A DNA stretch of 64,000 nt from Bacillota bacterium. GTDB taxonomy: Bacteria > Bacillota > Clostridia > Christensenellales > CAG-138. Under the pieces are notes generated by a model. That model saw only the letters and a list, made by a program, of their open reading frames with translations. It did no database searches and was not told the DNA's origin. The stretch covers positions 106 through 64,105 of the forward strand of contig JAEWUO010000012.1 of the NCBI GenBank assembly GCA_023459335.1, written 5' to 3'. Shown in pieces: positions 1 through 64,000 of the stretch. Positions within the stretch are counted from its first letter, which is position 1. Every line of letters begins with the position of its first letter. A program made the translations under genes and the position numbers.

Positions 1-564
1 ATTAAAACTAACTTCTAATCCAATATTTCTCTCTATCATCTAAATCTTTATTTTCAACCTCTTCTATTGGCTCAAAAATAAAATTTTCAACTCCGTATTT
101 TTTAAAAGCCTTGTATAAAACAATTTGAGAAAAATATTCTTTATTATAGTTTAATAAATGCTGACGAAATCTAATCTTAAAGTCTTTAATAGTTTGCCCA
201 ACGTAAGATTTTCCATTAATTTTATTTGTAATTTTATAAATATATCCCATAATATCTCCTCCATATTTTAATTATTAAATATTATGAGAGCTTTTGCACT
301 TCGGATAGAAAATATATCCTACTCTACTTAGATTAATAATATTATTATTATCTTTTCGATAGTCGATGCACCTTCAACCTCTATATTAAATGTAGAGGAA
401 GCTTGGCACAGGATTGTCTCTTATAATAAGATAAGAGATTTCCCTGTTAGCTAATTCACTATTCATCATTTCCTATGAATCCTTGCGTTGAATTAACACC
501 TTAAATTAATAAGTTCACAAAATTGTTTTCTTTTATATCGCTATAAAAGGGAGACTTTTAATCC
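1..564 (-). mobile_element. Group I intron, partial. It comprises the 5' ribozyme segment 564-251 plus a GIY-YIG ORF and runs off the window start; it interrupts the DnaE-like gene.
   Basis: The DnaE-like frame breaks just after ...DPIKYRLPYWRF, with U as the last exon nt. 251-540 is non-coding and shares the boxes TTTGCACTTCGGAT, ATCCTACTCTACT and TTTCGATAGTCG with the PhoH intron (9275-9571). Confidence 0.6.
8..250 (-). CDS. GIY-YIG homing endonuclease, N-terminal part (partial, no stop in window)
   Basis: MGYIYKITNKINGKSYVGQT...RFRQH...YGVENF...REKYWI matches GIY-YIG motifs. The RBS GGAGGAGAT lies upstream. Confidence 0.8.
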   Translation of the reverse strand: MGYIYKITNKINGKSYVGQTIKDFKIRFRQHLLNYNKEYFSQIVLYKAFKKYGVENFIFEPIEEVENKDLDDREKYWIRS

Positions 565-1917
565 AAATCTCCAATAAGGCAGCCTATATTTAATTGGGTC
601 TAATTGAGTTATTCCTAATAAATAATCACTTAAAAATCCAACACTACTTCCTCGCCCCGGCTCTATAATAGAACCACACGCAAGAATAGTTTTAAAAATT
701 TCCCTTAGTGTATTAAAATAAGAAACCAAAGTTACGTTTAATTTATCCGAAATAAATAATATTACCTCAGCTTCAGTTTCCAATCTCTTTAAATATTCTT
801 CATTATTTAATCCCTTTTTATTTAATTGAATTAAACAATTATTAACCCAATAACGTTCTTGAGGATTATCACTTTGAATTAATTTTTCTAAGGCGTGATA
901 AGAACCAATAACCATATAATCACTAAGATTAGCTTTTGGATAGTCTTCGACATCTCTAGTTGGTATATTTTGAGGCTTACTTAATGAGTAGTTTTCTATT
1001 TTCTCATATATCTCCATTGAATTATTACAAAACTCAATAAATTCTTCTTCTGTAAATAGATTTTTAAAATAGGTATTGTAGCACTCTTCGTTATCCATTA
1101 GGTAAGTAGAAGAATAAAAATCATCAACTTCTCTTTCACCATCTTTGGAGTTTAAATAAGCTTTATGAATAGGCTTATCTTCTTTTGTTGCATAATGAGC
1201 GTCAGTTCCAATAACGATTTTTAAGTTTCGACTTTTCGCATATCTAAAGGCGGCTTTATTATATTCTATTTGATCTTTTGTATTGCCAGGAGCAATCTCT
1301 ATGTAAAAATCTTCTCCAAACAATTTTACAAAGAAACTAATCCTCTCATCAATTTCTTTTAGTTTTAATTCTTTTTCTTCTACTTTATTTTCTCTTACTA
1401 ATTTTATATACTCTAATAATAATTGAGAAAAGACAGAACCTAAACAAGCTGATGTGCAAATTAAAGAACCCTTATATTCTTCTACAACAGCCTCTAGTTC
1501 AGAGTACAGAGTTGGTACTCTTCTCATTTTTCCTCTTGAGGCATTATAACTTAGAAGCCAAGCAATAGAGCTAAGTTTTTTCAAAGCCTCGTAACCATCG
1601 GCATTTTTAGCAATAAGAATTAAGTGATAATATTTAATACTCTCTCTGGTTCTCTTTTCAATACAGTAAATTTCATTTCCTATTGCACACTTGAAATCTT
1701 CTGAAATTTCACCTTTTTTCTTTAATTCTTTTTCATTTTTCTTAAAGACTACGCTCCCGGATAGGCATTCATGATTTGTTAAACAACAACCGCTTAGTCC
1801 TAATTTATAAGCGGTTGCAATTAACTTTTTACTAGTATTTATAGAGTCTAATAGTCTAATATTTGAATATTCATCATGCATATGAATTTCAAATCTTTTA
1901 ATTTTATTTAAATCCAT
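565..1917 (-). CDS. dnaE: DNA polymerase III alpha (DnaE-like), exon 1 with PHP domain
   Basis: HMHDEYSNIRLLDS...LTNHE are PHP motifs. GRGSSVGFLSDYLLGITQLDPIKY resembles the DnaE motif GRGSAAGSLVAYxLGITxxDP. The exon end is approximate. Confidence 0.75.
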
Positions 1918-1936
1918 CAGAACCCCTCTTTCGTTT

Positions 1937-2140
1937 TTATTGATATATTCTAACTACCTTTACAGCATACCACTCCTCAACTATTTCACCCTTCTGTTTC
2001 TTTTGTTTCTTTGTAGATTGATATGAGCCAACAATATATTCTTTTGATTTCTTTTCTTCCTCAATCAAAGCTTTTGCTTGCTCCTCTGTATCAACAATAT
2101 ATTCCATTGTTGATTTTAGTAATTCTGCTCCCATTATCAT
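1937..2140 (-). CDS. hypothetical protein
   Basis: 67-aa ORF between a promoter (2182-2210) and the polymerase gene; no recognisable motifs. Confidence 0.4.
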   Translation of the reverse strand: MIMGAELLKSTMEYIVDTEEQAKALIEEEKKSKEYIVGSYQSTKKQKKQKGEIVEEWYAVKVVRIYQ

Positions 2141-2181
2141 GTTACATTCTCCTTTAATAATTATTTTTACTTTCTATATTA

Positions 2182-2210
2182 ATTATACCATAGCTTTCAA
2201 CTAAAGTCAA
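2182..2210 (-). promoter_or_regulatory. phage consensus promoter (TTGACT-17-TATAAT; TTAATATAGAAAGTAAAA downstream variant)
   Basis: Reverse complement of 2205-2210 is TTGACT and of 2182-2187 is TATAAT; spacer is 17 bp. Confidence 0.7.
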
Positions 2211-3986
2211 CTAAAAACTATCGCTAATAAACTCAAAAAATTCTACTTCTTTCATTAAAATTTGCGGCGAAAATACACCCATAAAATTATTAATACTACA
2301 AGTACCTATAATTGAAATTTTCACTTGTTCAAACTTACAAATTTCATCATATTCTTCTTCAGAAAAGAATTTTATAAAGTCAACAGAATTATGTTTAAAA
2401 ATATATGTTCCTTTTGATCTTAATTTTATTTCTTTTGGATTTATTATAATATCTTTTATATGAATTATTGGCTCTGGATTTCCTTGTCCCCATAAGAGAC
2501 TATGTTCGCATATATTAAAAATTATATTAAATAAATTATCTTCATTGTTAAAAGAAAAATCAACTTCATAGAAATTCGTTTTAAAATCAATATCTTTTAA
2601 TTTTTCATTTGCATATTTGGTGAGTTTTTCCAAATTTGATGTTTTTATGGAAAAACCCGCAGCGGCGGCGTGCCCCTCAACATATTCCATTAGTTTGCTA
2701 TCTAACAAAAATTCTCTAAAGTTTTTTAATTCATTGTTATCACAATTTCTAATAGAGCCACTTAATACTCCATTATTTTCTCTACCTAATAATGTTGGAA
2801 TTCTAGTTTCCGCACAAATTCCCATTGCACATAATCCCGTTATTGAGCGAGGGCAAGATAATTCATTTCCATTGAGTATTAAAATTTTATTCTCGTCAAG
2901 ACAATTTTCTACAATTTGTATTTTTAGTTGCTCTATGGCTTTCTCTTTTTCTCTATTTTGCTTATTTTTACAGTTAATGCAATTTCTGGCATTTTGCTCA
3001 CCAACCGTTTCTACTTCATCTTCAGCTGCGCCTCTTTTATTGCTAATAATACTTTCCTCACCATTAATAAAGGCTTGCAACAAAAAATCTTTTTGTTCCA
3101 TAGTTCCAACTCTAATTAATCCATTTATTAGAGGTGTGATATAAAAAGCAATTGTTAATGGGGTTAGATTTCCCTTAGTTGAAAATTCTTGAGCTTTCAA
3201 CAGGGCCGCAAAACCACTGTTGCGAATATGTTTTAAACCGTATTTAATAATATAAGCGTTCTCTGGAACCACAATTTGCATCATATCAGAGATTATTGAA
3301 AGTGCCGCCAAGTCTATAAACTCTCCAGCATTGACAGAGAGTTCTTCATAATCTAGAGCCTGAATAAATTTTAATACAACGCCGCCGCCGCTAAGATGAG
3401 GATTTTCATATTGCCCATCAGTACAATTTACAATAACAGCATCTTCATATTGTTCTATATCTGGAATTAATTTATCATTTATGATATGATGGTCTAAAAC
3501 TAATATATCTATTCCGTGCTCTTTTAAGATTTTATGATATTTTATATCATTACTTCCAGCGTCTGGAAGTATAACCAAATTAAATTGTTCATCAATTATT
3601 TCTAAATAGTGACTCTCTAATCCATGGGCTTTACTTTCGTGAATTTTATAAGAAACCTCTCTGTCATAAAAATTTTTTATAAGATTAATCATCATTGCGG
3701 CCGAACATAATCCGTCGGCATCACTATCTTTAATTACAACAATTTTAGAATTATTTTCGATATGTTTTTTAAATAAATTAACTGCTCTTTTCATATTTTT
3801 CATTGTAAAGGGATCTGGACAACATTCAACTCTATCTTGAGGATTGTTTACTAATTCGTATTCACCTAAGTCTTTTATTAAACCTCTAGCCTTCATTAAG
3901 TTGAAGGATATATTGTTTTCCTTATTTTTGATTATTTGCTCATTTTCTTCTTGGGTATATTTTACTTTTACTTTCATCGAAGTCAC
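2211..3986 (-). CDS. recJ: RecJ-like DHH/DHHA1 single-strand DNA exonuclease
   Basis: DSDADGLCSA, LPDAGSND, LVLDHH (DHH motif) and GHAAAAGFS (DHHA1 motif). Confidence 0.8.
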   Translation of the reverse strand: MTSMKVKVKYTQEENEQIIKNKENNISFNLMKARGLIKDLGEYELVNNPQDRVECCPDPFTMKNMKRAVNLFKKHIENNSKIVVIKDSDADGLCSAAMMINLIKNFYDREVSYKIHESKAHGLESHYLEIIDEQFNLVILPDAGSNDIKYHKILKEHGIDILVLDHHIINDKLIPDIEQYEDAVIVNCTDGQYENPHLSGGGVVLKFIQALDYEELSVNAGEFIDLAALSIISDMMQIVVPENAYIIKYGLKHIRNSGFAALLKAQEFSTKGNLTPLTIAFYITPLINGLIRVGTMEQKDFLLQAFINGEESIISNKRGAAEDEVETVGEQNARNCINCKNKQNREKEKAIEQLKIQIVENCLDENKILILNGNELSCPRSITGLCAMGICAETRIPTLLGRENNGVLSGSIRNCDNNELKNFREFLLDSKLMEYVEGHAAAAGFSIKTSNLEKLTKYANEKLKDIDFKTNFYEVDFSFNNEDNLFNIIFNICEHSLLWGQGNPEPIIHIKDIIINPKEIKLRSKGTYIFKHNSVDFIKFFSEEEYDEICKFEQVKISIIGTCSINNFMGVFSPQILMKEVEFFEFISDSF

Positions 3987-5101
3987 CTTATCCTTTTTTC
4001 TAATAATTTTTTAAATACATCTCCGCCTTGATCTATTGGAGAGTCTTTTTCTTTTGTTAGGTCGCAAAAATCAAAAATAAAACTAGTTGGAATAATACTA
4101 TCTAACTTGTTTTTCATAAGAGTCATTTTTTTAAAATACTCTTCTCTCTTTTTACTGCCACCATTTGGATACTCTTTGTCAAAAGCTATCACTATTTCCA
4201 TCGGATTACAATGTTTTTTTATTAGTCTTATCTGCGGAATACTAATAGATGAGCCGCAAACAGCAACTGAATTATCTATTCCATAACTTTGAGCCTTTAA
4301 AGTACTCTTTTCCCCTTCAAAGATAATACAATATTTTCTATTTTTTATGTTTTCTTTATTTATATTTAAACCATAACAATTTAAACCCAATGGATGTGCA
4401 CACTCTATGGAATTTATCTTTGTTGGCAGATATTTTCCAATTTTATCTGATAACTCTTTATTTATTACTCTTTTCCTTATTCCGATTAGTCGTCCATTAA
4501 CATCATAGTGTGGAATTATTATGTCACCAGAAATTTGTTCTAGTTTTATGTTGAATTCTTCAATAACCTTATCTGAAATTCCTTCCTGTCGCCATTCAAA
4601 ATTATCATATTTTACATAACCAGAAAGTAATTTTTCATTAAGTTCAGATAAAGTCTTTTGAATATATTGGTCTCTATATTCTGGAAAAGATTTTTTGAAG
4701 TAATTTTCATTTTCAAAATCACTTTTCCTAAAAGTTTTTCCATTCAATATAACCTTCATCATATCTGAAAAAACAAATTCTTTCCCTAGTAAATTCATTC
4801 TTTTTTCAAATAAATCAAAAATATCATAAGACTTAGAACAATCAGTATAACATACAAATTTTTGATTTTCTTCATAATAATAAAGCTTAAAAGAACCATT
4901 ATCAGCCTCTACATTATGACATATTGTTTTGAAAACTAAAAACCCTTTAAATTCATTTCTTTGGTATTCCTTAGCACCTAAAAAATCCATAACTCTAATT
5001 ATATCATTAATCGTTAAGCTTTCTTTTATTTTTTCATATTCCAACAAATTCGTAGTTCCTTTCTGCTTTACTTTCCAAAGATTTTTCAACCATTTTATCA
5101 A
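3983..5101 (-). CDS. DNA primase (zinc-binding plus Toprim)
   Basis: Cys/His cluster CHNVEADNGSF...VCYTDC. Toprim-like IIFEGEKSTLKAQS and IAFDKE. Lies between the helicase and RecJ genes. Confidence 0.65.
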   Translation of the reverse strand: MIKWLKNLWKVKQKGTTNLLEYEKIKESLTINDIIRVMDFLGAKEYQRNEFKGFLVFKTICHNVEADNGSFKLYYYEENQKFVCYTDCSKSYDIFDLFEKRMNLLGKEFVFSDMMKVILNGKTFRKSDFENENYFKKSFPEYRDQYIQKTLSELNEKLLSGYVKYDNFEWRQEGISDKVIEEFNIKLEQISGDIIIPHYDVNGRLIGIRKRVINKELSDKIGKYLPTKINSIECAHPLGLNCYGLNINKENIKNRKYCIIFEGEKSTLKAQSYGIDNSVAVCGSSISIPQIRLIKKHCNPMEIVIAFDKEYPNGGSKKREEYFKKMTLMKNKLDSIIPTSFIFDFCDLTKEKDSPIDQGGDVFKKLLEKRIR

Positions 5102-7352
5102 TAACTCTGGTATGATCTACTAAACATTCTTTTTTGCAAATTGTATTTATTACATTATTAATATAAATACTATCGCTTTCTAATAATTCTCTTTCTATTA
5201 GTGCAATATTATCAACAGGATTATAATTAGCGTCTGTTACAATTATATCCTCTCTTCTGCAAGTCCCTAAATCTGAAAAGGACCAAATTCTAATATCTTT
5301 AAATTGTCCCCTTCTATTTTTATAAATATCTAAAACTTGATTTGGCATTTCAGAAAAACCGTTAGTAAGTAACCCAGACAACATTTCCTTGTCTTTATCA
5401 GTAACCTTAGAAAGAATACCGCCTATATCAGCCTTGTCTACGATTGATTTTGAACCTCTGATATATCGGTAGTCTTTTATTCCTTCACTCTTGTCTGGCT
5501 CGCCGCTTATCTGAGTACCTGTTTCGACGAAACAATCGAGTTCTACGGCTAAATCTTTTAGTGCCGTAGATAACAGCATTAAAGCAACGTCTTCCCTTAT
5601 CTTAATATCTCTGAATTCTGTTAAAAGATTTGGAGATGAAAAAATATAATCAAAAATAATATTTCCGATATTTTCTTTAATTACTGTGCGGCGGCACAGG
5701 CTTTTAATTAAAGAAACTGATGGATCTGACATTTTTGTAATTATAAAATTATCTTTAAATTTTTCGACTATATTAATTGCAATATTAAGCCTTTCTTTTT
5801 CTTCTTCAGTTAAAAATTTTAATTTCAATAAAAGCTTTTCTTCATTAATGTCTGATAAATAAGCCAAAATTAAGGTTTGAATTTCGGAAATGTCTTGCTC
5901 TGTGGCTATATAAAAAACTTTTTCATTTGAACCTTCTTGAACCCAAGTTTTTAAACTAGAATTATATCTTATTGGGAATGCCATATAACAAGCATCTCCA
6001 ACCAAATTACGAGTATTATGTGTTACAATAAAGTCATTCATTTGAAATAGGTGCTCTTTATTATCAACATAAAAACATCTCATTTTTGTTTTTATATTGG
6101 TTTTTTCAATTTTTAGAATTTCGTTAAAATCTCTATAAATATCTATATACACATGATAATTAGCACTATGGTAATCATAATAATTTTTTACATAATACCC
6201 GAAGGCTCTTGCTATTAACGTAATTTTATAAACATCATCTTCCTCACAAGAAATTGTTGTAGAGCAATTGAGATACTTTAGGTCGTTTATAAATAGTTCG
6301 TAGCTACTATCTAATTCTAAAAAGTCTAACATCTCTTGGGTGTCAAAGTTTTTATAAATCCCGTTTCCAATTGGGATTTTATAAAATTTAAAGCTATCAA
6401 TATCTTCTGAGGCTTTAAAAATGTCTTCTATGGTTGCAGTAGAAAGTTGTTTATTTCTACCGTAATAGAATGACCATAAATGTTCACCACAGCATTCAGC
6501 TATTCTGCCATCAGAGAAAAATATCCTATAAATAGTTTTCTCATTTTTTTGTGGATAAACACCAAGAACTTCGGTTAATTCTCCTTGTCTGTCGAATAGG
6601 TATTCACCTATAACTATTTCGTCAGCCCTTTTAAATCCTTCAGCTGTAGGTATTAGTGTATTATCTGGTATAGCTTTTCCAATACCTGAGCCACCAGACT
6701 TTATATACATTTTCCCTTTGCGGCCGCCCCTAGTAACAGCATTAAAAAATTGTCCTTGTAATGGTGAACCAACCTCTGGATTTAATTTCAATTCTTCTAC
6801 TAAATCTGTTAATCCTTCAAATATAGAGACAGGTTCAAGAGACTCATTTTGAAGATTACTATATTTACTTTCTAGTGAAACTAAATCATTTTTGTAGATT
6901 TTCATTATATCCTCTATTTTGTAATCATCAAATCTACTATTAATCTCTAATGAATTATCAGCAGTTAAATCTTCACAATAAATATTATTAGTATTGAACC
7001 CCATAGATTTTAAATCTTGAATTAATTTAATCTTTTTAAATTTTTCATATGCTGAATTGAAACTAGTTTCGGATGCATACTCAAAAATTTCATTAAGAAT
7101 AGCTACACCATTTTGCTTTTCAAAAGAACCTTTAATTCTTTCATCAAGAACTATTTGATTTATTACTTGAGGTACAGCAATCTTTTCAGCACCTTCAATA
7201 TAAGCATTATATAGTGCGGCGAAGATTTTTTTATGTACTATATTTGAAAATTCTGTATGACATAAGCAAACCTTACTTGAATCAAAGATCTTTAGATTTA
7301 ACATTAAAGCACCTAATATGCTCATGGCCGCTTGGTTCTCTAATAATAGCAT
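5034..7352 (-). CDS. dnaB: DnaB-like replicative helicase precursor containing an intein
   Basis: N-terminal AAMSILGALML. The Walker A GGSGIGK is interrupted and resumes with T after ...VTHN. C-terminal YKNRRGQ. Confidence 0.85.
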   Translation of the reverse strand: MLLLENQAAMSILGALMLNLKIFDSSKVCLCHTEFSNIVHKKIFAALYNAYIEGAEKIAVPQVINQIVLDERIKGSFEKQNGVAILNEIFEYASETSFNSAYEKFKKIKLIQDLKSMGFNTNNIYCEDLTADNSLEINSRFDDYKIEDIMKIYKNDLVSLESKYSNLQNESLEPVSIFEGLTDLVEELKLNPEVGSPLQGQFFNAVTRGGRKGKMYIKSGGSGIGKAIPDNTLIPTAEGFKRADEIVIGEYLFDRQGELTEVLGVYPQKNEKTIYRIFFSDGRIAECCGEHLWSFYYGRNKQLSTATIEDIFKASEDIDSFKFYKIPIGNGIYKNFDTQEMLDFLELDSSYELFINDLKYLNCSTTISCEEDDVYKITLIARAFGYYVKNYYDYHSANYHVYIDIYRDFNEILKIEKTNIKTKMRCFYVDNKEHLFQMNDFIVTHNTRNLVGDACYMAFPIRYNSSLKTWVQEGSNEKVFYIATEQDISEIQTLILAYLSDINEEKLLLKLKFLTEEEKERLNIAINIVEKFKDNFIITKMSDPSVSLIKSLCRRTVIKENIGNIIFDYIFSSPNLLTEFRDIKIREDVALMLLSTALKDLAVELDCFVETGTQISGEPDKSEGIKDYRYIRGSKSIVDKADIGGILSKVTDKDKEMLSGLLTNGFSEMPNQVLDIYKNRRGQFKDIRIWSFSDLGTCRREDIIVTDANYNPVDNIALIERELLESDSIYINNVINTICKKECLVDHTRVIDKMVEKSLESKAERNYEFVGI
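6015..6674 (-). mobile_element. Intein (220 aa, no recognisable endonuclease domain) in the DnaB P-loop, with a class-3-like signature
   Basis: Starts with Ala (GK|AIPDNTLIPT) and ends ...NDFIVTHN|T. Block B is CCGEHLW, block F has Cys (MRCFYVDN), and +1 is Thr. Confidence 0.8.
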
Positions 7353-7360
7353 TTATTTCA

Positions 7361-7930
7361 TTACTCCATTTCTGATATTTTTATTTTCTTCTTATTCCTT
7401 TTTGAAGAATAGGCATAATGTAAAGAAGGATTTGTTTTTATAATTTCTCTCTTTTTCTCAACATATTCAGCAATTTCTTTTTCTATATTTATTTTTTTAT
7501 ATTCATTAGAACTATAATGTCTTTTTGCCTCTTCATATACATATGGAATTATACCTATTGTCCCATTAGCTTTTTCTTTATTTCCTTTTTTGATTTCATA
7601 AAAATATTTTAAAGTTAAATACATTCCACGATATGTATAACCTTTAGCTATCAGTTTATTTGCTTGAAAAAAGCAGGCTTCTAATACAGGAATTCCAAAT
7701 AAATCCGCAACATAGTAAAAAAACAAATCTTTATCAGCACCCATTTTTTCACTTAACTCTCTTATTTCTTTTGCAGTTTTATTATCAAAAATCTTTTCAC
7801 CATTCTCAATAATCTTATTTAAACTACCTAAGCTAATTTCAAAATTCCTGACTGTTGCAGCTTTATTCCTGGTTTCTCTATAGAAGAGAAGAATTCTCTT
7901 CTTCTCTTCATCTGTAAAATTTTTTGACAT
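7361..7930 (-). CDS. hypothetical protein (N-terminal HTH-like segment)
   Basis: 189-aa ORF directly downstream of promoter 7962-7990. RNKAATVRNFEISLGSLNKII is HTH-like. Confidence 0.45.
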   Translation of the reverse strand: MSKNFTDEEKKRILLFYRETRNKAATVRNFEISLGSLNKIIENGEKIFDNKTAKEIRELSEKMGADKDLFFYYVADLFGIPVLEACFFQANKLIAKGYTYRGMYLTLKYFYEIKKGNKEKANGTIGIIPYVYEEAKRHYSSNEYKKINIEKEIAEYVEKKREIIKTNPSLHYAYSSKRNKKKIKISEME

Positions 7931-7961
7931 AATAATAATTCAACCCCTTTCTTATATTATA

Positions 7962-7990
7962 ATTATATCATATTTTGCGAAAAAAGTCAA
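7962..7990 (-). promoter_or_regulatory. phage consensus promoter
   Basis: Reverse complement gives TTGACT (7985-7990), a 17-bp spacer and TATAAT (7962-7967). Confidence 0.7.
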
Positions 7991-8395
7991 TTATATTTCA
8001 TCAAGGTATTCCGCCGCAGTTGCAGTAAATGAGCGTTCACCTTGTTTTAGTTGAATTTTTCCAAATATTTTGGAATATTCATTTGATTTTGATAATTGAT
8101 TTAATAATTTCAAACCAGAGCGATTTCTAAATAGTTGAGAGTCAGCCTGCTTAATATCTCCGTCAAATATAATTTTACTCCCCTCGCCGCAACGTCCAAG
8201 AAGTAATTTCATATGCTCTTCGGTTATATTTTGAGCTTCATTTATTAAAATCGTTGAATTATTAAACGAACGCCCTCTAACCGAAGAAATAGGGACAATC
8301 TCTAAAGACTCTTCTGAAATTAATCTATTTATATGGTCAATTCCAACTATATCTACTAAAGGTCCAGCTTGACCTATTAATTTCGATATTATATC
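7991..8395 (-). CDS. phoH: PIN-PhoH (YlaK-like) ATPase, exon 2
   Basis: DIISKL...ILINEAQN (Walker B-like)...IIFDGDIKQADS continues the PhoH consensus after GFLPG. Confidence 0.75.
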   Translation of the reverse strand, partial: DIISKLIGQAGPLVDIVGIDHINRLISEESLEIVPISSVRGRSFNNSTILINEAQNITEEHMKLLLGRCGEGSKIIFDGDIKQADSQLFRNRSGLKLLNQLSKSNEYSKIFGKIQLKQGERSFTATAAEYLDEI

Positions 8396-9571
8396 CATTT
8401 ATCCTATAGATTTCTAAATAGGATAGACTATATCTTATTTGCTTTATTTAGATTTAGATTTAAGATTTTTATAAAATAAGTTTTTTCTATCTAAAAAGAT
8501 TGTAGCATCACTATATAAATACTCTAATATTTTTAAACAAATTATATTACCCTTCCATCTACAGAAATAAGCGTTTGCTTTAAAAATGCTATTTGTACTA
8601 TTTTTAGAAATAGCTTTATCAATTTCATTTTGAAAACTTTTTACGAAAAGTTCATTATATCCAGTAAAAGAAACCACAACACTATTACTGCTCTTGTCAA
8701 TATAAATAGAGCCATCTCCATCTAACAAACCTCTTAAATAATGTCTACGTAAATGCTCTGGAATAAGGTTTATTTGAATGTCTTCTAAAGAGTAAGTTTT
8801 ATTTGGAATAATTTCATATTTCCTTAAATCTTCACACATTTTTCTACTATAAACGGCAAATTGATATGAATGCTTTTTATCTCTTTTATCATAGGTTAAT
8901 TTATTATCACTACCAACAATTTTTTGTATTTTTTCTAATAATTCTCTATCTGATTCTTTTAAACAAATCCCCCAACAGGCTAAAGCGTTCCCATTTTTAT
9001 TATTTTTCACATAACCATCAGTTTTTAACAGTCCCACAATATAAGCTTGTTCTTCTGTTGTTATTTCATTAAAAAAATCTTCTTTCAAGTAATGGTTAAT
9101 TTTTTTACTTTTTGTTTTTTCTATATTGAGTTCTTTCATAATTCTTCTTACTGTATTTTGATGACAGTTTATTTTTTCACCTATTTTTTTAAATGAATAG
9201 AATTCATTGTTCATTTTTATAACTATTTCCAATTCTTCTTGAGTTAAAACTCTTTTCTTCATTTTAATAATCACCTCCTTTTAATAAAATTTACTTATAT
9301 AAATCTAAATCTAAGTATTAAAACAAATCTTTGCACTTCGGATTTAAAAAATCCTACTCTACTATTATAATTACCTATAATTTCGATAGTCGTTGAACCT
9401 TGCTCTTTATTTTTAAAGAACCTCGGCTGCGGATTGAACAATCTTTTGATTTTTTACTATACCTTAATAATTAGTTAAGCCACAATAATATCGCTATTAT
9501 TGTTTAGTATCAAAAGCTCTAAGCTCTTCCCCGTCAATTCACAAAGTTTTAACCCAGCCATTTAATATCTA
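8396..9571 (-). mobile_element. Group I intron with LAGLIDADG ORF, splitting the PhoH-like gene
   Basis: Exon 1 ends ...GFLPG (ggt, U last). The intron ends ...AAATG (G last) directly before GAT ATA (DIISK). Shares sequence boxes with the DnaE intron. Confidence 0.7.
8444..9274 (-). CDS. LAGLIDADG homing endonuclease (double motif) with N-terminal HTH
   Basis: YIVGLLKTDGYV and YLRGLLDGDGSI motifs. Located inside the intron. Confidence 0.8.
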   Translation of the reverse strand: MIIKMKKRVLTQEELEIVIKMNNEFYSFKKIGEKINCHQNTVRRIMKELNIEKTKSKKINHYLKEDFFNEITTEEQAYIVGLLKTDGYVKNNKNGNALACWGICLKESDRELLEKIQKIVGSDNKLTYDKRDKKHSYQFAVYSRKMCEDLRKYEIIPNKTYSLEDIQINLIPEHLRRHYLRGLLDGDGSIYIDKSSNSVVVSFTGYNELFVKSFQNEIDKAISKNSTNSIFKANAYFCRWKGNIICLKILEYLYSDATIFLDRKNLFYKNLKSKSK

Positions 9572-10384
9572 ACCGGGTAAGAAGCCTAGCTCCATAGCAT
9601 TTTCCGTATATGCATTATTAGGAATATAAATAATCTTTTTCCCTTTCTTTTCATATTCTTGTAAAGCATAGTTTAAAGAAATAAATGATTTTCCTTTTCC
9701 AAAGCCGCCGCTTACACTAATTATTGTGATGTCTTCATCACTTAATAAATCAAAATAAAATAATTGTTCTAGAGATTTTGGCTTTACCGTATTACAAAAT
9801 GAATTTTTTATAAAATTTTTATAATTTTTAGAATTAATTGTTATAGGTTCACCATTTTTTATTTTAAAAACACTATGTTCAACGCCTTCGGCTTTTAGAA
9901 TTAGAAATTCATTATTGTAAATTTCTAAATCTCTTGGGATTTCCCCTTTCATAAGATCACCATATAGAGTATCACATTCTTCCATAGGACCATTAAATTC
10001 AACAACTCCAGAGTGGATTTCATTAAAAGAGAATTTTCCAGTTTTTATACCAAAAATATTAGCCTTCAAAGACAAACATAAATCGTTTGTTATAATAATT
10101 GAGTTGTTGATATCTGCTTTTGCAATTTCAATTATTTCATTATCTACGGTTCTTGTAGACTCGAAAAATTCTAAATCGCCAAAACTAATTTCTGTGCGAT
10201 ATTTTTCTATTTGTGTCGCAGCACGTCTAGCTGACATTGCCACCTCTCTATTTTGACTATCTTTTAATTTTTCTAATTCGTGAATTACCCCGTATGGAAT
10301 AACTATTGTAGATAAATCTTTTTGTCTTGTAAAAAAAGATGGATAATCTAATAATACATTTGTATCTATTACTTTTACTGTCAT
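9572..10384 (-). CDS. phoH: PIN-PhoH (YlaK-like) ATPase, exon 1 (PIN domain plus Walker A)
   Basis: VIDTNVLLD (PIN), VSGGFGKGKS (P-loop), ends ELGFLPG. Confidence 0.75.
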
Positions 10385-10404
10385 TTTTAAACTCCTTTGT
10401 TTAA

Positions 10405-10442
10405 TTATAAAATAAAACCCCTAGTTTGTAGACTAGGGGTTT
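10405..10442 (-). terminator. rho-independent terminator
   Basis: Hairpin AAACCCCTAGT/ACTAGGGGTTT followed by a T-rich tract on the minus strand. Confidence 0.7.
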
Positions 10443-10446
10443 ATAG

Positions 10447-11454
10447 TTATACTATCCCCTTTATTTTAATAAGGGTCTCTTTTAGTTTATCTTTATCGCT
10501 CTCAACTAAGTGAGAAAATTTTATGTCTTCTTTTTGGAATACTTCTCTCAATATGTTTGTAAATTGCTCTGTAATTTCCTTGTCACTAGAATATTTGACA
10601 AAAAGACTTTTCGCCTCAGTCAACATTGAATCAAAACTCTGTTCAGAATAAAAATTACTATTACTCTCTTCAGCGATACCGCCACCGCCGGCCGCAATTT
10701 GAGCATCCACAGCATCATTAACTGCAGTTAAAAAATTCTCATAAGAAAATTCTATACCCTTTTTAATGTAGTGATATCTTGAGCCAGCCCAGAATGTTGG
10801 TGTCTCCCTAAAGAACAACAATGGTTTTTCGTTTGGACGCCTGTGAATATAGCATATGTTATCTACTAACTTATTTACGATATCAAATGGTTTATCTTGC
10901 AATGACGGTTTTATCTGGTATATCGGTTCGACTGTTTCTTTTGAGCCATTTTGTTCAGCTTTGGCTTGAGCCGCCGCTGTTGCTTCTTTATTTATTTTTG
11001 TCTGACTGTGTGTAACAAAATTAATACCATATCCAGCATTAGCTAAGTCTGAAAGTGTTGATCTAAACTCTTCTTCAGACAAAGAATAGCCTTGTCCATA
11101 TGGAATATCACCTATTTTTGTGACAGAATGATCGTTCATTACTTTTGCCAATACATACTTCCAAAGAATATCTACTGTATCTATGGCAATAGTTGCATAC
11201 TTCTCCTTCAGTTCTGGCATAAGACACAACTGTTTTTTGATTGATATAAAATCCTCCCAATTGTGAATAGGAACAACCATTATATTATCAAGAGCATTAT
11301 AGCCGGGTTCACACGCAAGTAATAAACTCTTTGGAAATTTTGTTACTAGGGTTGTCTTTCCTATTTTTGGCAGACCATAAAATAGATTGTATTTTCCCTC
11401 GGTAGTTTTAGTTATTCGTCTTGGTGTTAATTCTTTTAAATTTACAAATGCCAT
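10447..11454 (-). CDS. P-loop ATPase (Sak4/AAA_24-like recombination-associated)
   Basis: YGLPKIGKTT (Walker A) and IAIDTVD (Walker B). Lies in the replication/recombination module. Confidence 0.55.
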   Translation of the reverse strand: MAFVNLKELTPRRITKTTEGKYNLFYGLPKIGKTTLVTKFPKSLLLACEPGYNALDNIMVVPIHNWEDFISIKKQLCLMPELKEKYATIAIDTVDILWKYVLAKVMNDHSVTKIGDIPYGQGYSLSEEEFRSTLSDLANAGYGINFVTHSQTKINKEATAAAQAKAEQNGSKETVEPIYQIKPSLQDKPFDIVNKLVDNICYIHRRPNEKPLLFFRETPTFWAGSRYHYIKKGIEFSYENFLTAVNDAVDAQIAAGGGGIAEESNSNFYSEQSFDSMLTEAKSLFVKYSSDKEITEQFTNILREVFQKEDIKFSHLVESDKDKLKETLIKIKGIV

Positions 11455-11484
11455 TAATCTAAACTCCTCCTTATTAAATAATGT

Positions 11485-11521
11485 TAAAATTAGTCGAACC
11501 TACAATTTTATAGGTTCGACT
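11485..11521 (-). terminator. rho-independent terminator
   Basis: Hairpin AGTCGAACCTA/TAGGTTCGACT plus a T-rich tail on the minus strand. Confidence 0.6.
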
Positions 11522-11533
11522 TTGAATTAGATT

Positions 11534-12496
11534 TTAGAAGCCCAAATCTAAATCATTATCATCAATTTTAACATTCTTTGGAGTTTCGACTGTTTTTGTT
11601 TTAGATTTTTGAGACATTTTATTTTTCTGTTCCTCTATATCTTTTATTCTTTCTTTTAATCCTTGCTCTAACTCTGTTGGATCATAAGATAATGAAGGTT
11701 CTAACCCAATAGCTGAACCAGATGTGATTATTAATTCTTGAATAAATTCTCTTTTTGTTTTCACAATTGGCTCACCGAAACCAACTTCTTCTTTTGTAGT
11801 TGTCACGGTTTCATTACAATTTATTAGACCTTTGGAAACTTTTACTGTATCATATTTCTTCCAAGATTGTTTTACGTGAGCGACTTTTTGAGGGGCTATT
11901 AAATACATCGTGAATACGCTTACCTTACCACTATATCCAACCGATGCCATTTTTAATTTTAATCTGCCAGTTAATGTTATTCCATCCTCTTTTACCTCTT
12001 CAGCGGTTGATGGATCATTTAAAATAATAAACACACCTTCAAAATAAGCTTCAGATTCATCATTTTCTCTCATTGGGTTCATGAAATTCATTTCGATAGT
12101 AAATTCACCATCTTTTTTTGTTGATAAAGCTTGTTCTTTTAGTATCGTTCTGTTCGACCAAAATGATACCATGTCGCCTCGACCATCTGGTTTTATAGAC
12201 GCCACTCTAGGAATAAAAGTTTCTTTGTATTTTTGAATTTTTTCAAATACTTGACTTATATTTTTATCCTTCGTATATTTCATTGAGAACATTCTGACTG
12301 GAACGAGTTGTTTCTCAACTTTACCTTCGACATCTTGTATAACTTCTATTTTTGCAAGACCAGAAATATATTCTCTTCCATCTGTGGTTTTCTTTTCTTC
12401 TATTATTAATTCCACTAATTCGCCTTGAATCCTCCCTTCTTGAATAGATTCATTTCCGATACCTTTTTCATTTTTTAATTTTAACATATAATACAT
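11534..12496 (-). CDS. hypothetical protein (possibly ssDNA-binding, judged by position only)
   Basis: 320-aa ORF with an acidic C-terminal tail (DDNDLDLGF) typical of SSB-type partners. Confidence 0.4.
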   Translation of the reverse strand: MYYMLKLKNEKGIGNESIQEGRIQGELVELIIEEKKTTDGREYISGLAKIEVIQDVEGKVEKQLVPVRMFSMKYTKDKNISQVFEKIQKYKETFIPRVASIKPDGRGDMVSFWSNRTILKEQALSTKKDGEFTIEMNFMNPMRENDESEAYFEGVFIILNDPSTAEEVKEDGITLTGRLKLKMASVGYSGKVSVFTMYLIAPQKVAHVKQSWKKYDTVKVSKGLINCNETVTTTKEEVGFGEPIVKTKREFIQELIITSGSAIGLEPSLSYDPTELEQGLKERIKDIEEQKNKMSQKSKTKTVETPKNVKIDDNDLDLGF

Positions 12497-12532
12497 ACTC
12501 CTTCATTCAATTTAATTTAATTTTAACTAATA

Positions 12533-12575
12533 AGACAAAAAAAGAAAACTATAAGAGGAGCTATGAGCTCCTCTT
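12533..12575 (-). terminator. rho-independent terminator
   Basis: Hairpin AAGAGGAGC/GCTCCTCTT followed by a T-run on the minus strand. Confidence 0.7.
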
Positions 12576-12594
12576 TATTTTCTAAAAACTTGGT

Positions 12595-12876
12595 TTAAAC
12601 TACAGGCTTAAATTCCATACCAGCAGAATTCAAAGCGAAAGTCTTGAACTCTTTATCTTTGCCGTCAATATTCACTGTTTTTACGCCTTTTTCAATTAAG
12701 CCTCTTTTGTTAAGACCTTGTACAGACCCTGTTACAGCCGCCGCTGATACACCCGCCGCTGACGCTAATTCAGCTGTTGTCATTGGTTCAGTTGTTGCTT
12801 TTAGAGTCGCTAAGACTTTTTGAGCATTTTCGCTCATTGGTTTAGTTGCTGTTGCTTTTGGTGTTGTGTTTTCCAT
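12595..12876 (-). CDS. small winged-helix-like DNA-binding protein
   Basis: MTTAELASAAGVSAAAVTGSVQGLNKRGLIEK is an HTH-like segment. The gene is unusually GC-rich for this window. Confidence 0.45.
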   Translation of the reverse strand: MENTTPKATATKPMSENAQKVLATLKATTEPMTTAELASAAGVSAAAVTGSVQGLNKRGLIEKGVKTVNIDGKDKEFKTFALNSAGMEFKPVV

Positions 12877-12950
12877 AATTAATTACCTTCCTTTTCGCCA
12901 CTATGGGCGTTATTTTATTTTTTTGTTAAGTAGTTATGCTACTCAACTAA

Positions 12951-13020
12951 GCTAATACTTGGAATCGAACCAAGAACCAATGCTTACAAGGCATTTGTTT
13001 TACCACTAAACTATATTAGC
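12951..13020 (-). tRNA. tRNA-Thr (UGU)
   Basis: Manual cloverleaf: acceptor GCTAATA/TATTAGC, anticodon arm AATGC-CTTGTAA-GCATT, T arm CTTGG-TTCGATT-CCAAG. Confidence 0.85.
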
Positions 13021-13036
13021 ATTTTACTATAATATA

Positions 13037-13065
13037 ATTATATCATATATTTTGAAAAAAGTCAA
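13037..13065 (-). promoter_or_regulatory. phage consensus promoter (drives tRNA-Thr)
   Basis: TTGACT-17-TATAAT on the minus strand, followed by TATATTATAGTAAAAT. Confidence 0.7.
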
Positions 13066-13075
13066 TCTAAAGAGC

Positions 13076-13130
13076 TTTTCTTTTGTTCTCTTTCTTTTGT
13101 TCTCTTTCTTTTGTTCTCTTTCTTTTCTTC
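13076..13130. repeat. Tandem 14-bp repeat TTTCTTTTGTTCTC, 3 copies plus a partial copy
   Basis: Direct reading of 13076-13130. The repeat lies between two near-identical promoters. Confidence 0.85.
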
Positions 13131-13139
13131 ACTATAATA

Positions 13140-13168
13140 ATTATATCATATATTTTGAAAAAAGTCAA
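13140..13168 (-). promoter_or_regulatory. phage consensus promoter (duplicate of 13037-13065)
   Basis: TTGACT-17-TATAAT on the minus strand. About 40 bp are nearly identical to the neighbouring promoter. Confidence 0.65.
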
Positions 13169-13170
13169 TA

Positions 13171-13695
13171 CTATAAATAAAATGGGTATATTATAATTGT
13201 TTCGTCTTTTTTCTTTAAAAAACAACCATGAATAGAATTTGCAAATGGGCTTTCTTCATTTTCTACTATTGGAAAAAAACAAAAACACTCGTTTTCAATT
13301 TTATAAGCAATTAATTCTATTATTGGTAATTCTTCTTCTGACTGCTCATTTTCAAATTCATCGCCACTAATAAAATCTTCTTGTTTAACAAGAAAATCAT
13401 TTAACTGCTGAACATCTTCGTCTATTTGGGCGACAATGTTCTTAATACTTTCATTATTTGATAAGGATATTTTTTGATATTCTTCAGCATTAATATTAAT
13501 TATACAATTAACAGCCATAAATCTACTAGCACTATCCCATAGATTATTCTTTTCTACTATATTTTGAATATGATATCCGATAAATTTACCAAATTCCTCC
13601 ATTTCACAGGTTTGAATATTAACAAATCCATCTCTCTGTAGAACAAATTCTTTTATATAATCTAACATTGCTGGTAATATAACTACATTACTCAT
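13171..13695 (-). CDS. hypothetical acidic protein
   Basis: 174-aa ORF with an acidic stretch FENEQSEEELP. Tightly follows the helicase gene. Confidence 0.45.
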   Translation of the reverse strand: MSNVVILPAMLDYIKEFVLQRDGFVNIQTCEMEEFGKFIGYHIQNIVEKNNLWDSASRFMAVNCIININAEEYQKISLSNNESIKNIVAQIDEDVQQLNDFLVKQEDFISGDEFENEQSEEELPIIELIAYKIENECFCFFPIVENEESPFANSIHGCFLKKKDETIIIYPFYL

Positions 13696-13710
13696 TTTTA
13701 CTTCCTTTCT

Positions 13711-15855
13711 TTAGAAGAAATCATTTGTTTTTTTTGGAACAAAAAATTTCTCATTCATACATACGAACAGTTGTTTTCTCGCTCTCGTCGCCGCCACATA
13801 AGAAACATTTCGCTCCTCAGTATTATAATTTTTCATTCCAATCATTATGACATTATCGACTTCTAGTCCCTTCGCCGCATGGGCGGTCAAAACCTTAACT
13901 TTATCACTATTTGTTAACTGTTCTATTTCAGATAAAGTTAAATCTTTCTTCTTAAAAGTCACATTTGGAATGCCCGCACGTCTTAATAAATCAACAGTTT
14001 TATCTATTAATTTATTAGTTCTACAAATAAAAAACCAATCTTTAAAATTTCCGTTTTTAGAAATAATTTCAATCGAGTCGCTTGGTTCTATCTTATAGAC
14101 TTCACCTTTATCTTTTGAACATATTTCTGTATTTTTTGGTATTCTATTATCTCTATTCGATAACAAACTCTTTGCAAAAGAAAGGATTTCTTCCCCATTA
14201 CGATAATTTTCATTTAAAAAATATTTTTCAAAATAATAATCATCATACATACTGAGAATTATTTTTGTATTACCGCCTTTAAATCCATATATAGCTTGGT
14301 CATCATCACCAACTACGAATAAATTCTTTGGCTGTAGTTTTTCAATAAATTTATATTCATTGTCGCATACATCTTGTGCCTCGTCTAGCAACAAGTGTTC
14401 GACATCTGGGAGCAACGTATAGCCAAGTTTCATTACCTCAGATAATAACCAATCGAAATCTTCATCATTAATTTTATCATCAGTTTTAATACCTACTGAT
14501 TTACAAATTGAATTAGCCAAAGAGTGAATTGTTCCTATAAATAAAGACCCCGGAACAGCATCTAGTCTTTTCTTCATTTCTTCAGCAGCTAAGTTCGTGA
14601 AGGTTATACATTTGATTTTCGATGGGTCAACACCGATACTTAATAAATATCTTACCCTTTCTGTTATTACTGTGGTATTATGAGTAACAACAAAGTCATT
14701 TACTAAAAATAGATTCTCTTCATTATCTACTTCAAAACAAATCATTTCTTCTTTATAATTAAGAGGTTTAATCTCAATTATTTCTAATTTATCGTTTTCC
14801 CATTTGTCTATCATTGTTTCTTTTGCTATTGAGGCTATATTTTTTTTACAATGAATTGAAAAAATTTGTTCTATTCTGTCTTTTTTAACATACAGTTGGA
14901 TTACAGTCGAATTTAACTTCACACTATAATTATTATCAATAGAAATAACTTCTTCTATTGGATGAGCTGTTGCTTTTATCCCAATAGACTTACATAATTT
15001 TGAAATCATTAATTCCACTTCGGTATCATATGTCTCTAATGATACTGTAAAATCAATTGGGTCAATATTACCAATAGCGTCTGCAATGCCTTTTAAAACA
15101 AGACTTCTATTTTGAAAAGTATTTGCTACGCACAATTTTTTTCTCAATAAATGCAATTTATTTTTAAAGACATCAGCAACTTTAATAATTTTATTATCTT
15201 TATCTTTAAAATATATATACCCTAATTGGTCAATTTCCCAAACTTCGGAATTAATTAATGGTTTTAAAATTTCAGCCATTTCTGGTTTATTATAAATATG
15301 AAAATAATTACTTTTATCTTCTTCTGGAAACAATGAAGAAATTGGAGCACCTATCGCTAAATAAACCCCAAATACATATGGATTTACATCACCAAAATAG
15401 TCTTCTTCATATTCTAGTTCTGTTGCTCCTATTGGTAAAAAGAATTTATTTCTTCTAAAATTATTAATTAAATATCTAGTATTTGACGTATTTAGAACAT
15501 CTTCGTCTCTATTGTAATAACTCCAGAGATGTTCTTCGCAACATTTTACTGTTGCATTATTTGCAAGTGTTAGTTGTATTACTTGCTTTTTCTCACTTTG
15601 AGGATAAACTCCTAGAACTTTTGTTGGCTTTCCTATTCTATCGAAAATAAAATCACCAACTTTAATATTTTTTGCTAAAACTACACCATTTGGTGTTGGA
15701 ATATTGGTTTCCATAGGAATAGCCTTACCAGAACCAGCACCAGCTACAACTAACACCCTATTTTTGTCGGTTTCTACCGCCAACTTTTGATTTCTGTTCA
15801 TTTGCTTATTTTTTAATATTTGATCCATTCTTTTACCCCTCTTCTTATTTACCAT
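13711..15855 (-). CDS. UvrD/PcrA-like SF1 helicase precursor containing an intein
   Basis: AGAGSGK|...|TTVITERV (motif I split), LLLDEAQD, VGDDDQAIYGFKGG, NYRNG, HAAKGLEVDNV, YVAATRARK. Confidence 0.85.
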   Translation of the reverse strand: MVNKKRGKRMDQILKNKQMNRNQKLAVETDKNRVLVVAGAGSGKAIPMETNIPTPNGVVLAKNIKVGDFIFDRIGKPTKVLGVYPQSEKKQVIQLTLANNATVKCCEEHLWSYYNRDEDVLNTSNTRYLINNFRRNKFFLPIGATELEYEEDYFGDVNPYVFGVYLAIGAPISSLFPEEDKSNYFHIYNKPEMAEILKPLINSEVWEIDQLGYIYFKDKDNKIIKVADVFKNKLHLLRKKLCVANTFQNRSLVLKGIADAIGNIDPIDFTVSLETYDTEVELMISKLCKSIGIKATAHPIEEVISIDNNYSVKLNSTVIQLYVKKDRIEQIFSIHCKKNIASIAKETMIDKWENDKLEIIEIKPLNYKEEMICFEVDNEENLFLVNDFVVTHNTTVITERVRYLLSIGVDPSKIKCITFTNLAAEEMKKRLDAVPGSLFIGTIHSLANSICKSVGIKTDDKINDEDFDWLLSEVMKLGYTLLPDVEHLLLDEAQDVCDNEYKFIEKLQPKNLFVVGDDDQAIYGFKGGNTKIILSMYDDYYFEKYFLNENYRNGEEILSFAKSLLSNRDNRIPKNTEICSKDKGEVYKIEPSDSIEIISKNGNFKDWFFICRTNKLIDKTVDLLRRAGIPNVTFKKKDLTLSEIEQLTNSDKVKVLTAHAAKGLEVDNVIMIGMKNYNTEERNVSYVAATRARKQLFVCMNEKFFVPKKTNDFF
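14677..15723 (-). mobile_element. Intein (349 aa) in the UvrD-like P-loop; class-3-like signature with a degenerate LAGLIDADG-like insert
   Basis: GK|AIPMETNIPT...CCEEHLW...MICFEVDN...NDFVVTHN|T. Paralogous to the DnaB intein. VFGVYLAIGAP and VLKGIADAIGN look like decayed LAGLIDADG motifs. Confidence 0.8.
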
Positions 15856-15861
15856 AATATA

Positions 15862-15890
15862 ATTATAACATATTTTTTTAAAAAAGTCAA
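15862..15890 (-). promoter_or_regulatory. phage consensus promoter
   Basis: TTGACT-17-TATAAT on the minus strand, upstream of the helicase. Confidence 0.7.
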
Positions 15891-15950
15891 CAATATCAAC
15901 TTATATTCATGTGAAATAATAACTAACTAACTTACTAATCTTCTATATTA

Positions 15951-15979
15951 ATTATATCCTAAGAAAAGAAAAAAGTCAA
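15951..15979 (-). promoter_or_regulatory. phage consensus promoter (TTAATATAGAAG variant) overlapping a terminator hairpin
   Basis: TTGACT-17-TATAAT on the minus strand. The -35 box lies in the 3' arm of the hairpin at 15971-16000. Confidence 0.6.
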
Positions 15980-16000
15980 GCATTTTAACACTTGACTTTT
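15961..16000 (-). terminator. rho-independent terminator after the 914-aa gene
   Basis: Hairpin AAAAGTCAAG/CTTGACTTTT followed by TTCTTTTCTT on the minus strand. Confidence 0.65.
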
Positions 16001-16005
16001 TGAAA

Positions 16006-18750
16006 TTAAAAATCACTTAGTAATTTGGGGAAGTAAGGTGGTGCATTTTCACCATCAATAAACATTCCACCAATACCTAATTGTCCTCTGGATTTTTGAT
16101 ATACTGAACCATCATCTTTATTTCCAATTATACAGTAATTATAAAAATATCCCATTTGCAAATTTCCAGTTTCTATAACAAAGCTATATTTATCACTAAA
16201 TGAATGATTACTCCATTTATTTATTGGTTGACTATTATAATAATTTGTATCGGCCTCATCTATTGTCGCCGCTGATATATTGTTTTTTGTTGATGTTGAT
16301 AAAAAAGGTCCATCACCTGTATCACCTACATCATTATTAAATCTTTTTATTCCTTCGGCGACAGACTGTGTAATTGTTGAATCTAATGTGCCGCCGCCTA
16401 TTATACCAACAACTTTTAGAGAGGAGAAACATCTACTTCTTTCATCTGTGGAAGTTAAGATAATATTATTAATCTTCATACCCTTTTGAGCATATCTCGC
16501 CGGCTCACCACCAAAAATAACCATCATAGGTAATTCGGCTTCGCCAACACTTAATTGCCAATCTCCACTAACTGTTCTAGCCGCTTCAATTTTTTGAATA
16601 TAAGAGAATGGTGTTATCTGTGGTAATGAACTAGACACATTTTCAAAATAATATGGAGAATTTGTACTACTTGGGTCTATAAAGTCAGTAAACCATTTTC
16701 CAGAACCGACCCCACTAGTTTTACATATGTGGGTTTCTTGATTATTTTGATTAAATAATCCATAACCTTCTAAAACTGGTTTACCCTCACTATTTGTTAA
16801 TGGATAAGGGGTAGAAATATACGCCATTCTTGTCCCGCTTTGTGATGAATTTTTTACAGATAGATCTCCTGTTAATAAATTACCAGTAGATAATACAGTA
16901 GTTGAAATATCACTACTATTGAAGGTTGAAAAAAATACATCTATTGGAATTATATCTTGAAAATACTGCTCTGTTAATTCACTTGACTGTGGTCTAAAAA
17001 TTTCAACCAATATATTATTTCTTGGTGTTGATACTATTTCTCTTATTATTTTTCCGTCAGTTGAGGATATTTTTTGAGATGTGTTTAATTGATTTGTTTT
17101 CTTAAATACTATTAAATTTGGATATTTACTCCAAGTGTCCTCATATAATTGATAATTTTGCTGAATACCTAAGCCTTTGTAATCAGGATCTTTATTTATT
17201 GTCGTAGTATTTTCTTTAATATTATAAAGAACATTTGCACCCATGTGGTTATAAGTTGCGTCATTTTCTCCTAAGTGAACAAACATTAATTCGCCGCCAA
17301 TTAACAATTGAGATGGAATAAAAACTAATTTTGGTAAAATATCGTCATAATTGCCGCCATAGAGGTTTTCAAGAACTTCACTATTTTCACCATATAATAT
17401 TCCTCCAGAGTAGTCGTAATATCGTTCATCAAAAAAGACGTAAATATTTTCATTACTTTTATCTGCTGTTGTTATAACATCACCATTGTTTTTAATAAGT
17501 GTCGAAATATTAATATCACTAAGGGAAATTGATCTAGAACCATGAACACCATTAATTTTAATTTTTACGTTTTTTAAACTTACAGGCTCTTTTATAGAGA
17601 ATGTTGGAGCTTCTATTTCAAACCCTACTGTTGAGCCGCCGGTCACTTGTCCAACTAAAGTAGAAACTTCACTTTTTAATTGTGAATATCCATCCCAAAT
17701 ATTCCAAATATTTTGCCATAAATCTCCAATTTCATTAAGCGTATCTGAAAAAATATTCATAATACCATTTGAATTCCATAATGAATTGGTTACAGCATCA
17801 AGAACATTTGCGATTACCCAAAAGTTTTTATTTAAATCTTCTATCTCTACTCTTCTTGAATACTGCGGCATTAATAAATTAATTCCATTTGTTTCAAAAA
17901 ACCAACCATTTGCATAAAGAGCATCTATCAACTCATCATATGTTAAATATGGTTTTGAAATGGATTCAATTCTATTTAAAATAAATATATATAACTGAAG
18001 AATTCTGTTTTCAAATTCTTCAGGAATTTTTGCTAAAAATTCATTTTGAAAATTGGTATATGTAGCATTTTCTATTGATTCCACGGCTTGTTGAGTGTAT
18101 TTTCCAGAGTATATAATTAAATTTCCATTAAAGTCTCTAACGAAATCGACTTCATTATTTACATATTCTATCCCATAGTATTGCGAATTAATTAAAACTG
18201 GGGTTCTAAGAGGATATGCTTCATCAGAGTTAATTCTTAGCACTTCCACATACTCATTTTTTAATTCAAACGTTTCAAATCCCGTTCCCAACATTGAATT
18301 TGTATAGTAATTTAATAAAATACAAGCATCATCAATACCAACAACGCCGTCTCCATTAAAATCACATATCCCAACCGCTTTTAAGTCAAGTCGCCTTTGG
18401 GCATCAAGTTCAGATGCAATTATATTTGTATAATCCATATTCAATAAGTTCATATCTTTTTCATCTGTTCTTGCGGCCGTATACTCTTGTCCAGATTTAT
18501 TACTTAATGGCTTTGGATTTAAATAATTACCACTAATTGTTCCTCTAGCGTCAGCTTTCAGAAGTTCATTTATCGAAATTTGTGGATTTGTACCTTTTGA
18601 ATTTTTTATTTCATTATATTTAGTTTTAAGAGTTGCTAAAGATATATTCCACGAAATTGCTTTATTTAAAACAGAACTTATTGGGTCTCCAAACTGTTTA
18701 TTTTCAGCTGGTATTTGTTGCAATAAGGCTCTTACATCAGCTATTGTCAT
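16006..18750 (-). CDS. large late/virion-associated protein (914 aa) with a dockerin/EF-hand-like Ca-binding loop
   Basis: Long ORF downstream of the lysis genes. Contains DFNGDGVVGIDDACILLNYY. No other recognisable motifs. Confidence 0.5.
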   Translation of the reverse strand: MTIADVRALLQQIPAENKQFGDPISSVLNKAISWNISLATLKTKYNEIKNSKGTNPQISINELLKADARGTISGNYLNPKPLSNKSGQEYTAARTDEKDMNLLNMDYTNIIASELDAQRRLDLKAVGICDFNGDGVVGIDDACILLNYYTNSMLGTGFETFELKNEYVEVLRINSDEAYPLRTPVLINSQYYGIEYVNNEVDFVRDFNGNLIIYSGKYTQQAVESIENATYTNFQNEFLAKIPEEFENRILQLYIFILNRIESISKPYLTYDELIDALYANGWFFETNGINLLMPQYSRRVEIEDLNKNFWVIANVLDAVTNSLWNSNGIMNIFSDTLNEIGDLWQNIWNIWDGYSQLKSEVSTLVGQVTGGSTVGFEIEAPTFSIKEPVSLKNVKIKINGVHGSRSISLSDINISTLIKNNGDVITTADKSNENIYVFFDERYYDYSGGILYGENSEVLENLYGGNYDDILPKLVFIPSQLLIGGELMFVHLGENDATYNHMGANVLYNIKENTTTINKDPDYKGLGIQQNYQLYEDTWSKYPNLIVFKKTNQLNTSQKISSTDGKIIREIVSTPRNNILVEIFRPQSSELTEQYFQDIIPIDVFFSTFNSSDISTTVLSTGNLLTGDLSVKNSSQSGTRMAYISTPYPLTNSEGKPVLEGYGLFNQNNQETHICKTSGVGSGKWFTDFIDPSSTNSPYYFENVSSSLPQITPFSYIQKIEAARTVSGDWQLSVGEAELPMMVIFGGEPARYAQKGMKINNIILTSTDERSRCFSSLKVVGIIGGGTLDSTITQSVAEGIKRFNNDVGDTGDGPFLSTSTKNNISAATIDEADTNYYNSQPINKWSNHSFSDKYSFVIETGNLQMGYFYNYCIIGNKDDGSVYQKSRGQLGIGGMFIDGENAPPYFPKLLSDF

Positions 18751-18777
18751 TGTTACCTCCTATAAAGAGTAGAGAGA

Positions 18778-20004
18778 CTAAACTCTCTCTACTCTTATTT
18801 GTATACGATCAATTACCTTTGTAAATACGCCGGCATATCCATCGCCATTTATCTCATTATAATTTTGTACAAATGGTAAATAAGGTCCATTTAACGTAGA
18901 AACCCTATATACAATTTTATAATTCTTATCTATTGAATCTATTTGAATTGCATCTATCGGAGATCCATTTATACCAGCATATCCATTATTAAAATCATTA
19001 ATGTTATACCCGTTAACCCAAGGTAACCATCGACCTTGTGTTCTAACTCTATATCTAATTTCAATAGGTGATTTAATTCTTATTAAACTTATTGGTTGCC
19101 CTATTATGCCGGCATATCCGTTATCATTATCATTTTGCATATCTGTAATTTCACCAAGCCACCTATTTTGACTATTTACTTGATAAGTTATTGATGGAAT
19201 TGGACTAAAAGAGTTTTGGATATTTTCTGTTAACTTCTCTCCTTTAGAATTGAATACATAATGTTCATTAGTTGCGGCGGCTTTTACTGCATTTGAGAAG
19301 TTAGCAAAAGCTCCAATTTGAGACCTTTCATTATTCCACGACTTTCTAACTCTAAATAATTCATCATTCTCTGGTTGAGTGGACTTAGTAACTACAACCT
19401 CACTATAAAGATTCATATATGACTTAACTTTATTTTTAAAATTGTTCCAATGTGGTAATATATATAATGGACACATTTTATATGGGTGCCTCATTTGATT
19501 TAGAGTATCAGTATTACCAACTTTACCATCTCTTACATTTAGCCAATGAGTGTGTGTATACAATTCGTTTATTGTTAAGTTATTGCTCACAAGTAGAGCT
19601 GCCGCCAACTTAGCCGTCAAATCTTCAGATTTTAAACTTTGAACGTCAACACTATTTCTCATAATACATTCAATTGAGATGGTCTCCATATTTCCTCTTC
19701 CATTACCGTCAGTGGCGTGCCAGCTACTTAATTCTAGTGGTAGGTTTTGCCATATAGAAACATCATCAACATAGAAATGAACCCTAACATCTCCCATATT
19801 ACCATTTACAGTAGCTCTCGTATACTGTTCGGCAGGGGTTGTTGTTGTCGCCACATTTATCCAATCAGTATTATGAATAGTTATGCCGCTTAATCTTCTT
19901 AATCCTCGACTTGGCAATTCTATATTGTTTGGATTTGATACTGTTAATAAATACTGATTTATTTTTAAATCTTTTAATAAATATTCTTTTTGTGGTATTA
20001 ACAT
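18778..20004 (-). CDS. Endolysin: N-acetylmuramoyl-L-alanine amidase (amidase_2/PGRP) plus ChW-type cell-wall-binding repeats
   Basis: ITIHNTD...HFYVDD...WHATDGNGRGN..ISIEC. Three C-terminal repeats of the form RWL..W.N......GYAG..G.PI..I.I. Start moved to ATG 20004, behind the RBS GGAGGGGGA. Confidence 0.8.
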   Translation of the reverse strand: MLIPQKEYLLKDLKINQYLLTVSNPNNIELPSRGLRRLSGITIHNTDWINVATTTTPAEQYTRATVNGNMGDVRVHFYVDDVSIWQNLPLELSSWHATDGNGRGNMETISIECIMRNSVDVQSLKSEDLTAKLAAALLVSNNLTINELYTHTHWLNVRDGKVGNTDTLNQMRHPYKMCPLYILPHWNNFKNKVKSYMNLYSEVVVTKSTQPENDELFRVRKSWNNERSQIGAFANFSNAVKAAATNEHYVFNSKGEKLTENIQNSFSPIPSITYQVNSQNRWLGEITDMQNDNDNGYAGIIGQPISLIRIKSPIEIRYRVRTQGRWLPWVNGYNINDFNNGYAGINGSPIDAIQIDSIDKNYKIVYRVSTLNGPYLPFVQNYNEINGDGYAGVFTKVIDRIQIRVERV

Positions 20005-20005
20005 A

Positions 20006-20221
20006 TTAATGTCCCCCTCCATTATGCATGGAATTAATTCGACACTCACTCTCTATACTTTCAACACGAGAATTTAAAGTGCAAATCTTTTCTTCAATTG
20101 ATTTATTCTTTTGAATAATTAATTCTAACTCCATTTTTGAAACTGAATTTTTTTCAAGTTTATCTAAACTTTTAGACATCGCCTGTAGATTAGATAACAA
20201 TTCTTGATCTTTCTTACCTTC
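20006..20221 (-). CDS. small lysis-cassette protein, predicted exon 2 (coiled-coil tail)
   Basis: Open frame EGKKDQELLSNLQ...NGGGH begins directly after the predicted 3' splice site. Its stop lies 1 nt before the amidase ATG. Confidence 0.45.
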   Translation of the reverse strand, partial: EGKKDQELLSNLQAMSKSLDKLEKNSVSKMELELIIQKNKSIEEKICTLNSRVESIESECRINSMHNGGGH

Positions 20222-20285
20222 CTGTTATGTTATTCAATTATTCGTTAGATAATTAAAGAACTGCTTATTTAATAAGCTATAAAGG

Positions 20286-21368
20286 TTAACAGAATCCTCT
20301 TGAGACTATATTGCGAGCCGCATTAATGTCTCGATCTAATTCCAAACTACAACTACACTTGTAAACTCTATCTTTTAATGTCAATTCAAGGTTTCTCTTT
20401 CCACATCTTGAACAATCCATTGAAGTATATGCTGGATTAACTTTAATGAAAATTCTTCCAAATTTCTTACATTTCCACTCTAAGGCTATTATAAACATAC
20501 CTAGTGGAGCAATAATTCTTAATCTTCGACGATTTTTATTTGACATTAAAATTTTACCATTTGTTAAATCTTCAATAGCAATATTATTTTCTATTGCTAA
20601 TTGAGTAGTTGTTTGTTCTATAAAATCTTTCTTTAAATTTTCTAATCTAAAATAAGCTTTGTCAAGTTTTTCTTTCAATTTCTGATAATTGTTTGAACCT
20701 TTGGTTTTCTTGCTTAATTTAGACTTTAAAGAATTAATTCTATAAAATTGTCTAAGAACAGTTCTTGGATAGTTTATTTTAATTCCATTTGATGTCGTCA
20801 TGAAATCTTTTATTCCCCAATCAAGACCTAATTGATTTTCTGTTTTTTCTAATGGTTCAATATTTACTTCACAAGAACCGCTAATATACCATTTTCCATA
20901 GGAGCAAGTATATCTTGGCTCTGTTATTGTTTTAATATTGTATTTGTTTAGAAATGTCATATCAATTGGACACTTTCTTCCTTTTTTAACACCAGAAAGA
21001 TTAATTGTATTGTCATCATTTATTTTAATTGTTTGACTAGCAATACAGAATGATTGTTTATTTGGATTATATTTGTGAAATTTTGGCGGTCTCCCGTTCT
21101 TGTTGTAAACTCTTTTCCAAGTTTGAGAATATTTCTTTGCAATATCATTATATATTCTTTTTGGAATATCTTCTCTAATGAATTCCTTCATTAAATCTTG
21201 AGGAGAAGAACCTTTGATGCTATATGTTCCACATATAATTTTTTCTCCAGAGTTTTTATATTTTTCAACAACATAATTCCACATTTCATGAGAACACTTA
21301 CAGAAGTAAAATAATTTTTCTTCTTGTTCTTTGTTTGGATAGATTCTGACTTTGAATCCTATTTTCAT
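20286..21368 (-). CDS. tnpB: TnpB (IS200/IS605-family OrfB, RuvC-like RNA-guided nuclease)
   Basis: LGLDWGIKDF, IAIEDLT and DRDINAARNI form the RuvC triad. Zn ribbon CSRCGKR...YKCSC. NPAYTS motif present. Confidence 0.85.
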   Translation of the reverse strand: MKIGFKVRIYPNKEQEEKLFYFCKCSHEMWNYVVEKYKNSGEKIICGTYSIKGSSPQDLMKEFIREDIPKRIYNDIAKKYSQTWKRVYNKNGRPPKFHKYNPNKQSFCIASQTIKINDDNTINLSGVKKGRKCPIDMTFLNKYNIKTITEPRYTCSYGKWYISGSCEVNIEPLEKTENQLGLDWGIKDFMTTSNGIKINYPRTVLRQFYRINSLKSKLSKKTKGSNNYQKLKEKLDKAYFRLENLKKDFIEQTTTQLAIENNIAIEDLTNGKILMSNKNRRRLRIIAPLGMFIIALEWKCKKFGRIFIKVNPAYTSMDCSRCGKRNLELTLKDRVYKCSCSLELDRDINAARNIVSRGFC

Positions 21369-21390
21369 TTATATCACCTCCTTTTAATTA

Positions 21391-21419
21391 ATTATACCAC
21401 AAAATTAATTAAAAGTCAA
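21391..21419 (-). promoter_or_regulatory. phage consensus promoter driving tnpB (inside the intron)
   Basis: TTGACT-17-TATAAT with extended TGTGG, followed by the RBS AAAGGAGGTG. Confidence 0.65.
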
Positions 21420-21779
21420 TAGGTGAATGTTCTCTTAACCTCTCGGCTAAGCACAGGTCATATCACAATCTTTCTTTTAGTAATTAAAAGTTAAGATTCC
21501 CTCCGCTACCTAGACTACTAGGATACATGACCGTCGAACTTTACTCATATTACCTAAGATAACTTAGAGTCTTAGCTGCTGATTATCTCTACCTAATAAT
21601 TTTTAAACATTCACACTTGAAATTTCTTTCTATGTTGTAGTTTATTAGTCTAATAAGATTTTCCAGCAATTCAAAGGGTTTTCGACATACATTTCTGTAT
21701 GAAGTGACTATTTCCTTAATTATATTAAAATATATTAATGCAGTCTATAGCGAAACGCATATATGATAATTAAGTTCTA

Positions 21780-21887
21780 ATCATAAGATTTTTTGCCAAG
21801 TGCATTTTTGACATTGAATATTGTAACCAGCATACCTATTAAAGTTGCTGATGTAGAAATTATTAAAGTTAGTAAATTAGTAGACAT
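21780..21887 (-). CDS. small lysis-cassette protein, predicted exon 1 (single TM helix)
   Basis: MSTNLLTLIISTSATLIGMLVTIFNVKNALGKKSYD with GGAGG upstream. The start codon choice is uncertain because an overlapping 5-codon ORF uses the better-spaced ATG. Confidence 0.4.
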
Positions 21888-21984
21888 TAGACATTTTAAC
21901 CTCCAATTTTCTTTTTTATATTGGATAAAGTTTCTTTAAGTTTTATTTGTGCTAATTTTAGTTTAGCAAGAAAATCATTCATTA

Positions 21985-22263
21985 TCAATCACTCTCCCCT
22001 TCCTTATCGTCTACAGCAGTAGTTGTTTTTATTGTTGGATTATCTATAACTATTGTATCCGTTTTATAAAAAATAAAGAATAGTAGAAAAATTACAATAA
22101 TTGTTATACAAATCGTTCTACACATTGTTATTTTGAATTTTTCCACACTCCTTGTATTTTTTTCACTTAAATTGTCTTTAGTAATTTCAATTAAAGTATT
22201 ATTGATTTTACATAAAGTTTCCAATGTTTCTTGGGCTAATTGGAGTTCTTTTTCAGTTGCCAT
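21985..22263 (-). CDS. small membrane protein
   Basis: TM segment ICITIIVIFLLFFIFY. Lies within the lysis cassette. Confidence 0.5.
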   Translation of the reverse strand: MATEKELQLAQETLETLCKINNTLIEITKDNLSEKNTRSVEKFKITMCRTICITIIVIFLLFFIFYKTDTIVIDNPTIKTTTAVDDKEGESD

Positions 22264-22333
22264 AAACTCACCCCCCTCTTTAAATAATGTAATTATTTGG
22301 ATAGAGGTTTGTTTATTTTTTGTCTAAGTTTAT

Positions 22334-22687
22334 TTAGTCTTCTTTATCTAGATTTTTAGTATTTTTTAGTACAATGTCTTTTAATTTTCCCAATGCTTGG
22401 GTTGCATAAAAAATACTAGTTGTACCAAACAATCCAGCAATAACCTTATTTGTTATTTCAATTTCTATATTTAAGTCTAATCTTTCTAATATTATTGGGA
22501 ATAAATAAGATGCAACCGACAGACAAGTTAACCCAACAATAAAAGAAATTAGCTTTAGTACTGTGTTTTTTAGTTTTGTCTTACTGATTTTTTCATATAA
22601 TACTTTAGTATTATAATATAATCCAAATGAAAAGTTTGAAATATAGCACAAAACAAATATAACGATTGATATCAATAAAATATACAT
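22334..22687 (-). CDS. holin-like protein (3 predicted TM segments)
   Basis: Three hydrophobic helices and a charged C-terminus (KNTKNLDKED). Lies between the tail fibre and endolysin genes. Confidence 0.6.
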   Translation of the reverse strand: MYILLISIVIFVLCYISNFSFGLYYNTKVLYEKISKTKLKNTVLKLISFIVGLTCLSVASYLFPIILERLDLNIEIEITNKVIAGLFGTTSIFYATQALGKLKDIVLKNTKNLDKED

Positions 22688-22699
22688 TGTATCACCTAC

Positions 22700-25234
22700 T
22701 TAAGTTATATCTTTAGTTAAATCTACAAATTGTTTTTTGTAGATTGTTGTTGGCTGACTAGTAGACTGTGTCCAAATTGTATTGTTTTTATCGCCAACTA
22801 TATATCCGCTTGTTGTCGTAGTCTCGTAAAAATCCCACATTTTTATATAGTTCAAATCTAAATCATACAACATTATTTTTGATGTATTGGTTTGTAATAA
22901 TATGTAATTATCGTCGATTAACACAATGTTGCGGATAATCGCTGCCTCAGAAATTTGTGTTTCTGCTGCTATTGTGTTTGTTGATATTTGGTATTTCACC
23001 AAAACTCCGCCATCATTGCCAACATATAGATAGTCATCTTTATAAAATCCATTTCTAAAAAGGTTAGCGGATAATGTTGTTTGTGGAAATGTTTGTATAA
23101 TGTTCAAATCCCAATCTAAAAACTCTACTCGTCGATATTTGATATCACTACTTAACATAGTGTTGATACCAGCAACAAAAAAACCGTTTTCGTGCTCTAT
23201 TATATTTAATGGGGTATTCCAAACAATTTCGGAAACAGAAGAAAAATCTTCTTTTTTGATTTTTCGTATTTTGTGAAATTCTCCTACCGTCTGCATAATC
23301 TGGATACACGCTAAATATAGATATTCTCCGTTTTCTGTTATCCCAAAGATATTGGAAGAGTTTGTAGTGGATGCTCCACTTACCCCCGTGTATAAAATGG
23401 GGCTTTCTGACACCAAATCTAGAGTACATCTATCGTATTTACGTACGTATACATCTCTATATTTTTTATCAGTTATTGTTTCCACACATTTTGTAATATA
23501 TATATGATTATTGTCAAAACATATACCTACAGTTGAAACATTTGCACCATCATTTATGGTTTTTAAAAGAGCATTAGTTTGATAATCTCTAACTTCTATC
23601 GTTCCAGCACTTGTAGTGTTTGGTAATACAAATAATTTACCATCGATTATTACCATTTTATAGATAGATATAGTATCTGTAATTGTTGATAAATCTTTAA
23701 TCAGATAAGGTCCTTCACCTTGTTCATACGTTATACTGCTAGGCACCATAGAGGGTATATTATTATATAAAGAATTCGTTAGGGTTACGCCAGACTTAAT
23801 CACTATCTCTATTTTGTAATATAGATAATCGTCATTAGCAGCTATAAATACTTTAAAATCGCCAGCTTCTTTTTCAATAATTTTGTTTAGACCACTACCG
23901 TCTGGATTTTGGTATTGGGTTAGTCTTATAAATACAGTCGATAAACTGTCTGTTGACTTTACGCCATTTAATATATATGACTTGTTCGGTGTTAGTTTAT
24001 TATTTGCACCAGGTACAGCTAACACAAACTCACTATCAGCCGTTGTTGTACCTGTAAATGATAATTGTCTTAAATAACCATTTTCCAACGTGTTACAAGT
24101 CATACTCATACCATTTAGTGTGTAAACGGTGTCTACCCATGTTCCTGACGTATTTAAACTGATTAAGTCTGTCGTTTTTATAACTGTTGTTGATGTACTG
24201 TTTTGTAAATTGTCTATTATCTGATATTTTGCAATAGTACCATCATCCATTGCATTACGATATAATATTTGATTACTCTCATCAACCTCTAAGACAAAGT
24301 TTATGGACTTTGTTGTTTGTAACTTAGCTAACAAATTCCCAGTTTCGGACACTCTATATATAGTACCAAAATAATCACCGACCCAAAAATTATTTAAAGC
24401 TTTTTTAAAAGTATAAATTGCAATATTAGTACCAGTTGTAAAAAAATCGCTTACATAGCTCAAATCAGCTAACGACCATTTTTTTACAACGCCTCCAGTA
24501 GATACTGTATATAAATAATCACCATCTATCAGTAATCTTGTCGACTCTATGTTGTTGTTTGCTGTTGCTACAACCGTGCTTATATCAGTCGTGGATACTT
24601 TTATAATATTGCCTAAATTTGGGGAATTACCTAAGCCCGTGATATATATATATCCGTCTTGACACAACAAATGAGATGGTTGGTTATAAACCGATGGCCC
24701 CGTTGCCTGTTTTGTTATTGTCTCTTTGTCTATCTTATATATTTTCCCTGCTATGTCAACTGTATACAGGTAATCATCATCCATGCACATTCCTCGTGTG
24801 CCGCCTATTGTCAATTGTTTAGATATTAAGACCTCCCCTGTTTCCAGTAACCCTTTAACTACCCATCCACCACTCGTTGACGTTAAATAATAATGCGTAT
24901 CATCGCTTATTATTATTTGTATATTCGCAGAGCCAACATACAAAAACACCTGCTTGACAATTTCCATGGTATTTATGTCAATGATTACTAAACCACAACC
25001 AGTGTTATGTACACCACCCACGTACAACCAATTTTTGTACAGTAAAGTAGGTCTCGTTGACGATATTGGCAGTGTGCCAGTTTCACCTACTTTTTTAAAT
25101 GTATATCTACTATCTGTTATTTTGTCAACTATTGTAGATAGTCTACTATCACTGGGTATAATATTTAAATTATCCTCAAGAGCTTTTCTAATCTTATTTA
25201 AATTAGCTGGCTTGTTTTCAAAAATTACTGCCAT
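22700..25234 (-). CDS. tail fibre / receptor-binding protein with beta-propeller-like repeats
   Basis: Recurrent (D/G)DYLY(T)V and GxIYK repeat units. 844 aa, adjacent to the tail fibre gene. Confidence 0.55.
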   Translation of the reverse strand: MAVIFENKPANLNKIRKALEDNLNIIPSDSRLSTIVDKITDSRYTFKKVGETGTLPISSTRPTLLYKNWLYVGGVHNTGCGLVIIDINTMEIVKQVFLYVGSANIQIIISDDTHYYLTSTSGGWVVKGLLETGEVLISKQLTIGGTRGMCMDDDYLYTVDIAGKIYKIDKETITKQATGPSVYNQPSHLLCQDGYIYITGLGNSPNLGNIIKVSTTDISTVVATANNNIESTRLLIDGDYLYTVSTGGVVKKWSLADLSYVSDFFTTGTNIAIYTFKKALNNFWVGDYFGTIYRVSETGNLLAKLQTTKSINFVLEVDESNQILYRNAMDDGTIAKYQIIDNLQNSTSTTVIKTTDLISLNTSGTWVDTVYTLNGMSMTCNTLENGYLRQLSFTGTTTADSEFVLAVPGANNKLTPNKSYILNGVKSTDSLSTVFIRLTQYQNPDGSGLNKIIEKEAGDFKVFIAANDDYLYYKIEIVIKSGVTLTNSLYNNIPSMVPSSITYEQGEGPYLIKDLSTITDTISIYKMVIIDGKLFVLPNTTSAGTIEVRDYQTNALLKTINDGANVSTVGICFDNNHIYITKCVETITDKKYRDVYVRKYDRCTLDLVSESPILYTGVSGASTTNSSNIFGITENGEYLYLACIQIMQTVGEFHKIRKIKKEDFSSVSEIVWNTPLNIIEHENGFFVAGINTMLSSDIKYRRVEFLDWDLNIIQTFPQTTLSANLFRNGFYKDDYLYVGNDGGVLVKYQISTNTIAAETQISEAAIIRNIVLIDDNYILLQTNTSKIMLYDLDLNYIKMWDFYETTTTSGYIVGDKNNTIWTQSTSQPTTIYKKQFVDLTKDIT

Positions 25235-26415
25235 TTTTTCACCACCTCCAAAGTTATGTTTAAATTAACCGTAGGTTTATATTCAAAACACGTTATTTTC
25301 AACACGTTTGTAGCCGATATTTCACCCTTACTAAAGTAAGAGTATGCTTCTTGTTCTTGCCTAGCAATGTTTATATCACTAGATAATACAAGAGATACTT
25401 TTATATCGTGAGTTATGTTTGTTATTTGTTCTCCTTCTATTACCACAGGTATGGTATCCTCATATGGTCCCGTACCAGTCCAGTCGGTGGATAATATAAC
25501 CGCTGGTAATTCACCTATTATAGACTTTGATGTATTATTTAAAAGAGTTCTTTGTATATCATTAACAAATCTTTTATTTTCACTATCTGTTATATTAGCG
25601 GTTGTTGTTGTGTCAACATTAACCACATTACTCAAGCCTACTTGCGATTTAGTGACACCATGTGGATTGCTAGTGTTACTTGTATGTGTTGTCAAATCTA
25701 AGTTATCAGCCTTAAGATTTAAAGCTGTTTGTGTTAAAGTTGAAATAGGTTTGTTTAAGTCACTGGTGTTATCTACATTACTCAAGCCCACATCAGCTTT
25801 ATCAATAACAACAATCCCAGTTTTGCCATTAACTGAAACAACATCATCACTATTATCGGACTTTTCCGCCACGCCATCGGCATCATATATTAACCAATCT
25901 CCAGCTTTCCAAGTAATTCCAAACTGTGTGCCATCATGAGATACAACATACACATGACTTACTTTAGTTAAGTCTGTAGCGGTTAAGCTGGGTGTATTTG
26001 TTTCGGCATTCCAAGTACCAATATATTTTAATAAAGTCGAGGGTAGATTTTGTAGCGGAACTTTACCACCACTATCTAAGCCGCAGTATCCATTATTAAC
26101 ATCTTTATTTAAGGTATTTTCTGGCGTATACCCTATTTTACTAATAATGGTTGTGTTTGTCTCATCTCCTGTATTAGTTCCAGATGTATTGGATAAGGTC
26201 GTTAAGTTTGTGTCAGTTACAAACCTTTTATTTTCGCTGTCAACAATATTTGATGTAGTTGTTGTGTCTACATTTACAACATCGCTTAAACCTACTTGGG
26301 CTTTAGTTACAGAATGCGGATTGTCGACTCTAAGTGTATGTGAACTTATTGCGGCTCTTGCTATTCCATCAATAGTACCACCGCCGCCAGAGCCGCCAAA
26401 TATATCATATGCCAT
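25225..26415 (-). CDS. tail fibre protein with phage tail-fibre repeats
   Basis: Duplicated NPH(S/G)VTK(A/S)QVGLS(D/N)VVNVDTTTT..I.DSENKRFV block plus DKADVGLSNVDNTSD. Gly-rich N-terminus. Confidence 0.7.
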   Translation of the reverse strand: MAYDIFGGSGGGGTIDGIARAAISSHTLRVDNPHSVTKAQVGLSDVVNVDTTTTSNIVDSENKRFVTDTNLTTLSNTSGTNTGDETNTTIISKIGYTPENTLNKDVNNGYCGLDSGGKVPLQNLPSTLLKYIGTWNAETNTPSLTATDLTKVSHVYVVSHDGTQFGITWKAGDWLIYDADGVAEKSDNSDDVVSVNGKTGIVVIDKADVGLSNVDNTSDLNKPISTLTQTALNLKADNLDLTTHTSNTSNPHGVTKSQVGLSNVVNVDTTTTANITDSENKRFVNDIQRTLLNNTSKSIIGELPAVILSTDWTGTGPYEDTIPVVIEGEQITNITHDIKVSLVLSSDINIARQEQEAYSYFSKGEISATNVLKITCFEYKPTVNLNITLEVVKKWQ

Positions 26416-26428
26416 TTTATATCACCTC

Positions 26429-26713
26429 CTAGATAATATAATAAATATTTTGTGATGAAATTCCATTGGGAAAATATAAGCTATATATTTTTAGATAAAA
26501 ATCTCCTTCAAATGGCGTTACGAATCGTCCACTTTGTGGTATCTCTATTAACTCCCCGTTTATTTTCATCTCTGTTCCCGCAGTCGCTTCTATAGCTAGA
26601 TATTTTAAATAGAATGGATTATTTCTATTTTTTTCTCTAGCTTTAAAAACATCAACCAGATTGGTTGTTCCATTAGCTGTAACATTTTTGCCATTCTCAA
26701 TTCCATTATACAA
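26429..26713 (-). CDS. hypothetical protein
   Basis: 94-aa ORF translationally coupled to its neighbours. Confidence 0.45.
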   Translation of the reverse strand: MYNGIENGKNVTANGTTNLVDVFKAREKNRNNPFYLKYLAIEATAGTEMKINGELIEIPQSGRFVTPFEGDFYLKIYSLYFPNGISSQNIYYII

Positions 26714-26951
26714 CCTCCTCTTCTTTTAGAATAGATATTATTATATCAATATTATCTATATTCGATACTATGGAAACTTTGTCATTGTACTTTAAATCTA
26801 AGGACAAAGTTCCTACTAATGATTGTAAATTAGCCTTCCTATCGTCTTTTATTAAATAATAGGAATATTTTAATTCTCTTATCTTTTCTACTATTTGAGC
26901 CGCGGCTCTACCTTTTAAATCTTTTCTTAGAATTATTTCTTTTTTAAACAT
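26706..26951 (-). CDS. HPr/Crh-like phosphocarrier-fold protein (His15 replaced by Lys, Ser46 region retained)
   Basis: Aligns by eye with B. subtilis HPr: DLKGRAAAQIV against GIHARPATVLV, and ANLQSLVGTLSLD against VNLKSIMGVMSLG. Confidence 0.55.
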   Translation of the reverse strand: MFKKEIILRKDLKGRAAAQIVEKIRELKYSYYLIKDDRKANLQSLVGTLSLDLKYNDKVSIVSNIDNIDIIISILKEEEVV

Positions 26952-27012
26952 TCTATTTTCTCCTCTCTTTTAATGAATTTAAGTTTGAAGGACTTTTTCA
27001 TTCATTAATATA

Positions 27013-27041
27013 ATTATATCATATAATCGAAGTAAAGTCAA
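27013..27041 (-). promoter_or_regulatory. phage consensus promoter for the leftward late operon
   Basis: TTGACT-17-TATAAT on the minus strand. Confidence 0.7.
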
Positions 27042-27078
27042 TATAATTAATTTAACCTAGAATACGAATTGCTACATA

Positions 27079-27107
27079 TTGACTTTTTTAATATTATAGT
27101 ACATAAT
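27079..27107 (+). promoter_or_regulatory. candidate promoter (TTGACT-17-CATAAT)
   Basis: Sequence match only. No ORF follows for about 400 nt. Confidence 0.4.
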
Positions 27108-27226
27108 AATATTATTGTTTTAATAATTTGGCTACCACAATCTATTTCTAACGAAATAGGTAAATCCTTACTCGCTACGCTCGAAAAGATTTACAATAAG
27201 TTGTTAATATTAAATAGTTGTTAATA

Positions 27227-27255
27227 TTGACTATAGTTTCTATGTTTGATATAAT
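27227..27255 (+). promoter_or_regulatory. phage consensus promoter
   Basis: TTGACT (27227-32), 17-bp spacer, TATAAT (27250-55). Confidence 0.65.
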
Positions 27256-27278
27256 TATATTATGGGGTTGGGGCGATA

Positions 27279-27345
27279 AATAAGTCTTTAATAAGTCTTT
27301 AATATTACTTTAATATTACTTTAATATTTCTTTAATATTTAAATT
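27279..27345. repeat. Six phased 11-bp repeats (ATAAGTCTTTA x2, ATATTACTTTA x2, ATATTTCTTTA, a degenerate sixth)
   Basis: Direct reading. Located in the divergent intergenic region. Confidence 0.8.
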
Positions 27346-27410
27346 TATTAACTATTTATATAATATAATATAAAGTAACTTATATTATATTACTCCGCAA
27401 CTTAATTATA

Positions 27411-27439
27411 TTGACTTATTTCATTAAGTGTGATATAAT
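27411..27439 (+). promoter_or_regulatory. phage consensus promoter
   Basis: TTGACT-17-TATAAT followed by TATATTATAG. Confidence 0.7.
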
Positions 27440-27500
27440 TATATTATAGTTTGAAGGACTAGCATACGTACATACTTATATATAAGAAAGGGAGAAAACA

Positions 27501-28181
27501 ATGAATTATTATTCTACAACATTTCTTACAAAAGAAAATCTTCATATATTATTAAAATCTTTATATGAAATAAAATTAACTACTATTTCTAATTTCATAA
27601 AAAAAGGAGGTATAAAAACCTTTTATTTTTATAAAACCAAAAGTATAGAATATTATTTAATAAAGAGATTACTTTATGAAGTAAAGAGCTTGTATCCAGA
27701 AATACAAGTAGTAGAAATCACAACAAGAGCATTTATTAAAAACAAAAAAAGTTCAATACTAATAAAAGAACTTTCCTCTACAATAAATGTAAAAAAGAGT
27801 ACCTTTATTGATAGAAAAAAAATCTATAAAGAAAATATCCTTTTTGAAGATGTAAATATTAAAACAATTAAAGAGCTATTTTCTTGGGTAGCAGATTTAA
27901 ACAAAGTTAACAAAAAGAAATATAAAACAGATAAATTAGATCTACTTTATTCCGAAAGAGAGCACTCAAAATTTACAAATCAAAATATTGATAAAGAAAA
28001 ATTAGTTGTACCGAAGGAAGAAAAAGAATTTGAAGAATTTTTTAATAAATTGTTTTATTTAGCTGAAAATGGACAATCTTTTAAATTAGACATCTCTCAA
28101 ATTACTATGCAAGACTATATTGAATTTAAAAATAAATATTTGTCGGCTTTTATTTATATTAATGCTGACTATATATTATAG
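27501..28181 (+). CDS. hypothetical protein
   Basis: 226-aa ORF with the RBS AAAGGGAGAA. First gene of the rightward arm. Confidence 0.5.
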   Translation: MNYYSTTFLTKENLHILLKSLYEIKLTTISNFIKKGGIKTFYFYKTKSIEYYLIKRLLYEVKSLYPEIQVVEITTRAFIKNKKSSILIKELSSTINVKKSTFIDRKKIYKENILFEDVNIKTIKELFSWVADLNKVNKKKYKTDKLDLLYSEREHSKFTNQNIDKEKLVVPKEEKEFEEFFNKLFYLAENGQSFKLDISQITMQDYIEFKNKYLSAFIYINADYIL

Positions 28182-28190
28182 GAGGGACTA

Positions 28191-28289
28191 ATGTTACCCA
28201 TAGTACAAATAATTGTTTCTAGTTGTATTTTAGTAGTAAATATAATGCAACTTATAGTTCAAATAAAAAGTAAAAAAGGGGGAAAATAA
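28191..28289 (+). CDS. small hydrophobic peptide (32 aa)
   Basis: MLPIVQIIVSSCILVVNIMQLIVQIKSKKGGK, behind the RBS GGAGGG. Confidence 0.4.
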   Translation: MLPIVQIIVSSCILVVNIMQLIVQIKSKKGGK

Positions 28290-28290
28290 A

Positions 28291-28839
28291 ATGAGACAAA
28301 AACCAATATTAATTAATCTTTATGGTGGCCCGGGTAGTGGAAAATCATCAGCGATGTATGAAATAACTGGTAGATTAAAAACTATGGGTGTGGCAGCGGA
28401 GATGTCACCAGAGTTTGTAAAGACAAAGGTCTATAGTAAAGACAAGAAAACTTTTGAAAATCAATTATATATATTTGGAAATCAATCATTTCGACAAAGC
28501 ATACTAATAGGGGAGGTTGATGTTATTATAACAGATGCCCCACTTCTATTGAATGCCTTCTATGGTAAAAATGAAGATTATGCTAGAGAAATGTTATTAA
28601 TAGCTAAAAAATTCAATAGCTCTTTCCAAGAGTTTCATTTCTTCCTTAGGAGAGTAAAACCGTTTTGCCAAAACGGGCGTATTCATAATGAAGAACAATC
28701 TAGAGAGATTGATAAAGAATTATTTTCTTTATTAACAACCAATGTTGGTAAGGATGATTTTGATATTGTTAATGGAGATAGTAGCGGGACCGAAGAAATA
28801 ATCAAATTTATATTAAAGGAGCTCAAAAATGGTAGATAA
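28291..28839 (+). CDS. P-loop nucleotide/polynucleotide kinase-like protein
   Basis: LYGGPGSGKSS Walker A. Small size; DAPLL resembles Walker B. Confidence 0.55.
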   Translation: MRQKPILINLYGGPGSGKSSAMYEITGRLKTMGVAAEMSPEFVKTKVYSKDKKTFENQLYIFGNQSFRQSILIGEVDVIITDAPLLLNAFYGKNEDYAREMLLIAKKFNSSFQEFHFFLRRVKPFCQNGRIHNEEQSREIDKELFSLLTTNVGKDDFDIVNGDSSGTEEIIKFILKELKNGR

Positions 28840-29455
28840 AGTTTTTAATACATTAGGTGCATCAAATCATAGTGATAAAGATAGAGAGGTTAATAACTAC
28901 TACTCAACCCCTCCAATAGTTGTAAAACCTCTATTTAATAAAGTTCCAGAATTAATGTTATGTAATGATATATTGGAACCTTGTTGCGGCGAGGGGCATA
29001 TAGCTAAAGAAGTAAGTCGATTAACTGAAAAGACTGTAAAATCTGTTGATTTAATTGACAGAGGATTTGGTGAAGTTGGGAATATTTTTCAATCAGATTA
29101 TAAAAATAAATATGATTTAATTATAACAAATCCACCATATGATAGGTATAGTAAAAAAAATCCAGAGAATATGGTAAATATGATAATTAAAATGTTAGAC
29201 GATGTAAAGTGCGGCGGCTATGTGTGTCTCTTTCTTAAAACTGTAGCTTTGGAAAGCGAGGCTAGATATGAATTGCTTTTCAAAAATATGAGACCAGAAA
29301 AAGTCTTAGTATCAGTAGATAGAGTCTCTTGTCTAAAGAGCGGCGACATTAAGAATGATGGTGGAGCTATTTCTTATTGCTGGTATGTGTGGCATAAAGA
29401 TAAAGATGGTAATTTTTCCAAAGAAACAATTTTAGATTGGTTTAGGGTTAAATAG
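28829..29455 (+). CDS. DNA methyltransferase (NPPY type, probably N6-adenine)
   Basis: ILEPCCGEGHI (motif I) and DLIITNPPYD (motif IV). Confidence 0.7.
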   Translation: MVDKVFNTLGASNHSDKDREVNNYYSTPPIVVKPLFNKVPELMLCNDILEPCCGEGHIAKEVSRLTEKTVKSVDLIDRGFGEVGNIFQSDYKNKYDLIITNPPYDRYSKKNPENMVNMIIKMLDDVKCGGYVCLFLKTVALESEARYELLFKNMRPEKVLVSVDRVSCLKSGDIKNDGGAISYCWYVWHKDKDGNFSKETILDWFRVK

Positions 29456-29460
29456 ACTGG

Positions 29461-29489
29461 TTGACTTGCGGCCGCAAATCTGATATAAT
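29461..29489 (+). promoter_or_regulatory. phage consensus promoter with GCGGCCGC in the spacer
   Basis: TTGACTTGCGGCCGCAAATCTGATATAAT. Confidence 0.7.
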
Positions 29490-29523
29490 AATAATATAAT
29501 AAAAAATTGAGAGGAAGTTAAAA

Positions 29524-30630
29524 ATGATAGATAAAAACTTTATAGAGCAGCCGGCTGAGAAATATTGGTCTTTTCCATCAAATTACCCTAAAGAAAAAAG
29601 AAAAGAAGAGGTTTCATTCTTAATAAAGAATGAAATTACTATGGGGGCAATAAAAAAAGATGGGCACTATTTCCGTTTTTCAAAAACAGATGATGGGGAA
29701 ATGTCCCTAACGTCTAGGGACAAATCAACAGTAACAAAAGAATTCATAAACAAGATTAATTGGGTGCCACATCTATATGATTTCTTTAATTCCTTACCAA
29801 ATGGAACAGTTTTACTAGGAGAAATATATTTCCCAAATAAAGCTGGTTCAAAAGAAATTACTAAAATTATGGGTTGTTTACAACCCAAAGCTGTAGAAAG
29901 ACAAAAGGAAGACAGTAATAAAGTATATTATTATATATTTGATGCTTGGGCGTTTAATGGAAAATCATTGATGAACACTAGGGCTGAAGAAAGATTTAAT
30001 TTATTAAAAGAGATTGACACAAAAGGTTGTCAATTTGTTGAAGTTGCTGAATATAAGCAAGGATTAGAGTTATGGGCTCTATTATGGACTTCATTGGAAG
30101 CCGGCGAAGAGGGTATTGTTATAACAAATAAAGATTCAACACCAGCTCCGGGCAAAAAGACTGCCCGAAAAACACTAAAAATAAAAAAAGAACTAACGGA
30201 TACAATAGATGTCTTTTTTACAGGAAGATACAAACAAAGTAAAAAAGACTACAAGGGAAAAGAAATCGAAACACATAAATATTGGTTAAACTCAAAAACT
30301 AATCAACTTGTTCAAGGCGAGTATTATGATAAGTTTATTGATGGCGGCACGTATGAACCGGTTACTAAAGGATTTTTCATGGGATTTGCGGGGTCTCTTG
30401 AATATGCTGTGGTGGATAAAGAAGGAAAAATTGTCCCCATTGGATGGCTCTCTTCTCTTACTGAGGAAATTAAAATTGCTGTAAGAGAAAATCCAGAGAA
30501 AATAAAAAATAAGGTTATTGAAATTAATGCTATGGAATATGAAGATACGGGCGGCTTTAGGCATTGTAAAATGGTGCAATTTAGACAAGATAAGAATTGG
30601 AAGGATTGTAGTATAGATCAAATAAAATAG
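29524..30630 (+). CDS. ATP-dependent DNA ligase
   Basis: GAIKKDG (KxDG adenylation motif), LLGEIYF, YYIFDAW, EGIVIT, LKIKK. Confidence 0.8.
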   Translation: MIDKNFIEQPAEKYWSFPSNYPKEKRKEEVSFLIKNEITMGAIKKDGHYFRFSKTDDGEMSLTSRDKSTVTKEFINKINWVPHLYDFFNSLPNGTVLLGEIYFPNKAGSKEITKIMGCLQPKAVERQKEDSNKVYYYIFDAWAFNGKSLMNTRAEERFNLLKEIDTKGCQFVEVAEYKQGLELWALLWTSLEAGEEGIVITNKDSTPAPGKKTARKTLKIKKELTDTIDVFFTGRYKQSKKDYKGKEIETHKYWLNSKTNQLVQGEYYDKFIDGGTYEPVTKGFFMGFAGSLEYAVVDKEGKIVPIGWLSSLTEEIKIAVRENPEKIKNKVIEINAMEYEDTGGFRHCKMVQFRQDKNWKDCSIDQIK

Positions 30631-30665
30631 AGAATTCAATATATTTAAAAGAATGGAGGACTAAA

Positions 30666-31433
30666 ATGTTAAATTATGTATTAACACCCATTGCCGGCGA
30701 GCCAGTAAAACCATTAGATAAATTACAGGTAAAATGCTTTACTTGTAGTCATTTCACAATATGTAATCTAAGGTTGGGTTATTTAAAAATAGCAAAATTA
30801 ATTCACAATATGTTTCAGCCGGCGGAGCAGTATTTAATTGCTCCATTAAAACCATTTGGAGATTTTAATAGTGGAACTTTAGTAGACCCAGAATTAGTTC
30901 CAGAAACGATTAAAAAAAGTACTGGTGAAGTCGGGCGGCTATATCAAGCTAGATTTTTTGAAGATACAGATACATTGAAATTAATTTACTTATTTAATGG
31001 CGTAGAATTTTTAATGTGCGAGTATTCCTATATTAATGATATTGTTTCACAATTGAATAATCAAGAGGGCAACAATGAAACCACAATGGAATTAAGCTCA
31101 GAACAAAATATTATTGCTATGGCTATTGAGAATGCTGATGAAATCGAAATTCCTTTTGAGTTAACAAATTCTACTGGAGAATATGTTAATTCGACATATT
31201 TTTCCGCCGCATTAAATTGTAGTTTTTATGCTCAAGTAAGAGGAATAACATATTCAGAAGCAATAAATAAATTGTTGGCTTCATATCCAAATGGAATACC
31301 TATGGAAAATGGCGAATACTACAATCTTGCAACTTATACATACACACCAGAAGGAGAAGGATTATATAATCCTATGGCGGGTGTACCTGTATTAGCACCA
31401 TTTCCATTGCCAAAGTTTCCTAGGGAGTTATAA
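30666..31433 (+). CDS. hypothetical protein
   Basis: 255-aa ORF with the RBS GGAGGA. Confidence 0.45.
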   Translation: MLNYVLTPIAGEPVKPLDKLQVKCFTCSHFTICNLRLGYLKIAKLIHNMFQPAEQYLIAPLKPFGDFNSGTLVDPELVPETIKKSTGEVGRLYQARFFEDTDTLKLIYLFNGVEFLMCEYSYINDIVSQLNNQEGNNETTMELSSEQNIIAMAIENADEIEIPFELTNSTGEYVNSTYFSAALNCSFYAQVRGITYSEAINKLLASYPNGIPMENGEYYNLATYTYTPEGEGLYNPMAGVPVLAPFPLPKFPREL

Positions 31434-31840
31434 TGAGTAGTAGCTATGAAGATAAAATCAATGATATTTTTATTTCCGAAAAAGTGAGTTTTAAGAGAGA
31501 AGTGGAATTTAATAATCTTCGTGGAGTAAGAACTACTCCACTAAGGTTTGATTTTGTTGTTTTTAAGCAAGGGCGAATTGATTACATTGTTGAGGTTGAT
31601 GGGGAACAACATTTTGTTTTTAATAAATTTTTCCATAGGAATAATAAAATCATGTTCCGCCGGCAAAGAGAGTATGATAGACGGAAAAATTCATATTGTT
31701 TAAAAAACAACTATATTTTATATAGAATACCGTATTGGGAAATTGAGAACATCAACAACTTAGGTAATATATTTAACTCAAGGTTCTTGGTGGTTGATAA
31801 GTTCCACAATGACAATATTATTAATGATAAATTTTCATAA
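31433..31840 (+). CDS. PD-(D/E)XK (DUF559/Vsr-like) endonuclease, possibly a free-standing homing endonuclease
   Basis: FDFVV...IVEVDGEQHF pattern with a basic C-terminal half. Confidence 0.45.
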   Translation: MSSSYEDKINDIFISEKVSFKREVEFNNLRGVRTTPLRFDFVVFKQGRIDYIVEVDGEQHFVFNKFFHRNNKIMFRRQREYDRRKNSYCLKNNYILYRIPYWEIENINNLGNIFNSRFLVVDKFHNDNIINDKFS

Positions 31841-31885
31841 AAGTCGTATCATGGACTCTATTTCTTTGAGATAGAGTTCATATTA

Positions 31886-31914
31886 TTGACTTTTTTCGGG
31901 AAATATGATATAAT
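31886..31914 (+). promoter_or_regulatory. phage consensus promoter (nrd operon)
   Basis: TTGACT-17-TATAAT. Confidence 0.7.
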
Positions 31915-31959
31915 TATAATATGGTAAAATTACCAAATATGTAAAAAGAGGTGTTTTAA

Positions 31960-32163
31960 TTGATACTATATACAACAGAAACTTGTCCAAAATGTAAAGC
32001 TTTAAAATTTTTATTAGATAATAAAAATTGTAAGTATGAGGTTGTCACAGACCAAAAAATATTACAAGAAAAAGAATTTACTGTTGTCCCAATGCTTGAA
32101 ATGGATGATGGTAGAGTTTTGAATTATGCGGCGGCGGCAATAGAAATAGGAGGTATTAAATAG
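31960..32163 (+). CDS. nrdH: glutaredoxin-like protein NrdH
   Basis: MILYTTETCPKCKALK contains a CxxC redox motif. 67 aa, directly upstream of nrdD. Confidence 0.75.
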   Translation: MILYTTETCPKCKALKFLLDNKNCKYEVVTDQKILQEKEFTVVPMLEMDDGRVLNYAAAAIEIGGIK

Positions 32164-32690
32164 TGCATATTAATTTTAAATTAAACAAAAACTTTGCAAC
32201 CACATTTAACAAACTCTGTGAAAAATATGGTGAAGAATTTGAATATCTAAATGGTGTTCATAAAACACAATTAGATGACACAGAGTTTATTGATCACTTT
32301 ACGGCTGACAACAAGAATATTTCCGATAATACGGTTGACCCAAATGCTAACCAAAAGTTCAAAGATATAGTTTCCCTAAGGGCTGAAAAGGGAAAGAGTA
32401 GAGATAAACTTCTAGCAATGAACAAAATATTTTATGAAGTTCAAAAAGAATATGGATTCCAGACAGCTAAGGAATTTTTGGAAGATGAGTGGAATGGTGC
32501 TACCTATTTGAATGATTTTGTGACAGCGTCATTCATCCCTTACTGCTTTAGTTATGATCTAACTAGATTATGTACTGAGGGATTGTTTATGCTTGGGGAT
32601 AATTACAATAACTTGCCGCCAAAACACCTAGACACATTTAATGATGATGTGGTGGAATATGTCTCATGGAACGCAAACAGGACCTCGGGT
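32163..32690 (+). CDS. nrdD: anaerobic ribonucleotide reductase NrdD, exon 1
   Basis: N-terminal NrdD-like region. The frame degenerates after ...NANRTSG (ggt, U last). Confidence 0.7.
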
Positions 32691-33785
32691 AGAAATATGC
32701 TGTGCCCTTTTATTTCTTTTCCACTAACCAGTGGTGTTGCTTATGCAGCTAACGGGGAAAACTAAGTATATGAATAATATATATGTCAATCCCGTGGGAA
32801 TTATTAAAAAGAGTATTTATATTATAACAAATAGTTTAAACAATAAAGTTTATATAGGACAATCAACCGAACCCGAGAGAAGATTTAAAGAACATTGTCG
32901 CAAGGGAGAGAGTTTGATTTCAAAAGCTATTAAAAAATATGGAGTTGAAAATTTTTCTTTAAATATATTAGATTGTGAAATTCTTAATTATAATGAAAGA
33001 GAAAAATATTGGATAAAATATTATGATAGTAAAGTACCATTTGGATATAATATTTTAGAAGGTGGCAATTGCCCTCCTAACTATAGCGGAGATGAACATC
33101 CAAATGTAAAACTTACAGAACAAATTGTTCTTTGTTTAAAAAATGACTTACTAAAAACAACTATTTCATTATCTCAATTAGCAGAAAAATACAATATCTC
33201 AAAAAGACAAGTAATTAGAATTAATAACGGAAGCAGTAGAGCGAAATTAAATGAAGAGTACCCCATTAGGAGAGTTCCAAATAATAATGGTAAGTTAACA
33301 ACAGAAGATATAGATATTATTATCGAATTGTTAAAATACTCCTATAGAGCTAATGGCGATATAGCTAAAGAATACGGGGTTGAAGTTCATACAATTTCTA
33401 AAATAAATAATGGAACTTGTCATAAGAGAGATAATATCCAATATCCAATAAGAAAATGGAAAAGTTGTGGAGTAACGCTTTTTACTTATGAAAATATTAC
33501 AGAAATTATAGATTTATTACTAAATTCCGAAGAATCAATTCGTAATATAGCAAAAAAGTATAGTGTGAGTCATTCAACTATTAACAATATAAATAAAGGA
33601 GTATCAAAAAGATATTATCGAGAGGGAGTAATTTACCCTTTAAGAACTCTTTAATAAAGCCTGTATCGACTATCCTCGCTAAGAGGAGTACAATTGCTAT
33701 TTGGTATGTAATTGGAAAGAGAAATCCTACAGTAAATACTGTAGTAAAAGATAGTCAGTCTTAATGGAAACATTAAGAGCCTACG
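32691..33785 (+). mobile_element. Group I intron 1 of nrdD with GIY-YIG ORF
   Basis: G at 33785 precedes GCA GTA GGA (AVGLADY...). The 3' part (33655-33770) is homologous to the 3' part of gyrB-like intron 2 (GTATCGACTATCCTCG, GATAGTCAG). GCTAACGG box present. Confidence 0.7.
32771..33654 (+). CDS. GIY-YIG homing endonuclease with three NUMOD1-like HTH repeats
   Basis: IYIITNSLNNKVYIGQS..RRFKEH..YGVENF..REKYWI. Repeats such as LAEKYNISKRQVIRINNG occur x3. Confidence 0.8.
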
Positions 33786-35753
33786 GCAGTAGGATTAGCA
33801 GATTACATTATATGGTCTTATTATTTTTGGAAGAATGATAAGGCAAGTGGATTATTTTGGAAAAAAGAAGATGGTGAGTTTATTGACATCTCTGAAAAAG
33901 CACTAAGACAAAGTTTTCAGAAGATTTGTTATAGACTGAACCAGCCCTTCCTACGCATTGATCAATCAGCATTTACCAATTTTTCTGTTTTTGATAGGTC
34001 TTACTTAGTAGAATTATTTGGTACAAAGGTGTTTCCAAATGGAGAACTCGGCATCACAATGATAGAAGGGTTTTTAGAACACCAAAAAATATTTTTAGAA
34101 GAGTTTTCTAGAATTAAAGGTGAAAATCTCTTTGGTTTTCCAGTTGTAACAATTTCATTGTTATATCAAGATGGGAAATTTGTTGACGAAGATTTTTCCA
34201 GATGGGCTTGTGAACACAATAGAAAATGGAATGATAGTAATCTATTTATTTCTGGTGAACTTGGGATTTTGAGTTCTTGTCCTTTAGATGGTGATACGGA
34301 GATCGTCTATTGGGGAGATAGACTAAAAAGATTTTTCTTGTCATCAATAGAAGACGTTTATAATAATCATAGTAGAGATGGTAAAATACCGTTAATAAAA
34401 ACTTTTTCAAATGGACAAATTATAAACTGTAGAATAAACAAATTTGATATCGCTCCAGAATATGAAATTACTTTAGCAAATAACGCAAAAATTAGAACCA
34501 CTGCAGATCATTTAAATAAAGTTTATGGAAGAGATTATGTTAGAACAAAAGAATTAACAACTGATGATTTTCTTCCTTATGGATTAAATAAATATATTGG
34601 TAGCGATAGTTTATCTTACGAAGAAGGTAAAATTGTTGGGGCTTTTCTAGGGGATGGCTCTTTTATAGAAAATGGGATTGTTCTAAGTCTAAATTCAAAT
34701 ACAGATAGAGATTTTATGGATTGGTTACATGACTATGTTCCAAAATATTTTGGAGGAAAATGTATAGAGGATGAAAAAACCTCAACTATTAGTGGGGAAA
34801 AAAGTTGTATTAATTTTAGAATTATTTCAAAATATTTAAAAGGATTAATAGAACAATGTGTTTTAGGAAAAAACGCTTTAACAAAGGAAATCAACTTGAT
34901 AGTATTAAATTATTCCGAACAATTTAGACAAGGATTAATAGATGGATGGCAAACTGCTGATGGTGGAAACAATAATAGAATTTATTCTTCCTCTAAAAAA
35001 CTTATAGATACAATGGTTGTTGTTTTTACTAGTTTAGGAATTGTAACTAGGATTGATGAAGATAATAGAGAAAGTAGACTTGGGAAAAATACTTGTTACA
35101 CTTTACGATTTTACACTCCAAATAAAAAGAAAATAAAAGATCTTTATATAGCAGAAGAAGATGTTCTGTGGATAAAAATTAAATCTATCACAAGATGTAG
35201 TAGTAAAAAAAGAAAATCTTATTGTTTAGAAGTATTGGATGATGTGGAGCCAGTATTTACACTAGGGAATGGTATTATTACACATAATTGCCGCGTCACT
35301 AACGATACCAAGCAAATGCCGGCGTTCATTAACTCAATAGGAGGAACAGCATTATCAATTGGTTCTGTAAAAGTTAATACTATTAACCTAAAGAGAATTG
35401 CCATAGAAAGCGGCGGCGATAAGGATAAATTTATGGAAATTCTTGAGAAAAGAATGATATTAGTGATGAAAGTTCTCAAAATTGTAAGAAGAATTATAAC
35501 TAGAAATATAGAAAAAGGGCTTTTAACTAACTATGTTGATGGTTGTATTGATATGGAGAAACAGTTTTGTACAATAGGTATTAATGCAATGTACGAAGCT
35601 ATAAATTATTTTAAACTAATCAAAACCGATGAATTTGGTTATAAATCTTATTCTGATGAAGGACTAGTTTTTGCGGCAAATATTTTAGATAAAATGAACA
35701 AATTGAAAGATGAATTTCCAGTAGATTATCAACAAAATATAGAATGTATCCCT
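33786..35753 (+). CDS. nrdD: NrdD exon 2 (includes an intein)
   Basis: AVGLADYIIWSYYFW..., SAFTNFSVFD, ...GILSS|intein|CRVTND..., ends NIECIP (cct, U last). Confidence 0.75.
34278..35288 (+). mobile_element. Intein (337 aa, class 1, LAGLIDADG endonuclease domain) in NrdD
   Basis: Begins CPLDGDTEIVY and ends GNGIITHN|C. IVGAFLGDGSF and GLIDGWQTADGG motifs. Confidence 0.8.
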
Positions 35754-36099
35754 AAAAGAACTGGGGCGTAGTAGTGTAAGCTACTAATGAAAACTTTCTC
35801 TGATTGACTTGGAAAACCTGAGTGGTTGACAGGGCGGAAGGATATATTATAGTCCACCGTGAACGACTAAGTGAGAAAGCGTCTTAAAAAGATGATGCGA
35901 TAGTCTGAACTCTACTGTAACATCAAAGTAGAGAGTAAAGTTTAACGACTTTACCGCCATATGTAAATATAATTATAGGAGAAATAGATTATTATTAATA
36001 ATATAAAAAATTCCAGCAGTAAAATAATTGGTGAGGTTATAAATAAATATAATATTGAATTTAATCAACCAGAACGTATGGTCATAAAGTAACAGATTG
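35754..36099 (+). mobile_element. Group I intron 2 of nrdD (ORF-less, 346 nt)
   Basis: Lies between ...ECIP and GETCAKIFCKKDF (NrdD consensus iPaEs..k.a.kD). Last nt is G. Contains GATAGTC and AACGACT boxes. Confidence 0.65.
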
Positions 36100-36264
36100 G
36101 GTGAAACCTGTGCAAAAATATTTTGTAAGAAAGATTTTCTACTCTATGGAGAAGAGAATAGTGTTCCTGTGTATTCAAACCAATGGATACCACTAGTGGA
36201 ACGCTGCTCAATAAAAGAAAAGTTAAGACTTGGAGCACTTTTAGATAAGAAGTGCGGTGGTGGT
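36100..36264 (+). CDS. nrdD: NrdD exon 3 (55 codons)
   Basis: GETCAKIFCKKDFLLYGEENSVPVYSNQWIPLVERCSIKEKLRLGALLDKKCGGG. Too short to appear in the ORF track. Confidence 0.65.
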
Positions 36265-37266
36265 TTAAGATAATTTGGCTACCATAGTAAATTTAGTGAA
36301 CGCTACCAAGCGGTGTCTTTATTAATTTGAAGGCTAACGGGGGACGTTATTTACCAATCCCGTGCTGAGCTCCATAGAATAAGTTCTAAGGAGAAAGTGT
36401 AACGACTATCGGTGATGAGTGTAACCGAGTACAAGTAGAGATAAGTACTATTTGGAAGTGCGTAACTAGAGGGTGGAGTTTTCTACTGTCTAGAAGATAT
36501 AGTCTAATTAAAGGAGAATTTTGAATGAACTGTAAACAATGTGGAAAAGAAATTCCAAAAACAAATCAATTTAATATTAATTATAATGGAGAAAAAATTG
36601 TTGTGTGTGGTAAACACTATGCACAATATCTAAAATATAATCATTTTTTAGATAGTAATCAAAAAACTTGTTTTGATAGAAATGAGTATGAGATTACTGA
36701 AGACGGGGTATGGATATATACTTTTAATAGAAATCAAGAGGTGTCTGGTAAATTCTTGATTGATGAAGAAGATTTAGAAAGAGTTATTATTCATAAGTGG
36801 AGATTTTGGAAAAATACCTTTTATACTGGGACATATAATCCAGTTTCAATCCATAAATTTTTACTAAATACGCCGGCGGATAAAGTAGTTGATCATATAA
36901 ATGGAAATAGAAGCGATAATCGTAAAGAGAATTTACGAATTTGTTCTCAACACCAAAACGCAATAAACAGGAGTTTATTAAATAAAAATAAGAGCGGCGT
37001 TGCTGGTGTGTATTTTGACAAAATAAGAAGTAAATGGTTAGCTGAAATAAAATTTAATTATGTTAAATGTTTCTTAGGGCGTTTTTCTGAATTTGCTGAT
37101 GCTGTTTTTGTTAGATATTATGCTGAACAAAAGCTCTTTGGAGAGTTTAGAAATACAAGAAATGATTGTAACATTATCCAAATTGTAAATGATTGTAAAA
37201 ATAAAGAAGATTTGAAAAGTAAAATTGATTTGAAATTACAGGAAAAATTTAAAATTCAAGATTAAG
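36265..37266 (+). mobile_element. Group I intron 3 of nrdD with HNH-AP2 ORF
   Basis: Exon 3 ends GGT. G at 37266 precedes CAA ATT ACT CAC (QITHINID). GGCTAACGGGGG box. The ORF stop is 1 nt from the 3' splice site. Confidence 0.65.
36525..37265 (+). CDS. HNH homing endonuclease with AP2-like DNA-binding domain
   Basis: VVDHINGNRSDNRKENLR..HQN (HNH). SGVAGVYFDKIRSKWLAEI (AP2-like). Confidence 0.8.
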   Translation: MNCKQCGKEIPKTNQFNINYNGEKIVVCGKHYAQYLKYNHFLDSNQKTCFDRNEYEITEDGVWIYTFNRNQEVSGKFLIDEEDLERVIIHKWRFWKNTFYTGTYNPVSIHKFLLNTPADKVVDHINGNRSDNRKENLRICSQHQNAINRSLLNKNKSGVAGVYFDKIRSKWLAEIKFNYVKCFLGRFSEFADAVFVRYYAEQKLFGEFRNTRNDCNIIQIVNDCKNKEDLKSKIDLKLQEKFKIQD

Positions 37267-37554
37267 CAAATTACTCACATAAACATAGATAAACCATTCT
37301 CAACACCAGAGCAAGCATGGAGAATGCTCAATACTGTGGCTGAAAGCGGAGTTATTTACTTTGCATTTAATACAGTAATGAGTGAATGCAAAAACAAGCA
37401 CGTATACTATGGCGATATTTGTCCAGAGTGTGGTTGTCCAACATTAGAGCAATATACTAGAATTGTTGGATTTATAACACCAATAAGAACATGGAGCAAA
37501 GAGAGAAGAGAAGAGTTCCCAAAAAGGAATTTCTTTGTGAGTGAAAATCTATAG
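37267..37554 (+). CDS. nrdD: NrdD exon 4 (Zn site and glycyl-radical domain)
   Basis: QITHINID...GVIYFAFN...CKNKH..CPECG...TRIVGFITPIRTWSKERREE. Confidence 0.75.
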   Translation, partial: QITHINIDKPFSTPEQAWRMLNTVAESGVIYFAFNTVMSECKNKHVYYGDICPECGCPTLEQYTRIVGFITPIRTWSKERREEFPKRNFFVSENL

Positions 37555-37568
37555 GAAGAAGGAAAATA

Positions 37569-38033
37569 ATGAAAGTAAGCGGCATAATTATAGAAGATTT
37601 TGTAAATTATAGGAAGCCATCTTTATTCATAGGTTTTTCAATGTGTGACTTTAAGTGCCAAAAAGAATTTGGAGTAGTGTGTCAAAACGCTACTCTTATT
37701 CAACAAAGTCAAAATGTTGATTTAAAAACCTTGATTCAAGTATATAAAGACAATCCAATAACTCAAGCTATTGTTTGCGGCGGCATGGAGCCATTCTATA
37801 ACCCTAAGGAATTATTGGAATTAGTTCAAGCATTTAGAGAAATAACCGAAGATGAAATCGTAATTTATTCTGGATATAATGAAGATGAAATTAAAGAAAC
37901 CATAGAAGTCTTGAAAAAATATCCTAATATTATTGTTAAATTTGGTCGTTTTAGCGGCCGCAAAGATAAGAATTATGATGAAGTCTTAGGTGTAGAATTA
38001 TTTGGCGAACAATATGCTAAAAAAATAAGTTAA
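37569..38033 (+). CDS. nrdG: anaerobic RNR activating protein NrdG-like
   Basis: Position directly after nrdD, size 154 aa, and the Cys cluster FSMCDFKCQKEFGVVCQN. Confidence 0.6.
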   Translation: MKVSGIIIEDFVNYRKPSLFIGFSMCDFKCQKEFGVVCQNATLIQQSQNVDLKTLIQVYKDNPITQAIVCGGMEPFYNPKELLELVQAFREITEDEIVIYSGYNEDEIKETIEVLKKYPNIIVKFGRFSGRKDKNYDEVLGVELFGEQYAKKIS

Positions 38034-38043
38034 GGAGATTGAA

Positions 38044-38271
38044 ATGAAATTTAAAATAAACGATGAAGACAAAGAGCTTGTTGAAGATGTTAAGAAAGGC
38101 TTGAAAGAAAATAAGAAAAAGTTTGGTAAGCCTTACTGTCCATGTATACCAGAGTATGCTTATACAGCAGCAAATGATGGTGATCTAATTTGTCCCTGTT
38201 TAGAATTTAGAATTGACGCTGGTGTTGGGGAAAAATGTCATTGTGGGCTTTATATAAAAACAGAATTGTAA
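38044..38271 (+). CDS. ferredoxin:thioredoxin reductase catalytic-subunit-like (FTR/FDR-like) protein
   Basis: CPC-x15-CPC-x12-CHC cysteine pattern. Confidence 0.6.
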   Translation: MKFKINDEDKELVEDVKKGLKENKKKFGKPYCPCIPEYAYTAANDGDLICPCLEFRIDAGVGEKCHCGLYIKTEL

Positions 38272-38353
38272 TCCCACTCCAGCTCATGGATAAATTCGAT
38301 AAATTGTTCCAAAGAAAAAAGAAAAAGGTAATTAAAAATAAAATATTATTCAC

Positions 38354-38396
38354 AGCTCACACAGACTTTTTTGTTTATGTGAGCTTTCCTTTTTTA
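38354..38396 (+). terminator. rho-independent terminator
   Basis: Hairpin AGCTCACA/TGTGAGCT followed by TTCCTTTTTT. Confidence 0.7.
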
Positions 38397-38453
38397 AAAC
38401 CTAGTTAAAATTATATTTCACAATAATTAGCACTAATCTGACATTGGGTTGTA

Positions 38454-38482
38454 TTGACTTGCGGCCGCAAATATAGTATAAT
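38454..38482 (+). promoter_or_regulatory. phage consensus promoter with GCGGCCGC in the spacer
   Basis: TTGACTTGCGGCCGCAAATATAGTATAAT. Confidence 0.7.
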
Positions 38483-38516
38483 AATATTATAATAAAATTT
38501 AAAGGAGTTAAAAAAA

Positions 38517-38969
38517 ATGAAGATAATACAAGCTGATATTTTAGAAATAGAAAAGGGAATTATCGCTCACCAAGTAAATCAACTTGGAGTTATGAGCGGT
38601 GGGTTAGCACTTCAAATTAGAAAAAAGTACAAAAATCTTTTTGATTTATATAATGAGATGTGTAGAAATCTTGGTAGTCAGTTATATGGGAGCGTTCAAC
38701 CATATCCTGTTAATAATGATTTAATTATTTGTAATCTGTTCTGTCAAAGAGGTGTAAGTAGATACAACACTACTACAGATTATGAACTTATGTATCTAGC
38801 ATTAATTGGAATGGTGAAAACGTATGGAACAGAGAAAAATTATTATTTACCATATAAAATTGGATGTGGGATGGCAAATGGAGATTGGAAGGAAGTTTCT
38901 AGAATTATAGAAACTGTGGAAAAAGAGTTGAATATAGAATTTTATATTTGTAAAAGAGAAGCTGATTAA
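38517..38969 (+). CDS. macro domain protein (ADP-ribose binding/hydrolase family)
   Basis: KIIQADILEIEKGIIAHQVNQLGVMSGGLALQIRKKY resembles the macro-domain N-terminal motif. Confidence 0.55.
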   Translation: MKIIQADILEIEKGIIAHQVNQLGVMSGGLALQIRKKYKNLFDLYNEMCRNLGSQLYGSVQPYPVNNDLIICNLFCQRGVSRYNTTTDYELMYLALIGMVKTYGTEKNYYLPYKIGCGMANGDWKEVSRIIETVEKELNIEFYICKREAD

Positions 38970-38975
38970 GTTATA

Positions 38976-39004
38976 TTGACTTGCGGCCGAAAATATGGTA
39001 TAAT
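38976..39004 (+). promoter_or_regulatory. phage consensus promoter with GCGGCCGA in the spacer
   Basis: TTGACTTGCGGCCGAAAATATGGTATAAT. Confidence 0.7.
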
Positions 39005-39036
39005 AATATTATGATAAAATTAAGGAGGAAAATGAA

Positions 39037-39486
39037 ATGAAAACTGAAATAAAAAAGAAAAAAAAAGAACCACAGCGTTCTCTTAGGAATATCGTAAAAC
39101 TAAAAGTCAAAGATGGACAAAGAGCTATGGATTATGATTTTACAGTTAAATTTTGGAATAAATTGTTGAGAGAAGGAAAGCTATCAACTAAAAATAAGAA
39201 ATGTACTGATGTTTCTTTAAGAGCAGCTATTAACAGAAACTGGGAAGTGTTAAATGCGGCCGCAAATAGTGGTGAAGTGGATGAAGAAACTCTGGGTTTG
39301 ATACTGAGAAAGATTGAGTTATTAAAACCGTTTATGACAAATGAATGGAAATCTTTCTATAAAAATTATGCTCAGGAGAGGTTGGCGGCAACGACACCGG
39401 CAAACCAAGAAAAGCAAAGAAATGCTGAAAAAAGAAAATTGGAAAAACAAGCGTTAAGAAAACAACAATCTCAAAAATTATCTTAA
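39037..39486 (+). CDS. hypothetical basic protein
   Basis: 149-aa ORF with the RBS AAGGAGGA. Lys/Arg-rich at both ends. Confidence 0.45.
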   Translation: MKTEIKKKKKEPQRSLRNIVKLKVKDGQRAMDYDFTVKFWNKLLREGKLSTKNKKCTDVSLRAAINRNWEVLNAAANSGEVDEETLGLILRKIELLKPFMTNEWKSFYKNYAQERLAATTPANQEKQRNAEKRKLEKQALRKQQSQKLS

Positions 39487-39502
39487 GAATGGAGGACTAA
39501 TT

Positions 39503-39850
39503 TTGAATTATAATCATGATAGTATAGTTTCTTTGGGGGCAGGTAGAGCCTTTAGAGAAAAGTTAGGAATGTATCTCTCAGCAGATAAACAAGAAGCTAT
39601 CAATCTTGGATTAAGGGAATTAATAGTAAATGTCCAAGATGAATTTGAGGTATATAAACCAAAAGATCCCACTCTAAAGATTTCTTTAAATACAAATTTA
39701 AGAGAAATCATCGTAGAAGATAACATGAGAGGAATTCCGTGTGGCGTTAGAACCGATGGAATGAACTCTCTTACTGCGGCGTTTATGATACCACATAGCG
39801 GAGGCAAACATTCCGAGGGGGCTTATTCAAGTGCCATAGGAATCAACGGT
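39503..39850 (+). CDS. type IIA topoisomerase subunit B (GyrB/ParE-like), exon 1 (GHKL ATPase start)
   Basis: LRELIVNVQDE (GHKL N-box-like), EDNMRGIP, HSGGK...AIGING. Exon ends in T. Confidence 0.7.
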
Positions 39851-40748
39851 TAGAGTATCCTGAGCCGTTGTAAAAGGACTTTAATTGCTGGAAGAATCTT
39901 AGAGCCTAATAAACTACAACATAAAGAGCGATCTTAAGTGTGAACGTTTGAAAATTATTAGGATTGACTAATCAGCATCGAAGCATCTAATAAATTTCCA
40001 TTGATAAAAAAAGGGGGAAAGTAAAATGACCTGAATTTTATCTTGTGGAGCAGAAATTTTAATAGATACTGAAGATTTTAATAAAATTGATAAAAAAGGT
40101 TGGTATTTATCTCAAGGAACTCATGATAACAACAATAGAAGAAAAACTAAATATGTCCTACATGATGATTATGGCAGATTACATAGGCATATTTTAGGGC
40201 TAAATCTAAATGAACGAAAAGATTTAGTTGTTGATCATATTGATAGAAATGGGTTGAATAACCAAAAAAATAATCTACGAATAGTAGATACATCAATAAA
40301 TAAAAAAAATCAAAGTACAATAAAAAATAACCAATTAAATTTTAATGGCATAAGCTTAGAGTATAATAAAAAAGCTGATTATTTTAGATTTAAAGTTTCA
40401 TATAATGAGATTAAGTACAAACCAAAAACTAAAACTTTCTCTTTTGGAAGTTACGATAATCCTCAAGAAGCTTTAAAGGCAGCTATTTTATTTAGAATAG
40501 AAAAAATGAAAGAAAATGGTTATTTATTAGATGAACGTTCAACGACTATTGAAAATGAATTAATTAATAATGTCAATATTAATATAGAGCAGATATTAAA
40601 TATTGATTTAAAAAAATTAATCATGAGTAAAGTAGGCTCAAGCGAGTCGAAATGGGTCTTAGAAAAGATATAGTCTAAACTCTATAGAATATATAGAGCA
40701 GCACGTAATGGTGCGGGATTGGAGTAGCGAACCAATTTGAAATGTTTG
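39851..40748 (+). mobile_element. Group I intron 1 of the gyrB-like gene with HNH-AP2 ORF
   Basis: The flanks rejoin as AIGING|EGAKIVN (consensus GxHGVGAsvVN). The intron ends in G. Its 5' part is homologous to the IStron ribozyme module. Confidence 0.7.
40026..40673 (+). CDS. HNH-AP2 homing endonuclease ORF with an in-frame TGA at codon 3
   Basis: Strong RBS AAGGGGGAAA, then ATG ACC TGA ATT..., with the frame open from 40035 to 40673. LVVDHIDRNGLNNQKNNLR (HNH) lies upstream of the first conventional start at 40254. Confidence 0.6.
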
Positions 40749-41867
40749 GAAGGAGCAAAAATTGTCAATCACACAGCGAAGTGGTTAGAAGTTCAAGTTA
40801 AAAGAGAAGGAAAAATTCATTTCCAAAGATTTGAATCTAATGACGAGGGAGCATTCTCAGTTACCGAAGTTGAAATAAAGGGGAATACAAACGAAACGGG
40901 AACAATGATTAAATACGTACCAGACTCTAAGGTTTATGGCGATGCTTTTATAAACATTGAAACCTTAAAAGAGATGTTGAAAGAGATGTCTTATTTTACC
41001 AAAGGATTAAAAATAATCCTAAGTGTGGATGAAGAATATGTTATAACTTTCTATTCTAAGAATGGATTAATTGATGGTTTATCTGGACAAAACCCTCTTT
41101 CAAAACCATTCCATTTTCTTTATGAAACTGAAGATTGTAAAGTTGAATTAGCCTTACAATGGGTTGCAAAGGGCGGGCAAATCAAAGGCTATGCCAATGG
41201 ACTTCATATGAGAGATGGCGGTGCTTTTATGTCTGGGTTTAAATCTTCTTTAACTAGAAGCTTTAACTCTTTAATGAAAAAGAAATTTGGTGGCGACCAA
41301 ATTAGAAGTATGTTAGATGGATTTGTTTCAGTTAAGGTTAGAATGGGGGAATTCTCAAATCAAGCTAAAACTGCTTTAGCAAATGCTGAGGCTAGAACAG
41401 CAACCTCAGCGGCAATATCTCAATTATTAAAAGAATACTATGAATCTAATCAAGGTGTTTTAAATACGGTTGCTGAAATATTAACAAAATATGAAAAAGC
41501 AGAAAAGGCGGCCGAAAAAGCCAGAGAAGAAGTTCTTAATATTAATAAGGAAATCACCAAAAAAAGAAAGCAGAAAATTGTTGCTTCTGATAAATTAAAA
41601 GATGCTGAGGTTCTTGGGCAAGATTCAATTTTATTGGTTGTGGAAGGTGATTCGGCGGGTCAAGCCGCTTTATTAGCAAGAGATACTAAAAAGTATGGTG
41701 TCTTAATGGCACAAGGAAAGTTTCTTAACTCTTGTGAAAAAGAAGAAGAAAAGGTTTTAAAAAATAAAATTGTTGAAAGATTAATCCTAGCATTAGGACT
41801 AAATGTTGGGAATTATAATCCAAAAACCCTAAGGTATGGAAAAGTTGGAATTTTTGTTGACGCAGAT
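40749..41867 (+). CDS. type IIA topoisomerase subunit B-like, exon 2 (transducer plus Toprim start)
   Basis: EGAKIVN...; LLVVEGDSAG (Toprim EGDSA); ends IFVDAD. Confidence 0.75.
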
Positions 41868-42738
41868 GAATAACATTGTCTGGAAATGCTTTTGCTCTAT
41901 TTGGAGCGGTCTATTTTAAAATAGGCTAACGGTATCAGAGAAATAAGACCTCCTATTGGAACTACAAGAGATAATAGGAATAATCTAAGGACGAATAATC
42001 TGACTAAGAAACCCTAAACCTGAAAATGGTGAGATAAAGGGAATACCGTACCAATCGTAAATTATTCCTCTTTAAAAGAGGTGATAAATATTTTCAAAGT
42101 ATATTGTATAACCAATTTAATTAATAATCATAAATATATAGGAATAACTTCACGTTCATTAGAAATAAGATTTTCAGAACATTGTTGCCATCCTCGTACT
42201 TTAATTTATTATGCAGTTAAAAAGTATGGAAAAGAAAATTTTATAATAGAACTAATTGAAGATAATGTGCCTAATGATTTAATAGATGAAAAAGAAAGAT
42301 ATTATATTAATAAATATAATACCTTAAAACCCAATGGATACAATTTATCAACAGGCGGGATTAGTAATAAAGGTGTTAATGAAGAAACAAGACAACATCT
42401 TAAAGAAATTAATTTAGGTATTAATAATCCTCGTTGTAATAAATATATTTTACAATACGATTTAAGTAATAATTTTATTGCAAAATATGGCTCAGCAAGA
42501 GAAGCTGGACGTGCATTGGGTAATGAAAATAAACGTGGAGCAATCTTAAATTGCTTAAATAAAAAAACAAAAACTTCACAAGGTTATATTTGGAAATATG
42601 AGGAATAATTAAGCGAAGGGTGTATCGACTATCCTCGTGAAGGGGAGTACCTATACTATTAATATGTATTGGGAAAGAGCATTCTCTCATTAGAGAGTAA
42701 AATATAGTCAGACCCAAGTTGAAAAATTGGATAAGTCG
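41868..42738 (+). mobile_element. Group I intron 2 of the gyrB-like gene with GIY-YIG ORF
   Basis: The flanks rejoin as DAD|DDGSHI (consensus DADvDGsHI). U is at the exon end and G at the intron end. The 3' part is homologous to nrdD intron 1. GGCTAACGG box present. Confidence 0.7.
42081..42608 (+). CDS. GIY-YIG homing endonuclease
   Basis: VYCITNLINNHKYIGIT..IRFSEH..YGKENF..KERYYI. Confidence 0.8.
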   Translation: MINIFKVYCITNLINNHKYIGITSRSLEIRFSEHCCHPRTLIYYAVKKYGKENFIIELIEDNVPNDLIDEKERYYINKYNTLKPNGYNLSTGGISNKGVNEETRQHLKEINLGINNPRCNKYILQYDLSNNFIAKYGSAREAGRALGNENKRGAILNCLNKKTKTSQGYIWKYEE

Positions 42739-43110
42739 GATGATGGAAGCCATATCGCACTTTTAATAATCGCAGCGATTTTCAGAATTTGTCCAGAGCT
42801 AATAAAGGAAAATCGTTTAATGTGGTTGAAAGCTCCACTTTTTTCAAAGTTATCTAAGGGAAAGAAGAAGTACTTTTATACACAGGAAGAGTTAGATGCC
42901 GATGATAGTGTCGGAACAATCCTTCGTTATAAAGGAATTGGTTCTATGAATTCTGAAGATATGGAAGCCTCAATGTTTTCACCAGAATTTCAGAGAATTG
43001 AAACATTAGAATATAATGAAGAATTCGACGAATTATTTAATTCTTTAATGGGAAAAGATGTTGCTTTTAGAAAAGAATATGTTTCTGAAAATATTGACTT
43101 TTCTGAATAG
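42739..43110 (+). CDS. type IIA topoisomerase subunit B-like, exon 3
   Basis: DDGSHIALLIIAAIF...YKGIGSMN (consensus KGLGEM-like). Confidence 0.7.
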   Translation, partial: DDGSHIALLIIAAIFRICPELIKENRLMWLKAPLFSKLSKGKKKYFYTQEELDADDSVGTILRYKGIGSMNSEDMEASMFSPEFQRIETLEYNEEFDELFNSLMGKDVAFRKEYVSENIDFSE

Positions 43111-43122
43111 TAGTGCTATAAT
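43094..43122 (+). promoter_or_regulatory. phage consensus promoter (overlaps the end of exon 3)
   Basis: TTGACT-17-TATAAT. Confidence 0.6.
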
Positions 43123-43159
43123 TATAATAGATTAGAATTGAATAAAAGGAGAATTTGTA

Positions 43160-45499
43160 ATGAATATAATAGATACAGTAAAAAAATCGTTTGAAACATA
43201 TGCCAAAGCTACTATTAAAGATAGAGCTTTGGTTGATGCAAGAGATTTTTTAAAACCATCCGCTAGAATGTGTTTATGGGCACAGTTTGAAGAAAAGATA
43301 ACTCACAATAAGCCATTTGTGAGTTCTCAATCTAGTGTTGGTGCGGCACTAAAGCATTACTATACTCACGGTGATGCTTCATGTTACGCTCTACTTACAA
43401 GATTTTCAAAACCTTTTGTGACACGGTATTGTCTAGAAGATTTTGATGGGAATAATGGAAGTATATCTATGCAGAACTCTGAAGCGGCCGCAAGATATAC
43501 AAAAATGAGATTATCTAAACTTGCATCTTTATTATTTAAAGGAATAGAAAAAGATGGAATTGAGAAGTGGATTGATAATTACGATAACACGGTAAAATTG
43601 CCTTCAGTATTTCCATCTCTAGGATATTATAATATAGTTAATGGCACTACGGGGATTGCTACAGCTGTTAGTAGTAGTATTCCACCTTTTAATCTAAAAG
43701 AGGTAAATCATGCAATGATTAAACTTCTTCATAATCCAGACATTGATTTTGAAGAAATTTATTGTGCACCAGATTTTCCTAGCAATGGGATTATCTTAAA
43801 CGGTGATGAAGTTAAACAAAGTCTTAAAAATGGTACTGGAAAAAGTATCAGAATAAGAGGTAAAATCGAGTATAATGAAAAAGAGCATTGTCTATTTATA
43901 AAAGAAATTCCATTTCAAGTTTATGTTGAAACTATCTGTAAAGAGATAGAAAAATGGGTAAATAGCGATCCTACGTCTGGAATAAGCGGGATGTTAGATG
44001 TATCTAAGGCTACACCAAATGTTAAAGTGTTTTTAGAAAAAGGGAATAAAAATATTGAAGGTACCATTAGACAATTAATGAAAAACACTTCAATCCAAAG
44101 TTTTTTCCCAATTCAACTAAGAATGTTGGATGGTGGAGCTAAACCAAGAATTTTCACTTGGCGAGAGGCTCTACAGGCTCACATCGACCACGAGGTTGAG
44201 GTGAGAACTAGAATTCATAAGTTTGAAATAGAAAAAATCCTTAAAAGAATACATATAATTGAAGGATTTTTAATAGCTATAGCGAATATGGAAGAAGTAA
44301 TTAAGATTATTAAATCTTCCTCTTCAATTGCGGCGGCAAAAGAAAAGCTTTCTGAACGCTTCGGATTTAGCGGACTTCAAGCTACCGAAGTTGTTAATCT
44401 GAAGCTAGGAAAACTAGTTAAGCTAGAAATTCAGTCATTTCAAGAGGAAATGGAAAAACTGAATATTAATAAAAAATATCATGAGAATGTATTAAGCACT
44501 CGCTCTTTATTAAATAAAGAGATAGAGACCGATATGTTGGCAGTTGCTCAAGAATTTGGTGACGAAAGGAAAACAGAGGTTCTAAATCTTTGTAGTGAAG
44601 ATAGTGAGATTGAGGACATAGTTGAGGAAGAAAAACTAATAATCTCTGTAACCAACAGACACAATATATATACAGAGAAGGAGACAACTCTTGTTGCAAA
44701 AAATCGCCGCAATAAAGGCAATATCATCAAGCTCAAAGATGAGTTCCTCATAAAAACCTTTGTTGAAAGTAATCATAGTGACATGATTATAATCACCTCA
44801 GAAGGTAGAGCAAGAACTATTAGAATTGTTGATATTGAAAATGGCTCAAATTTAAAATCATTTATTGACCTAAATCTAAATGAAACAATTGTAGATGTAA
44901 TTGTTATAGATAAAACAATTCCGTATACTGTATTAGTTACAAAGAATGGGATATTAAAAAAGATTGAGACCAAGGAGTTGTTTTCCAAAAGAAAAGCACC
45001 CATAGTAATTATGAAAATAAAAGAGGGTGACTGTATTGTCGCCGCTTGTCAAGTAAGTACTGAGGAATTGGGAATTTTAGCAAGTAGTGGGCACTTTATA
45101 AGGTTTGCATCTTTAGATATAAACCCAATTGGCAGAGCAGCGATGGGAGTTGCGGGAATGAAACTCGACAATAACTCATTCATAAAAACCATTAGACCAA
45201 TTGGAAAAGACTCTAAGTATATCATCTCCTTAACTAAAAAAGGAAAAATAAAGAAAACCGAAAGCAGTGAGTTTAGCGTTTCAAACAGAAACACTAAGGG
45301 TGCAAAAATATGTAAAATAGAAGATGGAGATGAAATTGTCGATTTTATTGCGATAAAAGATGAAGAATTAATATTGTCAACAAATAAAACAAATAAAAAA
45401 ATAGTTTCTACAGACATTAATACCACAAGTAGAAACTCAATAGGAGTTGGATTAGGAGATGAAAGCCTCCAATACAATTCCATAAATATATCACTTTAA
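43160..45499 (+). CDS. type IIA topoisomerase subunit A (GyrA/ParC-like)
   Basis: YTHGDASCYALLTRFSKPF...DGNNGS...EAAARYTKMRLS, which includes the active-site Tyr motif. Confidence 0.8.
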   Translation: MNIIDTVKKSFETYAKATIKDRALVDARDFLKPSARMCLWAQFEEKITHNKPFVSSQSSVGAALKHYYTHGDASCYALLTRFSKPFVTRYCLEDFDGNNGSISMQNSEAAARYTKMRLSKLASLLFKGIEKDGIEKWIDNYDNTVKLPSVFPSLGYYNIVNGTTGIATAVSSSIPPFNLKEVNHAMIKLLHNPDIDFEEIYCAPDFPSNGIILNGDEVKQSLKNGTGKSIRIRGKIEYNEKEHCLFIKEIPFQVYVETICKEIEKWVNSDPTSGISGMLDVSKATPNVKVFLEKGNKNIEGTIRQLMKNTSIQSFFPIQLRMLDGGAKPRIFTWREALQAHIDHEVEVRTRIHKFEIEKILKRIHIIEGFLIAIANMEEVIKIIKSSSSIAAAKEKLSERFGFSGLQATEVVNLKLGKLVKLEIQSFQEEMEKLNINKKYHENVLSTRSLLNKEIETDMLAVAQEFGDERKTEVLNLCSEDSEIEDIVEEEKLIISVTNRHNIYTEKETTLVAKNRRNKGNIIKLKDEFLIKTFVESNHSDMIIITSEGRARTIRIVDIENGSNLKSFIDLNLNETIVDVIVIDKTIPYTVLVTKNGILKKIETKELFSKRKAPIVIMKIKEGDCIVAACQVSTEELGILASSGHFIRFASLDINPIGRAAMGVAGMKLDNNSFIKTIRPIGKDSKYIISLTKKGKIKKTESSEFSVSNRNTKGAKICKIEDGDEIVDFIAIKDEELILSTNKTNKKIVSTDINTTSRNSIGVGLGDESLQYNSINISL

Positions 45500-45509
45500 T
45501 AATAATAAT

Positions 45510-45545
45510 CCCCTAAGCTTTCATTAGCTTAGGGGAAATTTTATA
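45510..45545 (+). terminator. rho-independent terminator
   Basis: 10-bp hairpin CCCCTAAGCT/AGCTTAGGGG followed by an A/T-rich tail. Confidence 0.6.
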
Positions 45546-45562
45546 ATATAAAGGAGAAAAAA

Positions 45563-46339
45563 ATGAAAAAAACAATAGGAATAATTTTATTTATTATGAT
45601 TTTAACTACGGGGGTTTTTTATGCCTGTAGTAAAACAGAGAAAGCAATACTTGATGAGGCTATAACTTCAGAGATTACTGAAAAAGAAGTGACAACTAGT
45701 CTCCTCACCACGATTAAGACCACTAAAACAACTACAACAAGTAAAACTACTACAGGTGAAATTACTACAAGTGAAATTACTACAAGTGATGGTATCACAG
45801 AAATAACAAGCGACTCCACTAAGGATATTGTTGAAACCCATAGTGCCCCGCCGGCTTTAAGTTCGCCAGTTATTGAGGTAGAAATCGTTCCAATAACAAC
45901 ACAGATTAAAGTAATTGAGACTAGCACAGCAACAAATCCACCAGAAACTCAAACAATCAAAGTTATAGAGGCGGTTGGATATAGACCTATAGACAAACTT
46001 GCAATAGAATTGCAAAACCACATTTATAATTTATGCGTTGAGAATAGTATAGAATTTTCCATAGTGATGGCAATAATAGAAAAAGAAAGCGGTTTCAATC
46101 CTAGTGCTAGTAATGGGGTTTGTATAGGACTAATGCAACTTCATTCTAGTTATAACGCCGGCGACTTATACGATCCGTATCACAATACCACTTTGGGTAT
46201 TCAACTAATAGGGCGATTAGTCTCTAGCTATGGGCTATCGCAAGGTTTGGTATATTATAATTGTGGCGAGTATAGTGGAGTTTGTGCTCCGACTTCATAC
46301 TCAAATAGTATAATTGCGGCGGCGGAAAAATATAAATAA
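45563..46339 (+). CDS. lytic transglycosylase (SLT domain) lipoprotein with Thr-rich linker
   Basis: Signal/lipobox ...GVFYAC. TTTTSKTTTGEITTSEITTS linker. EKESGFNPSA...GLMQL. Confidence 0.75.
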   Translation: MKKTIGIILFIMILTTGVFYACSKTEKAILDEAITSEITEKEVTTSLLTTIKTTKTTTTSKTTTGEITTSEITTSDGITEITSDSTKDIVETHSAPPALSSPVIEVEIVPITTQIKVIETSTATNPPETQTIKVIEAVGYRPIDKLAIELQNHIYNLCVENSIEFSIVMAIIEKESGFNPSASNGVCIGLMQLHSSYNAGDLYDPYHNTTLGIQLIGRLVSSYGLSQGLVYYNCGEYSGVCAPTSYSNSIIAAAEKYK

Positions 46340-46346
46340 TATTATT

Positions 46347-46375
46347 AAGGGTAACTATTAAATGTAGTTACCCTT
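46347..46375 (+). terminator. terminator hairpin overlapping the next promoter's -35 box
   Basis: AAGGGTAACTA/TAGTTACCCTT followed by a T-rich tract. Confidence 0.6.
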
Positions 46376-46402
46376 GACTTATTTTTATATTTTTGTTATA
46401 AT
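46374..46402 (+). promoter_or_regulatory. phage consensus promoter (upstream member of a tandem pair)
   Basis: TTGACT-17-TATAAT. Confidence 0.6.
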
Positions 46403-46500
46403 TATTTTATAATATTTTTACAAAAGGTTCTATAAGCACTAAAGTATGTGAGAATACAATATAGTATATTTTACCAACTATGGGAAAACATTTCTTATTG

Positions 46501-46529
46501 TTGACTTTTATCACTAAATGTGATATAAT
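46501..46529 (+). promoter_or_regulatory. phage consensus promoter
   Basis: TTGACT-17-TATAAT followed by TATATTATAGTAAAA. Confidence 0.7.
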
Positions 46530-46553
46530 TATATTATAGTAAAAGAGGGAGAG

Positions 46554-47045
46554 GTGAGAACTATTGAACGATTTGCAGTAGCAAATACTGATTTCTTTAA
46601 TCAAAAAGTTTCTAATAAAAGGAAATTAACAATTGAAGAAAATAACACAATCATAATTGAGAACTGGAATAAAATAGTCTCAAATGAGGATACAGTATTT
46701 CATCTCGGTGGAGTATCATCAAATGTTGGAATAGAAAAAATAAAGCAAATTATTAACCAATTAAATGGTAAAAAAGTTTTAATTTACTCTGAAAGAGATA
46801 GATTTCTTTCAGCAGAAAGATGGTTAAAATTAGGATTTAACGAGGTTGTAAAGTATAATCTTTTCTTTGGTGAGGATGGATTGTACTTGTGCAATAAGAT
46901 AGAAGGTGTCTATGGAAAACTTAAATTTATAGATGCTGATAAAAACAACTATAAAAAACATGAAGGTAGAGTAGTTAGTGCTAATATAGATTATTGGGAT
47001 TTATACCCAGTAAACTTCACCACATTACTCGAGGAGTTTAAATGA
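46554..47045 (+). CDS. hypothetical protein (degenerate metallophosphoesterase-like)
   Basis: 163-aa ORF with a GTG start. NWNKIV...VFHLGG resembles the MPP layout, but the metal ligands appear to be lost. Confidence 0.4.
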   Translation: MRTIERFAVANTDFFNQKVSNKRKLTIEENNTIIIENWNKIVSNEDTVFHLGGVSSNVGIEKIKQIINQLNGKKVLIYSERDRFLSAERWLKLGFNEVVKYNLFFGEDGLYLCNKIEGVYGKLKFIDADKNNYKKHEGRVVSANIDYWDLYPVNFTTLLEEFK

Positions 47046-47437
47046 AAGAAAAAGACAAAGAAAAAGCTTATAAGCATAAAGGTTTAGGTTTCTTATCTAC
47101 GACTAGATTTCCTTTTTTCCTAATTCCATCATTGGTTTTAGATTTCAATGGAAATAAAATACTATTTTTGAAAGTATTACTATGTTTTGCACTTTTGTCA
47201 GTACTTTTAGTTCATGAATATAAAAGATATATTTATGAAGAAAAGTATGATATTATTCAAAGCCTAATCTTCTTATATATATGTGGATTGTCGGCTCTAC
47301 AAATTCATGGTGGTATTATTCCCATAGCTATTGGCTTTGGAATACAGTTAATATTCTTTTTCATAAGATTAAAAATCGAAGATAATATTTTCTATAAAAT
47401 TGAAAGAGAAAGTGAGGAAGAGAATAATGAAAAGTAA
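47042..47437 (+). CDS. membrane protein
   Basis: Several hydrophobic segments. ATGA start/stop overlap with the upstream gene. Confidence 0.5.
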   Translation: MKEKDKEKAYKHKGLGFLSTTRFPFFLIPSLVLDFNGNKILFLKVLLCFALLSVLLVHEYKRYIYEEKYDIIQSLIFLYICGLSALQIHGGIIPIAIGFGIQLIFFFIRLKIEDNIFYKIERESEEENNEK

Positions 47438-47888
47438 AATTAGAGATTATATTATGGAAATGGAGATAGAGACAAAAAGAGAAAACTACAACCCTCTAGA
47501 TAACATAGATTATAGCTTCATAAATTTCTTATTAGTTGAAGGTTTTAATCAGGATATTTTCCTCGACAAGGAGTTTGAATTCCTTTATAAATTAAGTGCT
47601 GAAGACAAACTATTAGAGAATAATTATGAGAAAAAGTTAATTGAAATAATTAATAAATATTGTCTTTTAGAAACTTTAGATTATAAAATAGTTAAAAAAT
47701 GGGTGAAAAAATATGTGCAAATGTTCTATAAAGAATATATAGTATCTGAAAAAATCTATATTAAAGAAGAGATAAAAGAGCAAATAGTAAAGCTCTTACT
47801 AGAATGCGATAAAGTCCAAAAATCTAAAACTGAGAAAATTAGATTTATAAGTTGTTTTGTTCCAGTCCTAAAGAATCTGTGGATATAA
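47427..47888 (+). CDS. hypothetical protein
   Basis: ATG at 47427 behind GAGGAAGAG, preferred over the track's TTG start at 47400. Confidence 0.45.
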   Translation: MKSKIRDYIMEMEIETKRENYNPLDNIDYSFINFLLVEGFNQDIFLDKEFEFLYKLSAEDKLLENNYEKKLIEIINKYCLLETLDYKIVKKWVKKYVQMFYKEYIVSEKIYIKEEIKEQIVKLLLECDKVQKSKTEKIRFISCFVPVLKNLWI

Positions 47889-47917
47889 TTGACTTATTTT
47901 TAGATATGTGATATAAT
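47889..47917 (+). promoter_or_regulatory. phage consensus promoter
   Basis: TTGACT-17-TATAAT. Confidence 0.7.
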
Positions 47918-47959
47918 AATAATATAATAAAAATTAAATTGGATTGAAGGAGAATAATT

Positions 47960-49363
47960 ATGATAAAGAAAACTGAAAATGGAGCTATTGCATTTGAAGG
48001 TCTATGTTCAAAAGTAACAACATTATTCGGGTCGATAGGAGCATCTAGAAACATAGATGAAGAAATTATTGTTGATAGAATTAAAGAGGCTTATAATGAA
48101 TCGGTAGACTTAACTCGTCGTATGTGTCTATATGCCAGAGATATTCGTTGTGGCGGACTAGGAGAGAGAAAAGTAGGAAGAATATTCATAGAAACTATGT
48201 ATAAACTTGATACTGATTTTATATTACAAAATTTAGATAAGCTAGTATTATATGGACGCTGGGACGACATTACTGATTTGTTTGTAAAAACAAAAGATGA
48301 AAAAATTTTAAAATTCATATACAAACAACTACAAGATGATTTTGTTTCAAAAACCCCAAGTCTTTTGGCTAAATGGATGCCAAGCGAAAATACGTCTTCA
48401 AACAAGACTAGGGCGGCCGCAAAGACAATTAGAAAATCTTTAGAGATGAGTTCTAAGGAGTATAGAAAGATGCTATCTGGAATAAGAAAGAAGTTAAATT
48501 TAGTAGAAACAAAGTTAACTAATAAGTCTTATGATGAAATTGAATACTCAGGCGTACCTTCTGTTGCTATGAATATGTATAAGAAGACTTTTATTGAAAA
48601 AGACGGAGAAAGATTCGAGGAATTTATTTCCAAAGTGGAAAATGGTGAAGATACTATTAATGCCGGTGTATTATTTCCTTACAATATAATAGAAAGTTTC
48701 AATAGACGCTACTTAACTAGCGACGAGCTAAGGGTGGTAGAGCAACAATGGAAGGCACTACCAGACTATGTTGATTTCTCGGAAGATGTGCTCGTCATGG
48801 CGGACGTATCTGGATCAATGGAAGGGCGTCCAATGGCAACTTCAATAGGTATGGCTCTATATTTTGCAGAAAGAAATACTGGTGTATTTAAAAATCAATT
48901 TGTTACTTTTACAGATATCCCTAGATTATTTCATTTAGATCCAACGCTATCTCTTGAGGATAGATATAGATTAGTTTCAAAGGAAGTTGGATACAATACT
49001 AACTTAGATGGAGCATTGGGGGCTATTGTTAAATCAAATGGTTCTCCTAAAGCTTTGCTTGTAATATCCGATTGTGAGATAGATTGTTTCGTTGGTGATG
49101 GTAAAAGAGTTCAGACAATAGTTGCTAAATATAAGTCGATATTTAAAGCGGCGGGAAAAACTATGCCCAAAATAATATTCTGGAATGTTGAGGGCGGAAA
49201 GAGCTTTCTATCTCTTGAGAATGAGAATGTTGCATTTACCTCTGGGTATTCCGCATCAATCTTTAATCAATTGGAGAGTTTAATAAAGAAGGGATCAATA
49301 GAGGCGATAATAGAAATATTATCTAAATATGAATATAATACTGAGGAGGATATGCAATGGTAA
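47960..49363 (+). CDS. vWA-domain protein (DUF2828/TROVE-like)
   Basis: LVMADVSGSMEG (MIDAS DxSxS). 467 aa. Confidence 0.6.
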   Translation: MIKKTENGAIAFEGLCSKVTTLFGSIGASRNIDEEIIVDRIKEAYNESVDLTRRMCLYARDIRCGGLGERKVGRIFIETMYKLDTDFILQNLDKLVLYGRWDDITDLFVKTKDEKILKFIYKQLQDDFVSKTPSLLAKWMPSENTSSNKTRAAAKTIRKSLEMSSKEYRKMLSGIRKKLNLVETKLTNKSYDEIEYSGVPSVAMNMYKKTFIEKDGERFEEFISKVENGEDTINAGVLFPYNIIESFNRRYLTSDELRVVEQQWKALPDYVDFSEDVLVMADVSGSMEGRPMATSIGMALYFAERNTGVFKNQFVTFTDIPRLFHLDPTLSLEDRYRLVSKEVGYNTNLDGALGAIVKSNGSPKALLVISDCEIDCFVGDGKRVQTIVAKYKSIFKAAGKTMPKIIFWNVEGGKSFLSLENENVAFTSGYSASIFNQLESLIKKGSIEAIIEILSKYEYNTEEDMQW

Positions 49364-50079
49364 TGACATTTGTTGAATTATTAGCAGAGCAGCCAAATGA
49401 TCCGAAGGTGGATCAAAGTATAAAAATATTGATGGATGTATTGGGAGGAAAAAAAGAAAAGAAAGAGGATGTAAATATGGATAATATCTTAGAAAATGTG
49501 ATTGATGAGATTGTTGCAAATATCGATAGTTTAGATTCGTTAGCATATACAATTACTGTTGATAATAAGGGGAATATTAACATAAAAGAAGGTTTGATAC
49601 TTCCTTCAAAAGAACCAGTAACAGAAGAGCTTGAAGAGCTTAAAGAGACAGAAGAAAGCATAGGAAGTTACGGCTTCTTGGTGCGAGAATATCGAAATGA
49701 ATTAACAAAGGTAAATAATGACATTGAGGTGTTATTGGAAGAATATAAAAAAGCCTCAATGCAAAAAATAAAATTAACCGAAGAAATTGATAATGCAACA
49801 GAAGATTTAGAAGGACTCTCTCTTGAAGCAGTAAGAGCTTTCTATATGTGCACTAATGAGCCATCTAATAGAAATACTCTAGCAGAAAAATTAGTAGAGA
49901 TTAAGTATAAAGAAAATTCTATAAATGATTTAGAGATGGAACTTCACTCTGAAAATGAAATATTAAATTCTATTCCAGAAATTATGGAAGAGAAATATTG
50001 TACAGTAGAAGAGATCGAAGAAATTTTAGAGAACCTCAACGCATCTTTACAGGAAATCGATTCGTCTTTTTATATCTAA
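49357..50079 (+). CDS. acidic coiled-coil protein
   Basis: Glu-rich ORF overlapping the upstream stop. Confidence 0.45.
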   Translation: MVMTFVELLAEQPNDPKVDQSIKILMDVLGGKKEKKEDVNMDNILENVIDEIVANIDSLDSLAYTITVDNKGNINIKEGLILPSKEPVTEELEELKETEESIGSYGFLVREYRNELTKVNNDIEVLLEEYKKASMQKIKLTEEIDNATEDLEGLSLEAVRAFYMCTNEPSNRNTLAEKLVEIKYKENSINDLEMELHSENEILNSIPEIMEEKYCTVEEIEEILENLNASLQEIDSSFYI

Positions 50080-50096
50080 ACATCTTATAACATATG

Positions 50097-50146
50097 TGCG
50101 GCGGCTATATCGAACCCAAGAATAATATTAAGCCGCCGCATTTATT
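50097..50146 (+). terminator. GC-rich hairpin terminator
   Basis: TGCGGCGGCT...AGCCGCCGCA (10 bp) followed by TTTATT. Confidence 0.6.
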
Positions 50147-50173
50147 GATTTTATTTTTACTTTGTGTTATAAT
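50145..50173 (+). promoter_or_regulatory. phage consensus promoter (TTGATT; TTAATATAGAAAGTAAAA variant)
   Basis: TTGATT-17-TATAAT. Confidence 0.65.
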
Positions 50174-50214
50174 TAATATAGAAAGTAAAATAAGGAAAGA
50201 AAGAAGGTATAGTT

Positions 50215-51333
50215 ATGGGAATAAAAGCACTACAAGAAATTATGAAAACGAATAAAGATTGGAGAAATGTCTTCAAAAATGATTTTAACTTAATTGTTAA
50301 TGAAGATGACGATTATATATTAATATATTACACCAATTCTACCCCTAGAGAATATGAATTTCTTCATTGGACTAGAGGAGTAATATTTTCAAAAGTGGAT
50401 TGTTCTATTGTTGCTGCACCTTTTAAAAGGTTCTTCAACTATGGAGAACCATATGCTTCCAAACTATATGGAAAATTAAGATTTTTCGAGAAAATAGATG
50501 GTTCTTTAATAAAAATGTGGTTTCATAATGATGAATGGCACATTTCCACTCAAAAAAATATTGACGCAGGCAATGCCTTAGTCGATTTATCAATATTTTC
50601 TTTCAAAGATTTATTTATGGATGGACTAAAGGCTCAAGGTTTTTCTTTTTATAAGTTAGATAAGGGAGTAACTTATCTATTTGAATTGGTGTCACCATAT
50701 AATCAAGTGGTCGTAGCTCACGAAAGATGTCAAGTGTATCACTTAGCTTCTAGAGAAAATTCTTCTCTTAAAGAAATAGAGGTTGATATTGGAATACAAA
50801 AACCTCGAGAATATGGGTTTTTAAATATAGAAGAGGCTTGCGAGTTTGCTGATAAGTTTGATAACCTATCAATTGAAGGGTTTGTTGTAGTTGATGAGCT
50901 CTATAATAGAGTAAAATTAAAAACAAAAAAATATATAATGGCTCATCATATGAGAACTAATAGCAAATCCTTAAAATCTTTTTTAAGTATCATTGTTAAT
51001 GGTGAAGCTTCGGAGTTTAGAGCTTATTTCCCAAAAGAAGGGGAGATTTTATTATTTTTAGAAAAAACTATTCAACATTTAGAGGATACTGTTTTTCTAA
51101 AAACTAAATATTATAAATCTATATCTAATGGGAAAAAAGATTTTGTCCAAAAAATACAAGAAGAAGATGGTTATATTAAGTCTCTACTGTTAATATCCTA
51201 TGACAAACCTAGAGTCAATCTAAAAGAGAGAGCTAACTATAAAGGTCTAGAGGACTTGATGAAATTATTAACTCTTTTTGATCCTGATTTGAAAGAAAAA
51301 ATGAAAGAAATATTATTATGTTCATATAATTGA
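50215..51333 (+). CDS. RNA ligase (Rnl family, KxDG nucleotidyltransferase)
   Basis: FEKIDGSLIKMWF (motif I), YLFELVSP, EGFVVVD (motif IV), VKLKTKKY (motif V). Confidence 0.7.
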   Translation: MGIKALQEIMKTNKDWRNVFKNDFNLIVNEDDDYILIYYTNSTPREYEFLHWTRGVIFSKVDCSIVAAPFKRFFNYGEPYASKLYGKLRFFEKIDGSLIKMWFHNDEWHISTQKNIDAGNALVDLSIFSFKDLFMDGLKAQGFSFYKLDKGVTYLFELVSPYNQVVVAHERCQVYHLASRENSSLKEIEVDIGIQKPREYGFLNIEEACEFADKFDNLSIEGFVVVDELYNRVKLKTKKYIMAHHMRTNSKSLKSFLSIIVNGEASEFRAYFPKEGEILLFLEKTIQHLEDTVFLKTKYYKSISNGKKDFVQKIQEEDGYIKSLLLISYDKPRVNLKERANYKGLEDLMKLLTLFDPDLKEKMKEILLCSYN

Positions 51334-51358
51334 CTTTCTTCTCATTCTATGATATAAT
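51330..51358 (+). promoter_or_regulatory. phage consensus promoter
   Basis: TTGACT-17-TATAAT. Confidence 0.7.
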
Positions 51359-51369
51359 TATATCATAGA

Positions 51370-51564
51370 GTGAGGGAAGGTGAGTATTTATTATGGAAAA
51401 GCAATTCAAATCATATGAAAAAATGTCAAAAAGAGAAAAAAAAAGATTATAATAATCGCCAAAGAAAAACTTGGGGTACATTATCTCCGATTACTCGAAA
51501 GCCCCAAAGAAATATACATAAGGTAAAAAAACAAAAAGAAATCATTGAATCGTATAATCAATAG
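51370..51564 (+). CDS. small very basic protein; the 5' end is uncertain (possible frame change in an A9 run)
   Basis: The track ORF starts at a GTG about 5 nt from the predicted TSS. A well-placed ATG (51393) is in the neighbouring frame and stops right after the A9 run (51436-51444). Confidence 0.35.
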   Translation: MREGEYLLWKSNSNHMKKCQKEKKKDYNNRQRKTWGTLSPITRKPQRNIHKVKKQKEIIESYNQ

Positions 51565-51584
51565 AGAAGAAAGTTGGTGAGCAC

Positions 51585-52067
51585 TTGGAAGAAGTTAGAT
51601 TGCTATTGGAAGAAATCTTGAATGAAAATAATGTAAAAAAAATAATTACACTTATTCACAATAAACGTTTCTCTAAATGTGTAGCAAGAGCGTCTGTGGA
51701 AAGAACATCAAATACCGAAGAATTTTCTAATAAGATTGAGGTCTCCTCTTTCTTTTTGGCAATGTCTAGAGAAAACCAAAGAGAGGTCCTAATCCACGAA
51801 TTGACTCACATATTACTGATGCCTAAAAACTGCTCTCATAATAAAGAGTTCAAAGAAAAGTGTATAGAGTTGGGCGGCAAAGAGATTATGTTTAAAGTTT
51901 CTGAAGAGATTAATAAAGTTACTAATTTCCCAATGCGATATATATTGAGATGTAATAAATGCGGCGGCATCTGCTACCAATCTATGAAAAAAACAAAAGT
52001 TATTAAAGAGTTTGTTAACTTTAAATCCATGTGTTGCAGAGAAAAATTAAACTTGGAAAGTTCTTAA
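51585..52067 (+). CDS. SprT-like zinc metalloprotease with C-terminal Zn ribbon
   Basis: LIHELTHIL (HExxH) and CNKCGG...CC. Confidence 0.6.
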   Translation: MEEVRLLLEEILNENNVKKIITLIHNKRFSKCVARASVERTSNTEEFSNKIEVSSFFLAMSRENQREVLIHELTHILLMPKNCSHNKEFKEKCIELGGKEIMFKVSEEINKVTNFPMRYILRCNKCGGICYQSMKKTKVIKEFVNFKSMCCREKLNLESS

Positions 52068-52069
52068 TA

Positions 52070-52098
52070 TTGACTTTTTCCTCATTCTATGGTATAAT
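52070..52098 (+). promoter_or_regulatory. phage consensus promoter
   Basis: TTGACT-17-TATAAT followed by TATATTATAGTAAAA. Confidence 0.7.
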
Positions 52099-52133
52099 TA
52101 TATTATAGTAAAAAAGAGAAAAGAGGTTTCTAT

Positions 52134-52409
52134 ATGAAAATAACAAATGACATAATCATAAAAATAAATGAGCTTTACTTAGAACTAGGGGTAAAAACAA
52201 AGGTGGCAAAAGCTATTGGTTGTTCCCCTTCAACAGTAACAAAATATTTAATTAAAGACTTTGTTCCTATAAAAGATATTAATGCAAAAGAGACCAAAAC
52301 AATTGTATTACCTCCAAAAACTACAATAGATTGGGATAATATTTCTTGTGAACTAACAGAACAAGAAATTTTAGATTTAGATGATATAAAAAAGAAAATA
52401 GTTCTATAG
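52134..52409 (+). CDS. small HTH protein
   Basis: VKTKVAKAIGCSPSTVTKYL is HTH-like. Confidence 0.5.
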   Translation: MKITNDIIIKINELYLELGVKTKVAKAIGCSPSTVTKYLIKDFVPIKDINAKETKTIVLPPKTTIDWDNISCELTEQEILDLDDIKKKIVL

Positions 52410-52410
52410 A

Positions 52411-52439
52411 TTGACTTTTAGTAAAAAGTATGGTATAAT
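52411..52439 (+). promoter_or_regulatory. phage consensus promoter (upstream copy of a 50-bp duplication)
   Basis: TTGACT-17-TATAAT. 49/50 identical to 52530-52580. Confidence 0.65.
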
Positions 52440-52534
52440 TATATTATAGTAAAAAGACATTACAGCAAATAATAATTAAAACAATATTTGAATTGATTTA
52501 TTTATAATGTCTTGGTACTGAGAAGCTCTCTAGA

Positions 52535-52563
52535 TTGACTTTTAGTAAAAAGTATGTTATAAT
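52535..52563 (+). promoter_or_regulatory. phage consensus promoter
   Basis: TTGACT-17-TATAAT. Confidence 0.7.
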
Positions 52564-52594
52564 TATATTATAGTAAAAAGAAAGTAGTGATTAA

Positions 52595-52846
52595 ATGTTC
52601 TTTTTAGAACAATTTGAAGGAAAATACAGAATTTATTATGATGGTAAATTTATTATTAAAACCTCTGGCTCATACAATATTTTAGGAGCAAGAATTTTAG
52701 GATTATCGTATGGAGATTACCTAAGGTTCTTGGTTCAGAACGGTGCAACGATAATTGGAAAGAAAAGTAAATATGTATCTTTCTTTTTTGAAAAGAAGGA
52801 AAATGCTATAAAAATACAAAAACTTCTAAATTCTTATTTAGTTTGA
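52595..52846 (+). CDS. hypothetical protein
   Basis: 83-aa ORF behind the promoter. RBS AAAGTAGTGA. Confidence 0.45.
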   Translation: MFFLEQFEGKYRIYYDGKFIIKTSGSYNILGARILGLSYGDYLRFLVQNGATIIGKKSKYVSFFFEKKENAIKIQKLLNSYLV

Positions 52847-52954
52847 GTTTTATTACTAGGGTATCATCGCAAGGATGTAAGTTTCGATACTGAATACCCT
52901 ATAGACACCCCAAGTCCCAGACATGACTATCCGTAAACTGTCTAACCTCTTTCT

Positions 52955-53026
52955 GGAGTTGTAGTCTAATGGTAGGACGCTCGCTTTGGGAGCGAGAAGG
53001 TCACAGTTCAAGTCTGTGCAATTCCA
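52955..53026 (+). tRNA. tRNA-Pro (UGG)
   Basis: Acceptor GGAGTTG/CAATTCC, anticodon arm CTCGC-TTTGGGA-GCGAG, T arm CACAG-TTCAAGT-CTGTG. Confidence 0.85.
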
Positions 53027-53197
53027 TACAGTTAACATAAGACATTTCAGCAACATTTGAACTTTTCTGTTAAAAAAGTATTCAAATGTCTAGCACAACT
53101 AACTGTAACCCATTGTTAGCCTAATCGCAGTTACGCTAACATAACTTGAAACATCAGATAAAAAATTAAGTTAGAATTAAAGCTTAAAAACAACATT

Positions 53198-53276
53198 TAG
53201 ACACATCAGCTACTTAAAAACAAGTTAAAGTTTAACTATTAAGTATGGTAAAAGGAAATTAAAGAGAGTGTCTAGA
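53198..53276 (+). ncRNA. spacer hairpin element b (AGACACATCAGC...GTGTCTAG)
   Basis: The conserved 5' box pairs with the conserved 3' box GTGTCT (53267-72). Confidence 0.3.
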
Positions 53277-53507
53277 GTAAAAACCTTCAATTTTCCTTTT
53301 CTTAGTAGTTATTCGATTAATACTCTTCTTTACACCCAAAGAAAGTATTCCTTAATGGTTTCTAGGTTAAAACGACACGCCGTAAGGTTTTTACCATGGT
53401 TAGTCGTCCAATAATCGGAGTTAGGCTCAAATCCTAGAGTAAAATGGTTAGTCTTGCAACTAAACCGGGCTTGGCACTTTCTCGAAAAGAGAAAGCCTAA
53501 CAAAAAA

Positions 53508-53584
53508 GACACGTCAGCCAGTTAAAAAACAAATTATGAATTATTTCTAGTGAGCACTATTTGTAAAACCTTAGTGTCTTGGAA
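53508..53584 (+). ncRNA. spacer hairpin element c (AGACACGTCAGC...GTGTCTTG)
   Basis: The 5' box pairs with GTGTCT (53574-79). Its start lies 120 nt upstream of tRNA-Ile. Confidence 0.3.
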
Positions 53585-53627
53585 TATTAAGTTTTACGTG
53601 CAAGATTTAGTGTTTGCTAAGAAATAT

Positions 53628-53701
53628 AGAAACATAGTTCAGTTGGTTAGAGCACACGTCTGATAAGCGTGAGGTCGATGGTTCGAGTCCATCTGTTTCT
53701 A
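53628..53701 (+). tRNA. tRNA-Ile (GAU)
   Basis: Acceptor AGAAACA/TGTTTCT, anticodon arm CACGT-CTGATAA-GCGTG, T arm GATGG-TTCGAGT-CCATC. Confidence 0.85.
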
Positions 53702-53708
53702 CTTATAT

Positions 53709-53801
53709 GGAGTAATAAGCCTAACGGTAAGGCGGGCGGTTGCTAACCGTTATTAGCCACAAGATCGTGGTGTGTAGGTTCAAGTCCTACTTACTCCGCC
53801 A
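53709..53801 (+). tRNA. tRNA-Ser (GCU), class II, with encoded CCA
   Basis: Acceptor GGAGTAA/TTACTCC, loop TTGCTAA, long variable arm, T arm GTAGG-TTCAAGT-CCTAC, G-CCA tail. Confidence 0.85.
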
Positions 53802-53804
53802 AAT

Positions 53805-53875
53805 GCGATTATCGTATAATGGTAGTACTCCCGTTTTCCAAACTGGTAGTCTGGGTTCAAATCCCAGTAGTCGCT
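53805..53875 (+). tRNA. tRNA-Gly (UCC)
   Basis: Acceptor GCGATTA/TAGTCGC. Anticodon arm CCCGT-TTTCCAA-ACTGG has one C:T mismatch. T arm CTGGG-TTCAAAT-CCCAG. Confidence 0.75.
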
Positions 53876-53917
53876 TAATCACTTTATTGTGATAACCTCC
53901 TAAGACAATATACATAA

Positions 53918-53998
53918 AGGCACATCAGCAATCTTAATTCTTTTAATTGAAAAGAATATAATTACAACTTGCGGTACGATAAGCTTGCGTGCCTAGAA
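53918..53998 (+). ncRNA. spacer hairpin element d (AGGCACATCAGC...GTGCCTAG)
   Basis: The 5' box pairs with GTGCCT (53989-94), with compensatory changes relative to elements b and c. Its start lies 121 nt upstream of tRNA-Ala. Confidence 0.3.
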
Positions 53999-54038
53999 TC
54001 GCTTATCTACAAGGGCTGTCAAGATTGTAATTATATTT

Positions 54039-54111
54039 GGGGAAATAGCTCAGCTGGTAGAGCACTTGGTTTGCAACCAAGCGGTCGAGAGTTCAATTCT
54101 CTCTTTCTCCA
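54039..54111 (+). tRNA. tRNA-Ala (UGC)
   Basis: Acceptor GGGGAAA/TTTCTCC, anticodon arm CTTGG-TTTGCAA-CCAAG, T arm GAGAG-TTCAATT-CTCTC. Confidence 0.85.
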
Positions 54112-54118
54112 CTTATAC

Positions 54119-54190
54119 TGCGGCGTAGAGAAACGGTATCTCATCAGACTCATTATCTGAAAATAGTTGGTTCGACTCCAGCCGCCGCAA
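54119..54190 (+). tRNA. tRNA-Met/Ile2 (CAU) with U at position 37
   Basis: Acceptor TGCGGCG/CGCCGCA, anticodon arm TCAGA-CTCATTA-TCTGA, T arm GTTGG-TTCGACT-CCAGC. Confidence 0.75.
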
Positions 54191-54284
54191 TAAATTTGAG
54201 GATTAGTCTATACATTGTAATGTGTTGCAATTGCTGTAAGTAAAGCAGCTAATTTGCGATCGTTGGCTATTGCTCAAATTAAAA

Positions 54285-54356
54285 GACCCCTTAGTCAAGC
54301 GGTTAAGACGACGCACTTTCTATGCGTAAACAGGAGTTCGACTCTCCTAGGGGTTA
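54285..54356 (+). tRNA. tRNA-Glu (UUC) with U at position 37
   Basis: Acceptor GACCCCT/AGGGGTT, anticodon arm ACGCA-CTTTCTA-TGCGT, T arm AGGAG-TTCGACT-CTCCT. Confidence 0.75.
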
Positions 54357-54359
54357 TAT

Positions 54360-54439
54360 GCTACTATGATTGAATTGGCGGACCTAAAGTTCGCTGAACA
54401 CTATTGTCCGTATCAGTTCAAGTCTGATTAGTAGCACCA
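54360..54439 (+). tRNA. atypical tRNA-like gene with encoded CCA; isotype unresolved (possibly Leu-UAA-like, or a pseudogene)
   Basis: Perfect acceptor GCTACTA/TAGTAGC, T arm ATCAG-TTCAAGT-CTGAT and an A-CCA tail. No canonical D arm or anticodon arm could be drawn. Confidence 0.5.
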
Positions 54440-54727
54440 AATCATTTTATAGCTTAATTAAGGCTATATAAAATGTATTAATAGAATCTTACGCACCTCT
54501 TAACAATGTGTCCCAGTAAGAACATTTATTATTTATTATATTGAGTTTTTGTTCGTCAGTTAAACTAGGTGAAAAAGCTATTCACTACTAAGAAGTTTCT
54601 TTTGTTGAAGAACACCAGAATAATACGACTGGTATAAAGAGGAACAAAGTAAAACTAAGAAAACAGGAGTTTCTCAATATAATATTTATATTCACTCTTA
54701 GCTCAGACGGTAGAGCGTGTGGCTGTT

Positions 54728-55189
54728 TACCTGACCTCAGATTGTGTTTCTTATGGATACAAAGAGAAAAGGTAACATAACTGAAATGGAAACTATGCTT
54801 GCGTTTATGAAACTCGGTTATAATGTTCTTACTCCGTATGGAGACTGTGAGCGTTATGATTTCGTAGTTGATATAGGCAATAAGTTTATAAGAGTACAGA
54901 GTAAGACAGCATCAACAGAAAACAACGGAGCATCATTTAAGATTAGCACTTCAAGTTCTAATCGAAAAGATGGTGGCGTTGTTCATCACACTTACACAAA
55001 AGAAGATATTGACTATTTTACAACGGTTTTTGACGGCATTGTTTATTTATTCCCTGTTGAAATATGCGGCGGAAGAGATAAGCAATTCAGAATAGAACCA
55101 ACAAAGAATGGACAAGTGAGAGGAATCACTTGGGCGAAAGATTATGTTTTATCAGAGGTGATTAAAACAATCTGAGCTGATGTGTAAGC
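54728..55189 (+). mobile_element. Intervening sequence in tRNA-Asn, 92% of which is a homing-endonuclease ORF
   Basis: Only about 25 nt 5' and 14 nt 3' of the ORF are non-coding. The ends pair with each other: GTTTAC/GTAAGC and CTCAGA/TCTGAG. Confidence 0.65.
54753..55175 (+). CDS. PD-(D/E)XK endonuclease of the I-Ssp6803I / PDDEXK_5 type
   Basis: KGNITEMETMLAFMKLGYNVLTPYGDCERYDFVVDIGNKFIRVQSKTA matches the family signature as I recall it. An alternative GTG start lies at 54744. Confidence 0.65.
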   Translation: MDTKRKGNITEMETMLAFMKLGYNVLTPYGDCERYDFVVDIGNKFIRVQSKTASTENNGASFKISTSSSNRKDGGVVHHTYTKEDIDYFTTVFDGIVYLFPVEICGGRDKQFRIEPTKNGQVRGITWAKDYVLSEVIKTI

Positions 55190-55236
55190 AACCACAGGGT
55201 CGTTGGTTCGAGTCCAACAGGGTGAGCTAGATTAAA

Positions 55237-55314
55237 GCAAAAGCTTTGTGTTGGTGGTATTACGATATTGCCAACGCAAAAGCTTTGTGTTGGTGGTATT
55301 ACGATATTGCCAAC
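55237..55314 (+). repeat. Perfect tandem duplication of a 39-bp unit, each unit forming an 11-bp hairpin with a UACG loop
   Basis: GCAAAAGCTTTGTGTTGGTGGTATTACGATATTGCCAAC x2. Confidence 0.9.
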
Positions 55315-55395
55315 ATTAGACTGTTCACCTGCTGTGCGGGGTTGTGGCGGCCGCTACAATAGCTCATCTACCACGTGTAGAAAGAGATTCTGAAG

Positions 55396-55424
55396 ACGTT
55401 ACGCTTAGTGCGTAGCGTTTTTTG
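55396..55424 (+). terminator. rho-independent terminator ending the tRNA cluster
   Basis: ACGTTACGC/GCGTAGCGT hairpin followed by TTTTTT. Confidence 0.75.
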
Positions 55425-55436
55425 CTTTCTATATAA

Positions 55437-55465
55437 TTGACTAGCGGTGAAAAATGTGCTATAAT
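55437..55465 (+). promoter_or_regulatory. phage consensus promoter
   Basis: TTGACT-17-TATAAT. Confidence 0.7.
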
Positions 55466-55498
55466 TATTGTAGAAAGTAAAATAGAAAGGGTGATTTT

Positions 55499-55723
55499 TT
55501 GGAAGTATATATTAAAGTTTTTAATGGTTTTTTGTTTATAAGTAGAGTAAAAACTTCACAAACAAATGTTAAAATTGTTACACCGTCAACAATCTACATA
55601 AATAGAAAAAGGGAAATTGTTGATGAAAAAGAAGGGTTGCCAGTTTTTATCCCATATGACGAAAACCTTACTTATGGAATAATAGAAATCCCACAGATGC
55701 AAGATACAGAGGAAGAGTTCTAA
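55499..55723 (+). CDS. hypothetical protein
   Basis: 74-aa ORF with a TTG start. Confidence 0.35.
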   Translation: MEVYIKVFNGFLFISRVKTSQTNVKIVTPSTIYINRKREIVDEKEGLPVFIPYDENLTYGIIEIPQMQDTEEEF

Positions 55724-55726
55724 GTA

Positions 55727-55755
55727 TTGATTTATGATAATAATTATGATATAAT
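55727..55755 (+). promoter_or_regulatory. phage consensus promoter (TTGATT), upstream member of a tandem pair
   Basis: TTGATT-17-TATAAT. Confidence 0.55.
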
Positions 55756-55812
55756 TATTATAGTAAATAATTCACATTCATTCATTAAAAATATTGAGTT
55801 AAGTTGAATTAT

Positions 55813-55841
55813 TTGACTTTGGTTCACAAGTGTGATATAAT
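55813..55841 (+). promoter_or_regulatory. phage consensus promoter
   Basis: TTGACT-17-TATAAT. Confidence 0.7.
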
Positions 55842-55888
55842 ATTATTATAGTAAAAATAAAATTTAAAAATTAAAGGAGTTTTGAAAG

Positions 55889-56182
55889 ATGAAAAAGATA
55901 ACAGGAAAAAACACAAATGAAACTAGAGAGATATTAAAAAGCGACATTGTTGAAGGAATAGGCGGTATATTTGAATTAACTCAAATAGGTTCTAGTGAAT
56001 ATGCTATAGCCGTTGACACAGATATGGGTGTACGTTATGTTAAATTAAACATAACCGTTGCCGACATGAAAGGAACAAAAACAACGAAACCTTTCAACTT
56101 AGAAGAAAAAGTTGCTGAATATAATGAGAAACTAGAAGCAGCTATAACAAAGAAGTTAACTCAAAAAGCTAATAAGAATTAA
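55889..56182 (+). CDS. hypothetical protein
   Basis: 97-aa ORF with the RBS AAAGGAG. Confidence 0.5.
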   Translation: MKKITGKNTNETREILKSDIVEGIGGIFELTQIGSSEYAIAVDTDMGVRYVKLNITVADMKGTKTTKPFNLEEKVAEYNEKLEAAITKKLTQKANKN

Positions 56183-56206
56183 GAATTAAGTGAAAGGTGG
56201 CGGCTT

Positions 56207-57058
56207 ATGTATTTAGTAAAAGAATTAATCAGAGAAATAAAAAACAATATAAAATATTCACCACGCAAAGGTGGATATATTGGGAATGACTTAACCTACA
56301 ATATAAAAGCCGCCGCCGATGATTTTAATTTGGATTACGACTTTGGTTTTGCCAAAGGTGTAATAAATATGGGTAATGGATATGTTCTTAAATATGGAAT
56401 GAAAGGGTATCAAATTAGTATTAATGATGTGATCAATATTCCCGAGGAAATTGAAGATATGATGGATAATTCCCCTTACGTAACAGAGGTAGAAAGATAT
56501 CTCACTTGTCGCACATGGAAAGAATTATTTTATGGGTTTAAATATGATGATTATGTTGAAAAAGAAATTGCAATTTATAATTCTTTACCAAAGAAATATC
56601 GACACCTTTTCGCAAAAAATATTAAGGTTAAAAATGAAAAACATTTCTATATTCAACTCGCCGCAAAGACAGGCGGCTTAGAAACGGTTTCAGATGAAGA
56701 AATTCAGCAATTTATAGAAGAAAACCAACAAATTGTTAATGAACTATACACCAGAAGTGAAAGGCGTATACCAATATTTTCTAAATGGTTGGGATTGGTA
56801 CTCTATTACTGGAACAGAGAGGAAATCTTGGATATCTTTAAGTTCCTTATAAAATTGTGTGATAAATATCACCTATATCCAGACCTATTCGCTGATAGAC
56901 AGATGGGATTAATTAATGGAAAACTGGTTTTTATTGATTACTCAGGACTTTTTGGTGGGTTAACTAGAAAAGTTACTGATTATAAAGAACACGAACAATA
57001 TATAGAAGATAATTTTTTAGTGCCATTAGAAGAAAGTGAGAGTGAAAATAATGACTGA
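56207..57058 (+). CDS. hypothetical protein
   Basis: 283-aa ORF with the RBS AAAGGTGG. Confidence 0.5.
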   Translation: MYLVKELIREIKNNIKYSPRKGGYIGNDLTYNIKAAADDFNLDYDFGFAKGVINMGNGYVLKYGMKGYQISINDVINIPEEIEDMMDNSPYVTEVERYLTCRTWKELFYGFKYDDYVEKEIAIYNSLPKKYRHLFAKNIKVKNEKHFYIQLAAKTGGLETVSDEEIQQFIEENQQIVNELYTRSERRIPIFSKWLGLVLYYWNREEILDIFKFLIKLCDKYHLYPDLFADRQMGLINGKLVFIDYSGLFGGLTRKVTDYKEHEQYIEDNFLVPLEESESENND

Positions 57059-57239
57059 TTTAGAAATTGTTTTAGCCGTAGTCGTATTCATTCTAGGGTG
57101 CGGCGGCTTTGGACTACTAGAGGAAAATCGCTCACTAAGGGCGGAAAATAAGAAAATGAAGGCAAAATTGAGGCGTTTTGTCGCATCAGTAGCTGATGAA
57201 TATGGAAGAGGTGATGTGAATGACCGTAAAATTAGATGA
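57036..57239 (+). CDS. small membrane protein
   Basis: TM segment LEIVLAVVVFILGCGGFGLL followed by a basic tail. Confidence 0.45.
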   Translation: MRVKIMTDLEIVLAVVVFILGCGGFGLLEENRSLRAENKKMKAKLRRFVASVADEYGRGDVNDRKIR

Positions 57240-57693
57240 TATAAAAAATGGAGACTATATATTAAAAACTATTGATAATGATGGAGAAATTTTTGAATAT
57301 GGTTCATTCTCAGAGTGCCTGTTTAATCTCCTTAAAAATGGAGAATTCTCAGATCTACTAATGCAACTAAAAACTTGCACCTTTTTAGTTGATGGAGTTA
57401 TCGCTCTAAGAAATTGTGAAGTAATTGGGGAAGTATACATTGATATTCCTGACATTATCACAATAAAGATGGAGCATGGCTCATTGACAATAAATATTCC
57501 TAAGGGAGATATAGATATTTTATATGGTAAAGATGATGAACAACCCCTTATCTTAAAATATAAGAGTTTTGATCAAAGTTTTCTTGTAGGAGGGATAAAT
57601 CAACTCTTTCCGCAAGAACACTCGTTTATTACTATTATTAAAATGCTATTATTATCTTCTTGGGAAAAAAAATTAATAAAGGAGGATTATTAA
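57220..57693 (+). CDS. hypothetical protein
   Basis: 157-aa ORF overlapping its neighbours. Confidence 0.45.
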   Translation: MTVKLDDIKNGDYILKTIDNDGEIFEYGSFSECLFNLLKNGEFSDLLMQLKTCTFLVDGVIALRNCEVIGEVYIDIPDIITIKMEHGSLTINIPKGDIDILYGKDDEQPLILKYKSFDQSFLVGGINQLFPQEHSFITIIKMLLLSSWEKKLIKEDY

Positions 57694-57695
57694 CA

Positions 57696-58373
57696 TTGGA
57701 AGTAAAGCTAAGGAGCATAACAGGGCTAAAAAATGCCTTGGAAAGCCTATTTATCTCAAATAGAAACGAGGCGAAATTTGAAGATATAAGTAAGCTATGG
57801 GATAAAGAGAATAAAACAAAACAAGAATTAGAAGAGCTTGACGGCTATATGAGAACTCTTTTTAAGTGGGGATTAAAACACCCTACAATGCTAAGGTTTA
57901 TAAATATTACATTTAAAATAGACGGACTACATCGTGGAGCCCAAGACGACTTAGATGCCCACGCATATAGAATGCATAACAAAATTATTCGCTCTTCAAC
58001 TAGAACGAATAAGTTTGATGTTGAAGTATCAGATTGGTATAAAGACAAAATTTTGTTTCCAGAGCAGGTTTTAGACTTGCCAGAAAATGTAACCTTCAAC
58101 AGTAAAGATTATGTTAAGACACCGTATGGTTACGTTTTAAAAGAGCTTGCAAATAACAGAGATGTTTTGCGAGGTCTTTATCCCTTAGGAATTCCATCAA
58201 ATTGTCTTTTTGAAATGTGTTTACCAGAGTTTGCACATATATACTCACAAAGATACGAATTGACAGCGGCGGCACCAGAGCTGCAAGCCGCCGTAGAAAT
58301 GATGTTAAAACTAATAAATGAAAAACTACCCCTAGTAGATAGGGAATATCTATTGGAATTAAATAAATACTAA
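57696..58373 (+). CDS. hypothetical protein (only a weak ThyX-like pattern)
   Basis: TTG start behind GGAGG. ITFKIDGLHRGAQDDLDAH...IIRSSTR loosely resembles the ThyX RHR...SxR region. Confidence 0.35.
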   Translation: MEVKLRSITGLKNALESLFISNRNEAKFEDISKLWDKENKTKQELEELDGYMRTLFKWGLKHPTMLRFINITFKIDGLHRGAQDDLDAHAYRMHNKIIRSSTRTNKFDVEVSDWYKDKILFPEQVLDLPENVTFNSKDYVKTPYGYVLKELANNRDVLRGLYPLGIPSNCLFEMCLPEFAHIYSQRYELTAAAPELQAAVEMMLKLINEKLPLVDREYLLELNKY

Positions 58374-58440
58374 GGAGGTTTTTACAATAGAAACAAATGA
58401 TATTATAATAAGTGATTTTACAAATGGTGGAACAGTTACT

Positions 58441-58746
58441 ATGATTGGAGTCGCTTTCAAAGACTCTTCAACTGGAGTTATGCAAGTGCGATTTCCAAAC
58501 TATCAAACATTTGCGGCCGCAGATGTAACTGGTTTAACTACTATATGTAGATTAAAAACCAGTTTAGCTGAAACGGCTTATAGAGATTTATTGGTGAAGC
58601 TATGGTTAACACCACCAGTTGTTAACGATATAAATGATATAAGTGCTGGTGCACAGGGAGCTCGAGCAGTCTGGAAAAACAAGTGGCTCGATCCAAATAT
58701 TACAGACATCATTGGAGATGTTAATCATACAATAACTGTATTTTAA
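58441..58746 (+). CDS. hypothetical protein
   Basis: 101-aa ORF. The frame is also open upstream to the RBS at 58374. Confidence 0.45.
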   Translation: MIGVAFKDSSTGVMQVRFPNYQTFAAADVTGLTTICRLKTSLAETAYRDLLVKLWLTPPVVNDINDISAGAQGARAVWKNKWLDPNITDIIGDVNHTITVF

Positions 58747-58748
58747 AA

Positions 58749-58790
58749 ATAGCCTGCAAATTACAACAATTTGCAGGCTATTGATTTTTT
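58749..58790 (+). terminator. rho-independent terminator overlapping the next -35 box
   Basis: AGCCTGCAAATT/AATTTGCAGGCT hairpin followed by TGATTTTTT. Confidence 0.7.
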
Positions 58791-58809
58791 CTAAGAAGTG
58801 TGATATAAT
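58781..58809 (+). promoter_or_regulatory. phage consensus promoter (TTGATT)
   Basis: TTGATT-17-TATAAT followed by TATATTATAGTAAAA. Confidence 0.7.
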
Positions 58810-58838
58810 TATATTATAGTAAAAAAGGAGATGAGAAG

Positions 58839-59510
58839 ATGAATAGATTATTTATAACTGGAGACTTACATTGTCCACTAGATATAGAGAAGTTAGAGAT
58901 TTTTAATAATAACAATGAACTTGATGAAACTGACATTCTTATTATCTTTGGCGATGCCGGCTTGCTATGGGATGATAATGATGAGAGAAAAGAATGGATT
59001 AAAAAAATTGAAAACTATCCATTCACAACTTTTGTAGTTGCTGGTAATCATGAAAATTACGATATGATTGAAAGGTTACCAAAAGTCTTGAAATATGGGG
59101 CGGCCGCAAGAAAAGTTCACTCAAAACTGTTTTATGATGTTAGGGGTTCAGTTTATAATTTCAATGGAAGAAAATGCCTAACAGTCTCTGGTGGAAACTC
59201 AATTGACAAAGAGAGACGCACAATAGGAGTTAGTTGGTGGCCGCAAGAACAAATAACTCTTAATGATGTAGATATGGCAAAAAGAAGCCTTGGTCTTTAT
59301 AATAATAAAGTTGACTATATTCTCACTCATGTTGGAACAAGAAATGTTGTTGAGAGCTTTGGATTTACTCCAGATAGTTGTGTTCTTGCTATGGATGAAA
59401 TTCTTCGTGATGTTATTTATAAGCATCATTACTTTGGACACTATCACTTAGATGAGAATGTTTCAAAGAAACAAACCATTTTATACGATAATTTTGTTGA
59501 ATTAAATTGA
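58839..59510 (+). CDS. calcineurin-like metallophosphoesterase
   Basis: FITGDLHCP, IIFGDAG, AGNHEN, LTHVG, FGHYH. Confidence 0.75.
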   Translation: MNRLFITGDLHCPLDIEKLEIFNNNNELDETDILIIFGDAGLLWDDNDERKEWIKKIENYPFTTFVVAGNHENYDMIERLPKVLKYGAAARKVHSKLFYDVRGSVYNFNGRKCLTVSGGNSIDKERRTIGVSWWPQEQITLNDVDMAKRSLGLYNNKVDYILTHVGTRNVVESFGFTPDSCVLAMDEILRDVIYKHHYFGHYHLDENVSKKQTILYDNFVELN

Positions 59511-59535
59511 CTTCAATCAAATTATATGGTATAAT
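59507..59535 (+). promoter_or_regulatory. phage consensus promoter
   Basis: TTGACT-17-TATAAT. Confidence 0.7.
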
Positions 59536-59567
59536 TATATTATAGTAAAAGAAAGGAAGTATATTAA

Positions 59568-59768
59568 ATGAGAATTGACAGTTCATTTATAAAAAGAGTT
59601 TCATATAAAAAAGGAAAAAGATTGTTAAAACTGGAGATGATTAGTGGCACTTATGAATACTCTGAAGTGCCAAAGAGAATATTTAAGGATTTTTTAAAAG
59701 CGTCTTCGGCGGGAAAGTTCTATAATTCCTTTATAAAAGGAGAATTTCTAAGCCAGAGAATTCAATAG
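59568..59768 (+). CDS. KTSC-domain protein
   Basis: SSFIKRVSYKKGKRLLKLEMISGTYEYSEVPKRIFKDFLKASSAGKFYNSFIKG. Confidence 0.6.
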   Translation: MRIDSSFIKRVSYKKGKRLLKLEMISGTYEYSEVPKRIFKDFLKASSAGKFYNSFIKGEFLSQRIQ

Positions 59769-59787
59769 ATAGAATAGGAGAACACTT

Positions 59788-60537
59788 ATGTATTTTAAAG
59801 AATTAGAGACAAAATCAATAGTAAAACTAGACAAAAAACTGCCAGTTGTTGTTAGATTGGATGGAAAATCTTTTAGTAGCTTTACAAAAAATTTCAAAAA
59901 GCCTTTTTGTGAAGTGTTCTATCTATCAATGCTAGATACAACAAGATTGCTCTTAAAAAGTGATGTCCAAGGTATTGTCGGTGCTATAGTAGCATCAGAT
60001 GAAATATCTATTTTTCTACGGTCTTTTTATGATAGAAAAGGAAATAGGAGTGGATATTTTGATTTCAATGTTCAAAAACTAGCTTCAACTTTAGCTAGTA
60101 GGGTTACGAGAATATTTAATACGTGTTTTAGAAAAAATGTTGAAATATTCTCTGAAAATAGTTATGATGATATAGAAAGAGTAAAAGCATTGACAGCTGC
60201 AATAGATATGGCTGAATTCGACTGTAGAAGTTTTTCCTTAGATTCAACTGGCGAAATATATGACTACTTACTAAATAGACAATCAGACTTTAGCAGAAAT
60301 GCTATCAATATGGCCGCCAGAGAGGAATTTTCTCATAGTGAACTAGTCGGAGTTCCTAGTGCAGTTGTTGAAAACAGCCTTAATCACTTAGGTAAATTTG
60401 TTGAAGATAAATACAAGTTTGGAGCAATATTTATAAAAAGTGGCGGTGAAGTTTTTGAACTTCCATCTAAAAAAGTTTCAAAATTAAAGCAGAAAATAGG
60501 AATAATAAGTAAAGAATTTGAATATTGGGGTGAGTAA
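59788..60537 (+). CDS. Thg1-like protein (tRNA-His guanylyltransferase family, 3'-5' polymerase)
   Basis: FKELE...LPVVVRLDGKSFSSFTKNFKKPF...ASDEISIFL match the Thg1/TLP N-terminal motifs. Confidence 0.65.
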   Translation: MYFKELETKSIVKLDKKLPVVVRLDGKSFSSFTKNFKKPFCEVFYLSMLDTTRLLLKSDVQGIVGAIVASDEISIFLRSFYDRKGNRSGYFDFNVQKLASTLASRVTRIFNTCFRKNVEIFSENSYDDIERVKALTAAIDMAEFDCRSFSLDSTGEIYDYLLNRQSDFSRNAINMAAREEFSHSELVGVPSAVVENSLNHLGKFVEDKYKFGAIFIKSGGEVFELPSKKVSKLKQKIGIISKEFEYWGE

Positions 60538-60540
60538 ATA

Positions 60541-60987
60541 ATGTATTATCAAATAAGAAGAGGAACATTTGAAACCAATAGTAGCTCAGTTCATTCACTC
60601 ACTTTGTGTAGTAAGTCTGATTATGAACGCTGGTCCTATGGAGAGTTATTTTATGAACCATATGGTAGAGGATTCGTGACATTAGAAGAGGTTGTAAATT
60701 CAGAAGAATTTGAAAAGACGGAAGTGTCTAAACATATTAAAGATAATCTTTCTCTATTTAAAGAAATGGCTTATGCTTATGAAGAGCTATCTTATGATGA
60801 TGATTATATGAGAATAATTAACAAAAGAAGCGAAGAGTTAAATAATACCATCAAAGACGAGATTAGAGACATGGAAGTTTATTCTATAGATTCTTTTTTT
60901 GCAAGAAATGATTATGAAACTTTTATTGAATCGAAAAATATAGATAGTGTTAATGTAGTTGCATTTGGCTATTTTGGACGTGATTAG
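60541..60987 (+). CDS. hypothetical protein
   Basis: 148-aa ORF, closely coupled to the upstream gene. Confidence 0.45.
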   Translation: MYYQIRRGTFETNSSSVHSLTLCSKSDYERWSYGELFYEPYGRGFVTLEEVVNSEEFEKTEVSKHIKDNLSLFKEMAYAYEELSYDDDYMRIINKRSEELNNTIKDEIRDMEVYSIDSFFARNDYETFIESKNIDSVNVVAFGYFGRD

Positions 60988-61002
60988 AAAGGAAAGAGAT
61001 TA

Positions 61003-61893
61003 TTGATGATAGGAAAGTACAAAAATGGTAATTATAAAGTGGCAATTATGCCAGATGGAACAAAAATACGAGCAATTCAAGATGGAACAATTCCAAATCC
61101 AGATTTCCCAGAAAATATGGATGTAAAAATAACCAACTATTGTGATATTGGATGTAGTTTTTGCTATGAAAATTCTACAATAAATGGGTGTCATGGAGCA
61201 ATATTAAATCTACCATTTATTAAATCATTGAAACCTTTTACTGAAATGGCTATTGGCGGTGGCGATCCAATGAGTCACCCACAGTTGAAAGAATTTTTAA
61301 TTGAACTAAAAGAACAGAAAGTTATCGCAAATATAACTGTAAATCAAAAAACATTTGAGAATAAGTATTCTCAAATTAAGGAATTAATTAATAAAGGATT
61401 AATCTATGGCGTTGGTATTTCACTAGTTAATCCTTCTTATAACTTCATTAATTTGGTAAAAACTATTCCTAATGCTGTTATCCATGTAATTAATGGATTA
61501 ATTACAAAAGAGCAACTAGCGAAGTTATCAAATCATAACTTAAAAATATTAGTTCTTGGATATAAATCTAAAGGAAGGGGTTATAAATTCATCGTAGAAG
61601 AAAACGAATTTATATCAAAAAATCAGCATTATTTAAAAAATAATTTAACTAAAATTTCTAAACAATTTAGTGTTTTTAGTTTTGATAATTTGGGAATTGA
61701 GCAGTTGGATGCTTTAGCTCTCATTCCTAAAGAAGAAATTCCAAAGTATTATATGGGTGATGACGGTAAGTTCACAATGTATATAGATCTTGTGAAAAAA
61801 GAATATGCAAAAAACTCAATTTCAGAAGAGCGATATGATTTGAGCGATTTATCAACAGTAGAAGAAATTTTTGCTAAAATAAAAGAATTATAA
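61003..61893 (+). CDS. radical SAM protein
   Basis: NYCDIGCSFCY (CxxxCxxC) and GGGDP. Confidence 0.7.
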   Translation: MMIGKYKNGNYKVAIMPDGTKIRAIQDGTIPNPDFPENMDVKITNYCDIGCSFCYENSTINGCHGAILNLPFIKSLKPFTEMAIGGGDPMSHPQLKEFLIELKEQKVIANITVNQKTFENKYSQIKELINKGLIYGVGISLVNPSYNFINLVKTIPNAVIHVINGLITKEQLAKLSNHNLKILVLGYKSKGRGYKFIVEENEFISKNQHYLKNNLTKISKQFSVFSFDNLGIEQLDALALIPKEEIPKYYMGDDGKFTMYIDLVKKEYAKNSISEERYDLSDLSTVEEIFAKIKEL

Positions 61894-61901
61894 TATAAGT
61901 C

Positions 61902-61924
61902 GCCGCATTATATAATTATGCGGC
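61902..61924 (+). terminator. GC-rich hairpin (weak terminator)
   Basis: GCCGCAT...ATGCGGC. The T tract is poor. Confidence 0.45.
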
Positions 61925-61932
61925 TGCTTATA

Positions 61933-61961
61933 TTGATTTTAATTGTTTTTTATAGTATAAT
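61933..61961 (+). promoter_or_regulatory. phage consensus promoter (TTGATT; TTAATATAGAAAG variant)
   Basis: TTGATT-17-TATAAT. Confidence 0.65.
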
Positions 61962-62008
61962 TAATATAGAAAGAAAAAAGGGGTTGGAAGAATGAGAAAT
62001 GTTGGGTA

Positions 62009-62527
62009 ATTAAACTTAGAAAAGTCGGATTTATTATTGGGAGATTTATGCCATTACATAATGGACATATAGAAATGATCAATTCGGCGGCAAAGCAAGT
62101 AGATGAGCTTATTGTGTTAGTTGGATCTATGGGTGCTCCCGTTGGAGAAAGAAACCCATACTCAATACAAGAAAGATTAAAATGGTTAAATGAATGTAAT
62201 GATTTTTGGGAAAAAGATAAAATTACTTTTATTCCAATATTTGATTTGACAAATGAGAATGACTCTAGTTTAGAATGGGGCAACTACTTATATAATACAG
62301 TTACAAAAATTACAAATTGCGAACTTTTAACATACTTCACAAGCGAAAGTGAAGAGAAAATGATAGAGTGGTTTAGCAATAATAAAAAACTCAATATTAT
62401 TTATTTTGAACGATTTTCTAACATTAGTGCTACCAAGATTAGGGAATCGATAAATGGAGATGGACGATATTTCCTAAATAATTGTACAGAAAATGTTATT
62501 AAATATATTTTAAAAGAGGCTTGGTAG
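62009..62527 (+). CDS. nucleotidyltransferase of the NMNAT/NadR (HxGH) family; a non-AUG (ATT) start is proposed
   Basis: KVGFIIGRFMPLHNGH is the conserved N-terminal motif. Half of it lies upstream of the first ATG (62048), in an open frame with no ATG, GTG or TTG. Confidence 0.6.
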   Translation: MKLRKVGFIIGRFMPLHNGHIEMINSAAKQVDELIVLVGSMGAPVGERNPYSIQERLKWLNECNDFWEKDKITFIPIFDLTNENDSSLEWGNYLYNTVTKITNCELLTYFTSESEEKMIEWFSNNKKLNIIYFERFSNISATKIRESINGDGRYFLNNCTENVIKYILKEAW

Positions 62528-62549
62528 TAATGGGGCATATGAGAAGTTA

Positions 62550-62578
62550 TTGATTTTTTTCAAACTATATGTTATAAT
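62550..62578 (+). promoter_or_regulatory. phage consensus promoter (TTGATT)
   Basis: TTGATT-17-TATAAT. Confidence 0.65.
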
Positions 62579-62609
62579 TATAATATAATAAAAAGAAAGA
62601 AGTGGTTTT

Positions 62610-62996
62610 ATGCTAAATAAAAAAGTAATGTATCTCCAAAGTAAAATAATGAAAATAAAGTTAATAATTGAAGAGTTAAAAACAACAAAAACTCTTTCAC
62701 TAACCAAAGAAAATATATTAAAAGAAAATTTGCTACTGCTATTAAACCAAAGTTTAGACTTCTCAAATAGGTTGTATTCAAGTCCGTTATTTATTATGCT
62801 TAGAATAACAAAGGCTAAATTCAATTTAGCTCAAGACTTTAGGGTTGATGTTAGATTTGCATTTATTGACAGCATCAATAAAATTTTATCTTATTCAGCG
62901 GCAGGAATAAGACTAAATAGAACGCATTTAATCTCAATGATTGAAACTAATATTTTATTAGCTGAAAAAGTATTGACTAAAATATATAGTATGTAG
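62610..62996 (+). CDS. hypothetical protein
   Basis: 128-aa ORF behind the promoter. Confidence 0.45.
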   Translation: MLNKKVMYLQSKIMKIKLIIEELKTTKTLSLTKENILKENLLLLLNQSLDFSNRLYSSPLFIMLRITKAKFNLAQDFRVDVRFAFIDSINKILSYSAAGIRLNRTHLISMIETNILLAEKVLTKIYSM

Positions 62997-62999
62997 TAA

Positions 63000-63028
63000 T
63001 TGACTTTGATTCAATTGTATGTTATAAT
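63000..63028 (+). promoter_or_regulatory. phage consensus promoter
   Basis: TTGACT-17-TATAAT. Confidence 0.7.
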
Positions 63029-63060
63029 TATAATATAATAAAAGAAAGAAGTGATTTTAA

Positions 63061-63396
63061 ATGGGCGTTAATATAAGTGCTAAAAATTTAGTTGAATTAA
63101 ATGAGATTTATTATAGACAGCAGTTAAATCTCCTCTTAGGGTGGCAAGACAAAGACGTAGTTGAAGAAATGTTTTTTCAACTACAAGACGCCGCAAGAGC
63201 TGGGAACAATACTGCAACAGTTTTCATAACAAGTTCCATAGGAAGCCAAGAAATTGGCTATAATGATATGTGCAAAGTGGCAGAATGCGTTGAACGTATT
63301 TTCATTAATGGTGGTATAAAAGTTTTCAAAGAATATTCTAAAAATTATTATTGGGAGGAAAAGCCAATAATAAAACTGAATTGCTCTTGGTCTTAA
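63061..63396 (+). CDS. hypothetical protein
   Basis: 111-aa ORF with the RBS AAAGAAGTGA. Confidence 0.45.
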   Translation: MGVNISAKNLVELNEIYYRQQLNLLLGWQDKDVVEEMFFQLQDAARAGNNTATVFITSSIGSQEIGYNDMCKVAECVERIFINGGIKVFKEYSKNYYWEEKPIIKLNCSWS

Positions 63397-63400
63397 TATC

Positions 63401-64000
63401 ATGATAAATAAATATTATATAAGAGTTTGTTCAGAGCCGACATTATTTGAGTCTTTGGCGGCCGCCTTAATAAGGATATCGGGGACTGGGCGGCCGCAAA
63501 TAATACCAGTAATTACAGATACTGTAGAAGCTTTAAAACTAAAAAAAGAAGATTGTTATATAGAACTCTCATCCTCTGGTGTAAATTATAAAAATATATT
63601 TACAATAAAAACAATATTATCAGAAGTATATTCGATAATGTTAGATTTAGGTTCTGATATAAATTATAATATCTTAAATATAATTCAAAAAGTAGAGGAG
63701 AAAAAATTAGAAGGACTTGAAACAAGGTTTAAAAATTTTTGTAAATGCAAAAGAATGAGAACTCGTGATTTCGATGTATTTTTTAATCAATTAATTGATT
63801 TTGGAGAATGTATTCTACTAGAGCAATTAGAATTGTGTGTCCTAACTGATTGTTTTAAGGAGAAGATTAGTAAAGAGATAGAGAAAAACCTAGATGAGAA
63901 TTACGTTTTTTTTGATACATATATATCATTAGAATTAATAACTGAGGAATTAAAGAGATTTTCTAATTCTCTTATTCGATTTATTATTCTAAAAGTTGAG
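63401..64000 (+). CDS. hypothetical protein, partial (runs off the window end)
   Basis: By my own translation the frame is open for 200 codons from ATG 63401 to the window end. It is absent from the ORF track because there is no stop. Confidence 0.45.
   Translation, partial: MINKYYIRVCSEPTLFESLAAALIRISGTGRPQIIPVITDTVEALKLKKEDCYIELSSSGVNYKNIFTIKTILSEVYSIMLDLGSDINYNILNIIQKVEEKKLEGLETRFKNFCKCKRMRTRDFDVFFNQLIDFGECILLEQLELCVLTDCFKEKISKEIEKNLDENYVFFDTYISLELITEELKRFSNSLIRFIILKVE

What the first reader, a model, noticed from the sequence alone, without database searches (positions are those of the whole stretch)
6720..63497. Twelve exact GCGGCCGC octamers in an AT-rich window, mostly extended to GCGGCCGCAA(A/G) in the direction of transcription
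Exact sites start at 6720, 29468, 37954, 38461, 39256, 43484, 48413, 55347, 58513, 59100, 63458 and 63490. With roughly 15% G and 15% C, fewer than 0.1 such all-G/C octamers are expected in 64 kb. Nine of the 12 are followed by AA(A/G) on the sense strand of the local transcription unit; the minus-strand gene at 6720 reads GCGGCCGCAAAGG on its own strand. Near-copies (CGGCCGCAA or GCGGCCGAAAA) occur at about 3707, 18472, 38983 and 41508. The sites fall in promoter spacers, in non-coding DNA after the tRNA cluster, and in coding DNA in all three reading frames: AAA in GyrA-like EAAARY, GGR or SGR in DnaB and NrdG, RPQ in the last ORF. Selection therefore acts on the DNA or RNA rather than on the protein. 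Candidate roles are a binding site for a phage regulator or partition/packaging factor, a Chi-like or nicking signal, or a target or anti-target of a modification or defence system.
Basis: seen in the sequence. Interest (0 to 1): 0.75.

Follow-up and report, generated by a model that had tools for sequence, protein, structure and literature searches.

The report
Overlapping GCSGC pentamers, not NotI sites
The twelve NotI-like octamers are real, but they are overlapping pairs of a five-base palindrome, GC(G/C)GC, which this AT-rich phage and many relatives accumulate across their DNA, much like the "highly iterated palindromes" of cyanobacteria.

Summary
In detail: 12 exact GCGGCCGC at the stated coordinates, against 0.02 expected. 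The same sites occur in at least six independent assemblies.

The octamer is not the unit. The enriched word is the pentamer GCSGC:
- 135 sites against about 10 expected from base composition.
- 118 coding sites against 40 under a synonymous-codon shuffle.
- 11 non-coding sites against 1.

GCGC and CGCG are almost absent. Overlapping pentamers can therefore form only GCGGCGGC or its complement (23 copies) and GCGGCCGC (12). Pentamer statistics predict 6.4 NotI sites. Hexamer statistics predict 12.2.

The pressure acts on DNA:
- All three reading frames are enriched.
- Two synonymous positions co-vary to complete the word.
- Ala-Ala is the most over-represented dipeptide.
- The apparent GCWGC depletion occurs only in the Ala-Ala frame, so it is a by-product.

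Individual sites turn over at the neutral rate. The trait is patchy among related phages. It recurs in an unrelated TAG-recoded phage.

The closest known case is the "alternate HIP" GCsGC of Cyanothece PCC 7822. I infer a link to methylation or repair, but did not show it.

Three promoter spacers carry the octamer and may form a separate regulatory element. The AA(A/G) extension is weak.

The parts
1..64000 (.). Dispersed population of 135 GCSGC pentamers (GCGGC or GCCGC) in 99 clusters, about 2100 per Mb. This is the real enriched word. GCGC (1 copy) and CGCG (2 copies) are almost absent.
6720..6727 (-). GCGGCCGC in the DnaB_C helicase gene (5034-7352). Codons are AGG GGC GGC CGC AAA GGG = RGGRKG. 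In the 80%-identical relative L010 the same peptide is written AGA GGT GGG CGA AAG GGG, with no motif.
29461..29489 (+). Promoter TTGACT-T-GCGGCCGC-AAATCTGA-TATAAT upstream of the DNA ligase gene. The octamer at 29468-29475 fills the spacer next to the -35 box. It is conserved in relatives L096 and L098 (about 92.6% identity).
37954..37961 (+). GCGGCCGC in the NrdG-like radical-SAM activase gene (37569-38033), read as xGC GGC CGC (FSGRKD).
38454..38482 (+). Second promoter of the same subclass, TTGACT-T-GCGGCCGC-AAATATAG-TATAAT, with the octamer at 38461-38468. It lies upstream of a 150-aa phosphatase-like gene.
38976..39004 (+). Third promoter of the subclass, with the near-copy GCGGCCGA at 38983-38990. 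It lies upstream of an unrelated 149-aa gene.
39256..39263 (+). GCGGCCGC as GCG GCC GCA (NAAANS) in ORF 39037-39486.
43484..43491 (+). GCGGCCGC as GCG GCC GCA (EAAARY) in GyrA (43160-45499). The orthologue in L011 reads HSASR at this position.
48413..48420 (+). GCGGCCGC as GCG GCC GCA (RAAAKT) in the DUF2828 gene (47960-49363).
55347..55354 (+). Non-coding GCGGCCGC downstream of the tRNA cluster. The local fold is no better than shuffled sequence (z -0.7). No Rfam match.
58513..58520 (+). GCGGCCGC as GCG GCC GCA (FAAADV) in ORF 58441-58746. It is followed by GA, not AA.
59100..59107 (+). GCGGCCGC as GCG GCC GCA (GAAARK) in the metallophosphatase gene (58839-59510).
63458..63497 (+). Two octamers 32 bases apart in the last ORF, which starts at 63401. 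They read LAAALI and TGRPQI. As RNA or single-stranded DNA they can pair (-22 kcal/mol, z -2.4).
50098..50139 (+). GCGGCGGC ... GCCGCCGC inverted repeat after gene 49357-50079. It forms a stable hairpin (z -4.1).
61901..61924 (+). CGCCGCAT ... ATGCGGC hairpin after gene 61003-61893, terminator-like (z -5.7).
20317..24800 (.). The only long gap without GCSGC (4.5 kb). It covers the TnpB (IS605-family) gene, small ORFs and most of an 844-aa tail-like gene. These may be recently acquired modules not yet enriched.
28829..29455 (+). Small methyltransferase candidate with an ITNPPY motif (amino-methyltransferase type, probably N6-adenine). It is the only methyltransferase-like gene seen and is not a C5-cytosine enzyme.

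Best explanation
The NotI octamers are overlapping pairs of a shorter, genome-wide enriched word, the degenerate palindrome GCSGC.

Shown:
- A DNA-level pressure raises GCSGC about 3-fold over a codon-aware expectation, and about 9-fold in the xGY-GGN context.
- The pressure acts in every reading frame and in non-coding DNA.
- It acts on the complete five-base word and on both orientations.
- It is strong enough to make Ala-Ala the most over-represented dipeptide.
- GCGC and CGCG are almost absent, presumably through restriction avoidance. Overlapping pentamers can therefore form only GCGGCGGC, GCCGCCGC and GCGGCCGC, which is why NotI sites appear.
- Individual sites are not conserved. They follow Poisson spacing and turn over at about the neutral rate. 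What is maintained is a density of about 1 per 0.5 kb.

Inferred:
- This is the same kind of phenomenon as the 'highly iterated palindromes' (HIPs) of cyanobacteria. In Cyanothece PCC 7822 the very same word, GCsGC, is the outlier and is accompanied by GCsGC-specific cytosine methyltransferases.
- The most likely mechanism is a process tied to a GCSGC-specific m5C methyltransferase, of the host or encoded in the unseen part of the phage genome. The process could be selection for a sufficient density of methylated marks, or a methylation-directed repair bias that preferentially fixes mutations creating the site.
- The patchy distribution among related phages, and the recurrence in an unrelated phage, point to a factor linked to the host.
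For: Unit and statistics:
- GCGGC/GCCGC are the top 5-mers (135 against 10.4). The octamer is fully predicted by its sub-words.
- GCGGCGGC and its complement occur 23 times. GCCGCGGC, which contains CGCG, occurs once.

Codon-aware null: GCSGC 118 against 40 (z 16). GCGC is 1 against 29 and CGCG is 2 against 21.

Not an avoidance by-product:
- With all avoided words capped at their observed counts, 74 GCSGC are expected against 118 observed.
- Frame-2 sites (xGC GGC) number 41 against 10-13 expected.
- GCWGC is depleted only in the Ala-Ala frame. In pooled relatives it is 54 against 125 there, and 26 against 25 in the other two frames. GCSGC is enriched 4- to 8-fold in those frames.

Whole-word dependence:
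- TGC, AGC, GGC and GCC are chosen over T-ending codons only before GGC (10:3, 9:4, 22:7, 7:2). This does not hold for xAY or xTY codons.
- GC_GC is the strongest context for a G or C third base (log-odds +2.2; +1.7 in enriched relatives; absent in non-enriched relatives).

Protein-level effect:
- Ala-Ala occurs 83 times against 31.7 expected and is the top dipeptide. PQ, CG and CR are also high.
- Orthologues in L011 often lack these AA or GG pairs.

Non-coding DNA: 11 sites against 1.06 expected.

Density, not position:
- Per-kb counts have mean 1.55 and variance 1.53.
- The site at 6720 is missing in L010.
- Third positions inside motifs differ at 6 of 35, against 14.3% background, in relatives of 92-93% identity.

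Distribution:
- The same signature appears in many DnaB-related phage contigs, whether or not they avoid GCGC. It is absent in others of similar relatedness.
- It is present in an unrelated TAG-recoded phage contig.

Precedent: Elhai 2015 (PMC4390886) reports GCsGC as an alternate HIP with cognate methyltransferases and HIP densities of 500-2500 per Mb. Here the density is 2100 per Mb.
Against: - No GCSGC-specific or any C5 methyltransferase was found in the 73 kb of this phage that I could read. The only candidate carries an NPPY motif and is of the adenine type. The host is unknown, so the defining HIP association is untested.
- The repair-ratchet model of Elhai is itself a hypothesis.
- One-step neighbours of the motif are not depleted. 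This rules out a simple Vsr-type T:G correction at any single position.
- Losses occur at about the neutral rate. I count 5 motif-destroying differences, where roughly 1.3 would be expected under stable per-site selection of the strength needed for the enrichment (small sample; the 1.3 is my own estimate). A plain mutation-selection equilibrium therefore fits poorly. A gain-biased or fluctuating process would be needed.
- In relatives such as L012 the pentamers are enriched but never overlap (no GCGGCGGC). I cannot explain this.
Confidence: 0.5

Rival explanations
1. Chi-like protective signal. GCGGC, read on one strand, is recognised by the host AddAB/RecBCD-type nuclease. The phage accumulates it in both orientations so that its linear DNA is spared from degradation.
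For: - The motif is GC-rich, dispersed, governed by density, and shows no positional conservation. This is what is expected of Chi.
- Known Firmicute Chi sequences contain GCGG: AGCGG in B. subtilis and GAAGCGG in S. aureus (my own knowledge; papers listed).
- On the + strand, GCCGC dominates to the left of 27 kb and GCGGC to the right. The switch coincides with the GC-skew minimum.
Against: - The orientation switch coincides exactly with the switch of gene direction.
- After codon-aware correction both orientations are enriched: 3.5x against 2.2x in the window, and 2.7x against 3.6x in relatives. There is no consistent polarity.
- The enriched set consists of symmetric words (GCSGC, GCCGGC, CGGCCG). 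This is typical of dimeric type II enzymes and methyltransferases, not of asymmetric single-strand recognition.
- The size of the enrichment is far above what I recall for Chi in phages.
Confidence: 0.15
2. Passive by-product. The phage avoids many restriction sites (GCGC, CGCG, GCWGC, GATC, Shine-Dalgarno-like GGAGG). Given its proteins and codon usage, the displaced G/C-ending codons pile up in the few permitted words.
For: - Many palindromes are depleted against the codon-aware null: GATC, GCGC, CGCG, CATG, GTAC, GANTC, WGGCCW and WCCGGW.
- A constrained shuffle that caps these words raises expected GCSGC from 40 to 74. It raises the coding octamers to 3-4 of the 7 observed and GGCGG to 38 of 67.
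Against: - GCWGC is not depleted in the two frames where it cannot be swapped for GCSGC. It is therefore not an avoided site, and the cap on it, which drives most of the effect, is circular.
- Capping only GCGC and CGCG has no effect (39.5 against 39.4).
- Relatives that do not avoid GCGC or CGCG show the same GCSGC excess (L011, L023, L028, L046-L050).
- Frame-2 and frame-3 sites, co-variation of two synonymous positions and the non-coding excess remain unexplained.
Confidence: 0.1
3. Specific binding site. GCGGCCGC(AAA) is an operator, or a packaging or partition site, for a phage protein.
For: - Three of 27 near-consensus promoters carry the octamer, or a 7-of-8 copy, at exactly the same place in the spacer, directly after TTGACTT. 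Their downstream genes are unrelated.
- The copy at 29468 is kept in two relatives of about 92.6% identity.
- The octamer count is about 1.9-fold above the pentamer-level expectation (12 against 6.4, Poisson p 0.03).
Against: - Nine of the 12 copies are inside genes with no positional logic. GCGGCGGC is commoner. The hexamer-level expectation equals the observation.
- The coding copy at 6720 is not conserved.
- The AAA tail changes to TAA in L098.
- No further copy of the promoter form occurs in the 73 kb seen.
- This reading can hold for at most the three promoter copies.
Confidence: 0.1
4. Recognition word of a phage DNA-metabolism enzyme that needs frequent sites, for example the DnaG-like primase at 3983-5101 or the phage gyrase. 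Selection would then keep about one site per kb per strand.
For: - The density per strand (about 1 per 0.95 kb) is of the order of Okazaki-fragment length. This comparison rests on my own knowledge.
- The phage encodes its own primase, helicase, Pol III alpha and gyrase.
Against: - Known primase recognition sites are trinucleotides and are not palindromic (my own knowledge).
- The trait is patchy among phages sharing the same replication module.
- It occurs in an unrelated TAG-recoded phage.
Confidence: 0.05

Closest known systems
Alternate highly iterated palindrome GCsGC of Cyanothece PCC 7822 (the HIP class; Elhai 2015, Life 5:921, PMC4390886)
   Same: - It is the identical word, GC[GC]GC.
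- It is an outlier among 5-mers.
- Its density lies in the HIP range (500-2500 per Mb; here about 2100).
- It is 100% G+C and palindromic.
- It occurs throughout the genome, not at special loci.
- Flanked forms of a type II-like core are favoured. Here 17 of 24 GGCC sit in CGGCCG and 12 in GCGGCCGC. This is formally like GATC inside GCGATCGC (HIP1).
   Different: - Here the genome is a roughly 160-kb AT-rich (30% G+C) phage of unknown host, not a cyanobacterium.
- The cognate GCsGC methyltransferase that defines the association in Cyanothece has not been found.
- The enrichment coexists with near-total avoidance of GCGC and CGCG.
- It visibly shifts dipeptide usage.
HIP1 (GCGATCGC) of cyanobacteria
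   Same: It is an eight-base palindrome of the form GC-(4-bp palindrome)-GC, many-fold over-represented in coding and non-coding DNA. It is linked, by hypothesis, to methyltransferases acting on the inner hexamer.
   Different: - HIP1 itself is the enriched unit (observed/expected 55-228).
- Here the octamer is explained by its pentamer and hexamer sub-words.
- GCGATCGC is absent from the window, and CGATCG occurs once.
Chi sites of AddAB/RecBCD
   Same: A short, GC-rich, dispersed word whose benefit depends on number and not on position.
   Different: Chi is asymmetric and strand-polar. No polarity beyond base composition was seen here.
Restriction-site avoidance in phages (here: total GCNGC avoidance in Staphylococcus phage K and Bacillus phage Tsamsa)
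   Same: The same family of words, GCNGC, is under DNA-level pressure strong enough to reshape Ala-Ala usage.
   Different: The sign is opposite. K and Tsamsa have 0-1 GCSGC per 50 kb and 0-2 Ala-Ala dipeptides where 31-71 are expected. This phage has 2.6 times the expected Ala-Ala.

Membership tests
Highly iterated palindromes (HIP class, including alternate HIP GCsGC) | Short GC-rich palindromic word | tested here: met
   GCSGC is a degenerate palindrome of 100% G+C.
Highly iterated palindromes (HIP class, including alternate HIP GCsGC) | Over-representation that is an outlier among words of the same length | tested here: met
   GCGGC and GCCGC are the top 5-mers by zero-order z (28 and 27). 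GCGGC is the top 5-mer against the codon-aware null (z 15.7). The next unrelated word has z 6.
Highly iterated palindromes (HIP class, including alternate HIP GCsGC) | Density of roughly 500-2500 copies per Mb, spread over the genome | tested here: met
   135 pentamers in 99 clusters over 64 kb gives 2100 and 1550 per Mb. Counts per kb are Poisson. The range is from PMC4390886.
Highly iterated palindromes (HIP class, including alternate HIP GCsGC) | Present in coding DNA irrespective of frame and in non-coding DNA | tested here: met
   All three frames are enriched. Non-coding DNA has 11 sites against 1.06 expected.
Highly iterated palindromes (HIP class, including alternate HIP GCsGC) | A methyltransferase of matching specificity encoded in the same genome | tested here: inconclusive
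   There is no C5 methyltransferase in the 73 kb readable for this phage. Only an NPPY-type candidate is present.
Chi-like nuclease-attenuating site | Asymmetric word with strand polarity relative to replication or DNA ends | tested here: not met
   Both orientations are enriched. The ratio differs in sign between the window and its relatives. The apparent switch at 27 kb coincides with the switch in gene direction.
Chi-like nuclease-attenuating site | Recognition by the host RecBCD/AddAB and excess in the host core genome | not testable with these tools
   The host is unknown. The best genome hits to the phage TnpB have only 49-54% identity.
Operator or specific protein-binding site | Fixed position relative to promoters or other landmarks | tested here: inconclusive
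   Three of 12 octamer-type sites sit at an identical spacer position in 3 of 27 promoters. The other sites have no positional logic.
Operator or specific protein-binding site | Site conservation above background in relatives | tested here: not met
   The coding site at 6720 is lost in L010. Third positions inside motifs differ at 17% against 14% background. Only the promoter copy at 29468 is kept.
By-product of restriction-site avoidance | The supposedly avoided alternative (GCWGC) is depleted in every reading frame | tested here: not met
   In pooled relatives GCWGC is depleted only in the Ala-Ala frame (54 against 125). In the other frames it is 26 against 25. The same holds in the window.
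Cloning, linker or assembly artefact (NotI) | Sites absent from independent assemblies or disrupting reading frames | tested here: not met
   The sequence is identical in independent ENA and Logan assemblies. The sites lie in frame within conserved proteins.

The most novel reading that the evidence does not exclude
A clade of large AT-rich phages, and at least one unrelated stop-codon-recoded phage, actively accumulates a restriction-site-like palindrome, GCSGC, under positive selection. It would serve as a methylated 'self' or repair-guiding mark, or as an anti-nuclease signal. This would be a viral counterpart of cyanobacterial HIPs. It would be strong enough to rewrite Ala-Ala and Gly-Gly usage in the phage's proteins, and the exact opposite of the GCNGC purge seen in phages K and Tsamsa.
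Probability: 0.2. Interest if true: 0.8.

Novelty: new member of a known kind. Interest (0 to 1): 0.55.

Why it matters
Phage genomes are known for purging short palindromes to escape restriction. Here the opposite occurs: a type II-like palindrome is accumulated several-fold, in every reading frame, and it shifts the amino-acid pairs the proteins use. This happens in a genome that simultaneously purges GCGC, CGCG, GATC and others.

The function and origin of highly iterated palindromes have been an open question for decades. Finding the same word (GCsGC) behaving this way in fast-evolving phages offers a tractable system. The trait is present in some close relatives and absent in others, so gains and losses can be dated. 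One can also test whether a methyltransferase, a repair bias or a nuclease drives it.

Practically, the finding warns that striking long palindromes in AT-rich genomes (here NotI sites) can be shadows of shorter enriched words combined with forbidden ones.

Tried and rejected
1. Vsr-type very-short-patch repair. One-transition neighbours (GTGGC, GCGGT, GCGAC) are not depleted. GCWGC is not depleted outside the Ala-Ala frame or in non-coding DNA.
2. GCWGC (TseI/BbvI-like) avoidance as the driver. Rejected by the frame analysis.
3. GCGC/CGCG avoidance as the driver. The constrained shuffle shows no effect, and relatives without this avoidance are equally enriched.
4. Translation-level codon-pair or tRNA effects. 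These are incompatible with enrichment of rare codons (CCG, CGC) in frames 2 and 3, with the antisense orientation, and with non-coding sites.
5. General clustering of G/C at third positions. Only the GC_GC context stands out, with GG_GG weaker.
6. Paired sites acting as hairpins. Spacing is Poisson. Only two intergenic pairs and one coding pair fold well.
7. Structured RNA. Rfam finds only tRNAs.
8. Host identification through TnpB (49-54% hits, one of them actually a phage contig) and through the phage HPr gene (only phage relatives returned). Both failed.
9. Sample accessions searched in the literature: nothing found.
10. Walking into the rest of the genome. The 77.7-kb contigs end about 0.6 kb beyond the window start. 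The 160-kb scaffold could not be read further with the permitted look-ups.
11. Close relatives in GenBank phages and IMG/VR: none.
12. A C5-methyltransferase motif scan of all 99 loci found only an M.HhaI-like gene in L019.

Full report
**1. Observation**

The window holds exactly 12 GCGGCCGC sites at the coordinates given. Dinucleotide-preserving shuffles give a mean of 0.02.

The window has about 30% G+C. Genes lie on the minus strand up to about 27.2 kb and on the plus strand after that. The GC-skew minimum falls at that point.

Nine of the 12 sites are followed by AA(A/G) on the local sense strand. The four near-copies exist.

By position, three sites are non-coding. Six are GCG GCC GCN (Ala-Ala-Ala). 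Two are xGC GGC CGC, and one is G CGG CCG C.

The sequence is not an artefact. Contigs from several independent ENA and Logan assemblies are 99.97-100% identical to the window.

**2. What the genome is**

It is an uncultivated phage. One 160.6-kb scaffold carries it. It has no close relative in GenBank phages or IMG/VR.

The window encodes a replication module resembling that of phage SPbeta. The module includes YorF- and YorH-like proteins, a DnaB-type helicase with an intein, a Toprim primase, RecJ, Pol III alpha and a UvrD-type helicase.

Other genes and elements in the window:
- GyrB/GyrA and NrdD/NrdG, interrupted by several homing endonucleases.
- An IS605-type TnpB.
- An RNA-repair set: two RNA ligases, Thg1 and a CCA-adding enzyme.
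- Eight tRNAs.

**3. The octamer is not the unit**

Other all-G/C octamers are as common or commoner. GCGGCGGC occurs 14 times and its complement GCCGCCGC 9 times.

Word statistics show that the excess sits at the pentamer level. GCGGC plus GCCGC gives 135 sites against 10.4 expected. One-base neighbours lie at 0.8-1.9x, apart from CCGGC at 3.2x.

Expected NotI sites, by Markov order:

| Level of statistics | Expected sites |
|---|---|
| Tetramers | 0.5 |
| Pentamers | 6.4 |
| Hexamers | 12.2 |
| Observed | 12 |

GCGC occurs once and CGCG twice, where about 30 of each are expected. Of the four possible overlaps GCSGCSGC, the one containing CGCG is therefore nearly absent (1 site). Only GCGGCGGC, its complement and GCGGCCGC remain.

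**4. Codon-aware tests**

I shuffled synonymous codons within genes as a null model. Results for coding DNA:

| Word | Observed | Expected |
|---|---|---|
| GCSGC | 118 | 40 (z 16) |
| GCGGCCGC | 7 | 0.7 |
| GCGGCGGC | 17 | 2.1 |
| GCWGC | 25 | 60 |
| GCGC | 1 | 29 |
| CGCG | 2 | 21 |

GATC, CATG, GTAC, GANTC and GGAGG-like words are also depleted. GCGGC, GGCGG and CGGCG are by far the most enriched words.

I then asked whether avoidance alone could push codons into GCSGC. A constrained shuffle capped every avoided word at its observed count. It predicts 74 GCSGC and 3-4 coding octamers.

Almost all of that rise comes from capping GCWGC. The frame analysis shows this cap is circular:
- In the window and in pooled relatives, GCWGC is depleted only in the Ala-Ala frame, where it is the synonymous alternative to GCSGC. 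Relatives show 54 against 125 there.
- In the other two frames GCWGC is not depleted (26 against 25).
- In those frames GCSGC is enriched 4- to 8-fold.

GCWGC depletion is therefore a consequence of GCSGC enrichment, not its cause.

**5. The whole word is favoured**

Codons TGY, AGY, GGN and GCN take a C ending when, and almost only when, the next codon is GGC. The counts are 10:3, 9:4, 22:7 and 7:2. Codons with A or T at the second position do not do this.

For the xGY-GGN pairs, the non-motif states keep roughly neutral proportions. The motif state is about 9-fold over-populated (my arithmetic).

GC_GC is the strongest context for a G or C third base in the window and in enriched relatives. 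It is absent from the top contexts of non-enriched relatives.

The effect reaches the proteins. Ala-Ala is the most over-represented dipeptide (83 against 31.7). PQ, CG and CR, which can encode the word in other frames, are also near the top. Many of these pairs are other residues in orthologues of relative L011.

Non-coding DNA (9.1 kb, tRNAs excluded) holds 11 sites against 1.06 expected. Among these:
- Five lie in three promoter spacers.
- Two form a terminator-like hairpin.

A second stable hairpin at 50090-50150 is built from GCGGCGGC and GCCGCCGC.

**6. Density, not position**

Counts per kb are Poisson (mean 1.55, variance 1.53). The only long gap (20.3-24.8 kb) covers TnpB and a tail-like gene.

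In a relative with 80% identical DnaB, the peptides under the motifs are conserved but the codons differ. The 6720 octamer is absent there.

In relatives of 92-93% nucleotide identity, 16 of 21 window sites are shared. Third-codon positions inside motifs differ at 6 of 35, against 14.3% elsewhere. There is therefore no detectable purifying selection on individual sites.

Under a simple equilibrium with per-site selection strong enough for a 9-fold excess, I would expect about 1.3 motif-destroying changes. I count 5. This is a small sample, but it leans towards a gain-biased or fluctuating process.

**7. Distribution among phages**

I fetched 78 loci through a DnaB alignment. Many show the same pair of signals: GCSGC at 2.5-4x and GCWGC at 0.3-0.6x. 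This holds whether or not they avoid GCGC and CGCG.

Others of similar relatedness show nothing. A few have purged GCNGC and Ala-Ala altogether.

A contig binned to a Gastranaerophilales genome was fetched because of a TnpB homologue. It proved to be a TAG-recoded phage with the same signature (34 against 10, all frames).

Staphylococcus phage K and Bacillus phage Tsamsa show the opposite extreme. They have 0-1 GCSGC, 0-1 GCWGC and 0-2 Ala-Ala dipeptides per 50 kb.

The trait is therefore labile and probably follows the host. This last step is inference.

**8. Comparison with what is known**

Elhai (2015, PMC4390886) described 'alternate HIPs' in cyanobacteria that lack HIP1. [quoted passage not shown] It is accompanied by two GCsGC-specific methyltransferases.

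HIPs occur at 500-2500 per Mb. Elhai proposes a G-m5C-directed mismatch-repair ratchet, or selection for mark density.

The word, the density (2100 per Mb), the frame independence and the preference for flanked cores all match. On the last point, 21 of 24 GGCC overlap a GCSGC. WGGCCW is 0 against 12.3 expected, and CGGCCG is 11 against 1.6.

The defining association with a cognate methyltransferase could not be tested. The readable 73 kb contains only a small NPPY-type (adenine-class) candidate at 28829-29455. The host is unknown.

**9. Rivals**

- A Chi-like signal is possible, but no polarity beyond composition was found.
- A pure avoidance by-product is largely refuted (sections 4 and 5).
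- A specific operator is tenable only for the three promoter copies. These share TTGACTTGCGGCCG(C/A)AAAT at an identical position and have unrelated downstream genes. One copy is conserved in 92-93% relatives, but with its A-tail changed.
- A primase or topoisomerase word is unlikely, given the patchy distribution.

**10. The AA(A/G) tail**

After a G/C run on the A-rich sense strand, AA follows in 27-36% of cases. Nine of 12 gives p between 0.0007 and 0.007. Counting the promoter family once gives p between 0.005 and 0.03.

In the six Ala-Ala-Ala copies, the first A is simply the third base of GCA. GCG at that position would create the forbidden CGCG. I regard the tail as mostly compositional.

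**11. Verdict**

The feature is a HIP-like, DNA-level enrichment of GCSGC, combined with strict avoidance of GCGC and CGCG.

The mechanism, methylation- or repair-linked, is inferred from the cyanobacterial precedent and remains unproven.

Noticed in passing
L013 (Bacillus phage Tsamsa, 100001-150000) and L014 (Staphylococcus phage K, 60001-110000): Both phages have essentially no GCNGC (0-1 GCSGC and 0-1 GCWGC per 50 kb). As a consequence they have 0 and 2 Ala-Ala dipeptides, where 71 and 31 are expected. Restriction avoidance has removed a dipeptide from their proteomes. Loci L035-L037 do the same.
   Followed up: partly
window, whole; for example 27227, 27411, 31886, 46501, 51330, 52070 (+) and 27041, 15890, 13065, 7990 (-): About 27 near-identical strong promoters of the form TTGACTT-N16-TATAAT. 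Most continue TATATTATAG. A four-member subclass continues AATAWTATAATAAAA, and three of those four have the GCGGCCG(C/A) spacer.
   Followed up: partly
window, whole: Context-dependent avoidance of GGCC and CCGG. WGGCCW is 0 against 12.3 and WCCGGW is 1 against 13.2 under the codon-aware null. Half-W flanks are about 0.5x. CGGCCG (11 against 1.6) and GCCGGC (14 against 1.5) are enriched. Two readings are possible: HaeI/BsaWI-like enzymes, or protection of the G/C-flanked forms by overlapping methylation.
   Followed up: partly
L016 (MOYD01000047.1, binned as Candidatus Gastranaerophilales): The contig reads as long ORFs (up to 1972 aa) only if TAG is translated. It is therefore a TAG-recoded phage fragment, not host chromosome. 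It carries a TnpB 49% identical to the window's and the same GCSGC excess.
   Followed up: partly
window 28829-29455 (+): A 208-aa protein with EPCCGEGHI and ITNPPY motifs (phrog_799 'DNA methyltransferase', E 4e-49). It is probably a small N6-adenine DNA methyltransferase. It lies just upstream of the first GCGGCCGC promoter. GATC and GANTC are only partly avoided in this genome.
   Followed up: partly
window 32163-37265, 39503-43110, 8444-10384, 1-1917: Heavy invasion by selfish elements. NrdD is split by a GIY-YIG gene, an intein and an HNH gene. GyrB lies in pieces around HNH/AP2 and GIY-YIG genes. PhoH is split by a LAGLIDADG gene. DnaB carries an intein. Pol III alpha is interrupted by a GIY-YIG gene in this strain but not in the 160-kb scaffold, which is why the 77.7-kb contigs end there.
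   Followed up: no
window 20286-21368 (-): An IS605-family TnpB gene (OrfB_IS605 plus a Cas12f-like TNB domain) lies inside the phage. It sits in the only 4.5-kb stretch that lacks GCSGC.
   Followed up: no
window 47960-62527 and L008: A cluster of RNA-repair and tRNA-maintenance genes. It includes a DUF2828 (TROVE/Ro-like) protein, a T4 Rnl1-like RNA ligase, a second RNA ligase, Thg1, a CTP-transferase-like protein, an HNH-fused CCA-adding enzyme and seven tRNAs.
   Followed up: no
L019 18107-19096 (+): A relative encodes a full-length close homologue of M.HhaI (E 5e-162, including the target-recognition region). Yet it still has almost no GCGC (2 against 11.7 expected).
   Followed up: no
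L012, L018, L019: These relatives are enriched in single GCSGC pentamers (for example 35 in 22 kb). They have no overlapping forms at all: no GCGGCGGC, and GGCC is purged. The window, by contrast, has 36 overlapping pairs. I cannot explain the difference.
   Followed up: no
window 26706-26951 (-): The phage encodes an HPr (PTS phosphocarrier) homologue. The database search returned only phage relatives of 86-100% identity and no bacterial sequences.
   Followed up: partly

Follow-up and report, generated by a model that had tools for sequence, protein, structure and literature searches.

A 1,558-nt insert (21779-20222) that splits a small gene of a phage lysis cassette is probably a compact, TnpB-only IStron of the IS200/IS605 type (group A-like), carried by an uncultured low-GC Firmicute phage. 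This reading is based on sequence comparison, and we assign it a probability of roughly three in four. The element consists of a 5′ 346-nt ribozyme, a promoter with an RBS, tnpB and a 3′ RNA that ends at the 3′ splice site. IStrons of this kind are already known; the new points are the spread through phage genes and the internal promoter that the element has of its own. The insert, its parts and the flanking genes all lie on the minus strand of the window, i.e., the whole 64-kb stretch of DNA that was analysed.

The split gene and its vacant alleles

The interrupted gene has 107 codons. Exon 1 (21780-21887) contributes 36 codons and one TM helix, and its last five nucleotides, ATGAT (21784-21780), form a TAM-like target motif. 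The TAG that closes the 36-codon ORF (21887-21780) corresponds to the first three nucleotides of the insert. Exon 2 (20006-20221) is an open frame of 71 codons with a TAA stop, followed by one nucleotide and then by the ATG, at 20004, of the endolysin, an N-acetylmuramoyl-L-alanine amidase (18778-20004; Amidase_2 in Pfam) mentioned here for context only. A sequence-only reading of this DNA had described the two frames, the 1,558 nt between them and the 1-nt spacing before the amidase, and these coordinates hold.

The same reading had proposed searching for a contiguous, intron-less homologue. Such a gene (P0001) is found uninterrupted on 10 metagenome contigs (L001-L010) in an unchanged gene order, and is 99% identical to the spliced 107-aa product over 100% of its length. 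The match of the spliced product to phrog_1863 also spans its full length, including the junction. The vacant alleles read TA(C/T)GA(T/C)|GAAGG where the window reads TATGAT|TAGAAC...ACATAACAG|GAAGG, and against all 10 of them both junctions are exact and cannot be slid. The IStron (20222-21779) hence runs from TAGAAC to ACATAACAG, and its ends coincide with the splice sites. Exon 1 ends in U and the insert in G, and no target duplication is seen relative to the vacant alleles. Joining the exons in silico yields an in-frame sequence equal to the vacant allele. The earlier proposal that the junctions follow group I rules and join the two ORFs in frame is borne out by these alleles, which fix both ends. 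Its central identification, a group I ribozyme with an IS605-family tnpB behind it, placed within a small gene beside the endolysin, is upheld too.

Neither the spliced product (tblastn) nor 25 kb of the window (megablast) matched any deposited phage; by sequence, this phage has no cultured relative.

Ribozyme, tnpB and end structures

No meaningful ORF is present in 21779-21420, and 64 nt separate the tnpB stop codon from the end of the element, in agreement with the non-coding stretches of about 360 and 64 nt reported previously. Sequence and covariation indicate that the 5′ 346 nt (21434-21779) are a Twort-like group I ribozyme extending from P1 to P9, as outlined by RNAalifold, pair counts, a P1 table and an MFE fold. 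In P1, as tabulated, exon UGAU and intron UA are paired with the IGS UAGUCA (21710-21705). The ribozyme alignment places P1a at 21774-21766/21723-21715, P2 at 21701-21686, P3 at 21678-21673/21504-21499, P4 at 21669-21664/21581-21576, the P5 domain at 21660-21585, P6 at 21575-21539, P7 at 21534-21527/21461-21453, P7.1 at 21523-21509, P8 at 21498-21467 and P9 at 21451-21434. P9 is a covarying 7-bp helix with a GNRA (here GAGA) loop.

The model comprises 58 pairs, including the P3/P7 pseudoknot. Across 11 elements, 95.6% of these positions are paired, compared with 33-40% in slid controls, and double changes occur at 33 pairs, compared with 3-9 in controls, a level reached by 0/500 shuffles. The P3-P9 core on which the sequence-only reading depended can be folded, and P2-P9 are upheld by covariation. 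In P1, a U.G wobble at the 5′ splice site with base pairs on either side occurs in the same register in 16/16 elements. Target and guide covary (GAT/GUC versus GGT/GCC), and position -4 is occupied by U-A, G-C or C-G. An alternative P1, UAUGAU/AUCAUA (intron nt 14-19), with an A-U pair at the splice site, was dropped in favour of UAGUCA, which keeps a conserved position next to P2, forms a U.G pair at the splice site and covaries. Searching for the best P1 helix without constraints gave output too noisy for use.

The 5′ part of the element shares homology with the introns of Twort nrdE and phage 812 recA; over 120 nt, the ribozyme is 78% identical to the former, which carries I-TwoI. The Twort intron self-splices. 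Resemblance to the intron of the gyrB gene in the window had been reported as about 80% over 105 nt; the similarity is real, but amounts to 76% over 111 nt (21564-21674 versus 39880-39990). The covariance-model scan, also proposed earlier, was uninformative: Rfam gave hits to neither group I introns nor omega RNA families, whether for the whole window at the gathering threshold or for 20000-22000 at E <= 10. The control introns of Twort nrdE and phage 812 recA, whose records are annotated as split genes with intron-encoded endonucleases, were missed as well, and the negative scan is therefore not taken as absence.

Downstream of the ribozyme is an internal promoter with its RBS (21377-21419). 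The promoter, TTGACT-17-TATAAT with an upstream TG (21419-21391), scores 11/12 matches and is the top match of the region; the RBS is AGGAGG (21382-21377). Both match the consensus and are conserved in copies. The promoter is kept in every copy, including those found in other phages and those without a ribozyme, and distant relatives hold analogous promoters. The sequence-only reading was right about the consensus promoter and RBS, but had tnpB wired to a promoter of the phage; since the promoter travels with the element in every copy, it is, on sequence grounds, the element's own sigma-A-type promoter.

The tnpB gene (20286-21368) is intact and encodes 360 aa. The protein matches the Pfam families HTH_OrfB_IS605, OrfB_IS605 and Cas12f1-like_TNB, and aligns over its full length with ISDra2 TnpB (8EXA/8BF8/8H1J; E 4e-23). 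The RuvC residues, D in GLDWG, E in AIEDL and D in DRDINA, are conserved across copies and align with ISDra2 GVDVG, GTEHL and HDRDEN, so that the intact D-E-D site claimed earlier stands on Pfam, alignment and motif conservation alike. The zinc ribbon reads CSRC...CSC, with a second pair that is CxC rather than CxxC in all family members. dN/dS ranges from 0.15 to 0.26 between copies at different sites, indicating that tnpB is under purifying selection.

The 3′ end of the element is predicted to fold into an omega-RNA-like scaffold (20222-20321), as judged by alignment and RNAalifold, with compensatory changes in 10/19 pairs. From 5′ to 3′, the aligned RNAs show stem A within the 3′ end of tnpB (20321-20302), stem B across the stop codon (20299-20281), hairpin 1, GCUUAUU-A-AAUAAGC (20278-20263), hairpin 2 with the conserved loop UAACGAA (20256-20233), and the tail UAACAUAACAG (20232-20222), which ends at the 3′ splice site, i.e., the right end of the element. 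The terminus is UAACAG in all close copies, and ACACAG, AAACAG or UUACAG in relatives. The guide, and with it the target, is predicted to be the first 16-20 nt of exon 2, GAAGGTAAGAAAGATCAAGA (20221-20202), an assignment made from the biology of IS605 omega RNA (PMC8612924, PMC10690162). An exon-2 guide would fit both a conserved 3′ RNA ending exactly at the 3′ splice site and published IS605/IStron biology.

Subterminal palindromes are found at both ends. On the right, hairpin 1 corresponds to GCTTATT-A-AATAAGC; on the left, GCGTTTCGC (21758-21750) lies inside the P1 loop and does not vary among the close copies, in contrast to the P1a stem around it, which covaries. By analogy with IS200/IS605 elements, where subterminal hairpins are recognized by TnpA (PMC4227781), GCGTTTCGC is a candidate TnpA recognition hairpin.

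The IR stem is less well developed. In the window it is a 5-bp AGAAC/GUUCU pairing equalled by 267/300 shuffles, and stem searches with shuffles revealed no IR stem above chance in the window subfamily. Five relatives (L013, L014, L031, L016 and L038) have IR stems of 10-14 bp in the homologous position, with compensatory changes. Between P7 and P3′, the window element has one hairpin (21523-21509), and L013, L014 and L031 have two, as in Twort.

The weak IR stem and a z-score of only -1.85 for the single-sequence MFE fold could denote a dead or decaying insertion, with a ribozyme that has lost splicing and a 107-aa gene reduced to a tolerated pseudogene, the more so as decay is seen in copies at other sites: the ribozyme core (nt 199-373) is missing from L024, and L022 is an intergenic module made of promoter, tnpB and right end from which the whole ribozyme is missing. 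We consider decay quite unlikely for the window copy, in which all core helices are intact and match the covariation model, tnpB is intact and under purifying selection, and the two exons have kept open, matching reading frames with 99% identity to vacant alleles.

Copies at other sites and known relatives

Copies with 74-94% TnpB identity are inserted at at least nine other sites; L011, L023, L025, L026 and L027 hold full-length copies, 80-93% identical to the window element. Host genes include RecJ-like, RuvC, glutaredoxin-like and IS200 tnpA genes, as well as two more genes of the same lysis cassette; Pfam domains in the interrupted genes include RecJ/DHH, RuvC, Y1_Tnp, GH25 and glutaredoxin-like. 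Removing the element restores a long ORF in 10/12 elements. All copies lie directly 3′ of NGAT, and their 3′ flanks are unrelated. Motifs in the family are ATGAT (six elements), TTGAT, AAGAT and TGGAT. ATGAT, absent from the published motif list, is one position off TTGAT. No copy was found to carry tnpA, and a search of the 64-kb window with the Y1 transposase from L024 returned noise only.

The lack of tnpA in every copy, and the close relationship of the ribozyme to introns that harbour HEGs in this and in Twort-like phages, would also be expected of an ordinary mobile phage group I intron, homing to a single site, in which TnpB replaces the protein-only homing endonuclease. This is unlikely: near-identical elements occupy at least nine unrelated genes, both ends have conserved hairpins, and copies have only the 5′ NGAT in common, with unrelated 3′ flanks, which is the insertion signature of IS200/IS605 rather than of one-site homing. 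Similarities to Twort-type introns (Twort nrdE, phage 812 recA, and gyrB and nrdD in the window) include a homologous P3-P6 core (76-78% identity), location in phage protein-coding genes and the same U and G splice-site rules. The ORFs of those introns, however, encode HNH, GIY-YIG or LAGLIDADG enzymes, each directed to one site by protein contacts. In the window element the only ORF, tnpB, follows P9 and encodes a predicted RNA-guided nuclease, and many sites are occupied, unlike in a classical HEG intron, which has a LAGLIDADG, GIY-YIG, HNH, His-Cys or PD-(D/E)XK endonuclease and a single cognate site.

CdISt1-type IStrons were reportedly described by Braun in 2000. The best match is with group A (IS200/IS605) IStrons, represented by CdISt1 of Clostridioides difficile and its relatives (Tourasse 2014, PMC4227781; Zedaveinyte 2023, PMC10690162). 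The C. difficile elements have a matching architecture, a TTGAT TAM, ends that are splice sites, and have undergone TnpA loss (PMC4227781; PMC10690162). Features shared with group A are a 5′ Twort-like ribozyme with a co-oriented tnpB behind it, placement just after a TTGAT-like motif, an exon-final U and no target duplication, a P1 U.G pair flanked by base pairs, a left-end hairpin inside P1, a ...CAG end serving as both 3′ splice site and right end, a predicted omega RNA region at the 3′ end of tnpB, loss of tnpA with tnpB intact, and the presence of many copies in unrelated genes. The absence of tnpA had been regarded as unusual; among IStrons it is the usual condition (PMC4227781; PMC10690162).

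Differences from group A are also evident. The present elements reside in uncultured phages, within replication, recombination, lysis and structural genes. The window element is shorter (1,558 nt versus a published 1,760-2,213) and has no tnpA remnant; its family ends in ACAG instead of TCAG, a consensus drawn from eight published elements, which leaves CAG as the common part. ATGAT predominates among the motifs, this subfamily has a minimal IR stem (published stems of 6-10 bp enclose the IS part), the window element has one P7.1-type hairpin in place of the P7.1 and P7.2 of IA2 introns, and tnpB is immediately preceded by an internal promoter of consensus type.

The phage setting itself, also singled out as unusual, has a precedent, though of the IS607 type: group B (IS607-family) IStrons CbISt3 and CbISt4 are found in the Clostridium botulinum phages c-st and D-1873 (PMC4227781). 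These too are phage-borne and combine an IA2-type ribozyme with tnpB. In contrast to the window element, they feature a serine recombinase, GG-ending targets with an exon-final G, a CGG terminus and long AU-rich IR stems, and their hosts are plasmid-like prophages, unlike this phage type. ISDra2, whose TnpB acts with a right-end (omega) RNA (Karvelis 2021, PMC8612924; structures 8EXA, 8BF8, 8H1J), shares full-length TnpB homology, the same D-E-D residues, a left-end TTGAT-type motif and a guide derived from the right-end flank (here predicted); unlike the window element, it has tnpA and no intron, and the CxC second zinc pair is a feature of the present family.

TnpB genes are scattered among deposited lytic phage genomes. 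Those of Staphylococcus phiSA12 and Lactobacillus 3-521, for instance, are intergenic, annotated as transposase and not evidently intron-borne.

Proposed mechanism and significance

Transcripts of the lysis operon would contain the whole element. In these, the ribozyme guide UAGUCA would pair with exon UGAU, with the U.G wobble at the 5′ splice site, and the terminal G would be used for splicing, giving the predicted junction AAATCTTATGAT|GAAGGTAAGAAAG (exon-2 side also given as GAAGGTAAGAAAGATC) and restoring the 107-aa ORF; the insertion may thus be harmless to the phage. A second transcript, started at the element's sigma-A-type promoter downstream of P9, would lack the ribozyme and be unable to splice, and would provide both tnpB mRNA and, from its 3′ end, the omega RNA, with the stems at 20321-20222 as scaffold and the first ~16-20 nt of exon 2 as guide. 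TnpB with this RNA would cut alleles in which TGAT directly precedes GAAGGTAAGAAAG (predicted target ...TCTTATGAT-GAAGGTAAGAAAGATC), namely the vacant copy of a co-infecting relative or a copy left by excision. Recombinational repair from an occupied genome would then copy the element in, so that the intron would home, or be retained, under RNA guidance. ATGAT and a perfect target do not occur together in any of the 10 vacant alleles (TACGAT in L003 and TATGAC in L001, for instance), so they may escape cleavage. New sites would be reached through an IS200-type TnpA acting in trans on the conserved end hairpins or, possibly, by reverse splicing.

A joint reading along these lines is tentative, and we hold it with clearly less than even confidence: phage TnpB-only IStrons would be RNA-guided homing introns that use an exon-2 guide to cut vacant alleles during co-infection and carry flanking markers along, the internal promoter would part omega RNA production from splicing, and new NGAT sites would perhaps be reached via TnpA in trans or reverse splicing. 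If true, this would be a programmable counterpart of T4-type marker exclusion, in which the internal promoter sidesteps the published conflict between intron and guide, and reverse splicing to NGAT sites would be guided by the 4-6 nt of P1 pairing, whose sequence changes in step with the target.

The strong, conserved internal promoter, the ribozyme-less intergenic module in L022 and the scattered TnpB genes of lytic phages would also suit a TnpB recruited by the phage, either to cut the DNA of competitor phages or the host or for RNA-guided regulation, with the intron only making the cargo harmless and the element no longer selfish. We regard recruitment as very unlikely, as the guide is set by the right-end flank and differs at every site, which is what a selfish element rather than a dedicated weapon would produce, and no fixed target is evident.

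Work on IStrons has dealt with the chromosomes of Clostridioides, Clostridium and Bacillus, and "intron homing" by TnpB after tnpA loss is an idea still to be tested in the literature (PMC13565253). Phage co-infection is the classic setting for measuring homing. The present family offers natural occupied and vacant alleles of one gene, several neighbouring sites in close phages and a compact architecture with its own promoter; the homing question is thereby made directly testable. The findings are of relevance to the search for small TnpB/omega RNA pairs and to phage annotation, where genes split in this way are easily called "transposase" plus fragments. The family suggests that TnpB-type guide-RNA nucleases can spread in this manner through essential phage genes without harm.

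An insertion within a lysis-cassette gene

On the minus strand of the window, a 36-codon ORF (exon 1, 21887-21780) reads into TAG, the first triplet of an insert of exactly 1,558 nt (21779-20222). Beyond the insert lies an open frame (exon 2, 20221-20006), whose end is separated by 1 nt from the start codon (ATG) of an Amidase_2 endolysin. The insert, also on the minus strand, consists of four parts, namely a 5' end of about 360 nt lacking an ORF, a promoter (TTGACT-17-TATAAT, TG upstream) with an AGGAGG RBS located 5' of tnpB, a 360-aa ORF carrying the three Pfam domains of IS605 OrfB/TnpB, and 64 nt located 3' of the tnpB stop codon. The promoter, which matches at 11/12 positions and features the extra upstream TG, is the top-scoring one in the region. 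A highly stereotyped promoter (ATTGACTTTT-N-TGnTATAATTATATTATAGTAAAA) occurs at about 30 sites on both strands of the window (e.g., 52400-52462 and 13123-13178); its copies lie on the minus strand below ~27 kb and on the plus strand above, which suggests divergent transcription units.

Joining the exons in silico yields a 107-aa protein that matches phrog_1863 over its full length, spanning the junction, and is 99% identical (100% coverage) to a contiguous protein, P0001. The gene encoding P0001 was found on 10 independent metagenome contigs and has the same neighbours in all (117-aa gene, 92/101-aa gene, 107-aa gene, 408-aa amidase). In alignments of the window exons to these vacant contigs, ...TATGAT precedes the insert and GAAGGTAAG... 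follows it, and a one-base shift of the boundaries in either direction destroys the match. The last exon base is therefore U and the last base of the insert G, and target duplication is absent. As judged by these alignments, the 1,558-nt stretch is an insertion within one gene. The sequence-only reading had proposed the same junctions, with the two ORFs joined in frame, and had called for an intron-less contiguous homologue, which P0001 now provides; its overall interpretation of the insert as an IStron, a group I ribozyme followed by tnpB, was essentially right.

The ribozyme and other intervening sequences of the window

BLAST homologues of the 21532-21697 segment are the introns of Twort nrdE (78% identity over 120 nt) and phage 812 recA. 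The 5' part of the window element was aligned with those of 10 additional elements carrying a related tnpB, retrieved from viral and metagenome contigs. RNAalifold predicted P2, P3, P4, a P5 domain, P6, a P7.1-type hairpin and P9 from this alignment, with compensatory changes in 31 of the 50 pairs. P7 was added as a pseudoknot, for a total of 58 proposed pairs, and controls were obtained by sliding the partners by 1-3 columns. In the proposed structure, 95.6% of the cells are paired and 33 pairs changed on both sides, compared with 33-40% and 3-9, respectively, in the slid controls; none of 500 shuffles reached the observed score. P9 forms a hairpin of 7 bp capped by a GNRA loop, and its stem sequence changes in nearly every subfamily. 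When 21700-21430 is folded as a single sequence, the MFE structure contains P2, P4-P6, P7, P7.1, P8 and P9 (z = -1.85).

The P1 guide sits 1-4 nt 5' of P2 in all 16 elements examined, and base-pairs with the last four exon nucleotides (-4 to -1) and the first two or three of the intron (+1 to +2/3), forming a U.G wobble at the splice site. Changes in the target are matched by changes in the guide: GAU/GUC in L031 corresponds to GGU/GCC in L013/L014, and at position -4 the window has U-A, L026 has G-C and L039 has C-G. The core stops at 21434, upstream of the tnpB promoter. The covariation indicates that the 5' part of the insert is a group I ribozyme with an intact fold; a P3-P9 core that could not be folded would have counted against the sequence-only reading, and a covarying core including the P3/P7 pseudoknot was found. 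The covariance-model scan which that reading had also suggested gave no Rfam group I match in the window, either at the gathering threshold or at E <= 10. Yet Rfam release 15 also reported no group I intron, even at E <= 1, for Twort nrdE (which carries I-TwoI) or phage 812 recA, records of split phage genes with intron-encoded endonucleases. The negative result is thus uninformative, and negative Rfam scans of Twort-type phage introns with large ORF insertions are not trustworthy.

Other genes of the window are interrupted as well. A gyrB-like gene (39503-43110, plus strand) is in three pieces, separated by two further inserts featuring an AP2-domain-like ORF (40254-40673, plus strand) and a GIY-YIG/NUMOD endonuclease ORF (42081-42608, plus strand). 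The first of these and the IStron ribozyme have the P3-P6 core in common (39880-39990 and 21564-21674, 76% identity). The anaerobic ribonucleotide reductase gene nrdD (32163-35771, plus strand) is interrupted twice, by a GIY-YIG endonuclease ORF (32731-33654, plus strand), probably located in another intron, and, in the downstream piece (34029-35771, plus strand), by an intein with a LAGLIDADG domain. A 45-nt repeat (33657-33701 and 42616-42660, plus strand; 80% identity) begins 3 and 8 nt past the stop codons of the two GIY-YIG ORFs and is probably a shared 3' intron segment. The window also contains a cluster of seven tRNA genes (52955-54356, plus strand), an isolated tRNA gene (12950-13020, minus strand), and a 39-nt unit tandemly duplicated in perfect register (55234-55311, plus strand; 97% identity).

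TnpB, its predicted guide and the vacant alleles

The window TnpB and ISDra2 TnpB (8EXA, 8BF8, 8H1J; E 4e-23) can be aligned from end to end, and the D, E and D residues of the catalytic site lie in GLDWG, AIEDL and DRDINA. Among copies at different insertion sites, dN/dS is 0.15-0.26, and the catalytic residues and the CxxC...CxC zinc motif are kept. Sequence comparison thus identifies tnpB as an intact nuclease gene, as previously read from its RuvC residues, and one that is under selection. In 10 elements, the last ~100 nt feature four conserved stems, with compensatory changes in 10/19 pairs: one lies inside the tnpB 3' end, one spans the stop codon, and two are hairpins, the second of which has an invariant UAACGAA loop. 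A tail, (A)GUAAYAUAACAG, follows, its last base exactly at the junction. The omega RNAs of IS605 elements and C. difficile IStrons occupy the same place and use flanking DNA as guide (PMC8612924; PMC10690162); by this rule, the predicted guide is GAAGGTAAGAAAGATC... of exon 2.

At the site equivalent to window 21785-20202, the vacant alleles (L001-L010) all encode the same protein. Each departs from the occupied allele by synonymous changes, located in the ATGAT motif (which then reads TACGAT or TATGAC) or among the first 16 nt of the predicted target, and in none of the 10 is ATGAT combined with a perfect target. For instance, L003 has a perfect target but TACGAT as motif, and L005 has TATGAT but four target mismatches. 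These differences, which call for caution about the proposed homing, may reflect neutral divergence or escape.

A phage-borne family and its relation to known IStrons

Related elements (TnpB 74-94% identical; full-length copies 80-93% identical at the nucleotide level) were identified at other sites. They split genes encoding RecJ/DHH-like (L011 and L025, 5' flank GAAGAT), RuvC-like (L027, TATGAT) and glutaredoxin-like (L026, TGGAT) proteins, a 130-aa gene (L023, AATGAT), and an IS200-type Y1 transposase gene (L024, L034 and L036, AATGAT); the 5' flanks are GATGAT in L029 and TTGAT in L035. The 3' flanks differ at every site, and a long open frame is regained on element removal in 10 of 12 elements. 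Remoter IStrons (TnpB 49-54% identical) split GH25 lysozyme, structural and MFS genes. These comparisons mark the element as mobile and as part of a family carried by phages. Copies are also found in the amidase gene (L007 807-928, 5' flank AAAGAT) and in the 92-aa gene immediately upstream in the cassette (L001 1-119). Together with the 107-aa gene (window 20222-21779), three sites within ~700 bp of one lysis cassette are hit in closely related phages, in loci picked for carrying the 107-aa gene, so that only nearby insertions are visible.

No copy carries tnpA, nor was tnpA found in the 64-kb window. The copy inside the Y1 tnpA gene (L024 254-2228; also L034 and L036) is a decay product with a deleted ribozyme core (nt 199-373); upon its removal the host gene matches Pfam Y1_Tnp (E 5e-40), and a 65-aa N-terminal remnant of a second tnpB follows. 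An IS605 element with tnpA was thus present in this gene pool and became an insertion target in its turn. In L022 (2191-3391), just the internal promoter, tnpB and right end are present, with neither ribozyme nor left end; this copy lies between genes, 3' of an unrelated ORF, and may be a decayed or recruited tnpB. In L025 (3659-3733), a complete element reaches its right end (...ATATAACAG) directly next to a tnpB 3'-end fragment, where L011 has the RecJ-like exon 2; the contig ends at that point, and the arrangement represents either a nested insertion or a join made in assembly. In L012/L030, a tnpB 53% identical to that of the window (at 3001) lies in a plain IS-like context without a ribozyme, and upstream of it a GCGCCGGCGC hairpin is immediately 3' of TTATGAT; the same tnpB lineage thus exists with and without the intron.

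In its anatomy, the element is a group A (IS200/IS605) IStron, a class that Tourasse et al. (PMC4227781) defined and Zedaveinyte et al. (PMC10690162) later revisited. Shared features are the Twort-like 5' ribozyme with tnpB downstream, a TTGAT-type target, ends that coincide with the splice sites, a U.G pair with base pairs on either side, a left-end hairpin within P1, and the lack of tnpA, the loss of which is common in the group. In contrast, the terminus is ACAG rather than TCAG, one hairpin replaces P7.1 plus P7.2, no tnpA remnant is present, and the length of 1,558 nt is below that of every element in the published group A table. The IR stem is 5 bp, no better than chance, in the window subfamily, whereas it reaches 10-14 bp with covariation in more distant relatives. 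Unlike published group A IStrons, the family also carries along a consensus internal promoter. Until now, phage-borne IStrons had been known solely from C. botulinum phages and were of the IS607 type (PMC4227781), and text searches of the literature turned up no description of IS605-type IStrons dispersed among phage genes. Deposited lytic phages do carry TnpB genes labelled "transposase"; the two inspected are intergenic. The window IStron is a new phage-borne case of an already known type.

The alignments directly reveal precise insertion after a TTGAT-like motif, a conserved 3' RNA and many insertion sites. In the mechanism that we propose, the element would splice out of lysis-operon transcripts, and the internal promoter would produce a ribozyme-less transcript serving as tnpB mRNA and omega RNA, which would escape the published conflict between splicing and guide production. 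Vacant ...TGAT-GAAGGTAAG alleles would be cut, homing would follow, and new sites might be reached with TnpA supplied in trans. The element is of moderate interest because RNA-guided intron homing could be tested in this natural setting.

Follow-up and report, generated by a model that had tools for sequence, protein, structure and literature searches.

Group A IStrons unite a group IA2 intron with an IS200/IS605 element, insert after TTGAT, ATTAT or TTTAT and end in TCAG (PMC4227781). Their ribozyme matches the Twort ribozyme, their omega RNA overlaps the 3' splice site, and related introns have either TnpB or a homing endonuclease as cargo, which is repeatedly gained and lost (10.1101/2023.11.20.567912). 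CdISt1/CdiIStron of Clostridioides difficile and FnISt1 belong to group A (PMC4227781; 10.1101/2023.11.20.567912); the phage IStrons described by Tourasse in 2014, from C. botulinum phages, belong to group B (PMC4227781). The same IA2 architecture is found in the self-splicing intron 2 of nrdE from the Staphylococcus phage Twort (encoding I-TwoI; AF485080) and in the phiKZ intron, which is ORF-less and lies between PHIKZ179 and PHIKZ178.

Based on our analysis of a 64,000-nucleotide stretch of DNA (the window), we propose that it very probably holds two independent mobile IA2 introns, here elements A and B, and that the 110-nt similarity between them is the family-conserved P4-P6 domain, with no exchange between A and B. 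Element B is a group A (IS605-type) IStron, and the group A elements named above are among its closest described systems. Its features are as follows.

20006..20221, minus strand: exon 2 of the 107-aa gene
20222..21779, minus strand: element B, IS605-type (group A) IStron, 1558 nt, no tnpA
20222..20327, minus strand: predicted omega-RNA-like scaffold (RNAalifold)
20286..21368, minus strand: tnpB, 360 aa (Pfam; alignment with ISDra2 TnpB)
21391..21419, minus strand: putative internal sigma-70-type promoter, TTGACT-17-TATAAT with TG (sequence match)
21434..21779, minus strand: IA2 ribozyme part of B, P1 to P9 (located helices)
B helices, 5' part, minus strand: P1 21785-80/21767-62; P3 21678-73/21504-499; P4 21668-63/21582-77; P5/P5a/P5b 21659-21585
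B helices, middle, minus strand: P6 21570-67/21546-43; P7 21532-27/21461-56; P7.1 21522-09
B helices, 3' part, minus strand: P8 21498-93/21472-67; J8/7 21466-60; P9 21451-34, GAGA loop
21780..21887, minus strand: exon 1 of the 107-aa gene, membrane-anchored coiled coil, directly upstream of the endolysin gene
22050..22063, minus strand: unoccupied second target site, AAACGGAT/ACAATAG, junction 22057/22056

In the direction of transcription, B runs from the IA2 ribozyme through the internal promoter, tnpB, omega-RNA-like stem-loops and a P9.2-like hairpin to the 3' splice site. In six contigs without the IStron (L024-L029), the match to the window breaks off at 21780/21781 and picks up again at 20221. 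Together with P0001, an uninterrupted, 99% identical homologue of the 107-aa protein in the protein database, these alleles show that the ends of B coincide with the splice sites (21780/21779 and 20222/20221) and that its removal restores the host reading frame; the predicted ligated junction is ...TTATGAT/GAAGGTAAG..., joining 21780 to 20221. The 107-aa product is, by position, holin- or spanin-like; it has no Pfam match, and no relative of the joined protein was found in IMG/VR. The whole of B aligns with positions 1505-3065 of another viral contig (L004) at 83% identity over 1559 nt with different flanks, and judging from these alignments the element moves as an entire 1.56-kb unit. The second target site lies 280 bp away, and in L024, a related phage contig, it holds the 3' end of another IStron copy.

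The TnpB of B scores above the Pfam cut-offs for Cas12f1-like_TNB (7e-21), OrfB_IS605 (3e-18) and HTH_OrfB_IS605 (9e-8), and in its alignment with ISDra2 TnpB (8bf8; E=4e-23) all three RuvC residues, D/E/D, are retained (GLDWGIKDF, IAIEDL, LDRDINAARNI); fold and catalytic residues are thus shared with a plain IS605 tnpB. TnpBs in annotated phage records are only about 30% identical. In other phages and in bacterial MAGs, an IA2 ribozyme precedes the gene of every TnpB relative at 49-54% identity (the ribozyme-linked relatives are L015-L021, L022 and L023), so the tnpB-ribozyme fusion long predates the genome of the window. The putative promoter matches the consensus at 11 of 12 positions, the best match in the region, is followed by a Shine-Dalgarno sequence (AAGGAGGTGAT, 21383-21373), and its arrangement is kept in seven of eight related IStron lineages. 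At the other end of the gene, three conserved stem-loops span the stop codon of tnpB; the rest of the scaffold is a hairpin resembling P9.2 (20254-20236, loop UAACGA) and a tail, AAUAACAUAACAG, closing with the terminal G at 20222. RNAalifold with eight homologues gave 23 pairs in this region, 11 of them with compensatory changes; the P9.2 stems covary, and loop and tail match phiKZ, Twort and element A. This last hairpin and tail would double as intron P9.2 and 3' splice site. The first 16-20 nt of exon 2 (GAAGGTAAGAAAGATCAAGA) are the predicted TnpB guide and target, and an identical 20-nt stretch follows ...TACGAT in the IStron-free allele of L026. The 5' target motif reads TCTTATGAT in B, TGTTATGAT in L022 and CTTATGAT in L014, a plain insertion sequence, each immediately before the junction; GAAGAT, AGAGAT, AACGAT and TTCGAT occupy this position elsewhere. 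Expressed as flanks, B has TTATGAT (ATGAT) and its relatives TTATGAT, AAGAT, AGAT, CGAT or AAT/ATT, and the 3' terminus is ACAG in all copies.

How does B compare with the described IStrons? Like those of group A, it has a 5' IA2 ribozyme and a 3' tnpB with a predicted omega RNA that lies over the 3' splice site; its ends are splice sites and, as a looser match, its insertion site follows a T-ending, TTGAT-like motif and its 3' end is ...CAG. As in B, TnpA is often missing from group A elements, whose copies occupy unrelated genes and are often inserted in frame. In contrast to group A, B ends in ACAG rather than TCAG, follows a TTATGAT/NGAT motif and has a P1 with U-A at the splice site. Its host is the lysis cassette of an uncultured phage, whereas the phage IStrons of PMC4227781 are group B. 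Between P9 and tnpB it also has a putative consensus promoter, a feature of which we found no discussion in PMC4227781 or 10.1101/2023.11.20.567912. The ribozyme-less L014 shares with B the TTGAT-like 5' flank, the three omega-RNA stem-loops and the internal promoter, but it has a GC-rich left-end hairpin (GCGCCGGCGC) right at its end, and the loop of its last hairpin is GUAAUG instead of the intron-type UAACGA of B.

Element A lies on the opposite strand, in a topoisomerase gene.

39503..39850, plus strand: exon 1 of a gyrB/parE-like type II topoisomerase ATPase gene (ORF; Pfam DNA_gyraseB 6e-26)
39851..40748, plus strand: element A, group IA2 intron (Twort nrdE-I2/phiKZ type), HNH-AP2-like ORF inside the P6 loop
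A helices, 5' part, plus strand: P3 39877-81/40654-58; P4 39886-91/39972-77; P5/P5a/P5b 39895-39965
40026..40673, plus strand: HNH-AP2-like homing endonuclease reading frame (sequence; Pfam)
A helices, middle, plus strand: P6 39984-95/40522-33 (12 bp); P7 40544-48/40671-75; P7.2 40635-48
A helices, 3' part, plus strand: P9 40680-98; P9.1 40701-14; P9.2 40717-37; terminal G 40748
40749..41867, plus strand: exon 2 of the gyrB/parE-like gene, as far as the next intron

The protein joined from both exons aligns with ParE (4urn) without a gap at the junction (GING/EGAKIVN against GLHG/VGASVVN; E=6.6e-31). The intron lies in the ATP-lid region; the predicted ligated junction is ...AACGGT/GAAGGAGC..., joining 39850 to 40749. 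P1 pairs 39845-50 with 39864-69 (AACGGU/GCCGUU) and has U.G at the splice site. The P4-P6 domain is that of Twort and phiKZ, as it is in B; P9.1 (GCACGUAAUGGUGC) and P9.2 (loop GUAACGA-like) match both phages, and in Twort the endonuclease ribosome-binding site and ORF likewise follow the module directly. Introns from Bacillus AR9/PBS1, Aeromonas and phi92-like phages match the 3' part of A at 77-81% identity, and the Rfam model Intron_gpI (RF00028) gives a partial match at 40602-40696 (model positions 159-251; 18.5 bits against a gathering score of 50). In contrast to Twort and phiKZ, A interrupts gyrB/parE, its endonuclease is of the HNH-AP2 type with an early in-frame TGA, P8 is not recognisable, and the long P7.1 region is read as coding sequence for the endonuclease C-terminus. 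On our reading A is a conventional phage intron that would be expected to self-splice and home.

The endonuclease ORF starts with ATG at 40026 after a GGGGGA Shine-Dalgarno sequence, has its in-frame TGA at codon 3 (40032-40034) and is then open from 40035 to a TAG at 40671-73, which sits within J8/7-P7'; its 3' coding end overlaps J6/7, P7, P7.1, P7.2 and P3'. The Pfam matches to AP2 (2.5e-4, 21.7 bits) and HNH_3 (3.8e-3, 17.3 bits) fall under the gathering cut-offs of 33.3 and 24.8, respectively. The protein is 28% identical to that of another HNH-AP2 ORF in the window (36525-37265; VVDHIDRNGLNNQKNNLR is an aligned part), and no relatives were found in IMG/VR. Recoding of the TGA was considered and rejected, as the gyrB exons and ORFs of 844-914 aa are intact under table 11. 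No convincing P8 was found in A, where P3' and P7' are spaced by just 12 nt; at most it would be UCUU-AGAA-AAGA, overlapping the neighbouring helices, an arrangement also seen in the ORF-less L002 intron. Because there is no room for a normal P8 and codon 3 of the ORF is TGA, A may be partly degenerate. A candidate 3' strand of P6 common to both elements, ATGAGTAAAGT (A, about 40623; B, about 21550), proved wrong for A, whose true P6 3' strand (40522-33) and J6/7-P7 (40537-48) both lie within the endonuclease coding region.

What, then, do A and B have in common? A sequence-only reading of this DNA had put their similarity at about 80%, with an HNH-AP2 ORF in one copy and tnpB in the other. 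Both observations stand: the cargos are as described, the elements belong to one group I structural family, and comparison of both elements with the window by blastn aligned 39880-39990 (plus) with 21674-21564 (minus) at 81.4% identity over 113 columns (E=1.4e-21), in agreement with a MAFFT alignment of the two elements. No third copy was found by blastn anywhere in the 64 kb.

39880..39990, plus strand: shared module, A copy, J3/4-P4-P5-P4'-start of P6 (blastn; alignment; RNAalifold covariation)
21564..21674, minus strand: shared module, B copy (blastn)

Double changes occur in 11 of 17 pairs predicted by RNAalifold from 13 homologues, and P4 and P5b keep their pairing through compensatory changes. 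Almost all members checked can form the hand-specified P3, P4, P6, P7, P9 and P9.2 from sequences that differ; one phiKZ P9 row fails, a bulged T having stayed in the strand. The shared stretch is the J3/4-P4-P5-P6 catalytic domain of the subgroup IA2 phage group I introns. Outside this domain A and B differ in P1-P2, distal P6, the P7 sequence, P7.1/P7.2, P8 and P9.1. The cargo sites differ too: the endonuclease ORF of A occupies the P6 loop, whereas the tnpB cassette of B lies between P9 and P9.2.

The domain is widespread. It is 70-89% identical in 184 phage records, among them phiKZ and the Twort nrdE intron (HNH I-TwoI), and an exact 18-mer of the module recurs in ten viral contigs with HNH/NUMOD-like, GIY-YIG, tnpB or no ORF cargo; megablast of the A and B regions against the phage collection gave no match. 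L010 is 88.7% identical to A, and L002, L003 and L007 are 84.3% identical to A and 84.8% to B. By blastn the B ribozyme is 79-80% identical to phiKZ and 77.7% to Twort; on a 103-column alignment of the module A is 81% identical to Twort and 68% to phiKZ, and in a distance tree from this alignment A and B are not nearest neighbours. On the same columns P4-P6 of B is 81% identical to phiKZ and 83% to L002c, yet only 55-71% to the ribozymes of other tnpB elements (L015-L018), as might be expected if B were a mosaic created by older shuffling of the tnpB cassette or of P4-P6 among IA2 ribozymes, with A not involved. In P7 (GGUC/GACC) and in the stretch that follows P7', B agrees with L015/L016 and with the ORF-less L002c/L010 introns (in which no convincing P3 was found), the 5' domain of L010 is 89% identical to A but its P7 region is B-like, and recurrent cargo gain and loss between closely related introns is documented (10.1101/2023.11.20.567912). 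We nevertheless consider such a mosaic rather unlikely: the alignments are short, with a core near saturation (70-85% identity), and pairwise comparison of the ribozymes, made separately for the 5' and the 3' half, gave identities between 71% and 92% throughout, without clear incongruence; no recombination breakpoint was demonstrated.

A different reading of B would make it a mere tnpB insertion sequence that inactivates a small gene, with a ribozyme relic that does not splice. At the 5' splice site of group I introns U.G is near-universal. P1 of B has U-A there and the L004 copy U.G, and splicing at this site in B may therefore be inefficient. In addition, RF00028 gives no match to B even at E<=10, and at the gathering score Rfam finds tRNAs only in the window; since B is homologous by blastn to the validated Twort intron and still gets no match, we read the shortfall as low sensitivity of the model for subgroup IA2. 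The relic would also fit the lack of tnpA: none was found in the window, there is no ORF between the B ribozyme and tnpB, and the window has no second tnpB-like or obvious transposase match. As TnpA-less copies are common in the described IStron family, this does not bar B from membership. A relic is improbable in view of the structure: P1, P3-P9 and P9.2 are all present and covary across copies 49-83% related, the core helices doing so across 10-13 homologues. Between B and L004 the internal guide sequence has changed along with the 5' exon, the insertion keeps the reading frame exactly, and the IStron family is known to splice (10.1101/2023.11.20.567912).

The sequence-only reading had gone further and proposed cargo exchange between the two introns on one ribozyme chassis within this genome. 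In favour of a recent swap of HNH-AP2 and tnpB by recombination between the two residents, A and B have the most similar P4-P6 among the five or more introns of the window, and on the 103-column tree P4-P6 of B groups with endonuclease-bearing and ORF-less introns, not with other IStron ribozymes. The details noted there are also correct: both introns start with TAGA after an exon-terminal T (39850/39851; 21780/21779), and both 3' exons begin with GAAGG (40749; 20221). The latter looks coincidental, because GAAGG is absent at other B-type insertion sites, where ATTGAC (L004/L013) or ACAATC (L024) follows. Exchange itself is not supported by our results, and a recent swap is very improbable: the domain is as similar or more so in unrelated phages, A and B are each closer to introns of other contigs, the similarity ends at the edges of the conserved domain, and the cargos sit at different positions, L6 and P9. 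Moreover, the full B unit moves as a whole, existing elsewhere at 83% identity, and the link between this TnpB clade and the ribozyme is old, holding down to 49% identity. That the similarity is chance or AT-rich low complexity, which the G+C content of the window (just 30%) might suggest, can be practically dismissed given an E-value of 1e-21, the compensatory P4 and P5b changes and homology to experimentally validated introns.

What would two independent introns mean for the phage? Across A and B together we infer splicing activity, promoter use, TnpB targeting and homing. A, with its U.G-type P1, would excise itself from the topoisomerase transcript, so that the enzyme can be produced, and would spread by a protein-guided route, its endonuclease cutting alleles that lack the intron. 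Transcription of the host gene through B would give RNAs with the complete ribozyme, which could splice and so restore the 107-aa gene of the lysis cassette, while transcripts from the internal promoter, which do not include the ribozyme core, would yield TnpB and an intact scaffold-plus-guide RNA. TnpB with its guide would then cut IStron-free alleles in which a TTGAT-like motif (here TTATGAT) precedes GAAGGTAAGAAAGATC; a copy of B would enter the cut allele by recombination with the genome that already has it. More tentatively, the IStron of this phage lineage could be a transposase-free, RNA-guided homing intron whose promoter splits splicing and guide production onto two transcripts, a possibility that we consider less likely than not. 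TnpB and guide would here cut IStron-free alleles of co-infecting related phages, such as the one in L026 with its identical 20-nt target. In the C. botulinum IStron splicing and guide production are described as competing on one transcript, whereas for B two transcripts are proposed.

IStrons, IA2/Twort-like ribozymes, and TnpB and endonuclease gain and loss on related IA2 introns are already published; with B the IStron family gains a phage member whose ends are well defined, and the current picture is left unchanged. Natural metagenome contigs document the occupied state, the empty state and another insertion site 280 bp off. This makes B convenient for setting protein-guided intron homing against the RNA-guided kind when phages co-infect a host, and for asking if a conserved promoter inside the element eases the documented clash of splicing with guide-RNA production. 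The genome of B also carries at least four ordinary introns with homing endonuclease genes. A third intron of the window, in a PhoH-like gene (about 9571, minus strand), likewise begins T/TAGA, a start that places an in-frame stop codon at the beginning of the intron.

Two introns with different nucleases were correctly recognised by the sequence-only reading of the window. Element A, a group IA2 intron in a gyrB/parE-like gene, has an HNH-AP2-like ORF (homing endonuclease gene, HEG), and element B, an IS605-type group A IStron (intron-transposon hybrid) in a 107-aa lysis-cassette gene, has tnpB.

39851-40748, plus strand: element A, in its gyrB/parE-like host gene
39984-95/40522-33, plus strand: P6 of element A, 12 bp
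40544-48/40671-75, plus strand: P7 of element A
Within element A, plus strand: P3, P4, P5, P7.2, P9, P9.1 and P9.2, all located
40748, plus strand: terminal G of element A
21779-20222, minus strand: element B, 1558 nt
21419-21391, minus strand: near-consensus sigma-70 promoter inside element B, TTGACT-17-TATAAT with TG, the best promoter match in the region

The similarity between the two elements is real. Positions 39880-39990 (plus) align with 21674-21564 (minus) at 81.4% identity over 113 columns (E=1.4e-21, blastn against the window), the match recurs in a MAFFT alignment, and neither element's blastn search of the window returned a third copy. Both introns do open with TAGA following an exon-terminal T, and GAAGG directly follows both. 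By position and sequence, the shared module is group I intron J3/4 (AAU), P4 (UGCUGG/UCAGCA), P5 with its three-way extension, P4' and the first part of P6. When 13 homologues are aligned, they fold into P4 and a P5b hairpin, with double changes that keep 11 of 17 predicted pairs; P4 changes to CGCCGG/UCGGCG or UGCUUG/UAAGCA, and a covarying hairpin reads AAGA-GCGA-UCUU in A and GAAA-GAAA-UUUC in B.

How far does this module extend beyond the window? The exact 18-mer CTAATAAACTACAACATA was found in ten IMG/VR contigs, whose introns carry diverse cargos:

L001: intron with an HNH/NUMOD-like ORF, in a ribonucleotide reductase gene
L008 and L009: introns with a GIY-YIG ORF
L002, L003, L007 and L010: introns without an ORF
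L004-L006: introns with tnpB

Sensitive blastn of the B ribozyme against annotated phages matched 184 records at 70-80% over the module domain, among them phiKZ-like phages (79-80%), nrdE of Staphylococcus phage Twort (77.7%), phages of Bacillus, Lactococcus, Aeromonas and Serratia, and crAss-like phages. The Twort nrdE intron encodes the HNH endonuclease I-TwoI and, like A, has the module directly upstream of the HEG ribosome-binding site. The A module is closer to L010 (88.7%) and to L002, L003 and L007 (84.3%) than to B; the B module matches the latter three at 84.8%, above its identity with A, and the two are not neighbours in a module distance tree. Since each element is closer to introns elsewhere and the module is widespread, the 81% identity is the background level at which the family conserves its catalytic core. 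Less probably, ribozyme domains were shuffled between members of the IA2 family at some earlier time: P4-P6 of B is closer to phiKZ and to the L002c intron than to other IStron ribozymes, but comparison of the two ribozyme halves gave no clear incongruence. The proposal that HNH-AP2 and tnpB were exchanged on one ribozyme within this genome fails, because the similarity is confined to a domain kept across the whole family, closer relatives of both elements occur elsewhere, the cargo sites differ (L6 in A, the P9 domain in B) and the tnpB-ribozyme fusion is much older than this genome. AT-rich noise is ruled out as the source of the similarity, as compensatory pairing marks a structured RNA.

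IStrons date back in the literature to 2000, and a 2014 survey of them covered C. botulinum phages among others and pointed out related IA2 introns that stand alone (PMC4227781). Zedaveinyte et al. reported that introns related to IStron ribozymes bear TnpB or homing endonucleases, that cargo gain and loss recur between closely related introns, that the IStron ribozyme matches that of Twort, that C. difficile 630 has both IStrons and free-standing introns, and that the omega RNA and the 3' splice site overlap (10.1101/2023.11.20.567912). What this case usefully adds is a set of natural alleles, some empty and some occupied, together with a second insertion site and an internal promoter that is conserved.

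The joined exons of element A encode a GyrB/ParE ATPase with a Pfam DNA_gyraseB match, which aligns gaplessly across the junction with ParE 4urn (GING|EGAKIVN against GLHG|VGASVVN; E=6.6e-31). P1 (AACGGU/GCCGUU) has the canonical U.G pair, and the 3' part resembles those of phiKZ and Twort (GCACGUAAUGGUGC; P9.2 loop AGUAGCGAA) and of many further phage introns. The P6 loop contains the HNH-AP2-like frame, whose C-terminal coding region overlaps J6/7, P7, P7.1, P7.2 and P3', whose stop lies within J8/7-P7', and whose Pfam matches to HNH_3 and AP2 are both under the cut-offs. After a good Shine-Dalgarno sequence and ATG, codon 3 is an in-frame TGA (40032-34; window 40026-40034), and the HEG is either a recent pseudogene or reinitiated at a codon other than ATG; TGA recoding is disfavoured by the long ORFs elsewhere in the window. 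The P3'-P7' gap is only 12 nt (window 40654-40675), which leaves P8, a universal hairpin, absent or vestigial. Together the TGA and the P8 region suggest possible decay. An unrelated ORF-less intron in L002 shares this layout (reverse-complement position ~3411), so IA2 introns may include a natural variant without P8.

Element B is delimited by its empty alleles. IStron-free ENA contig DNA matches the window to 21780/21781 and again from 20221, which sets the length of the element at 1558 nt and bears out the exon junction ...GAT|GAAGG.... Joining the upstream 36-aa and downstream 64-aa ORFs gives a predicted 107-aa protein, 99% identical to an uninterrupted database protein of that length (P0001); six ENA contigs encode the 107-aa protein beside the same amidase endolysin. 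The occupied allele reads TATGAT, and IStron-free alleles read TACGAT or TATGAC at the same place. A full IA2 ribozyme occupies the 5' 346 nt (P1, P3-P9, P7.1, P9 with a GAGA loop). In P1 (window 21785-21762, minus) the exon-terminal U pairs with A, where the L004 copy has U.G; this may lower splicing efficiency. A strong Shine-Dalgarno sequence separates the internal promoter from tnpB, whose product has three Pfam domains and RuvC D/E/D residues that align with ISDra2 TnpB. A sigma-70 promoter between P9 and tnpB is kept in seven of eight IStron lineages (besides the window, L013, L015, L016, L017, L022 and L023). Three conserved stem-loops span the tnpB stop codon, and the 3' end is a hairpin with loop UAACGA and tail ...AACAUAACAG, to which the P9.2 and 3' ends of phiKZ, Twort and A are homologous. 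Element B lacks tnpA; its architecture is that of IS200/IS605-type group A IStrons.

B is a mobile unit of long standing. Over its whole length it is 83% identical to L004, on another viral contig with unrelated flanks. TnpB relatives at 49-54% identity all share the order IA2 ribozyme, promoter, tnpB, stem-loops, ...ACAG, in viral contigs (L015-L021) and bacterial MAGs (L022 and L023, one Eubacteriales and one Gastranaerophilales); L014, a 53% relative, is a plain IS without a ribozyme. The 5' flanks (TTATGAT in B, L022 and L014; NGAT in several copies; an AAT/ATT end in L015/L016) seem to follow a TTGAT-like motif, as expected for IS605 TnpB and TnpA, and the IGS varies in step with the exons (AUCAUA for UAUGAU in B, GUUUU for AAGAU in L004). 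In L024, which is closely related to the window phage, the holin-like site is empty, and positions 1-119 hold the 3' end of an L004-like IStron 280 bp upstream, in a neighbouring small ORF; the window itself has no insertion there (AAACGGAT|ACAATAG, 22057/22056, minus). The two phages have opposite sites occupied and empty, so a B-type element has recently moved from one ...GAT| site of the lysis cassette to another. Viral contig IMGVR_UViG_3300031867_000033 holds L014 and the L016 IStron together, the TnpB of each 53% identical to that of B, with a left-end-like remnant TTTTATGAT|GTTGCGGCGCATTGTAGATT just upstream of L016. The L004 copy (L004/L013 flanks) has 5' flank GAGGGGCAATAATGATGAAGAT| and 3' flank ...TTTAGGGGCAAATGATGATATG; each contains a Shine-Dalgarno-plus-start segment resembling the other's, as though the start region of the target gene had been partly duplicated.

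We propose that self-splicing of A would restore the topoisomerase mRNA, with homing by the HEG if it is still active. In B, host-gene transcripts would splice, while those from the internal promoter, lacking the ribozyme core, would be unable to do so and would yield TnpB, scaffold and guide. TnpB would then cut empty sites of TAM plus GAAGGTAAGAAAGATC, and recombination would copy the element into the cut site. Contig L026 carries 20 nt identical to the predicted TnpB target.

Other introns occur in the window. The gyrB/parE-like gene has a second group I intron (41868-42738, plus), which splits the Toprim motif DAD|DDGSHI, has a GIY-YIG/NUMOD ORF (42081-42608) and a P4-P6 domain unlike the A/B type. 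A PhoH-like ATPase gene holds another (~9571-8396, minus; junction GFLPG|DIISKL; LAGLIDADG ORF 9274-8444). As it also opens T|TAGA, the in-frame TAG at the intron start is a shared habit of these introns. The region 34029-37320 (plus) has an NrdD-like ORF whose intein-like insert (CPLDGD...THNC) includes a LAGLIDADG motif. One or two group-I-like segments come next; their HNH-AP2 ORF (36525-37265) comes after J8/7-P7' (36490-36505), in the P9 domain, the position of tnpB in B. Judged by GyrB, the annotated phage closest to this one is Phass-1 from the human gut, and the identity is only 35.5%; the window therefore comes from an uncharacterised AT-rich phage. Its tRNA genes comprise a cluster of seven (52955-54356, plus) and one more at 12950-13020 (minus).
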